Source: Antedon mediterranea (taxonomy: Eukaryota > Animalia > Echinodermata). Taken from it: a stretch of 64,000 nucleotides of DNA. The stretch covers positions 18,741,365-18,805,364 of the forward strand of contig NC_092678.1 of assembly GCF_964355755.1 (NCBI RefSeq). The letters run 5' to 3'. Below, piece after piece: positions 1 to 64,000 of the stretch. A program made the translations under genes and the position numbers. Each line of letters begins with the position of its first letter. Position 1 is the first letter of the stretch. The notes under the pieces are model-generated. The model had not been told where the DNA came from, did no database searches, and saw only the letters and a program-made list of their open reading frames with translations.

Positions 1-963
1 TATTTAATAATCTTTAAAATGTGCCGCTGTTTATTAAAATTGGTTAATTATAATATGAAGAGTTATTAATGAAAACATACAAGTCACTTTCTAGCTCAGG
101 AAATCGTCATTTTGAGAAAATCAACAATAAAGTAGCGACGTCGATTAGCTTGTCCTAGCCTAGCCCGCCGATCAACGCGACAAGACTCTCTGTTCAAACT
201 TGCTACTTTCTTCTCAATAACGGCAAACTAGTCGAAATTATATCACTGTGTGGTACATAATATTAACATTTTTGTTATTTTTAAAAAAAATATGGATAAA
301 AATAACGATTATCTTTCTAAATATTCACAGAATGTTAAAACGTTCATTTGAGAAACTACGATGGAAGCCATGCTGTTTCATCGTAAACAAAAGCGTCAGT
401 CAATCAGAGAGCGTAATTTATCTCTATAGCCAATCACATTCAAGGATTCACAAATTCTTGTTAGAAATTACAGCAACCTAACACCTTAGTAAAACCAATT
501 TCCATTGGCTAGATTAAAATAAATCCCTTGGGTTGTTAAAAATTATGGTAGCTGATATTATTTTCGAACAGATAGGTACCAAACATGACGTGATTCGGGT
601 TAGCGGTTTGTTTACAAAAGCGCCGTAAAGATGATTTTTGAGTGAACAAAAATACAATTTCCTAATGATTTTCAATGGAAACGACTTAAATAATTGCAAA
701 ATACACATACTTGTGATATTTTTTTATGAACAAGATATGTGTTGATATGTTAAAGATAAGTGTTTATAGTATCGTTTTTTATTGACATTTTAAAATGGAT
801 AGGTTAGGCCGTTTTTCGCATTCTGAACTTCAAGGCTAAATATCTCAACAGTTCGGGTTGCGACTCTGCGCCGCTTTTGTGATGCCAGGCCTCATATAGC
901 AACATAAATTAAAATGAAAATATTTGAACAATGCTTATTGTACAATTCATTTTATTACATCAG

Positions 964-3900
964 AAGAAATTCAAACGACTTCTTTCACTACTCAGAAAAA
1001 GACAAGTAAGTAATAATTTGTTATAATACTTTATGTTGCATATCTGTCACTAGATACATCTTGACTGACTATCGCAAGTCATCTAGAAACGAATCGTGTT
1101 TTGAATGTGATTAAAAGTACTTGTAACTTGTGATGGTCAAAAGTTAAGATACATCTAGTGACAAAAACAAAAACCAGGTGTTGTTAACAGTAAGTTTTGG
1201 TTTAGGAAAATTCTCAATTTTTGTCCTGTAATTTTTGTTATGGCTATGGGTTGAAAAAAACTTAATTAAGTTTCATTATGTACATTTCTTTGTTAAATAT
1301 TAGCATATGACTGTGATGGTAAAGTACACGGAAATTATTACGCCGTTCCAGACGACCGTTCTAAATTCTACACTTGCCTCAATTCAATCCCACAAATTCA
1401 ACAGTGCCATCCAACTACTCTGGTGTATAACGAATTAACAGGAGTTTGTGATTACCAACGCAATATTGCAACAGGTAAATAATGATAATGCTGTGTCTTG
1501 TGGCTAATATAGTAGATAAGCAATGAATGGAAAGAAGCCGTTCTTTTGGTTTGCAAAATTAATCTTCAAAAGAAGCCGATCTCAAAATTAAGCCACCTTC
1601 TTTATAAAACAGTATTAGCTTATGGGCTTTTTAGAGGTGAACTGTACGTAAATGTCAAGAAATAGAAATAAACAATACAGATGGTCATCTAGTTGGATGG
1701 CAGACTGTAGACTGATGATAATATGGCTGATCATAGTGTGTCAATATTAATGACCTTAACTATCTCAACAATCAAGCATCGTCCATTTATGTTTTTTGTT
1801 GGCAAATAATGGAAAATGTCTTATTATTGTCGTATCCAAATATTAACTAAATTGACAGCATTCATTGTGCAAAAGTAATCTCGAAAAAAAAAGCCCAACA
1901 AAGATTTTGAAAAGCATGTGCTTCTTTTCGATGTTTTACTTTACCGTAGTTTGTGAAATCAAAGAAAATAAAACAAGTTACTAATGAGAACATCTAGGCT
2001 ACAATGGTTAACACCTGTAGTAATCAAACGTTCATAATAAAATGTCTCCTATTATGTGTATTTAAAGTCGGTGTAACATAATCATGATTTTCCGAGTTTA
2101 TATGTGCATAACTTAACAACATCAGGCGCTTTAAAACTGTTGGATACAATGTTTTATTATAAAATGATTTTTTTTTAAAGGTAATTTAATTGTAGGCCCA
2201 TTCGTTATACCTGTCACTAACAGTTCCTCTGTCTTATGTATTAATGGTTCAAATAATCTCCTATTTTTAAAAATTGTATGTATATATATATATATATATT
2301 TGTTCAGATCATCCCAGACCATCACAAGACCAGGTTGTGTTTTTCACTAGAACTGTAATGTATCGCTGTGGTGGGAGTTTGGTTGTAATCAATGGCACTG
2401 AGTACAGTTTTCCAGGTGCTGCAGTTGGTGAAATTATAAAGTCTAACCAAAAATGTCCACTTTATTCGAATGAACATGGTAAATATAATAATTATCAATG
2501 TAGCGTTACAAATGTATTATATAGATGCATTTTTAGATCTGCAAAATTATTTTTCTGAAACAAAATAACGTCATAGTAAAACATGCTCATGTATATGCGT
2601 GCATACTCATATGTATTCATTGTGATGGTTTCGTCAAGGAAATTTATAGAGGACGTAAAATTCGATAATCATTCGTTGTCATTGTTACTAGTGACCAATT
2701 ATAAGACGGCACTCTATATCGCGTGATCGTTGGAATGTTTGGAATGAATTGATATAGGCCTACATGAAGAGGCACGCTGTGGCGCATAAACAAACCACTT
2801 ATCGTCTGTGGACGATACCCTGTTATAGACCATATATTAGTATGCACATCTGAAACTTACTAATATCTACTGCGTTAAAATACGTCCACGTCACAGCGGT
2901 GAACAAATTATATACAGTCTAATATACACTAATGTGTTGTTTTTCTAGTTTCGCTTGCAACACGGTATTGTGTTGGAAATTCCGCTTCATGGGCTGAGCA
3001 TGGTCCACTCAATTTTACAGAATGTGATGTTGGAACAACTTCAAGACAAATACAACGATTGGATGAGGTATCAACATGCATCATTTCACAATAATTAGCT
3101 TTCGATTTTGTGACGTACTTGACTTTTGACGTCATATTCACATGAGTTTGGTCAATTGTAGGTTCAGTTAACGACCGTGAATTCAATTATAACATATATT
3201 CACACCTGGGTCATTACAACAAATTTACAGAGCTGGGCGGGTAAAATTTATTTATAAACTTATTTGACTTAAAAAGGAAAGACATTTACAATGCATAATT
3301 TAGTTACAAATGGTTCATAGTAAAAAAAAAATATTTAAAAATATAAAAACGAATATACATATTGCCATGTTATGTTTGTTTTTAAATATGTGTATTCTAG
3401 CATAAATAAAGTTCTGCTTTGTAATTTTATTTCAATATATTCCAAAAGGGAGCCTTCTGTGTACTGATATCGGAAGGTTATTCCAACATTCCTTTGGTTT
3501 AGATCCGAATTCGCGGCATAAAATCCGGTTCCAGGCATCAAGTCGCGACCCAAATGCCCAGATGTAGCAATGCAAGGAAGAATATCAAATAGACCGGCAC
3601 GTCAACCCCAACAGGTAGTTTAGAAATACAATTTCATTGGAATTTTGGGGGTTTTTTTTGAGAAAAAAATAGCGCTGATGATCCACCAAAAATATTCAGC
3701 GCATCCCGACGCAACGTTCCACAATTGCGTTTTTGAACGTCGTCAACGTTAGTGCCGTAGTTTTACTTGATTTACTTCACGAGTTGTAAAAATAACGTTT
3801 TTCTTTCCGGATTTCTTGCTTCCCGTTACTGTGTGAAATCCAGATGATTTGATTTCATGTAGCGATGTTTGCACTGTTGCGTTGTGATTACGCAAATACG

Positions 3901-6900
3901 TCGTTCTTTGGTCTAGAAACTACATTTAAGGCAAATAACGCAAGTAGGCATACATTATCGTTTGTTATTATAGGCCTATAAGATGCTCTATCCCGTTTAA
4001 ACGTCTTTCTGTCGATAAAACAATGGTTACTGATTTCTTAGATTGAAATTACACAAGGAAACGGCAAGGATGTGGCAGAGGATCTTGCAGTAGTCATCAA
4101 CAATGCAGAAGATATCGATAAAGTGGCGGTTGAGTTAGTTGCAGGTATCCTGGAAGATATTGTTGACCTTGGAATTCCTGATGAAACGGTGATTTGTTTG
4201 TACAATACATTTTCATTATTATTATTTTAAATATTGTTTTCTTGTAGTGAGTTAGCTAAATATATTATAATGAAAATTATATTATGTTATTGTGTTTACA
4301 GATAGCATTAAACGTGGTAGACGTTATTGATAATATCATCGAATTTGACATAATTGACGCATCAATGAGTGAAACAGCGTCATCATTTGTGACGTCATTG
4401 GAAATACAACTTGCAACAATGGCCAAAGCAGGTATGAACTTTTCCAGTGTACAACCAAATGTTGGTGTGATGGCATTAGCAGTAAGCCCAGAATATCTAG
4501 TAGATGGGCTAGCATACGTTGCTTTCTCTGACGGCGACTCGCTCAAGGAAGCTTTTGAACCAGACGATGTAAAAACGTATTACGAGAAGACATTTCCTTT
4601 TGAAATGGTAGGAGCGTCGATCGCGCTTCCACATGAGATTATCTTACTTGGCCAAAAACAAACAGTAGAATATGAGATCCGAGTATATTTTACAGTGTAT
4701 CAGAACCGTTCGTTGTTTATTTCAAACAGCTTAGGTAACGCGTCTGGAGAAGGATTTACGCGCCAAGTTGGCAGTCAGATTATTTCAGCTACAATAGAAG
4801 CAGTCGAGATCGATGGCCTAGTAACACCTATAAAAGCTTCTTTTCTACCACGCGTTGTAAGTACTTTATACAAAAAAACCATTTGTACTTGTGATGCCAT
4901 ATTGTATATTACAATGACAACTTTTCTTTTCTCTCAGAGATGTGGAAGAAAATTATAACATTTATACAATATGTCGCCGAATATAAACACACGATGAAAT
5001 TGAGATTTGTAGTTTCGTTTTTTACTCTTTCTACAGAAAAATGGTTATAACACAGAGTGTGTATTCTGGGATTTCTCACTTGATAATGGAGTAGGCGATT
5101 GGTCAAGCGAAGGATGTGAGCAAAATGGAACAGCAGATGGTCGTGTTGTATGCTTATGTGACCATCTGACCAACTTTGCTATTCTTGTTGTAAGTTATCA
5201 ATTTTATCTCTTACAATATTACAAATTATGTATGCTTATTATCCAAAATACCTGAGATTAGTAAGTTTCAAAATGATTTGTAAGAGAAAAAAAATACAAT
5301 CAACTCTCTTTTCCCTGACCTTGCTATTTTTTAAAACACTGATTATTATTTGAAATATAGTAGACGTATAGACAAAGTAGAAGAAATGAAAAAAAAGTTG
5401 AAGACTAAATCTAGTTTTAAAACAATTTTGAGCAGAGTCAAACAAAAAATGTACCTAGTACTATACAAAAAAATCTGTAAACATTTTATTAATAATTACT
5501 ATTATTAATTATATTCAAATTTACAAAAAAAAATTAACGTTTAATTTTGAAAGGACTATTACAGACATAAAGATGGCCAATTCCAAGATGTCTTAACTCT
5601 TATCAGTTTAATCGGATGCGTAGTGTCTATTGTGTGTTTGGCAGTTACCGTAGCAACACATTTGTGTTTTAAGTAAGTAGCAGTAATTGGAAAAACTGTC
5701 CCAGTGAGATGGGAATTTTTTGTTGTATTGATGGTATAATAGATCCATATTTTAGATTAAAAAAACATACCATGAATTTACTTTATTTGTTGAAAATATG
5801 TGTTACTTCCATAATCAATTGTTTATGATAAATAATTTGTGGAATAATTATACATGACATTTCTATTTGTTTACATTATAGTTTTTGCTCACTGGATTAT
5901 TTTATTTAAATAAAACGATTGATGTAAGATTGTTGTACATTGTTAGTTATGTAATTAAAAGTGTTGGTTGTTTCGGTGTAGCAAACCTCGAGAATATCGT
6001 AGTACTGTATAATTGCTTTATTACTTGACTGTCTCTACTAATTAATATTATGTTTTTATTGTAGACAATTTCGAACAAAACGTCCACAAAAGATCCTCGT
6101 AAACCTGTCACTATCGTTGCTTCTCCTCTACCTCGTGTTTGCAATTGGCATCGAGCAAACAGGTTCTAAAAATGGATGCATCGCTGTAGCAGCGCTGATT
6201 CATTACTTTGGATTGGCCTCTATTTTCTGGATGTCAATCGAAGCTGTAAACATGTACCTAATGTTCGTCAAAGTCTTCTACGATGAAATTAGATATTTTA
6301 TGCTGAAAGTTTGTATAACGGGCTACGGTAAATATTGTTAAAAAACACAAATTGTTCTTGTTTTTAAAAACTAATAATTTATGATTTCACTTCACTTGAC
6401 TATGGTGCCTTAATATTTCGCTCGATCTTAAAGATGTATTTTCCCCCAAAACATAAATATTGAAGATAAAAGAAGACTTTAAATAGGCCACTTCGCAGGT
6501 TTAACAAAGTTAATCACTTCTGTATAAAAAATCCTAAAAAGTAATGTTTTAATTATAAAACCCCACTGACTTTTTGCTTTCAATTACAGTTTTTCAGGTA
6601 AATATAACTTATTTTGTCGACCTAATTTGTTGTAAAAGTGAATAAGAACAAAAACATAAAACAAATATCCATGGTTATTTGCCAATAGTTATTTCTTTTA
6701 AAATTTCGAATAAATAAGCATCGAGTTATTCGACTAAACCATTATATTGTGTTTGTTTTTTAAGGCGTTCCTCTGGTAATAGTTGTACTTTGTCTGGGTG
6801 TTGATATTGATCACTATGCAAAAGAAAATTAGTAAGTACAAATATCAATATTATAATAATGAGACATTGACACGACAAAGCTCGTGAACTATTTTATCAA

Positions 6901-7462
6901 AGAGTATGACGTAGAGGCTAACCTAAAAAGCTAAACTGTACATTATTTATGAATTCTTTTTTGCAGCTGTTTTATTCCTTCGGGAAATGTTCGCAACTAT
7001 GGCTTCATTCTGATCATCGGCATACTATTTCTGTTTAATGTTGTAGTGTTCGTTTTAGTTATGCGTGCATTGACTTGCGGACGAAGAAAGGTTGCCAACA
7101 AAGTTGATCGAATCAAGAAAGATATAGTCATCAAGCGTCTTCAGAACGCTATTGCGGTGTCTGTTCTTCTAGGCCTAACCTGGGTTTTTGGATTCTTTGC
7201 AATCGACCCCGATTCGACCTCTCGCGACGTGTTTCAGTTGTTGTTCTGTGTCTTTAACTCTCTGCAAGGCCTGTTCATTTTTCTGTTGTTCTGTGTTCGC
7301 CAGAAGGATATTCGTGACGCGTGGAAGACATGTTGCAAAGATAGTAACAAAGCTAAGAGAGTTAAATACGCTACCGATTCTAGTAACAGCAAGGGTAAAG
7401 TCAAGGACCAGGGTATTCCTTTGACAGGATATTCTACTAATGGTAAAAATACTGCTATTTAG
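964..7462 (+). CDS. Adhesion GPCR G1 (5'-incomplete): Thr-rich linker - CBM14/peritrophin-A chitin-binding domain - HRM - GAIN/GPS - 7TM
   Basis: Exons 964-1005, 1304-1474 (YDCDGKVHGNYYAVPDDRSKFYTC...QQCHPTTLVYNELTGVCDYQRNI), 2308-2478, 2949-3067, 4042-4188, 4302-4856, 5037-5189 (CVFWDF...GDWSSEGC...CLCDHL/TNFAILV), 5554-5672, 6065-6327, 6765-6831, 6967-7462 (LLGLTWVFG, FNSLQGLFIF). All have AG/GT ends and compatible phases. No signal-peptide exon seen, so the start is probably upstream of the window. Confidence 0.88.
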
Positions 7463-8439
7463 AAACAACGAGAATGTTTAAAACGTTAAAAGAAAATGTT
7501 GAATGATTAGTGTAGGCCTGTATAGTTTTCTAGATCTACTAAAACTTAGATATTGAAATCGATTCTTTCTAATTTCATTCTTAAATAGAAAAAAAAAACG
7601 TATCATAAACAAAATCATTCCCTTATTAATCACAGACATTGATGATGCACTATATACCAATATTACATATAGGCCTACTTCTGATGTTATAGGCCTATGT
7701 TTGATTGCATGTACTGTAAACCTACATTCAAAGAAATAAGAATCATTAGGCCTATCTGTGTTTTTTTTTTTGGGTTTTTAATTGAAGAAAGAATCTATAA
7801 AAGTCTTGGAGTAAAAACATTAGGTTTATCTGCGATCGTTGTTTTCTAAATCTGAGTTTTCTAGACATTGCAGATAGGACTGATGCTATTATGTAGATTT
7901 GCTTAACTGCTGGGTCGTTCATGATAGGCAGGCTATTAGTGTGAAGTTTGAAATTCCCACCTCGATCTAGGATCGTTGAACGACCGGTTTAGTTCTATGT
8001 CTGTCGTAGGTTTACGTCTTTCGCTGTAGATACGCTCTACAACAATTATTGATGTAGCATACTGTAAGACTGTCCTTCTCAATTGGATACTTTAGCTAAC
8101 AACGTATACCAGACTTTCTCCGATATTTTATTGGTAAGACATTATTGCATACCATAATTACTTGAAGATCATTGTTTTGGTAATACTTGTTTACATTATA
8201 TCTTTTAACTCATTTTTTTGCGATCAGCCTTCTTTCTGTGCGTTGTTTTCTACTTGTAACCAGCTTTTTCTTATTATTTTTTTATTTTTGGGGTTATACA
8301 CCAGTTTTGCTTCTTTTATTGTTCTTTGTTCTCTTGTGTTTTTACATTTATAACATTATTACATTGTTTTTTTTTTAGCTATGCCTATAGGACCATTGTT
8401 ATATAGATGTAAATAGCATTAACTAACGTTGACGTGGTA

Positions 8440-9240
8440 CTATATTTTTATTCTATAAGTACCGTATTTTCAATTGTGACGTCATTAATAAATTATTCAT
8501 GTTCTATTACTTTGTAGAACATAGTTGTTATGTCATTCATGTATATTCATTGTAATCTATTGTGATGTCATACTATATTTGTTATTCTATAAGTATTTTT
8601 CATTGTGACGTCATACATTGTACATGTTCTATTTCTATTTCTTTGTTAAACATCGTTGTTATGTCATTCATGTATATTCATTGTAATCTATTGTGATGTC
8701 ATACTATATTTGTTATTCTATAAGTATTTTTCATTGTGACGTCATACATTGTACATGTTCTATTTCTATTTCTTTGTTAAACATCGTTTTTAAGTCATTC
8801 ACGTATATTGATTGTAATCTATTGTGATGTCATACTAAATGTTTGTTATAATAAGATTATTTTATTGTTGAACATCGTTGTATATCATCCATGTAAATTT
8901 TGTTGTATTTGATTATAATGACGTAATATGAATTGTTCATGCTATTATTAGACTGGTTACATCATGACGTTTAATGTGTTAAATGTAAAATCATTTTTTT
9001 TTTCAATTGTGACGTCATGCTAAATTTGTTCATGCTATTTTATTTGTTAGACATCATGTATACGCTTAATGTGGTGTTACACGTACATTAATTATATATC
9101 AATTAATGAATTAATGCTGAACTGCTCTTGCTAACAATACTGTTATTTGTGAGACATCCTATAACATGTAGCTGAATGTGTTAAACCGTGAATAAATAAC
9201 TTGTGACGTCGTGCTAGCTGTTCATCAATAACATTATTCA
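8440..9240. repeat. Tandem repeat with a ~131-bp unit, degenerating at both ends
   Basis: Units start at 8524, 8655 and 8786 (gttgttatgtcattcatgtatattcattgtaatctattgtgatgtcatac...). TGACGTCA recurs through the array. Confidence 0.8.
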
Positions 9241-9954
9241 CTATGTTTGCTTAAATCATGGACCTATAAATTAATTAAAAGTATTAAAAATACAGTTACA
9301 AACACTAATTGTTTGTATTTTTGTGTTGTTGACAATTAATATGTGTTTACTGGATGTCGATACCGGTGCCGTCTGCCCGGAAGGAAATTTGCGCACCCTT
9401 TGATTATTTTATAACTTCTTGAACAATTTACCTACATTATTTTATGTTTGTTTCCGCCTTTTCTTGCCCTCGCGTATTTCTGATAAATTGATTGCTTTTA
9501 TGCTATATTAAAACCTATTCATGTGTAATGTGAAGGACTTATTTTCCCAAATTGGACATTTATATTGAGCCGTTAATCAATGATACATAAATACGTCATC
9601 TACAATAAGTATTTGAAAACAAAGTTTTGAAAAGCTGCAGATTATTGTTTGTATCCCTAAACCTGTTTACACAAGGCGAATTAGTTCGCACCAATCGAAA
9701 GCGTCAATATATACGCATGCGTATTAATATTTCTACCTTCCAACTTCTTTTGTGCGAGTTTTTCGCTTCGGCAAAATTACTGTAGTAGTTTGAAATGTTT
9801 CTAAATGTTACAAAGCGAATAAACAATTAGAGCTCAGGAAATGGGTTCCTGAACGTTTATGAGAGCACAAACACAGTGCGACGCGCAATGAGCTTTTGAT
9901 ATATTTTTTAATTGGCGCTTTATATATATATATATATAATATATATATATATAT

Positions 9955-10588
9955 CCGATATAAGTTTCCGAGGTGGATTTGTCTTTGCGTGTTACTTTGG
10001 CTTGGTATATTACAGATGATTGTAAGCAATTTCCGCTTAGCGGGCTAACTGAAAAAGATTTTAAAACAGGATACAGAAATCACACCTCATCATTCCGTAA
10101 TTCACGTTCTAGAAACTCAACTGAACTCAGTAAACATATTTGGACACTCAAGGACAATAACACAGACTATACAATCTCATGGCGCATCTTGACATCTACT
10201 AAAGCATATAGTAGCGCAAACAAAAAATGAAATCTCTGCCTCAAAGAGAAATTATTTATCATCCACCACCCTGAATTATCGACATTAAACAAACGTAACG
10301 AACTTGTGTCCGCCTGCCGGCACAGAAAGAAAGCATTGTTACATAACAGCTGACATTCCAAAACATATCACCTGTAAATGCTAATTCTACAAGTAAATGT
10401 GCTTATAAGCAGCGTTGTAATTGATTCTTCTCATTATAGTCTCCTGATGAGTGAGTTGCACGACTCACGAAACAAGCCTGTAGAGACCAAACTGTAGTTT
10501 TTACTTATTTTCCAGACTTAACGTATATATTTTAGCTCTACTTTACCGTATTGAGCACTTTCTAGACGGTTACATTGAACCGAACATT
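9955..10588 (+). mobile_element. Penelope-like retroelement 3' fragment (GIY-YIG endonuclease) with an inverted 5' segment, flanked by (TA)n
   Basis: + strand from 10042: GLTEKDFK..NH.SSF..TELSKHIW.LK..Y.ISW.IL...[21 protein letters not shown]. - strand 10043-9955: PLSGNCLQSSVIYQAKVTRKDKSTSETYIG. (TA)n at 9921-9954 and 10589-10607. Confidence 0.88.
10434..10496 (+). ncRNA. Type I hammerhead ribozyme in the Penelope-like element 3' region
   Basis: Stem I gtctc/gagac; CTGATGA 10444-10450; stem II gtgagt/actcac; GAAA 10469-10472; short stem III ca-agcc-tg; cleavage triplet GTA 10480-10482. Confidence 0.88.
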
Positions 10589-10825
10589 TATATATATATA
10601 TATATATCTTATTATAAATGTGATGTGCTGATGTGAAACCTTTTTTGCTAAAACTTAATTCGCGTAGTGGCAATAAGAGTTAGGCAAGAGACTTCCGTTG
10701 GCGTGCCTCATCCTCATGATGAGACATAAATATGGGTCCCGTGTACACATTTTATACAATTAGTAATATTTTATTGTAGAAGAGCGTTATATAAGAAAGA
10801 GCTATCTCTTATGTAATTATAATTA

Positions 10826-12969
10826 CTAGATGGTACGCTCGCTTTGCTCCCGTACCATCTAGGTCGTGCCCACAGATGAATATGCCGACATAGTAATTTC
10901 AGCGTTATAAAACTGGCGATTTGAAATGTACGTACCGCAAGGAAAATTATACATGTCGTTTACAGGAACGAATAAATAGACACCCTGATTTATACACAAC
11001 TAAAATTAGCACCCTGGGGAATTCTGCCGAAAGATAAACTTGTCACAAAATGAGACCAATTGTCAAATTTAAACAAACTTAATTTGTGTTTTGTATGTAA
11101 CATTAGGGTTGAGGGATGGGGAAGAGGGTTGGTGCAAAGAGGAACAATTTTTAGATATATTCTTAATCCATTTAATAACGAAATATTAATTGTTTTCGTG
11201 TTTTACAAATACTATAACACTAAACACAGTAAAACATTGCGATGTAATACTTTGTTGAAACTGTCACCGTCATAGTCGATTGAAATAGTACAGTGTACAT
11301 GTAACGATACATCACTACGATGTTTATATATCTATATATAAATTTACGTAAGGGCAAAATTCGGTAAATCGCGCCTTACTTCTAGAATTTTTACTCGATG
11401 GTATACACAGTTGGTTCGTACTTTCGGTACTGATTTTAACCATCTGATGTAACCCTGTTTACTAATTAAATTGAGTCAGATAATTAGTTATTGACGATTA
11501 AAACGAATTTAGGTTCAACGATTTGCCCCAAATAAGGGTGTTTTCCGATCGTGGTATACACTGTTTAATATATGTCCATCGTGAAAAATACCCGCATACA
11601 ATAATACGAGGATGCTTCGCATTTTCCTATCTCCTCCTACGATAACTGTTTTTAATGGCTGAAAACCGGTTGAACAGCTCGAGTACAGCATCATAATGTT
11701 GAAGACAGGCCGATTTTCTTAAAAAAATACTATTTTGATAGATTTAATATACGTTTATAGAAATGTATTGATTTGCAATGAATGGAACATTCCAAATTAT
11801 TGCATACCTCCATGGTTTAACACAAGTAGGTCAATTTATAGACCCTTGGAGAATAAATAAAAATAGTATTGTAATGCTATACAATACTGCAAATAGGTAT
11901 TAACCACTTTTGATCGCCATTTGAATCAAAAGTGTGTTGGTACTGTTAGATATAATATAAACAAATATACTAATAAACGTTATCACAGTGAGTGTGGGTA
12001 GCCCCTACATTTAGATTATAAACACATAATAATATGTACTTTATTACTGTCAGTTGTTTCTCAACGTTTGTATTAATTAATAATTACAAAAATATAAACG
12101 TATTAGTGGTCTTTAAATGTACTTTACTATTTCAATCGACCATGAGACAGTGACAGTTTTAATAAAGTACGGTATTAAATCGGAAATGTTTTACTCTATT
12201 TAGTGGTATATTATTAATTATAGGCCTATATAAAAAAAAACATTTCGTTACTGATTGGATAATAAAGAAATATAAAGAATAATTTAACAAAATTGGGTTT
12301 GTTTAAATGAGTCCAAATAACAAATTTCGACTCATTTTGTGACAAGTTTCTAGGTGCTAATTTTGGTTGACTACATAAATCATTGTGTCTATTTATTTGT
12401 TTCTGTAAACATTCTGTACATTTGAAATTGCCAGTTTTTTTACGCTGAAATTACTATGTATTCGAGAACCATCTGTGGGCACGAACTAGATGGTACGTGA
12501 GCGAAGCGAGCGTTCCATCTAGTATTTTTAAATTACAGTATTAATTAATACAAACGTTAAGAAGCAACTGTCGGTAATAAAGTTTATTTGTATGTATATA
12601 TAATGTCATTCTGTATTCGATCTGTTCAACCGGTTTCAGCTATTAAAAACAATTATCGTAGGAGGAGATAGGAAAATAGGAAACATCCTCGTAATATTGT
12701 GTGCGGGTATTTTTCAAGATGGACATTCATTAGACAGTGTATACCACGATCAGAAAAGACCCCTATTTGGGGCAAATCGTGGAACCTAAATTCATTTTAA
12801 TTGTCAATAACTAATTATCTAATTCAATTTAATTAGTAAACAGGACTACATCAGGTGGTTAAAATCAGTACCGAAAGTACGAACAAACTTTATATTATAC
12901 AATCAAGTAAAAATTCTAGAAGTTAGACGTGATTTACCGAATTTTCCCTTACGTAAATTTATATATTGA
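10826..12969 (-). mobile_element. Non-autonomous Helitron copy B, interrupted by copy A
   Basis: Minus-strand 5' A|TC at 12969 and 3' hairpin + CTAG|T at 10826. The parts 10826-11330 and 12523-12969 join into a reverse-complement copy of element A. Confidence 0.75.
11331..12522 (+). mobile_element. Non-autonomous Helitron copy A
   Basis: A|TCTATATATAAATTTACG start; subterminal hairpin ctagatggtacg...cgttccatCTAG|T; inserted at AT with no target duplication. Confidence 0.8.
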
Positions 12970-13375
12970 TATGCCTACATTAAACCACTAAGTTTCCTGT
13001 TCTACTTATTATTATGTTATTTTCCCCTGATTGCATTGCTAACCGATATTATGTAGGCCTAGGTTCATTATGCGACTTTCAAGGAAATTTAAAATAAAAC
13101 AAAACACAAGATATTGTATATTATAAGCGATGTATTTTTAAAATGAAACTTCCAAAATTCTATAAAACATATTTAGCTATTATGATCTAGTTTTATTTTT
13201 ATTTAAACTGAAAGCTAAAAAAACATTATTCCAAGAAATTACATGACTGTTTATTTGTTCTCATTAAGGAAATAAACTTTAATATGATAAAGTAAATAAG
13301 TCAATATTATAATGTTTAAGTGCATTTATGTGAACATTTTTAAAGAAGAAACATCTCTTCATTAAAACTGAGTAA

Positions 13376-16300
13376 ATGTATACCAGATTGATAACCGTTG
13401 TTATTCTTGCACTTCCATGGGTTGCATGGTCATTTGATCACCAGGTTTATGAGCAATGCTGTAAGTAGGACACTTATTATTTTCTTAAAGATTTATTGTC
13501 CCCCTGAAAATTGGTTCTTAACAACATTTTTGTTGAATATGCTATTTTAATGTAACATAATAGTTATCTACTTTGACCAACACTTGGATCGAAAAAAATG
13601 TATTTACTGGAAAAAACTGTAATTTAAAGCAATTTGGCTGCCAGAAAATGGGTTTTTTGTTGAATTTATTTTGTCATTTTATAAGTGAAAACATTATTTT
13701 TGTATGTGTTTTTTCTACGCAAGTGTTTAACTTTATTAAAACTACAAAATAACATATTATTCAAAGTCAAATTTAATTAATCTTCATATTCATGTTTTTG
13801 GGGACAATACATCCTTGACCAAATAAAATGTGATTCTAGCTAATATTCAAATTTGTGATGTGACTGTACGATCATTTCATTTTATTTATTTCGTCTCATA
13901 TATAACAAAAACTAACAAACAATAGAGAGAGACAGGATTCCCAAAAGCGAATTAAATCAAAAATTAACTTTAAATTTAATAACTATTTCAATATTTTCAC
14001 TGAGATCCAGCCACTTATGATACCCACGGTATTACAATTGTTCAGTAATTTTACTTTTGATTTTGTAGGTCGTATATTTGATGAACAATTTCCAACCAAT
14101 GAAAGTTCAACACGGTTTGGATACATAAAGGCTTCCCCTGCATTTGATAATGATACGGGTCCACGACCAGGAAAACGAGGTGAATCTGTTTGTTCACATA
14201 CAGACGAAGAAAATGGTAAGAATGATATTGTTACTCAAATATAATGCACGTACGTTGGTACGGTTGGTAAGGTTTCAACCTGACCACTTTTTGACAGAGG
14301 TTTTTTCGGAATCATGTGGCCCACATGGGACAATGTGTATTGTAATTTTGGGTGTAATGAGTATTACCAACATGAAATTCATGATTGCATATAAAATACA
14401 TTTGCAAAATTAGATTACAAGAGGGAGTAAAAAAATCATTCTGCTACTTAGGTAATGCCTTCACCATAACTAGTACACCAATCAATAATGTAGGCCTTTG
14501 GTGGAACGACTCACGACGACAAAATGCAGATGCCGATATCAATGTCTTCACAAATATTGATCATGCACACAATTTCTTTCAACAAAAATAATGTTTTTAA
14601 CTAATTTTACTATTTGTTTGCTTTAAATTACAATTTATTTCAGGTATACATTTTTAGATCCAATTTTGGTCAAAGTGAATACTTATTATGTAACCTTCTT
14701 AAAATACCATGTTCAACAAACAATGAAAGTGTTCAGAGGGACAGTTATATCTAATAAAAATAGGCAAAGTAGATTTATTTATTGTTTTTTAAGCTATTGG
14801 AACTTTCTGTTTTCTGAAAATATACATTATGCCAGGGAAGAGTGTATGCTTCTCAGTTTCATAAGCATTGTAACATTGATGTACATGGTCGCTGCAAATG
14901 AATATGAATAACATGGGTAAATTCCCAACAACATATGGCGATCCATCCCCACACTGCGGTTGTATAACCACGGTAGTCATAAAACGTATACAATCTCCTT
15001 TTAGATACTGCTTAGTGTGAGATTATTCAAATTTGATAATTTTGTCTATAGAACCGTGGTGGTACGTAAATTTACAAGATAACTACGTGATTGAATATGT
15101 TGTTCTATTCAACCGTCAAACAACCCGTAAGTTAGCACAAATCTATCTATCTAGTTGAAAATCGATTATAATTAATTACGTTATTACATGCGATTTAAAA
15201 TAATAATGTACGATGTTTGTAGTACAAACCTAACCTTATTATCACCAATGTTATGTATTTACTGTATTGTAGGCCTATCCATTTGAAAGAATATGATTAT
15301 CACATAATATAGGCGCGCCTAATAACAATTGTATTACCATTATACCATAATGATTCAGTATAACATTATTATCTATCCTGTTATAAATAATTAATTTTCT
15401 ATACGTTGGACCATTTATTTTATATTTATACTAACTCAAGTGTACTCGTGGAACCAAATCAAAGTTGTTTGTGTCGAATTGTAACAATACAGTTTTATTG
15501 TATCTTAGAAGACCGCCTGGAAGGTGCGCAGGTACGAGTCGGAACCAATACAAGACGTTTAAAGAGCAATGACGCGTGTGGAAAACCAGTATCCTACAAG
15601 GATGCGATGGTACCAGCTGGGATAATAGTGGTAGAATGTGAAAATGGCACAGAAGGCAACATTGTATCAGTCCAATTAGAAAACCAGACAAACTTTCTTA
15701 CATTGTGTGAAGTTAAAATATACGGCAGTCTAAACAATGGCAAGTATTGCGCAGGTTACTAATAGTGCCAAACAAATACACAATGAAAAATATATTTTGA
15801 AAATATCAAATATTATAAGATAATTTCTGTCACTGTATTTATCTCAGTGATGCTTGCCCAGTCTGTCAAAGTACATTTCATAGGCCTACCAAACTTGTGT
15901 TTTCAAACTTCGTGTTTACCATCGTTTAGAGAAGTATATGTTGTCTGCCTATATTACTTAGGCCTACTAGAGGCTGTCAATTGTTCATGTGCAGGATCAC
16001 ATTACCGCAAAGACTTTTATTTAAGTTTAAGTTCACACATCAGAGAACTAGTTTGCTACAACAGCGTAAACTGTTTATCAAAGGTCTACACTAGCAAACT
16101 TTAGTGAACCTTTCTTGCAAAACGCGTTTTTTAGTGTAGAAGTGAACAATAGACCTGAAACATTTTCATTTATTTTCAGAAGCAGATCTTGACATTCTGA
16201 CTACTGTCGTCACGGTTACCGATGATATTACCAGTCCTTCTTCTATTTGTATTGGAGAAGACCAAAATGTTAATGGTACTACGTACAGTTTTCCAGATGT

Positions 16301-19300
16301 TCCACTTGGTACAACTGCAAATTCAATACAAGACTGCCCTCTATATTCAAACAAAGGTAAACATTTAACAACCATAATCATAAGGTAAATCTATCGACGA
16401 GTGTATTCATAGAAAAGAAAATTGTTGAAATCAAGTTGCTTACAGAATACAAACCATCATGGCGTCGCTACGAGTGTAAATACGTGTTACTGAATAATAT
16501 GTGTGCAAATCTGATGGAAGTTGGAAGAAAAGAAAAAAAAACAAATGCGGATATAAAATAAACACGCTAAATGCACGAACATAGTCCTACTGCGTATAAC
16601 CATTTCTAAACTTGCCTTTAAAGTGATATATAATCTATATATAAATTTACGTAAGGGCAAAATTCGGTAAATCGCTCGTTATTTCTAGAATGTTTACTCG
16701 ATGGTATATAAAGTTGGTTAGAATCTCGGTACTGATTTAAACCACCAGCTGTAACCCTGTTTACTAATTAAATTGAGTTAGATAATTAGTTATTGACAAT
16801 AAAAACGAATTTAGGTTGAACGATTTGCCCCAAATAGGGATGTTTTCCGACCGTAGTATACACTGTCTAAAGCTTGGTTCCCACTAGAACGTAACGCAAG
16901 GACGTCAACGCAACGCAAGCGTTTAACCAATGACAAGCGAAGTTATAGACAGTTAGCAATCACAAGCGAATAAGCCATCGCTTGTGATTGGTCAATTCAC
17001 TTGCGTTGCGTTACGTCCTTGCGTTGCGTCTCTAGTGGGAACCAAGCATAATGGATGTCCTCTTAAAAAATACCTGCACACAATAATACGAGGATGCTTC
17101 GCATTTTCCTATCTCCTCCTACGATAATTGTTTTTAATAGCTGAAAACCGGTTGAACAGCTCGAGTACAGTATCATAATGTTGAAGAAAGGCCGATTTTC
17201 TTTAAAAAATACTATTTTGATAGATTTAATATACGTTTATACAAATGTATTGATTTGCGATGAATGGAACATTCCAATCTCTCAGACTCTCAGTTTGTAG
17301 GTAAATTTATGAGCCCTCCATGGTTTAACACAAGTAGGTAAATGTATGGGCCCTTTGAGAATAAACTTAAAACTGAGATATAGCATTGCAATACTTTAAC
17401 AATATTGTAAATACTGTACGTAATAACCATTTTTGGTCGCCATTTGAATCGAAATGTTCTTACTGTGAATGTGATTACTGTTTATTAAATTAATTAGTAA
17501 TTATAAAAAATATAAACGTCGTAGTGGTGTATCGTTACATGTACCTTACTAATTCAATCGACTATAATAGGGACAGATTTATTTTTTTGGACTCATTTTA
17601 AGACAAGTTTCTCCTTCGGAAGTAGGCCTAATTCCCAGTGTGTTAATTTTTGTTGACTACATTAATCATCGTGTCTATTTATTCGTTTCTGATAATGTAT
17701 TTATAGTCCTGCGGTACGTACATTTGAAATCGCCAGTTTTTTGACGCTGAAATTACTGTGTATTTGAGAACCATCTAGTTAATATTAATGAACTGTAAAT
17801 AAATGGATAAAAATTATTTATATTTTTGTAATACAGGAAAAAATGCTTCTCTTGCGACGCGACACTGTGCTGGAGATGTCTTAACAGGAGCTGCATGGGG
17901 ATTCATCATTGTAACAGACTGTGGAATTGAAACAACATCAAGCAAAATACAAATATTATATGAGGTAACACAATGTATCATTACTATTTGGTACCACATG
18001 TACTTAAGTATTAGTACTACTACACGGTAAAATGTTATATGCATTGGTAGTATTAAAACGTTCTAGTGCACTTTCAAATTTCAAAAATTGTAGTTGCGAG
18101 CCTGTAGACTACTGTATTTTAATTCGAGTCCGCGCCTTGCAAAATATAACTGTCAATATTTTAAAGCATAAACTGTTTTCCCCATTAAACTCATAAACTT
18201 TCAATATTTATCTTTTTATTATCTTACTGTTAACAAACTACACATAATGCAATAATAAAAATGGATAGATAATGAAAACAAAGAAACATTCAAGTGAAAC
18301 AAATACATTCTCCTTAAGCAATACCGGAATCCTGTAGACTTTCTTAAATGTTTTTATTTCCTTTTTGCCAGACTAAAGTTACTGAAAATAATAGTGTTGC
18401 TGTAGCCAATGATCTTGCATACCTCACAAATAATACGGAAGACCTTGATGAAGAGACGGTTCAGTTAGTTGCAGAAATTTTAAAAGATATCGTTAATCTC
18501 GAACTACCTGATGAAAACGTAATTTATCTTTTTTAAACCAATCATGATGATGCTTTTTAAATAGAATGTAAAGAAATTACTTATTCTCTCCATTTAATTT
18601 ATAAGCAATATTACTTTATTTTATTTTACATAATTGTTCTTAAATAAATGTATTACTTAATCTGCTGCTTCTATCTTTCATCAATGTCAAATGTTAGGTG
18701 GAAGACTAAAACAGAACAGTTATAGACGAGGCACAATAGGCATATATTTTGGTTTTTCCAAGCCTACAATCCACATCATTTCGTTGAAAAAACGTCTCAA
18801 AAGCTTACGAAAAGCTAAACAGTCAATAACTTTCATTATCAAATCCGTTAGTAACCAAGCAAATTTCACGGAAACATATAGTTGTTGACACATTTGCCTT
18901 ACCAAAACCAAACTATTCTTCTTCTAGATAACATTAGATGTGGTTGAGGTTGTTGATAACATAATCGATTCTGGTGTGTTTGACTCCGAAACATCAATGA
19001 GAGAAACGGCATCCTCATTTGTGACATCACTAGAAAGACAACTCGCAACAATGGCAGTGGAAGGCATTAACTTCACCAGTGTACAACCACACGTTGGTGT
19101 GATGACTCTTGCCATCAACACGGCATCTCTTGTGAATGATTTAGCATACGTTTCTATTTCAGACGGTGACTCGCTCAAGACATTATTCGAAGCAGATAAT
19201 ATAAATGCACATTATGAGAAGACAATCCCTTTAGAAATGGTTGGTGCTTCCATCGCACTTTCAACCGAGGTCATCTCAATTGATCAGAATAAGACGAGAG

Positions 19301-22300
19301 AAGACGAGATCCGAGTTTATTTTACAGTTTACCAGAACAGTTCCTTGTTTATTTCAAAAATGTTGGTTAATGATTCTAGCGAAGATTTACCGCCTCAAGT
19401 TAATAGTCACGTCATTTCCGCTTCAGTAGATGCAATTGAAATTGACGGGTTGGTAACCCCAATAAGGGCTGCGTTTTTACCACGTTTTGTAAGTACTGTA
19501 TAATATTACATAATTTCAAGCCATAATTACCTATGCTAATTAATACTATCCCCAACTAAATATACAATCTATCAAATATCATAGATTAACTACAACAGCT
19601 TTCCATACTGTCTAGTAATAGATACATTGAATTAATTTTTAAATATTGGTTTGTTATCTACATTTTATTTAGAAAACTAGTAATACAAAATGTGTTTTCT
19701 GGGACTTTTCTCTTGACGATGGAATTGGTGATTGGTCAAGAGATGGCTGTCGGCTAGATGAAACGATTGACGGTCGTGTTGTATGCTTATGTGACCATCT
19801 TACTAACTTTGCTATCCTAGTTGTAAGTAGTGATCGAATTTAAATGTAAACATTTCTTATCGTATATTATTAATGCACGTGTAAATGACAACCAAATCGG
19901 CAGTGTCAGACGTATTCATGTTTTCAAAACTTGATCTGGAGTTGTGGCTTGTTGGTTATGATGCTTGGCTACCACTCATGGGTTCAAACCCCGTCACATG
20001 TCAGGATTTTTTCAAAGAACACAATTGCATCTCCACTTCCAAAGACTTGTAATAAGACTTTTTTTATGTTGAGCATCTTGTGTACAATGTCTGTATGAAC
20101 ATCTGAGGGTCCCTGATGATCAGCAATTGCTGGATGGATCAAATACAATGCTGGATTAAATATGGTAAAAAAAAAATCTGCCATGAGTTCTGTTCCGGCG
20201 ATTTCTCATTCGGGAGCTTCAATGTGCTGAAGAGCGGAGCGGTAACAATTACTATGTGTCTCTTCAAATTATATGTTTAAGAAGCCATTATTATTTGTTA
20301 TCATCGAGCAGAAAAAAACCTTGCGTACTCGATCATGCATTTCAAATACATGTTGAAAACATTTAATTCTATATCAGTGTATTATATCACTTGTATGCTA
20401 CAAAATATTATTTTTTTTTTCCATTTCAACTTCTCAATTCAACTTTTAAGGATTATTACGAACAAGAGGTTTCAGGGTTTTATGAGGTATTAGCTGTAAT
20501 CAGTTTGATTGGATGTATTGTTTCTATCGTTGGTTTAGCCAGTACAATTGCTACACACCTTTTCTTTAAGTAAGTAATGGTAATTTGTTCTAAATATGTT
20601 TCAGACCTCATATATCCCAATTTGCAAATGTAATGATTTGTTACATTGTACAATAACACTAAAATGAAGCAAATCAAGCCAGTCCTAAACCTTCTAGGCA
20701 AAAAATCGACGACAAGTTAACTCGGCCTCATGTTAACTTGGCCTCGTACTCTATCCCAAACAAAAATAGCACAAGTAAATTTCCTGGAGATGGGGTCGGA
20801 TCTGTCAGTGCATAATTGTATTCGGCCTATTTCTGTTTAAATTTTGTTTTAAATTATATTTAATATAATTGTCCACACTTATTATATACGTATTTCATAA
20901 AGCCACGTTTAAACTATTATATCACCAATGTATTATGTCTTAAGTAATGTATGCACTACAAATAAAGAAAAAAATAAAGCTTGCTCATTCTCATCCCTGA
21001 GGACGATCGAAGTCTACTGATTGAAGCATATTGAATGAAACGTCGATAAACCCATCAGTTCTTTTCAGAAATACATACGTGGTGTAAAGCAACTTTATAC
21101 CAACACACTTTTTGTCATTGCAGATCACTTCGAAGCAAAGTTCCTCAGAAAATTCTCATCAACCTATCAATAACATTGTTATCTCTGTATCTCGTGTTTG
21201 CGATTGGCATTAAACAGACAGGTTCTAGACATGGATGCATCACTGTAGCAGTCTTGGTTCATTACTTTGGACTTGCCTCTATATTCTGGATGTCAATTGA
21301 AGCTATAAACATGTATCTTATGCTCGTCAAAGTCTTCTACGATAACATCGAACACTTTATGCTGAAAGTGTGTGTAGTAGGCTACGGTGAATGTTTTGTT
21401 ATTTGCACATTTAAGTGCCTTTCACACATGCTCCGGTTCCGGTTCCTGTTCCGGAGCCGGAAAGTCGCGTCTCAACGCAACGACGCGCCACGCGTCTACA
21501 CTGTGCGCGTATGCATAGTAAATTGAGTGATGAGAGCCGCGTGCAGCGTCGTGAAAACAAAAGCGGCAAATGATATACTGTACTCGTATTCTGACACGAA
21601 GTTAAGGGCCTTTCACACCTGCTCCGGCACGGTTCCGGTCCGGCGACGGCAAATCCAATCGAACGTCAATGTTTCGTTTTCACGCGGCTACGCGCATATC
21701 AATTGGTGCTTGGCCGCGTGGAGCGTCGTAAAAACGAGACATTTAACTGGAGCCGACCGGAACGGGGCATGTGTGACCCTTTACAGTAACTGCAGCTGCA
21801 TTTTAAATTATAAGATTTATCATTTACTAAGCTTTCTTTTATTGTAGGTATTCCTCTGATAATTGTTACAGTCTGCCTGTGTACTGACGTAGATTACTAC
21901 TACAACACCAGCTAGTAAGTACGGTATTCTATGTCTTTCTATTATGTATATCGTTGAGTAGTTATGTAAACTTACCTGACTATACTGATGAGACTTTTCA
22001 ACTTATGAAGATTACTACTTTGGGTAATTTCTTGTGTGTGTGAGCGCTAGATACTAAAAGTTATGTTATAAAAACGTGCCCTATATTCTTTTAAGTCACT
22101 TCGCCTCCGTATTTTTATTTCCATCGATCCCATGCAATTCAGGGGATAAGGGTACTTGGACGGGTCTGGTAAATTGACGACTTTAGATATTTGCTCATTG
22201 CTTCTAATAGTTTTCTGAACACACGAAGGTGTGCCAAAATATGTATCTTTTACTAGTTTTAAGTCCAGTCGGCTGACAACCACATTACGTGCGCATACGG

Positions 22301-23037
22301 GTACATGCTCCCTCGTCCCTCACCTCGACATCGTTTTAATTGTTTTTTTTGGTCAATATGACGACCGCCGAAACATCGATTGACCTGACCTAGGTAGGTC
22401 TATAGGTCGTCGAAAAGTGTACGCTCTCTAGTTACTAATATGGTTTATCCTTGGTACCTACTGTAGGTTCTGTAGGTTTAGAACATTACTTTATTTGCTG
22501 TCCCGGTTTTTTTTTAAAACAAAGACAATTATTTTTTCCCGCAGCTGTTTTGTTCCGTCAGGAAGTATTCGCAACTATGGCTTCATTCTGATTGTTGGTA
22601 TACTTCTGCTTTTTAATGTTGGAGCGTTCATTCTAATAATGCACAAATTGACTTGCGGACGAAATGTTGCCTTATCGACGCGAGGTGAAGTTTCAAAACG
22701 TCTCCAAACTTCCGTTGGACTTTCGGTACTATTGGGCCTAACATGGGTTTTGGGATTCCTCGCAATCGATGCAGACTCGTCCTCTCGCGACGCGTTTCAG
22801 TTGTTATTCTGTGTCTTCAACTCTCTGCAAGGCCTCTTCATTTTTCTGTTTTTCTGCGTACGTCAGAAGAACGTTCGTGACGCCTGGATGTCCTGTTGCA
22901 AAGAAAGGGACAGCAGAGCTACGAGATCTAAATGTGCTATCGTTAGCAATACGGGCAAAACTAATGGTATACAAATGACAAGCTATTCCAGTCATGATAC
23001 AAATATTACCAGTCAAAACAACGAATATAATATGTAA
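13376..23037 (+). CDS. Adhesion GPCR G2: signal peptide - F-type lectin (FTP/fucolectin) domain - HRM - GAIN/GPS - 7TM
   Basis: Exons 13376-13460 (MYTRLITVVILALPWVAWSF...), 14069-14215 (..ESST..AFD..CSHT), 15052-15126 (EPWWYVNL..NR), 15509-15739 (..VRVG..CG..LTLCEVKIYG), 16180-16356, 17837-17964, 18372-18518, 18928-19488, 19673-19822 (CDHL/TNFAILV), 20451-20569, 21124-21386, 21848-21914, 22545-23037. Frame is open throughout. Confidence 0.9.
13489..13814. mobile_element. Kolobok-like non-autonomous TIR element in G2 intron 1
   Basis: ttaa|agatttattgtcccc ... ggggacaatacatcc|ttga; same termini as 35087-35622. Confidence 0.5.
16634..17778 (+). mobile_element. Non-autonomous Helitron copy C
   Basis: A|TCTATATATAAATTTACG ... 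gagaaccatCTAG|T; collinear with copy A; terminal hairpin deleted. Confidence 0.78.
16871..17048. mobile_element. PIF/Harbinger-type MITE nested in Helitron C
   Basis: TIR agcttggttcccactag; TAA duplicated on both sides; the site is empty in Helitron copy A. Confidence 0.85.
19943..20260 (+). mobile_element. tRNA-derived SINE (degenerate)
   Basis: A-box-like TGGCTTGTTGG and B-box GGTTCAAACCC; 3' boundary approximate. Confidence 0.45.
21413..21783. mobile_element. Harbinger-like MITE (two left ends, one right end)
   Basis: gcctttcacac(a/c)tgctccgg at ~21417 and ~21608; inverted end ggggcatgtgtgaccct at ~21764-21780. Confidence 0.5.
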
Positions 23038-23213
23038 AACCTGAAGAGGATGTATATATAATTTGTATTACTGTTCCGATGTGGTTAATAATATATATAA
23101 TGTTATGATTCACTTTTAGTGAGACTGCCTAGCTAGATTTTTTACACAAAACTATAAAGGTGAAAAATAATCCTTACAATTTTTGTTTTTGAATATGCTA
23201 TTTTAATGTTTAA

Positions 23214-23611
23214 GGCCCATTCACACTAGGACGATAACGATCGACGATAAATTTATAAGCATGCATTTTTTTAACATAAAACAAAAGAAATTAGAAAGGG
23301 TTTCGTACTAGGACTATAGGATAATCTTTTATGCTGTCTTTGATAAAAATAATATTTTTAAAATTCCAATCAAATGACGTCATGATACATAAAAACAATA
23401 AAATCGTTGTATTGTCACGATATTATTGCTCTTACTAATCATGACGTCATTTGATTGGACGTGTGAAAATATAATTTTCATTAAAGGAAGCATAGATGGT
23501 TATTCTATAGTTCTAGAATGAAAAGGTTTTATTTTTCTTTTATTTTATGTATGAAAAATGCAAATTGTTGTCTATTATCGTCGATCGTTATCGTCCTAGT
23601 GTGAATGGGCC
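23214..23611. mobile_element. Fold-back MITE flanked by TTAA, inserted in a remnant of the Kolobok-like family
   Basis: TIR ggcccattcacactaggacgataacgatcgacgataa, with further imperfect internal inverted symmetry. Flanks resemble 13530-13650. Confidence 0.85.
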
Positions 23612-24329
23612 TTAATTCACCTTATCTCCACCTTATCCAAAAATTGGAGGAAAAAATGTATATACCCGACAAAAACTGTAATTTAAATTTAAAAAATGCC
23701 AGCCAAATATGCCAAAATATGCTTGGGAATGTATAATGAAAACAAAGAACTTATACTTTTATGAGACTTTAATAGAGATTATAAATTAGACATTGGCAAA
23801 ATCAATATAATATAAGAATACCATAAACAAACTAGAAAATATTTTTAAGTTAACACCGATTGCTAACGATATTGTATCTTTTCTGGTGGGTAAGCCTTAA
23901 AGTTCTTTGAACTTATTTGCCCACCAGCCACACATCTTTCTTGTATATATATATGTTTATTGTTACTTAATTATCATATTCATTTTGTGTGGAAAATCAA
24001 TAAAAACAAACAAACAAACATAAAACAAGGGTCACTAAACAATCAGTGACATGTTGACTTGGTATTATCATCAATTCCCGAACGTCATGTACTAACTGGA
24101 GTCGCTCATTATATCATTAAATAACCATTCCTTAGTTTATACATATATCTAGAAAAAGAAAATAAAAGCAATAGATGTAAGACAAATACTTGTAGAAATT
24201 TTAAAAACGTTAACAAATAATCATTTATCGGATATTTACAAGGAAATAATGAAATGAATGAATTAACTAATAAAGATGACGAAGAAAATAAATAATAATA
24301 AATGATCTATTTTGAACAACATTTCAAAT

Positions 24330-24860
24330 AAGAAGAAATTATGCAATATCATGTTTAATGTTCAAATGTTTTAATGGCACTGCATCTTCAAGACTATGTA
24401 ATGATATGGGAATGGTGTTCGATAGACATTTTTATAGCACTAGTCAATCTAATACACTCAATATGGTTCCCCCTGAGCCACATATAAAGATAATGAGCAC
24501 TTCACTCAAATTTGCCGGCGCTTATGTATAGAATGATCTAACAGAACTTAAAGTTTAGATCAGATTGTAAAACAAAATATTTCAATATAAATCATCACTA
24601 TTTTAACATTTTGCGAACAGTTTTATTTAGGGATTTGGGGATTCATTAGAAATGATGTCTTTTTAAGCTATTTAATTGCCAAGGTTTAAATAACCATCCA
24701 TGCTTCCAGGTAAATTACATTCTTATTATTCCGTTTTTTTTCCACTCCATATATCATATAATGTATACATATATTTGTCTTTGTATTGTCATTGTTATTA
24801 GTTTTAAAGAGTTTGTTTCTATATTTTTTTACCTTTACTTAATTTACATTGTTGAATAAA
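24330..24860 (+). mobile_element. Degenerate CR1/L2-group LINE 3' remnant
   Basis: YSTSQSNTLNMVPP...SLKFAGAYV*NDL resembles the ORF2 C-terminus; aataaa near 24855. Confidence 0.35.
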
Positions 24861-25922
24861 TCCGATATTCACGTGTTGCACTTTATGTAAAAATGTTGAT
24901 TCTTTCATTGTCTCTTCTTGCCTTTTATACCGTACTTTTTTTATAACATAATGCCTACTACTATTAATAGACAACTTATTTTATACACTAAAACCTATAA
25001 AATTGGTTGTTTTACGACACACTTTATTCTCATTATTAAAATGATAAATCGAAATATCTCAAAGCCGGAAGTACTAATACATAATACTATTTATAGCTTT
25101 AACCAAACAAACCGCTAATAATTACACAATCATATATAATTAAACATTCGGAGGAGAATAGTTTTCTTAAAAAATATGGCTTGGTTAGCGTATGTCGGAT
25201 TAATCGCTGTGGCAACCCATGCATTGTCTTTGATGTCTTTGGCATGGTCATTTCACACGCTAACTTATGAAGAATGCTGTAAGTGTAAGTACTTTATGTT
25301 AGGAAGCTTTTGAACCAGACGATATAAATATATATTACGAGACTATTTTTCCTTTTGAAGTCATATCAGCGTCAATGTCTATTTCGCCTGAGATATTCTT
25401 AATTAGCCAAGCTCAAATTGACGTAGATTAGATCCGATTGTTGATTACGGTTTATCAGAATAGTTCGTTGTTTATTTCGAACAATTTGGATAAAGCCTCT
25501 GTAGAAGGATTTACTCGTCGAGTCAAACCAAGTGACATAGTCTAGAGTAAAGAGTATATAAACACATAAACATTTGTTAAAGATTAATTTGTGTAAAACA
25601 AAACGGCTTACATTGGAACATATTGTATGCACTTGTTATATTTATACAAACGTGATTTTGTATAGCTGAATAAACGCATAATTATAGGCCTGTGAATCTA
25701 ATAGTCGTTTCTTGTGTTTGGTTCCTGGCACTACGACGCAATATAAGGAAGTTAGCGCAACGCAAGTAATGTGTAGTACTAATAATTTAAAAATGTTTTC
25801 TTTTTGTACAGGAAATTACCAACAATGTTTCCTGGAATTTTTCGCTTAATGGCGGATTAGGTGATTGCTCAAACAAAGGATGTGACCTAAATGGAACAAC
25901 AGACGGTCGTGTTCTATGCTTA

Positions 25923-27070
25923 TTTATTTATATATTTATTTATTTATTTGGAATTACACCTTTAGGTCGGTGGCACACTTAGCAAAAAGGTGCATCCTTT
26001 ACAATAACAATATAAAATATAACAATTAACAGAAAAGTAAAAAGGCAAAAGCAACTATCAACACCTATCCTACCCCCCCCCCACCCCCACCACTAATTTA
26101 CATCGATACATACAGTAGATCATTACTTTACACAAATGAATACAAAACAAAATATAGCAAAAGTGTATTAAATAAAATCACCTGACTAAATACAGGTTAT
26201 TACGTAAATCCACCAACCCCCTGACCCACCCCTTTTCAATTTACTTAATGTAGCAATGTAGATAACATAGTTATTGAGTCATGGAATTCAGTGAATCATT
26301 TCGAAGTTTCCATGCTTGTTTTAGATATCTTTTACAAAAACTATCAAAAATATTTTCACACTCTTCATCAATTAAATTATCTGAGTATCCCAAAATATAT
26401 TTAAGTTTGTCATTTTCATGAGAAGTATAAAAAGTATCAAACATATCTTTGTTGCCATTTCTATACATATCCACATATAAATTAAATAATTCCTGATTAC
26501 GTATATTATTTAAAGCTGGACAATTAAGGATGTGTACCGCATAATTTACATTTTTTATTATAATCAATATTCCAATTTGCAGTTCTATCATTCAAAGGTA
26601 GAGTATTTGAACGAGCTTTAAATGTTAATGCAGCACCTTCAAAATTAGTTTTATCAATTAAGTAGTTTTCAAGTCCATGTTTTGATTTTAGTGTTTCATA
26701 GATTTGGAGACTTGATTTATTTTGTAATTGAATTCTCCATTCATCTATCATTATTATAGAGTTAAGTTTTCTTAAGATTTCAGAAATTGGAAAGTAGACT
26801 TCTTTATAATTTGAGAGAGTAGTGAAAATATTGTTGGAATCACAATTACACTTCAAGGGAATATCGTTTATACAAGATAGAAACTTATACCTTAAGTCTT
26901 TAAATTCACAATTAAGTTGTAGCATTCCAATAAACATAATTTTTGGCCATCGATAGTTTTCCATCTTTATAATTCTATGGAAGTATTTCATACGAAGAGC
27001 GTTATGGATCTCGTTAATTGGAGACCAACCAAGCTCTCCATATAAGGCGGCACAAGGTGTATTTAAAGCT
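25923..27070 (-). mobile_element. 5'-truncated non-LTR retrotransposon (LINE ORF2 C-terminus) inserted in the G3 GPS exon
   Basis: TPCAALYGELGWSPI...MKYFHRIIKM...RWPK...RSNTLPL...CKLC / HILNCP (broken CCHC knuckle); (TAAA)n tail at ~25923-25949. Confidence 0.85.
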
Positions 27071-27434
27071 CATCTAACCAACTTCGCGATTCTTGTAGTA
27101 AGTATTTAGACAAGTCAGGAGAAATAAATTAATACTGTACTAGATATACAATAATACTAACGACAGAAATTATTTATTCTTATAATTATTTCATATGTAG
27201 CGATGAGTAATTCCTAATTTTTTAGGACTATTACGAACGTGAAGATGCTCACAATGCTTTATCACTATCAGTTTGATCGGATGCATTGTTTCTGTTGTCT
27301 GCTTGGCGATTACAATTATCACACACATTTACCTTAAGTAAGTACTTTAAGTAGAAAAGGGATACAAACACGTGCACACATGCATGTATTTTAATAAAAA
27401 TAATATATTTACTGCTATTCCTCCTCCTCCAATA

Positions 27435-27690
27435 TACATCCTTGGCTTTGCTTCACGAACGAAGATTTTATGTCCACGTCTGTCACAGGCTCGTTTGTGG
27501 CTTAAAAGTCCGATGCAAGAAAGGCATGTCCGTCCACAACGGCTGCAGAAGAATGTCGGGTGCAACTCTTGTGGTTGTGGTTCAACATTTCGGTTTTTTC
27601 TCTTTTTTCTTTTTTCTTCAAGGGCTATCTTGCATGTGTTTTCGAAAAAGTTGACCGCTTGGTTGGTGGTGTGACGCCAGGCCACACTGT
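27435..27690 (-). mobile_element. RTE-clade LINE 3' fragment
   Basis: WR...FE...EEKRKKRK...FFCSRCGRTCLSCIGLLSHKRAC matches the typical RTE C-terminal zinc finger. Confidence 0.75.
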
Positions 27691-42579: not shown

Positions 42580-45500
42580 ATCCTGATGCTACTACTACTA
42601 CATAGTAATACTACTACTCCTAATACATTTTTAAATATCGGGCCTATATCTTTCAGAAATTATCAGGATAATTTCATTATATTTTAGATACAATTTGTGA
42701 AGATTTATTGCCACGTCTGGACACTTTGACATCAAGGTGTGGGGAACTACAACGATTAGACGGCTTTTCAACTGAAAGTGCAAGCTTACAAAACGTATTT
42801 GTTTTCGATTCCAGCTCAAGTTTTACAGATACTTCACAAATAATAGCAAAGGTATAATAGCTTTTTTTGTTCATATTAGATAATTTACCGTAAAAATGTA
42901 GGGTGTTAAAAATGATGTCTGTATTTTGAATCAAATTAATATTAAATTACCCAGTAAAACAAAACAAACTTAAGATAAACATAAACAAAACATTGGTGCA
43001 AACAGATAATGTATAATATAATCAATGAACAGTTAATGCTATTACAACTTTACAAACAAACTATTATAGGCCAATTATAAAGTCTATCTTGTTGTTAATA
43101 GATTGAGGTCAATGTTTCACGATACATTGGAAAGGAGTTGAGCGAAGATGGAATGTTGTTTGTAGCCTTACTTTCGTCTGATCCATCTGCTACTACAATT
43201 CCAGTTTTTTATTTCCGGGTAATAAGGCAATTGTTTATTATCGTGTTTATGTCGGATAGTAACACCATATTCAAATTATACAAAAAAACAAAAAGAGAAA
43301 CAAATTCACCAGGAAATTAAAAAAATAATTCACTTTCACAAAAACCCAACCTACAATATCCTAAAATATCAATTTGTACCAACGCTGATGTAGGTTGGAT
43401 TGTGAAAGTACGTTAACTAATGTCTGAATTAGACTATTACAACTATCATATGATATAAATTATAAATGAATTAAAAAATGAATAATCTTTGTCAATATAA
43501 ACCGTCAATAATTAATAGTAGTAGTATAACTTTTCTGACAATAAATACAAAGAGTATAAACATGACGAAAATTCCATACAAAAAATTGAAATCATTCAAT
43601 AGGCCTAATTAAATTGTTGTTATTTTGTAAAATGGACGTAGAGATAAAAGTTACTATTCTTCTTAATTAAGTATTGAGCATTATTCTGGTTTCAGGTATA
43701 TAACAAAAGAGAAAAAACGTTTTTTGAAAAACATCTGACTGATCTCACCATTTTTGATCAAAGGGATCAACAGTTTATTTCATTATCATTTCTTCCTGAT
43801 GGAGATACAAAACACGTAATACTTTCACCGATCACATGTTTGAATCAAGATGAACAATCTTGCTTAACTATAACGACAAGGTCATTTATATCAGACTGTA
43901 ATGAGATTGATTCCACGTGCATTAACACGTATGCAGAATGGGTAAAAGCAAGTGATGAATTAAAAGATTACAACTACGGGGTGACTTCGATAAACAGTGT
44001 TATTGACCCATTCTACAGCCAGTGTCTTGGTATGTAGAAAAAACCCTAATTTAAAAAAAAATACATCACATCAAGTGATCTGCCATACTTTCCAACCATT
44101 ACCATTTAAACTTATTTTAATTTTAATTTTAATCAGTGGCCATGACCTAAAATGTGTTGAACACATTTATTATGGCCTCCATCCACACACCACCTTATCC
44201 TAATTTTGTTATTTCAGTTATCGAATACTATATTATATTATCATGTGATTGTATTTATTTGTGTGTGGAAAATTAATAAAACAAACAAACAAACAAGCAC
44301 TCGAAAGAACAGAAGAAAGAATGGTGGATAGAATAATACTAAACAATATTGTTCACTTCATATACCCGGAAAACTTAAAGTGTTTAATATACATGGAAAC
44401 TAAAATTAAAGATTATTCAATCTCTATACTACAAAAAGTTTTTTTTTTGTTATTGATATAAATACCTTTATTATAATTCTTATTTTTTTTTTTTAGTTGC
44501 GCCAATCATTACGTCAATCAGTAGTTCCATGAAAATTTATAGCGAAGATCAGAGTGTCGCAATATACTGTGTGGCGTCTGGAGTTCCAGCAGCAACTGTC
44601 CAATGGGCAACGGTTACTGATGCAGGTGAATACGTACCTGTTACACCGCCATCTACCACTCAGTCAGTTTACGAAATAATAGATAGTTCAGCAGTAGTGT
44701 AAGTCTTTTTATTTTAATAACTGATACTTGAATTTACCAGGTTTTTCGTCAGTGCTTTGGTCAGTCTGTCTGTCGGTCACAGCGATTATTTTCAGTATTA
44801 ATAAAACAATTCTTACTTAAACACTACTTAAAATCAATAAGTTTTTTTAATTTAGATATTATTTGTTTATTGCACCATAATAATGTTTTTGTATTTTAGA
44901 TATGTTTGCCTCGTTCATAATACAGCGGGTAGAATACTCAGTGAAAACGTAGTTATTTCAGTAGAAGGTAAAGTAGACAAATAAATAATCTTAAAATAAT
45001 TTTTTTTTTTATAATCTACTGAAGTTCCTGGTATTCCGTAGTTTATCAGGTAATTTAACAAAAATAAGTAATATTATCACTTTAATTCAAAATAAAATCT
45101 TCCACTGTGTACGTTTTGTTCTTTTATTGAAGGCACTCACAGCGTTTCATAGTTAGTATTTATATAATGATTTATTTTGATTTGTATATAACAATGTAAC
45201 ATTTAATGTATATTGCTATATGCTACTGCTCTTTATCAAGTTTGCACTGGTACATTTCCCTCTTTCAGTCATAAATATTCATTCGTGTTATCTTTTTTTT
45301 TTCAGATCGTTCATGTAATGATCTCTATGCATCAACTCAAACATTTTCGCAATCTAAGTCAGATTGTTACAATACAACTATCACCAATATCATGCCTACA
45401 CGCCATCCACATGATTTAGGAGGGCATCTTACATTTTATAATGAAACGTTTATTCAAGGCTCCGTTTTGCACAGTGTATTATTTTCTTCTTCTAACATTG

Positions 45501-48500
45501 AGTCCTTCGGTTTTGGTGCAGCAGACTATGATTACGTCATTGTTTTCATAGAACTAACTATATTTAACCAAAACACCGATGTTGCAATATACGCTCAAAC
45601 GTTTGATGGTATAATAATCACTTTTGAAGCAGAATCCTTTCCAATTGACCTGACTTTTGATCAACCAATTAAAATCAACAACACGTCTACCTACAAATTT
45701 GCACTAACTAGTCGTTCTGATTCTCGCATTCAATTATCTGACGAAGCTATTACAGTTAAAGGGGTTACCTGTGAAAACAGCTCACCAGAATGTGTTCAAT
45801 TTTTAAGTGGTTGGAACGATCAAGTATCTAAACAGGTGAACGCTGGTTGCAGTCAGACAAATGTTGAATTTACAGCTCTTGAACTTTGCTTTGGAAAGTT
45901 TTCTGAAGGTACAGTATTATTCAAACATGTATTTTACATATACAGTAATTTATAAAGACTTCAGACTCGAGTATGCTCTAAAAATGAAATTGAAATAGAA
46001 AAGACTTCTTATCATGCCAATAAATATGTTCATGTTCTAGTAAATCCAGACCACCATTTTCTACAATTTTTTGATGTAAGAAAAATAATGTTAATCTAAG
46101 TAATAGGATTTTGTTAACTTCACGCCTTTTCAATCTTGTATATTTGTCTGTTACATTAATTTTCAATTTAAAAGCTTTCGTTAAAAACACACACACTTTG
46201 ATATTTTACTTTCAGATCCCCAACTAGTTCGTAGCCCTGAATCTCATGACGGTGATATTGGTATGACAGTTACATTGGAATGCATTATAGAAAATGTGGA
46301 GTTTTATGAATGGTATAAAAACGGCGACCGTATTCCAAATGCTAACAGTCCTACCTATCGAGTGCTGCTAGACCAAGGCCAGAACCAGGGTGATTATACG
46401 TGTTTTGGATATAGATCTCAAGATGGAGAAAACGCAGAATCAGACGTTGCTACAGTGCTTATAACAGGTCAGTCACATATATCACTTCTTTAGCTAGTCA
46501 TGTTCCAGAAAAGTTGATACGATACATGTTTGTTACTATAATATAAATGAAAATAAATGTGTTCAGTTATTATAATCATGTCTAGGTATATTGATCATGA
46601 TCTCTTTATACTGGTAATGTTTATTTAACACTTTTCTATTGCTTATTAGGACTGTCTACTTTTAGAGTAAATGTTAGATTTAACATTCCATTCAAGGCGG
46701 CTTATGGCGACAAAGATAGTTTGGCATTCCACAATTTCACAAACGAATTGCTACTTTCTGTAAGTATTTTAATTTCGCACACAGGCCTAACAATTTAAAC
46801 CATAATTATTACAATGTTTGTATAAGTAAATTATTGACAGTACATTAATAGTGAAAGTTTTCAAAAACAACTGGATTTATAATTTTCAAGAGCGTTAGCA
46901 TTTTAAGCCTCAACTCCTCTTATTAGCAATATTACCAGTAAATTATATTTTTATTTCAGTTGTATGAAAGTTTACCTGAAGTTTCTGACATTGTTGTAAT
47001 GAGCCTGATATCTGGAAGTGTTATTACTGAGATGGAGTTATACTTCAGCCAAGCTCAAAATGCGACCACATACAGTTCTATTATAAACGATTCTCTAGCT
47101 ACTTTGGAAGGGTATGATACAGACCCTGGATCTATTGTTGTGACAAGCATATGTAAGTTGTTTCACAAAGTTATTGGACCGACTATTTTATGGATATTAT
47201 AGACTATTATTCCGGTAGTGTTTGTCGTTTCTAATATAATTTAACTACTTACTTAATGAATTATACTGTGAGCAAACATTGTTTTTACAAAAACAAAATA
47301 TTATTATTTGTGTTTTTCCTAATAATACAGCGGCATGTATTGGAGAGGACTTGATAATTGATAGCACTTTGTACAGTTTTTCAGATGCTCCACTTGGTGT
47401 AACTGCAGATTCAATACAAGACTGCCTGCTATATTCACATCAGGGTAATAAAAAAACTTACCAAGTAAACTCCAAGTTTGTTATTCTACTAAGTTACTTT
47501 TATGTAACTTCAAATGTGGGAAAAACATATTTACGTTTACTAAACATAAACAAAAAATTTGTATACAAATTAATAAAACGCCAAACCGCTTCTGGTACAG
47601 TCTGGAATGTTATTATATTTTGTTTATTACAATGTAAATTGCTATCAACGTTACTAAAGTTTCTTTAAGTATAAAATGTTAGCCAAATAGAGATATGTGT
47701 TTGTGTAACTTTTTTCCACAGATTTAACTATTCCTCTTGCAACTCGATTTTGTAATGGCAATTTTGTGTCAGGAGCTAAATGGGATCCTGTCATAACCAC
47801 AGAGTGTGATATAACAAATTCTAGACTAGAAGAGGTATGTTTAATTAATAACAAAAATATTAATAATAATATCTTGGATTTATAAAGAGTTGTGAAACTG
47901 TCGTGCCCAAGGACACAATCAATGCGACGAGAGTTGGATTCGAAACCACGATATCATGATGTAGTCCAACGTATCTTGCCTTGATTGTTTTACTTCTTTT
48001 TTTTTTCTCCTCCATTTTTTTTTATCAATTCTCCAGGTTGAAGTTACAGACGACAATGTGTATGTAGTAGCAGACTCTCTCGCAGAATTCACAAACGATA
48101 CCGAAGTTCTTGATGAGCAGTCAATTGAGTCAGTTGCAAACATTTTAGAAGATATTGTTAATCGTGAGAATCCCGATGAAATGGTATGTACGTGTTTCCA
48201 TTATCAAACTACAAAAATGAACTTTGAACTTGAAGTAGTCTTCGGTTTGAACGCCAGATCATACTTCAAAAAATATAATGTCTTGGTTATATATATTCTC
48301 CATCCTAATCAGTTTGAGTAGGGATGACCTCTGTTCGCTTAACTTAGTTTTTTGAGGTGTACTTATAGTAAAAATAAAATATTAAAAGCAGTAGATACTA
48401 TAAAACGTTTAATGAATGCTATTTTGGATATGGAGCTAGCATCTAAGTCATGAAGGACTGGTCTAACTGAAGATGTTAACACGTTTTGGGTTAGTAGATA

Positions 48501-51500
48501 GTAATATTATTATGGTTAGTTTATGAGGTATGGTAGGGTGCAAACGTACCACAAGCCTTGCTGAAAATATTTTATTTACAGATAACTTTAGATGTGGTTG
48601 AAGTTGTCAATAACATTATTAATTCTGGCATGCTTAACTCATCAATGAGAGAAACAGCATCGTCATTTGTGACGTCATTGGAAAGACAACTTGCAACAGT
48701 GGCAGCAGCAGGCATGAACTTCACCAGTGTTCAACCACATGTTGGCGTGATGACTTTAGCAGTAAGCACAGAATCTCTAGTAGACGGATTAGCATACGTT
48801 GCTTTTTCTAACGTCGAATCGCTCAAGGATGCTTTTGAACCAGACGATGTGAATATATATTACGAGGATGTTCCTTCCTTTAATATTGTAGGAGCTTCAA
48901 TCGCTCTTCCGCCTGATATTTTCTCACTTAGTCAGGCTCAAACGGGCGTAGATGAGATCCGAATGTATTTTACCGTTTACCAGAATAGTTCTTTGTTTTT
49001 TTCGAACAACGTAGTTAATGCGTCTAGAGAAGGTTTTACACGCCAAGTTGGCAGTCAGATTATTTCAGCTTCAATAGAAGCAGTCAAGGTTGATGATCTG
49101 GTAACGCCAATAAATGCTGCTTTTCTACCACGTTTGGTAAGTACTATACGCTTACTGTAAATCAATAAATTAAATACAGACATTTCTATATCAATTTGTT
49201 CCTCCCCCCACCCCACCTTTTTTTAAGGATGGTCATTCGACAGAATAAGAGTGTAATAGTTTTGTGCAACTTCCATATTAAATGTTCGAGATTTTTTTCG
49301 TTTAATGTTTATAATGAACAAACGCAAAGTGGTGATTGCATGCCACTATGGAAGCCATATCGGATCAAATAAAGAGGATAACTAACCATATGTGTACGTA
49401 TGCGTCTAGTAGAAAAAACTTGTATACGCTTCAACGTTGAGTGCAGCTTTTGTGGTAGCGCTAACTCTGTAGGGCCTACATTAGTATTTCTACAAAATAA
49501 ACGTTTTAATTTGTTTAAGTATATTTAAAAAATATATATTCATTTAAATATTTGTCTGCGTTACACATCAAACAAAATGGTAACATATTTAAGTGAAGGT
49601 TTATATTTTGGAATACTTTTTGTAGGAAACTAGTAACAATACAGAATGTGTTTTCTGGGATTTTTCACTTGATGATGGAGTAGGTGATTGGTCAAGCGAA
49701 GGATGTGTGCTAAATAGAACAACAGACGGTCGTGTTGTATGCTTGTGTGACCATCTTACAAACTTTGCTATTCTTGTTGTAAGTTAATTTGCATCTTTTC
49801 AGGTTGTCTTTTCCATAAATGGAAACAATTGTTTTATTCGGTGTGTGGTTAAAGAAGATCTTTGTTATAGTTGTATTATTATCAATATTAATCATTATTA
49901 ATCATCTAACCAAGCATTCACCATAATACTAAATAATGTTTAAATTAAAATTAAATGTAGTATGGTTTTCTGGACATAAAACGTTTGTATTAAATTGTTA
50001 CATTAAAAAAAACATATACAATTCAATTTCCATTAGTCGTAATTTTTTTTAAATAAAAACATTGTTTGAATTAATTATTTTTGAAAATAACTATTGCATA
50101 ATATGAAGGCCTAATATAAAATACAAAATGTCTAAGTTATTTTATTTTACAGGACTACTACGAACCTAAAAAGTCTCCTCCGTTACACGAAGTCTTAACT
50201 ATTATCAGTTTAATAGGATGCATCGTGTCTATTGTGTGTTTAGCAGTTACAATAGCTACGTACTTATACTTTAAGTGAGTACAGTAATTTTTAATTAAAT
50301 ACATACAACTATATATTAATTAATTTCGTGAGTAAGCCTACTATATAACACATTTTATATAAATAATAGTTCGTTTTTAATAATAAGTAAAGTTAGTTTA
50401 GCTTCTTTCTACTGCTTTTTATCGCAGACAATTTCGAAGTAAACGTCCACAAAAGATCCTTATAAACCTGTCGCTATCACTGCTTCTCCTCTACCTTGTG
50501 TTTGCAATTGGCATCGAGCAAACAGGTTCTAGAAATGGATGCATCGCTGTAGCAGCGCTGATTCATTACTTTGGACTGGCCTCTATTTTCTGGATGTCAA
50601 TCGAAGCTGTAAACATGTACCTTATGTTCGTCAAAGTGTTCTATAACAATGTTGAATACTTCATGCTGAAATTGTGTGCAGCAGGTTACGGTAAATATGT
50701 ATTTTATTATGAACTGTCCCAAACAAAACTATAATAATACCTTTGAATCATAAATTATAACCAAGCAATTCCAATAAAATAAAAATGCATCAACAACACC
50801 AACTGACACCAACTCTTACAATAAAAATATTTTGTATTATCATGTGTTTAGGCATTAGATCAGATTATCTTATAAAATCATTAATTTATTATCCAATTGA
50901 TAATAATTTTTCATATAAATATTATACATTGTACACCTTTGTTATCGAATGGAATGGCAAGTAGTGTGATATGTGTCGTGGTTTTATAGCCTTCTGACGA
51001 ATAATACTAAAACAATCCAAACACCAGTCTAACCCGTACTCGCAATGAGCCACGATTAGTTGATGCATTCAATCATTCATTATTTACTAGTGCCATCATG
51101 ATGCTATGATGCTGCCGGTTTGCTCTGGCACTGAATACAACTGAGATAACAAATTGATTTAAATTATCATTGTTTTATACTGTTTTCAGGGTTTCCTCTG
51201 GTGATAGTTGCAGTTTGTCTTGGTATTGATGTTGATCACTATGCAAACGAACATTAGTAAGTAATATATATCGGCAAATAAAACGATAAAATGATAATTA
51301 TTACTTATAATAACGAATGTTCAACGACATGACTAAACAAACGCAAAAAACCCAGACCCTAAACCGACAGGACCTACATGTAAAAATAAAATAATGAGTA
51401 AAAAAACATGCTTAACAGTTTAAAGAAATGTTTTATATCAACCTAAATTGAACTTTGAACTAAATAAGACTACGAAGCACAACGTAAACTATGTTTCTTC

Positions 51501-52100
51501 GATCGATTTTATATAACACTCTTAGCCATATTTCATCAACCTTCAAGCTTTTTTACTTTATATAACACTATTTTTTTCAGCTGTTTCATTCCTTCTGGGA
51601 ATGTTCGCAACTATGGCTTCATTCTTATCGTCGGCATACTACTTCTGTTTAATGTCGTAGTATTCTTTCTGGTAATGCGTACGTTGATTTGCGGGCGAAA
51701 AATTGCTAAAACAGTTGACCAAACGAAAAGACATATAGTCATAAAACGTCTTCAGAACGCTGTTGCGGTTTCTGTTCTTTTAGGCCTAACATGGTTTTTT
51801 GGATTCCTCGCAATCGATGCAGATTCGAGCTCTCGCGACGCGTTTCAGTTGTTATTCTGTGTCTTTAACTCTCTGCAAGGCCTCTTCATTTTTCTGTTGT
51901 TCTGTGTACGACAGAAGGATATTCGTGACGCGTGGAAGACATGTTACAAAGACAGAACCATACCCAAGAAGGTTACTACGGATACTATTAATAGCAAGGG
52001 TAAAGTCAAGGACAACAGTATTCCACTGACAAACACTGCTAGTAGAGACAACGAGAATATTTCAACTTTAACAAAGACTAGTTTTAATATTTCTGAGTAA
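29916..52100 (+). CDS. Large adhesion GPCR G4: SP - 8xFN3 - 2xEGF - LDLa - X1 - Ig - X2 - Ig - SEA - HRM - GAIN/GPS - 7TM
   Basis: SP 29916-29960, 30386-30410. FN3 31201-31476, 33658-33909, 35961-36254, 36829-37080, 37251-37541, 37896-38159, 38579-38875, 39418-39675. EGF 40846-40950, 41393-41536. LDLa 41738-41857 (C..NEFAC.SGECI...CD...DCADNSDE). X1 42688-42851, 43102-43218, 43696-44029. Ig 44497-44698, 44900-44967. X2 45306-45908. Ig 46216-46467. SEA 46650-46759, 46960-47152 (GSVI). HRM 47331-47444, 47722-47834. GAIN 48037-48183, 48582-49136. GPS 49626-49778. 7TM 50153-50274, 50428-50690, 51190-51256, 51581-52100. All phases are compatible. Confidence 0.87.
31545..31830 (+). mobile_element. 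5S rRNA-derived sequence (5S pseudogene or SINE3 head) with downstream body
   Basis: tacggccttac...caccggtt...ctgat..ctgaagttgagca...ggtta..cttagataggagac...aatatcgggtgctgta follows the 5S rRNA consensus over ~31545-31665; body boundary approximate. Confidence 0.65.
32243..33033 (+). mobile_element. Helentron/DINE-like non-autonomous element
   Basis: aacaag start; (GACA/GACC)n tracts within ~85-bp direct repeats at ~32279 and ~32935; ends tatagagtcgcgactaaaaa. Confidence 0.6.
34415..34530. repeat. Short tandem repeat (ccttgttgaatact)n
   Basis: About 7 imperfect units visible. Confidence 0.7.
35087..35622. mobile_element. Kolobok-like non-autonomous TIR element
   Basis: TTAA|agatgtattgt ... 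tacaataaatct|TTAA. Confidence 0.55.
37662..37891. repeat. ~117-bp tandem duplication of a MITE end plus polypyrimidine tract, upstream of an FN3 exon
   Basis: caaaacaagccccggtat...tagtgtagacggagctttaagtaaatgtatttt..tacttctttg occurs twice; the TIR matches the 58447 MITE. Confidence 0.8.
40235..40470 (+). mobile_element. tRNA-derived SINE
   Basis: A box TAGCCGAGTGG; B box GGTTCAATGCC; core ttcactcagctgtaaaatgagtacc; possible TSD tacctagt at 40227 and 40467. Confidence 0.7.
42070..42618. repeat. (CTA)n/(CTG)n microsatellite, intronic
   Basis: Directly visible; it produces the spurious poly-Leu ORF 42064-42687. Confidence 0.97.
47895..47990 (-). mobile_element. tRNA-SINE head fragment
   Basis: Minus strand has B-box-like GGTTTCGAATCC followed by gtgtccttgggcacgac. 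Confidence 0.45.
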
Positions 52101-52589
52101 ATTGCTGCAGCATCTCATTAACATTACATCACGTGTCTCATAAACGTGTATGCCTCCTGAGTAATATGCATTTTACCATAATGTTTTGCAACGCCCTGTA
52201 AGGAACAGTTTCCAAGATACAATACAGGGTTCAATACGCAAAACACAGTTTGATGAATAACATTGCAACAGCTGTTCTAAAAAAGATCTGATTTTTCATT
52301 TACACTAACACTTGATGTTATAGTGTTTTTATTTGTTTACACTTTTTCAAAATAAGTTTTAACAACTTTATGTAGTTTATCATCAAAACAGAATCATATG
52401 AAATCAACGTGACTTTTATACGTCTAGTAATTCATTTAACATAAATAATGTTTTAAAATATAAAAATAGTTTGTAAGCGCAGGGTTAGATAAGGATATTG
52501 TAAGATAAGTAGTTTTCAAAATTAACTGAATTGTATACTAGGACGGTTTTTAACTTCACTTTTCTCTTTAGACAAATCACCATCATATA

Positions 52590-52900
52590 TTTCCAATTTA
52601 ATTATACGTAGATCTTCAGTTTGCAAAAGATCTCTTAGGTCGACCACTAATCCATCTGCACTTTTTGTTCCACCCAGCCGCCTTAAGACCTAATGGTGAT
52701 CGAGCTTTTGCAGTTGCAGCTCCTAAACTGTGAAAAAAATCTTCCTGATCCTTTTAAAAATGCATCCTCTGTCATAGTTTTCAAAACACTCTTAAAAACC
52801 CATCTTTTTCTTTGTAATTTCTTTCTGTGTTTCTGTCAGTGCTTTGGGACAATCTTTTGATTGTATAAGCGCTATATAAATCAAACAACATTACATTACT
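52590..52900 (+). mobile_element. L2-clade LINE 3' end
   Basis: RSLRS...LFVP..RLKT/GDRAFAVAAPKL*..LP...FKTLLKTHLF, then tail aagcgctatataaat...(cattac). Confidence 0.8.
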
Positions 52901-54090
52901 ATCTGCTGATATTCTAATCATTTTTCTTTCAAAGAGAATTTTTCATTTATTGTCAAGGTATGTATAATACAGTATATTGCATTTTACCATTAAAGAAAAT
53001 GTCACAATTGTGTTTATGTGTTTATATGTAATAACAATTTGCTGCACAATTTTCTGATTTGTTACATCCTCCTTATGTGTTCATATTTCATTTCAAAACA
53101 AAAACCAATACAACTTACAAAACAACATTTCGTTTTGTTTTGTATCAGTTTTTTCTCACATTGTTATCATACTGAAACGTTACTGTGACCTCCATCAACC
53201 CATACTATTACTTGTTACTTACTTGTTTGCATAGCTATCCCCATTATTAGGGAAATTTCGCCGTCATTGACATTATGTTAACATAGCACAACATTGAGAG
53301 ACGTTAATTTTGATGAGAAGGTCATGGAATACTAATTAATTTTAAAAACAACTAAAACCCTGGGACCTGTAACCCTTGGTAGGTACCCTGACGGATACTC
53401 TTCCTCCGGGTCAAAGGGATCCCGAAACTCATCGGTGGGCAGGGGCGCACATCTCCCTGTTCAGGACTATTCCTGATGATTATTAAATACTATATACATT
53501 GTATACTTCTGTTAAAGAATGTTTAAATTCATTTGAAGAGTGAAAAAGAAACGAAACAAAGCGAAACATAATACAGAATTTAAATAAGTATTTTTACCAT
53601 AATAAAAAAAAAATAATACACGATGCTTAAAGAGAGACCCACTGAATAATTATTATTGAAAACGTAACACTACCTTATTGTGTGTAATTAGTTAACAACA
53701 TATTTATCCAGGATAACACAATCACGTTAAAAAAAACCTTTAATAATAAAAACTGTCTTATATTGAATTAAACAATTAAATAAAATTGCCAGTGTTGCCC
53801 AATGATCTTTTTTCTCATTGACGCTTTTGTTAACTTTCTACACAAAACAATTCCAGACTCTCTGTACCTGGATAAATTTCCGTCCGGTTTTTTGTTACGC
53901 AATGTGTCGGGTATAACTTTTGTCAAAACCGAAAGTTTATTTACTAACACAATGTTCTAAATCATAAACTGTAAGTCACAAATAACGAATGCATCATTCG
54001 AAAAGGTGTGTTCATTTCTGAAGCATCAATCCTGCAATTCCGTACGATTTTATAAAAAAATAAATTAGAGAAGCAAAATCTGTTTTAAAC

Positions 54091-57000
54091 ATGGAAAAGT
54101 TAATATATACCGGCTTCGTCATCCTAACGCTTACATTACCCGCGTTTGAACAGGAGGAATACGAGGAATGTTGTAAGTACGCCTATTTAACATACAGAAG
54201 ATGGTGACAATATATTAGTTCTTATCAATTATCGATTACCGATTCCCCCGTATTCCCTCAGGGGAGTTCCCCACCAGAGGTGCTGACCGGTCGTGGTCGA
54301 CCAATGATTTTTACTTTTTTTGTTTACATAATTGTTGTTGTAGGTTGTGTATGTAGATAATTAAATAATAGTCCACATACTGACAAGCACGCGCTTCTTT
54401 TTGGTGTACTGTTGGGTGTTGTTATTGTAAAATTGTAGTAATTGAAATTGTAATTGTTAATTGTAAATAAAGCTTGGTTCCCATTAGAACGTAACGCAAG
54501 GACGTAAACGCAACGCAAGCGTTTTAACCAATGGCAAAGGAAGTTATAGACAGTTAGCAATCACAAGCGAATAAGCCATCGCTTGTGATTGGTCAATTCA
54601 CTTGCGTTGCGTTACGTCCTTGTATTGCGTCGCTAGTGGGAACCACGCTTGTTATAACGGTAGTAGGTTTAGTACTAGATAGTCTGAACTACCACACGTA
54701 CTTTTTTTTAAAGGAGATTTTAGTAGGCTATATAATATTGAATAATAACAGACCTATTTATGCTTTTGCTCAATATTTTAATGATGTACCCAACTCTAGG
54801 CCTGTACATCTTCATACATTTGGCGAAAACATTTGGCGATCGATGTTATTAACTATAGTTTCCCGGTGCAGTTGTTGTATCTATAAAGAGTTTTCCCAAT
54901 TTACTAAGTATTAACAAGTTGCATACAAATACATTTTCCTAACGGGATAATTTTACTATGATGTACGGTAAGTTATCGTTCCATGGATGGATTTTCCTTT
55001 TAACTGCGATTATTTTCTTTTGTAGGTCGTATATTTGATAAAGACTTTCCTACTAATGAGCGCTCAACACGTTCTGGCTACTTATCGGCTTCACCAGCCT
55101 TCGATAATAATACGGGTCCAGAACCTGGAAATCCACGGGAAGCAGTATGCTCACACACAATAAAGGAAAATGGTAAGATGAATTTATTATTTTGTATTTA
55201 TTTTATTCAATTTGCAAATAAACAATCAACAATACAAATAACAACGATGTAATACCATGTGGATTGACACTAAACACGAAAACTAAACACTACATAATGG
55301 GCTATCCATGATACAAACAGAATTAAAGCAATATCTATAGATGGCAGGGAGTTGTTAATTATATTTAACAACTCCCTGTATAAGGTATGTAAATGTAAAT
55401 TTCATTAACAAAACTGAACAATAGATTAGAGCATGCATGAAAAAGGATGATGCAAATGATTATTTACAATTAAAGCCGCTTGATACAAGATAGGAGAGCG
55501 GTCGCAGATTAGTTCTGGCATTTCATTGTGTTTAATGTTAGCTGATTCGGTACATCTACAACTAAAATCAACAAAACCATGAGTGAATTTCTTTGCTCCC
55601 ATATAAACTACGAAAAAGGTAAAATTGATTATACTATTCCAAGTGTTATCTGCGAATGGTAGTTTTATAGACGGATCCAAGTGATATATACAACATGACA
55701 ATTATTGATTCAGCATATCCGAAGGTCCATTAATCAACTATGATTACAAAATGATAATAGGGCCTACATAATTTTAAAAAATATAATCTTTTTTACTGCG
55801 TTGACAACTTTCAATTATTTCAATGTACATGCCAAGTCGTTGTTTAGTCGTTGTTAAGTCGTTGAATTTTGTTGCTATGTAATTTTATTGTATTAACCTT
55901 TTAACTTTGAGCAATTGTATGTCACATAAATTTCCGTATGGACAAATAAAATGAACTATGAACTATTATCATTTTTGTTTATTTTTACAGAACCGTGGTG
56001 GTATGTTGATCTAATGGACATTTACGTCATAGAATACATTGTCGTAATCAACCGTGGATCAAACTGTAAGTATTCAGCATGTGTTGTGATTAGATTTATG
56101 CTATAACTAACATGTTTAGCGTAAGCTCAATTCATTGGAAATGTTCGTTTTGAAATCTTCTGTACCCAGACATACTTAAATTATTAATATAATTAATGGT
56201 AGCTAAGGATACCATGGAAAAAGAAGGTGAATGGTATTAATTTGTTAATAAATATGGACAACCCACCAATGATAAAATATATAATTTTTGTTTTATTATT
56301 AAACATGTAATTCATAGCTGAACGCTTATATGGTGCGCAAGTACGAGTGGGAACAAGTAAAGGCAATTTAAAGAGCAACAATGCATGTGGAAACCCTGTA
56401 TCATCCAAGGATGCATCGGAATATGTTGTGGCAATATTGTTAGAATGTGAAAATGGAACAGAAGGCAATATTGTATCAGTACAATTGGAAAACAGAACCA
56501 ACTATCTGTCATTGTGTGAAGTTAAGATATACGGCAGACCAATAATCATTGGTAGGAAAACAATTGCGGTATTTGTTTAGAAAAATAATTAGTTAATAAT
56601 AACCTTTGTGCTTATGAAAATTATTCTGCTTCTAAAACCGTAGTCCTGTAATGTGATGACTTTTGTATCGAACAGAGCATTGTGAGGTTTGCTCAAGTAT
56701 AGGCCTAGACTAACTTAATTTCAAACGTTGTTTCATAATAGTCTTTATAACGCACTGTAAGTAAACTATGCTTAACATTCTTATTAATAGATTATAAAAT
56801 ATTAGAAACATTCGCTACTGTAACTGCTTCAGCTACTGTTTGCCTTGGAGAAGACATGGAGGTCGATGGTACTTGGTACAGTTTTCCAGAAGTTGCACTT
56901 GGTGAAACTGCAAATTCAACCAAACGCTGCCCGCTGTATTCAAACAAAGGTAATGATGTTATACAAATAATGTTTATGAGTGAAATGGTACAATTAATTT

Positions 57001-60000
57001 CATACCAATAACACTTTATCTGTGTATAACACACTACACTGAATAGAATATATAGGCCTAGGCTTAGTTAGTCTAGGATAGCGATACTAAAAATCCTAGG
57101 TAACTACAACTAGGCTAATTCTGGTTTTTTTTCAAATGATTCTACGTTTTATTCCACGATTTAATCAAACTAAAAAGAAGCTTTTTGTTCTAGAATAGTA
57201 CACATCGCTACAGAAATGTTAGTTACGACCAACTGCCATTTTGAATTGTTATGTATAGGTCAAGCTAAGAAAAATATAGCAGCGGTATTAGATTTTAACC
57301 TTGGCCTGTTGTTTTTTCTTTTCTTTTCGTTAACAACATTCTGGATCACTGTATATAACGTTGAGCGTGCTATAGTGTAGTTTATTGAATATCATGTGAC
57401 TCACAATCGTCTAATCAAATTACTGGGGTGGGTCTACATAATTCTTGGTGAATGTGCGCACATACATTGTAAAATGTAGTATAATATAATATGGTAACGG
57501 TTTGATTTTTGTAATAGGACACACAGTTCCACTTGCAACACGTTACTGTGATGGAGATTTTGTATTAGGAGCTGACTGGGGACGCGTCAATATTACTGAT
57601 TGTGACATTGGAACAACTTCAATTCAAATACAAAGAATAGATGAGGTATTATTAATTTTAATACAGTTATTCATGCAAAATATTATGTTTGGACTGCTTA
57701 TTTCCCATAACTTTTACCCAACATACACCAAATCTAACTTTAAATTTAATAACTTTAATTGAAAGACTACCCTTCCAGAGATTATTATAATTATTATTTT
57801 TCAGGTCGAGGTTTCAGAATATAATGTTGAAGACGTAGCTGATGCTCTTGCAGAAGTCACCAGCAATACGGAAAATCTGGATGAAGAGGCGATTGAATTA
57901 GTTGCAGGAATTTTGGAAGACATTGCTGACCTTGAGCTATCTGACAAAATGGTAGTTTTATTTTCTCTATGCGAAACGTTACCTATAAAAGTGAATATGT
58001 CAAATGAAACGTACACATTTTGCACAATTGTCAATACAACACTTATTGTATAATTGAAGTGAGTTGATTGTTTACTATTTTTCTTACAGGTAACTTTAGC
58101 TATGGTCAAAGTAGTCGATAACGTCATTGATTCCGGTGTACTTAGCTCATCAATGAAAGAAAGTAGGCCTACAATGTCATATGTAACATCATTAGAAAGG
58201 CAACTTGCAACAGTGGCGCAAAATCGAATAAAATGTTTCCTTAAAAATAAATAAAACATAAGGGGATTGATAACAGAACACAATCAGTTATGGAAAAGTA
58301 AATTCAAAATAAGCATAAGCTTCTAAAAAGGGACCACTAAAAAAGGTAATAAAAATGTAATAAAACTATTCAGAAAAAGTGATAAAATGAACTGATAGAT
58401 AAATGTACAATTAATATCTGACTGGAATGATGTAATGTGAATGTAAAGCTCTGTCAACACTAAAAAATGTACGATGTGCCCAAATATGGTAGTGATATGC
58501 TTAAATATGGTAGTGATATGCTTAAATATGGTAGTGATGTGCCCAAATATGGTAGTGATATGCTTAAATATGGTAGTGATATGCTTAAATATGGTAGTGA
58601 TATGACATTATCATGTCCATATATGAACAAATCACATGTTTTTGCGACAACATTTTTTTTGGTAGTGTAGACAGAGCTTTAGGATAATAATCGAAATCAA
58701 CAGAGATTCATTGAAATTTGTTAAGTATTAAAGAAGTTCGGACACAGTTTTGTTTACTGACAATGTTATCGATGTCCAAAACTAATATATAATTTAAAAA
58801 AATATTATTATTATATATATATTTTACAGGACTATTACGAGCCTACCGATTCCAGATTTCATGATATCTTAACCACCATCAGTTTAATCGGATGCGTTGT
58901 GTCTATTGTGTGTTTAGCAATAACACTTGCTACATACATATACTTTAAGTAAGTACTTATTCTTCCTAAAAAAGTATGTGAAAAACAATATATTTTTGTA
59001 GATAAACCATACTAAGTCAGATTTTAAGAATAACAACTTAAATTTATTTAAAGGTTTAAAGGTCTCTTTTTATTTTCTGAAGTATGAAGATCACACAATC
59101 AAGGTTTTTTATGTGACGATGTAGTATGTTAATGTATCTATTCTTAAATTTCAGACAATTTCGAACCAAACTTCCTAAAAAAATTCTCATAAACCTATCG
59201 CTATCACTGCTTCTCCTCTACCTTGTGTTTGCGGTTGGCATCGATCAGACAGGTTCTAGAAATGGATGCATCGCTGTAGCAGCGCTGATTAATTACTTTG
59301 GACTGGCCTCTGTCTTCTGGATGTCAATCGAAGCTGTAAACATGTACCTTATGTTCGTCAAAGTCATCCACGGGCAAATTAGACATTTCATGCTGAAAAT
59401 GTGTTTAGCAGGTTACGGTAAATGTTTTGATTTGTTTAACATGTCCAATTATCAAACCATTAACGGATGGCGTACGTACTTTATAAATGTTTATTTATTT
59501 GTTTTAAAGAAAATCTTATTTAAAAAAAACTTTAAGTAGTCCTACTTGAATATATGCTAATACTATTTATTTGACAAGTCTTCTGTCTTTATTTTTTTTA
59601 AATGTTTATATACATTTTTTTAGGGCTTCCTATAATAATTGTTGCAGTTTGTCTCAGTATTTATGTTGATCACTATGCGAACAAAAACTAGTAAGTATAA
59701 TCTATAAAATGAATGTTTATGAGCCGACGAACAATTTTTGAGTAAAAAGATTAGGCCTACTGAAACTCTTCTATTTCAATCATCAAGGCGGATCCGACAA
59801 TAAATTGAAGTATTCTCACCATTGAACGAATACAAAACATTAATTATTCGTTAATAACGCATGCGTAGTAAACAAATACTAAACAACACGTGATACAAAG
59901 TCAACCAATCCAAAACGAAGAAGATAAATTTACGTGTGTTATTAGGTCATGCAGATTATCACAAATTAAAGCCTATTGTTAGACATACCAAATCACCGTG

Positions 60001-60762
60001 GTCTTCTGTTAATAATTTTGTCTGCTCATGGATGTGTATCTTTCGTTGTAAATATATAATACAATATCAATAGGTTTTAATACAGATACAGGTTTTTTCG
60101 CAGGAAAATTACATGGTCGCAGTATATAATAATTTTAATGCAATTAAAAACTTAAACTAATTCTAAGTAGGCCTAAATTCATCAGATATTCCTGAAATTG
60201 AAATCAAATATCTCTGACAATGTTCGTTATGACATTGTATTCATGTAGAATAGCTAGGCAATGAGAACTTCACATATGTTTTGTCATGTACCACTATTTC
60301 TTTGTTATTTTATTTTGTTTCAGCTGTTTAATTCCATCAGGAAACGTTCGCAACTTTGGCTTCATTTTGATCATAGCAATGCTCATGATGTTCAATGTCG
60401 TCGTTTTCATTTTAGTTATGTTGAAATTGACTTGCCGACGAAAGATTGCCAGTGGTAAAGATCAAAACACGGTAAAGAAAGTCACAAAACGACTGCACAA
60501 TGCTATCACAATTTCGGTCCTGTTAGGCTTAACATGGGTCTTTGGATTTTTTGCAGTCGATGCAGATTCGACCTCTCGCGACGCGTTTCAGTTGTTATTC
60601 TGTATGTTTAACTCTCTGCAAGGCCTCTTTATTTTTCTGTTGTTCTGTGTACGACAGAAGGATGTTCGTGACGCGTGGAAGACATGTTGCAATAACTGTG
60701 ACAGAGCTAAAACTTCCAGATATTCCAATGATACCAGCAGCACTAAAAAAAGGAATTATTAA
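54091..60762 (+). CDS. Adhesion GPCR-derived G5: SP - F-type lectin - HRM - truncated GAIN (GPS deleted) - intact 7TM; functional variant or young pseudogene
   Basis: Exons 54091-54172, 55026-55172, 55991-56065, 56318-56551, 56791-56949, 57518-57645, 57805-57951, and 58090-~58218 (homology stops; TAA 58252-58254). No GPS exon. 7TM exons 58830-58948, 59155-59417, 59624-59690, 60324-60762 are all open. Confidence 0.75.
54471..54649. mobile_element. PIF/Harbinger-type MITE (second copy of 16871-17048)
   Basis: Near-identical sequence and TIR agcttggttccca. Confidence 0.85.
58447..58678. mobile_element. MITE with internal 21-bp tandem repeats
   Basis: taa|agctctgtcaacacta ... tagtgtagacagagct|tta; six copies of aaatatggtagtgat(atgctt/gtgccc). 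Confidence 0.8.
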
Positions 60763-61262
60763 GTTGAAATAACCAGCGATAACTTAGAATACAAAAATTC
60801 GTAGCTAAAGAAATGTATAAACGCGTGCATTATCATAATCTCTAATATCACTTGTTATTCTTGATGCGTACTATGATGAGACAATAAGATACTGAAAAGT
60901 GAAAGCGAGAAAATTCTGATTAAGCCCTATTAACCCATTGTTATCGTTATGTATATATATATAATTTATATTGAATGCCTTTAGGATCATTCTCACAAAT
61001 ATAAAGTACACAAGGTGATGAATTTAAACCCGGTACTTATTTCACTAGCCTACTGTATATAGGTCAATCCAAATTCCATAGAACCATGGTAGGGCAGTAC
61101 CAGGGAAAAGTGAAATTAATTGTAACTCTTCTTGGGCAGTACAGTAATCTTATCCTTAAAAAGTAACAACTCTTACATTTATTGTGAAATTAAAGTCTAT
61201 CTCCGGGCTTAATGTTATATTGTAACGAATTCTACTTAATTTTCTTAATTACTTACAATCTT

Positions 61263-61606
61263 TAACCGTGTAACTAAAAGTGACAAACATATTATTTGTT
61301 CCGTGTACAATTATGATTGAAAAGAAAAGAGAAGAAAATTTGCCAAGTTACATACAGTAAATAGTGTCAAATTTTGTGAATGTCTTTACTTGCTTTACAA
61401 AATAGCACCACAAAAGGGCTTGAAGATGGAGCTTGCACTTTAAACGTTGTAAATAAATAAAGTTATATGGCTAATTTGGTGAATATGTAATTACTATAGA
61501 TGATATTTACCGATCTTTATAACCGTGTAACTAAAAGTGACAAACATATTATTTGTTCCGTGTACAATTATGATTGAAAAGAAAAGAGAAGAAAATTTGC
61601 CAAGTT
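61263..61606. repeat. ~87-bp direct repeat pair
   Basis: taaccgtgtaactaaaagtgac...aaatttgccaagtt at 61263 and 61520. Confidence 0.85.
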
Positions 61607-63470
61607 GATCTAGTTGATCTGTATTTTATATATTTTAAAGTTTATGTGTGTCACAATTTTTATGTGATTTTTGTATGTGGTTTGGAATATTGGAGAGCCA
61701 CTTTGATAGTGCTTGCACTGTTGGCAATCCACAGGGTACTCCATCCACACTTCGTTTGTTAATGTTGTTGTCTGTATACCTGGAAATTGAATAAATAAAT
61801 AAATAAATAAATATCTATGTTACTTTAGTCATTGCTTAGATCATGGAGAAATAATCCTAACTTATTTCTCCATGCTTAGATATAGCTTAATTTAAATATC
61901 TGTGAATGAAGCAGTTTGCATATAATTTATAGGTGCCTAGTTGACTGTCATCATAATTTGGCCAAACTACACATTTTTATCCATTATTTCTGGTTCTATA
62001 TTAAATGTTCATGTGTGCAAATAGCCACGGTTATGATTTGATAACAGAACACATCCAACTGTATAAACGTATTCACTAATCACTATTGTATGATCGTCCA
62101 ATTAGCATACACGGGTAAAAGATGACGTCATTATTATTCAAACTATGGAATGCACTATGGGCGCCAGCACACTGAGACATCATCAATTTGTAAGTACTAT
62201 ATAAACACAACTGGAAATTCTTGTAACTTTAAAAAGATGTTTCACTGTTTTTCATGTTAGTTTTTGGAAAACGATATTTATAGGGTTGCTGGGTTTTGTA
62301 GGGATTTTAGGGTCGGTTATAAATAAGATTCTGGATCGCGTGATATTAGCCAAGCGTGAAATATCGGCATATCGGCTAGGATTTGGTAATGGGTGGTGAC
62401 TGTAGCCTACTGACTTATAGCCTATTGTACTTTTGATGAAAATAACGTAGAGCCATGTTCTAAAGTTTAAATCCAGTCAGTTATCAGTAGGCCTATATCA
62501 TTTTGTCTAGGCTATTTTCTGTCAGTATTCAGGGCCGACTGGTGGGCTAATAATAGGCCTGTGCCGTCTGACATAACGATGCATTCTTAGGCGAAGAAGA
62601 GTTATATTATAATATTGGCATATGTTGCAAATACTAAAAACATTTGAGTTGTCGCACATCACAATCGAATCCTTGTTCACATAATGATATAGTACAGTAC
62701 AGTTTTGTTCCTCCCACTGATGCTAGTCGCATCCAAGAGGCAGTAATATTCTAAATTTTAAAAGGAATTTGGTTTAGTATTTCTAGACAGTTACACCTTA
62801 AAAAATTCTTATATATTGTTTTGTGAGGAGTCTGATTGAGACAAGTTTATTACTTCTAAACCAGATCCTAAACAAATTAAGGGAAAATATTATGTTAAAA
62901 TGTATGTTAAATAAAATATGTACTATTTTGGTTGCATAAATATTACGAAACGAAACGAAACAATCTCCGGTGTATTCATACCAATCAAACTTTTTCTCAA
63001 ACATATATGTTCCCATGATACAGGTTTGCAACAATTATTGGATATTTAATAAAAATAGCATTAAACAGTATTGAAGTTACATTTCAATTCCAAAAACTAA
63101 ATTCAATAAACTATTACTAAAATAAACAAATACAAGTTAACACTATTGTAAACCTTAATAATTGCGATGTATTGTTCAGGAATATATATTTCTACCTTCA
63201 ACGTCAATCTCAAAATAATAGTTTTTTACAATACACCATATAATTTTATGTGTTTATTATCAGTAGTTTTATCAGCATCTCCCTTCAATACCCCGCACTT
63301 CCTGGTACCTTTACTCACGCAATTCACGAACTATTATTAGAAGACTGGTTCTTATTGTTCGAAATTCTGAAGTAAGAGCCGCCAAGCTCAATAATTTCAT
63401 TTTAATAATCACGTGACATTATTAGAACGTTTCCTTATTCTTTGTGATTTTAATTATGAATTATCTTAAA

Positions 63471-63650
63471 CTAGATGATCTTGTCCACAGATGGTTCTCG
63501 AATACACAGTAATTTCAGCGTAAAAAAACTGGCGATTTCAAATATACGTACCGCAGGACTATAGTACATTGTCGTTTACAGAAACGAATAAATAGACACG
63601 ATGATTTATGTAAAAGTATCACCCTGGGAATTAGGAAGAGATAAATTTCT
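63471..63650 (-). mobile_element. Helitron 3' fragment (copy D)
   Basis: ctagatg...cacagatggttctcgaatacacagtaatttcagcg matches the 3' ends of copies A, B and C. Confidence 0.7.
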
Positions 63651-64000
63651 TATTATATTTTGTTTTAAGGTTCTGGTGGGGTTTCTGGACTGCAGCACAG
63701 TTCATGACTGTATTTTAATAAATACTCGTCACAATGATCGCTTGTGCTTCAGACATCAAGGACACATGCTTTTTTTCATTCTATAGCAATCAGGTTACCC
63801 AGTGTCTGGGACCAGCTTCCCAGACCGTACTGTTGACAGATGCTGCAGTCATAGAAAGCCCATCAGCCTTCATTAGAAAAGTTCAAATTCATTTTGATTC
63901 GCTGTAACTGTTTTTTGTCTTTATGTCTTTTATGTGTAAACTGACTTTGGGGTTGGGTCAACCGGCTCAGCTACAGTGATTAAGTTCACTTAGGTTGACC

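Follow-up and report, generated by a model that had tools for sequence, protein, structure and literature searches.

Most G protein-coupled receptors of the adhesion class (aGPCRs) are orphans, and their ligands are hard to find. Cleavage of their GAIN domain occurs at His-Leu/Thr, and the tethered agonist, which activates the G protein, is uncovered when the ligand-bound head is pulled. Vertebrate members of the ADGRG subfamily are stable single genes. These receptors (group VIII; ADGRG6/GPR126, ADGRG2/GPR64, ADGRG4, and ADGRG7/GPR128) have the same order of HRM-like, GAIN, GPS, and 7tm_2 domains as the crinoid array described here, and the best solved-structure matches of the crinoid core were ADGRG6 (E 1.2e-64) and ADGRG2 (7e-62); on the other hand, their heads are different. 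The term ADGRG-like refers in this study to best-match similarity and source names, with trees built without vertebrate sequences.

The head domains of latrophilins and BAI1 are conserved across animals. Although they belong to other aGPCR subfamilies and bear other head domains than the Antedon array, they are precedents for a lectin-fold head (rhamnose-binding lectin in latrophilins) and for microbe recognition (bacterial patterns in BAI1), and the same source lists rhamnose-binding lectin and pentraxin among vertebrate aGPCR domains (PMC13197933). F-type lectins are present in fish and amphibians (PMC5712786), and the first-pass annotation therefore overdrew the contrast with vertebrates, whose aGPCRs it took to lack such domains. 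In amphioxus, a lineage-specific expansion of aGPCRs was reported and domain shuffling proposed, with kringle, somatomedin B, C-type lectin, SRCR, LDLa, Ig, and discoidin heads; the accessible text mentions no head of chitin-binding or F-type lectin kind (PMC2246102). The "discoidin" head may be a precedent, being assigned to a Pfam family that F-type lectins also match. Mosaic F-type lectins include Drosophila furrowed and sea urchin SpCRL, and membrane-bound forms are known (PMC5712786); a fusion to a GPCR is nowhere mentioned in the searched text of two reviews. Among the titles and abstract openings searched, which left subscription journals uncovered, we found no report of an aGPCR headed by an F-type lectin or a CBM14 domain, nor of this crinoid family.

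Self-blastn of the window (the whole 64,000-nucleotide stretch of Antedon mediterranea DNA analyzed here) revealed five ADGRG-like copies with homologous exons on the same strand: three open (G1, G2, and G4) and two damaged (G3 and G5). The exon models had AG/GT ends throughout, except for a single GC donor at 15739, and the spliced exons gave open frames of 767 (G1, no start), 880 (G2), and 2,239 (G4) amino acids. G1 contains no start codon within the window, and its 5' end likely lies to the left. Pfam searches were performed on 35 single exons. The features are as follows.

964..7462, + strand: G1, open 11-exon model, 767 aa; linker, CBM14, HRM-like, GAIN, GPS, 7TM
964-1005, +: G1 Thr-rich linker exon (exon model)
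1304..1474, +: G1 CBM14 exon, phase 1-1, 4 cysteines (Pfam E 3.8e-11)
2308-2478 and 2949-3067, +: G1 HRM-like (GPR128_N-type) exons, fast-evolving, conserved Trp displaced
4042-4188 and 4302-4856, +: G1 GAIN exons (exon model and Pfam)
5037-5189, +: G1 GPS exon, His-Leu-Thr cleavage motif
5554-5672, 6065-6327, 6765-6831, and 6967-7462, +: G1 7TM exons (exon model and Pfam)
13376..23037, +: G2, intact 13-exon model, 880 aa; leader, F-type lectin, HRM-like, GAIN, GPS, 7TM
14069-14215, 15052-15126, and 15509-15739, +: G2 F-type lectin, three phase 1-1 exons (FBP32 E 1.4e-22)
25176..28513, +: G3 pseudogene (exon homology, lesions)
25176-25278, +: G3 leader of the G2 type (resembles G2 and G5 leader ends)
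25301-25523, +: G3 GAIN fragment with a stop (exon homology)
25924..27070, - strand: LINE-like 3' fragment in the G3 GPS exon (zf-RVT E 0.0056)
29916..52100, +: G4, intact 31-exon model, 2,239 aa
31201..39675, +: G4 block of FN3(-like) modules, eight phase 1-1 exons (exon model and Pfam)
54091..60762, +: G5; leader, lectin, HRM-like, GAIN-A, broken GAIN-B exon, open 7TM
55026-56551, +: G5 F-type lectin (exon model)
58090..58829, +: G5 lesion; GAIN-B homology stops near 58218, TM1 exon at 58830

The first-pass annotation had proposed five paralogs with homologous HRM-GAIN-GPS-7TM exons, and this was true for three of the five (G1, G2, and G4), in which eight core introns are found at identical places, as it had stated, and in identical phases (1, 0, 0, 0, 0, 2, 1, and 2). 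G3 is a pseudogene, and G5 has no GPS exon. In single exons, Pfam detected GPS (E 8.7e-19) and 7tm_2, the latter above the cut-off in G1 exons and in the database models P0001 (G4) and P0007 (G2); the G5 alignment covers all seven helices. By sequence, the His-Leu/Thr cleavage motif and tethered agonist are present in G1, G2, and G4. Although Pfam GAIN models scored weakly on this core (E 0.014-0.09), P0007 was alignable to ADGRG6 from residue 212-220 through GPS, i.e., over a full GAIN domain. The label HRM held less well: the Pfam match (E 0.053) did not reach the cut-off, and relatives gave GPR128_N and GPR128_GAIN matches. Phase-1 introns flank each of the 19 head modules found in G1, G2, G4, and G5, as anticipated; the acceptor position of the first HRM exon varies between copies, with 15-21 extra linker codons in G1, G2, and G5.

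The G4 head has the following order: a two-exon leader, eight FN3(-like) modules, two EGF, LDLa, X1, Ig, X2, Ig, and a SEA-like module, followed by the core (modules X1 and X2 are unknown domains). The fn3, EGF, LDLa, and Ig assignments of the earlier reading were reproduced by Pfam (LDLa, E 1.5e-9; fn3, E <= 0.005 in six of the eight exons, 0.12 in one, and no match in one), whereas SEA gave no Pfam match in G4, its score in paralogs being E 0.004-0.04. Module X2 yielded only scores under 0.9 in the Atlas (PHR, DUF4082, and lectin-like). The FN3 block is probably spliced to the G4 core, through a predicted joint; P0001 covers G4 only from 43696. Ig and SEA-like modules also precede the core in Anneissia (P0006, P0008, and P0009) and starfish (P0015, P0016, and P0020). 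The Ig/SEA head, thus carried by relatives in starfish and in a second crinoid (Anneissia), is likely the older one, with CBM14 and the lectin likely substituted for it later. Two Anneissia models (P0005 and P0010) are headless, and the lectin heads could accordingly have a greater age than the tree implies. Predicted ADGRG-like proteins of echinoderms and amphioxus with a homologous GAIN core (P0014, P0015, P0026, P0029, P0047, P0048, and P0051) bear fibrinogen, SRCR, VWA/Sushi, F5/8, EGF/HYR, kringle, or SUEL lectin heads.

That the head exons of G2 encode an F-type lectin domain was confirmed, and G5 has a corresponding domain. The G2 lectin shares sequence similarity and the basic triad with FBP32 of striped bass and eel agglutinin AAA (E 0.0016 for the latter), and its Atlas structure model aligned to an F5/8-type cluster (TM 0.79) and also to fucolectin clusters; lectin exon 1 alone gave no match in the solved-structure search, and the Atlas search with the G2 ectodomain gave no usable feature match. 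Among the 56 proteins collected, the only match to F-type lectin queries was the model of G2 itself. Both Arg residues of the His/Arg/Arg triad were placed by alignment and the His by spacing, for which we assumed the His numbering of AAA. The pattern is His-X26-Arg-X5-Arg in G2, with the same 26-residue spacing from His to the first Arg in G5, vs. a spacer of 24 in an F-type lectin review. The Arg-X5-Arg spacing and a loop shorter by one residue are those of the second domain of FBP32. Counting against a typical site, the Asp two residues after the first Arg and the vicinal cysteines are missing, again like that FBP32 domain, and Asn replaces Gly in the h2DGx calcium motif.

Pairwise dN/dS was 0.20-0.57 in 16 of 16 comparisons (0.29 for the lectin); the copies are under purifying selection, and these averages, all below 1, gave no sign of positive selection. 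A serious alternative, to which we give somewhat less than an even chance, accepts the receptors as modeled but assigns the new heads an adhesive or spacing role toward self matrix and in mechanosensing, like that of vertebrate ADGRG receptors, instead of microbe sensing, with their turnover being drift in a recombining array. The dN/dS values below 1, the closest solved relatives (ADGRG6, ADGRG2, and ADGRG4), the many unrelated heads that echinoderms and amphioxus have on this core, and the additional function of F-type lectins in fertilization (PMC5712786, PMC12221842) are consistent with it. However, the lectin triad was retained in G2 and G5 despite a dS of 0.73, a related core bears a third sugar-binding head (the SUEL lectin of P0051), and a sponge aGPCR was reported to increase upon exposure to microbial patterns (PMC6208332).

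The CBM14 assignment of the G1 exon was upheld by Pfam, with 43.4 bits for PF01607 against a gathering score of 22.1. It also matched the solved chitotriosidase domain (E 0.0016), the Trp of which aligns with Tyr. Only four cysteines remain of the six-cysteine/three-disulfide pattern, the two missing ones presumably forming one pair. The single-sequence fold model (pLDDT 56) was too poor for use. Whether this exon belongs to the receptor is a separate matter. In chitinases, a Thr-rich linker is followed by a terminal CBM14. The same order in G1 and the best solved relatives, which are chitinase tails, would fit an exon that ends the coding part of a chitinase or chitin-binding gene lying upstream, with the G1 core as a separate receptor whose leader was not seen or as an orphan. 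Read-through of the exon reaches a stop at 1480 and AATAAA at 1667, its acceptor is the weakest of the 62 introns, and no database protein matched G1 or joined CBM14 to the core. On the other hand, a strong donor (top 0.9% of GT sites) lies exactly at the domain end in the phase that fits the HRM exon, no leader exon was seen between 1474 and 2308, and the G1 core is open with dN/dS of 0.20-0.52 and therefore needs a 5' end. We regard the chitinase-tail reading as doubtful and splicing of CBM14 to the G1 core as reasonably likely. A candidate G1 exon at 2181-2275 was ruled out by its wrong phase and a 32-nt intron. CBM14 queries found no match among the 56 proteins collected, and a weak database search with the exon returned one candidate and no match.

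The leader of G3 is of the G2/G5 kind, as had been proposed; in-frame stops and frameshifts, including frameshifted TM exons, follow, and its GPS match is interrupted at 25923/27071 by the 1.15-kb LINE-like insert. G3 has neither lectin nor HRM exons, and its GAIN-A and last exons are missing as well. In G5, the large GAIN exon retains only ~43 codons (58090-58218), with most of GAIN-B missing, and no GPS exon was found before TM1; no database protein matched this copy. If this exon is skipped, the reading frame is preserved (619 aa). All 11 remaining exons and the 43-codon remnant are open, as would be predicted if G5 were an otherwise intact fourth receptor whose lesion is an error of assembly or a deletion confined to one haplotype, but the 5' and 3' halves of G5 have different nearest relatives, which fits a real deletion or an exchange with a neighbor. 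We regard the intact-receptor reading as unlikely. Columns common to only G4 and P0003 vs. only G5 and P0003 numbered 19:0 in HRM and GAIN-A and 1:10 in 7TM (Fisher p 3.7e-7), and the HRM tree excluded a G5+P0003 grouping (AU p 0.0013); the reverse test in the 7TM tree (G4+P0003+P0004) was not significant (p 0.19), and a G2+G5 clade was neither recovered nor rejected (7TM tree, AU p 0.09). The cores are therefore mosaic, likely through recombination between paralogs, and this applies to the "one shared core" of the first-pass annotation. Thirteen crinoid rows formed a clade in the whole-core tree (100/100; 7 of 14 inner branches open), as did seven Antedon rows in the 7TM tree (99/99). Tandem paralogs, pseudogenes, and a lineage-specific clade characterize birth-and-death multigene families, and the pseudogene, damaged copy, and clade found here bear out that description.

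The joining of lectin and core in G2 was examined with public reads, compared only with positions 13300-20700 (junctions of G1, G4, and G5 lie outside). G2 is transcribed: a contig of run X1, which we took as RNA by guess, no run being on record as RNA, was spliced from 18518 to 18928 within GAIN. Among the X1 contigs listed for this region, none contained the head-to-HRM joint, and the head-to-7TM splicing previously assumed was not seen in any transcript; the lack of cover at 16264-16510 (the 3' part of the first HRM exon) was not taken as evidence. One contig extends from the acceptor of lectin exon 3 (15509) past the donor to 15793, and in another (19573-19753) an intron is retained at the GPS exon. 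Independently of our models, P0007 connects lectin exons 2-3 with the G2 core, although P0007 and P0001 look partly ab initio because their short first exons differ from ours. The lectin leader is hydrophobic, and the G2 core has no other leader; the lectin exons are probably spliced to the G2 core. That they mainly encode a secreted lectin ending in the intron after exon 3, with the receptor minor or absent, is improbable: the donor is non-canonical (an alternative GT donor lies at 15754) and the contig runs beyond the in-frame stop at 15760, but the retained intron means that X1 contains unspliced RNA or DNA, no AATAAA or ATTAAA occurs within 450 nt of the read-through stop in G2 and no poly(A) signal follows the lectin stop in G5, and the G2 GAIN exons have a similar depth (5.8 vs 4.4).

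We favor, with moderate confidence, a tandem ADGRG-like family in which the Ig/SEA head was likely replaced by lectin (G2 and G5) and CBM14 (G1). Because the lectin has its own leader exon, it would have arrived by gene fusion rather than exon insertion: a core without a head may have been joined, at a phase-1 intron, to the leader and lectin exons that made up the 5' portion of a gene for a secreted lectin. Of the exon shuffling suggested earlier, head replacement at phase-1 introns thus stands, whereas simple insertion does not describe the lectin. Heads and cores would then have been propagated and reshuffled by duplication and unequal recombination within the array, at the cost of G3 and probably of G5. 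Fucosylated glycans, which may be of microbial, food, substrate, or self origin, would be the likely ligands of the lectin form, with signaling via predicted GPS cleavage and the tethered agonist. A bolder version, a young array capturing whole lectin genes within the Antedon lineage to place fucose, chitin, and galactose/rhamnose heads, remixed by recombination, on one ADGRG-type mechanical switch as a GPCR pattern-recognition repertoire, with a secreted/receptor switch at the GC donor of G2, is distinctly unlikely. Should the heads prove not to be spliced to the cores, the locus would amount to a plain tandem expansion.

Shuffling of domains among invertebrate aGPCRs has already been published (PMC2246102, PMC12716839), but inferred only from distant species; within the literature searched, the predicted F-type lectin and CBM14 heads are new. 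Here, head replacement would be caught at little divergence (dS 0.4-1.0), its intermediates still recognizable in the captured leader, the broken copy, and the mosaic cores. A fucose-lectin head on an ADGRG core would also be a simple tool for asking whether binding and pull on a swappable head suffice to release the tethered agonist.

Exon ends were fixed after the entire window had been read, and gene models were then translated. The base composition was that of AT-rich animal DNA. Three adhesion GPCR (aGPCR) copies were open:

964-7462: G1, 11 exons; no start codon seen within the window
13376-23037: G2, 880 aa
29916-52100: G4, 31 exons, 2,239 aa

The G2 model was 99.4% identical to its database model, P0007, over 808 columns, and that for G4, P0001, was identical along 1,271 aa and lacked all sequence before 43696. 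The large GAIN exon of G4 showed 100% identity to an Antedon mediterranea protein, and the remaining 8 of 9 matches came from A. mediterranea or Anneissia japonica. The window is therefore feather-star (crinoid) DNA. Eight core introns were common to G1, G2, and G4 at the same place and phase, and all three carried the His-Leu-Thr GPS motif. The first-pass annotation, in which five paralogs shared one core, was thus partly confirmed: the array, heads, and open frames stood, but a full core was found in only three of the five copies because G3 is a pseudogene, and G5 lacks the GPS exon and an intact GAIN-B. In G3, mid-GAIN exon sequence containing a stop began 20 bases after the leader, the GPS exon was interrupted by a LINE-like insert, the TM exons were disrupted by stops and by frameshifts, and no last exon was found. 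In G5, the leader, lectin, HRM-like, GAIN-A, and 7TM exons were open; homology in the GAIN-B exon was lost after about 43 codons, and no GPS exon was found. A transcript that skipped the GAIN-B remnant would stay in frame and encode a receptor without a tethered agonist.

A 21-bp tandem repeat (58473-58604) inside the G5 lesion adjoined a short element recurring near 40005, and a G3 intron contained a short open frame (27350-27727, minus strand; no Pfam match) with a Cys/His-rich end, resembling a retroelement 3' end. Nested non-coding elements of high copy number, some copies being inverted (10812-12972, 16627-17776, 54468-54650, and 63479-63635), including a palindromic unit at 16868-17047 with a second copy at 54468-54648, showed very high read depth in all four runs and are likely of MITE type.

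The heads claimed to be unrelated were CBM14 (G1), F-type lectin (G2 and G5, with the same leader in the pseudogene G3), and FN3/EGF/LDLa/Ig/SEA (G4). The G1 CBM14 exon (Pfam, 43.4 bits against a cut-off of 22.1) had four cysteines and a Tyr aligned with the Trp of the chitotriosidase domain. The G1 HRM-like exon at 2949-3067 showed a long branch (0.69) and a displaced conserved Trp; a relaxed or altered structure beside the CBM14 head is suggested. The G2 head matched the striped bass lectin FBP32 (E 1.4e-22) and also eel agglutinin, and His-X26-Arg-X5-Arg was kept in the G2 and G5 lectins. Compared with the F-type motif written in the available text of PMC5712786, the loop was one residue shorter and Asp was absent there; the spacing was the same as in the second domain of FBP32, in which that text describes the triad as retained. 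The G4 head comprised 8 FN3-like exons (6 at Pfam E <= 0.005), 2 EGF, LDLa, two Ig, SEA-like, and two unidentified modules. As claimed, head modules were bounded by phase-1 introns (phase 1-1 in 19/19). Since this is the common state of extracellular modules in animals, it permits, but does not prove, shuffling of heads. The G4 modules at 42688-44029 and 45306-45908 (~200 aa each; no Pfam match) had conserved counterparts in paralogs from both Antedon and Anneissia, the second module giving weak leads in Atlas (PHR, DUF4082, and lectin-like; scores < 0.9). The intron after the LDLa exon contained ~530 bases of CTA/CTG trinucleotide repeat (42070-42600), which opened long poly-Thr/poly-Leu frames and had no splice sites in the model.

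Joining of the G2 lectin head to the core is predicted, and argued for by the open frame, P0007, no other leader seen for this core, and no poly(A) signal within 450 nt of the lectin read-through stop. Reads of four of five public runs were examined over 13300-20700, one of which, X1, is RNA by guess. Because a 624-nt X1 contig spliced 18373-18518 to 18928-19405, at the predicted intron, G2 is transcribed and spliced, given that guess. A second X1 contig began at the lectin exon-3 acceptor and ran through the donor to 15793; the depth table suggests that 58 bases outside its listed piece lie on lectin exon 2. A third retained the intron ahead of the GPS exon, and X1 therefore contained unspliced material. 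No lectin-to-HRM bridge was found among the contigs listed for X1 and the other runs in this interval. In three runs from one other sample, genomic pieces spanned the unique parts of G2; the assembly itself may have been built from these runs. None of 13 exon alleles checked in the read table for this interval carried a stop. At the end of G2 lectin exon 3, 15739-15762 held a GC donor, then a weaker GT donor 15 bases downstream and, shortly beyond it, an in-frame stop; this arrangement may allow a switch between secreted and membrane forms.

The G1 CBM14 donor outscored 40 of 62 modelled donors and ranked in the top 0.9% of all GT sites, with a scoring matrix from the same introns; by contrast, the acceptor of this exon scored lowest of the 62, the exon was followed by a stop and AATAAA, and no database protein covered G1. 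For G4, Anneissia P0009 joined EGF-LDLa to a core of the same type, but no such model supported the FN3 block.

The cores were mosaic. In HRM+GAIN-A, P0003, a related database model, had 19 private columns in common with G4 and 0 with G5; in 7TM the counts were 1 and 10, respectively (Fisher p 3.7e-7, with non-independent columns and a contrast picked after the trees were seen). Forcing G5+P0003 in the HRM tree was rejected (AU p 0.0013; 13 rows, 4 left out), and the reverse 7TM test was not significant (p 0.19). Between G1 and G4, dS dropped from 0.86 in HRM+GAIN-A to 0.45 and then 0.38 further 3'. The pattern probably arose by recombination between neighbouring copies, and one such event may have produced G5. 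Pairwise dN/dS was 0.20-0.57 in all 16 comparisons.

A profile-free search with the G1 GAIN exon gave 43 matches, 35 of which were Pfam-scanned (8 short fragments left out) and 2 unrelated. Heads in starfish, urchin, sea cucumber, and amphioxus relatives were fibrinogen, SRCR, HYR, VWA, Sushi, F5/8, kringle, LRR, and EGF, and Ig + SEA adjoined the core in several echinoderm/amphioxus relatives. In the core tree of 17 rows (LG+G4 without a mixture model), thirteen crinoid rows formed a clade at 100/100 whose internal branching was not resolved, and the seven Antedon rows formed a 99/99 clade in the 16-row 7TM tree (truncated P0009 left out). Since Anneissia and starfish rows carry Ig/SEA heads, the CBM14 and lectin heads are most simply read as later replacements, a dating made less certain by gene conversion and by two Anneissia models that have no head. 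The lectin probably arrived by gene fusion, bringing a 5' end of its own, because G2, G3, and G5 have a common one-exon leader, unlike the two-exon leader of G4. Among other models, P0051, a more distant Antedon ADGRG-like paralog, was headed by a SUEL (galactose/rhamnose) lectin in one of its isoforms but not in the other (P0013), and its contig matched that of G2 and G4 in length. In amphioxus P0014/P0053, the same core type carried a ficolin-like head (fibrinogen C-terminal), and P0011, P0012, and P0014 each had two GPS motifs (tandem GAINs or fused predictions).

According to the available text of PMC12716839, a tethered agonist remains after GAIN cleavage in aGPCRs and becomes exposed once the head is engaged. 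In G2, binding of fucosylated glycans by the lectin head would be coupled to this switch; in G1, chitin binding would be, if the CBM14-core link holds. Immune sensing is one option for the array: the available text of PMC6208332 describes a sponge aGPCR induced by microbial patterns, and BAI1 is reportedly a further precedent. A role in self adhesion or mechanosensing has at least the same likelihood.

Novel heads and domain shuffling are in print, in the parts of the papers available, for aGPCRs of amphioxus (including C-type lectin and discoidin; PMC2246102), sponge (PMC4302439), and choanoflagellates (PMC12716839). The main text of two F-type lectin reviews did not mention GPCRs, and no report of F-type lectin or CBM14 heads on aGPCRs was found among the papers that literature searches listed. 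A precedent could stand in the domain lists within figures and supplements of the eLife and amphioxus papers, or in a 2015 F-type survey, which reportedly covered domain architectures. With head-core joints and functions that are predicted, the interest for specialists lies in these particular heads and their shallow, visible swap history.
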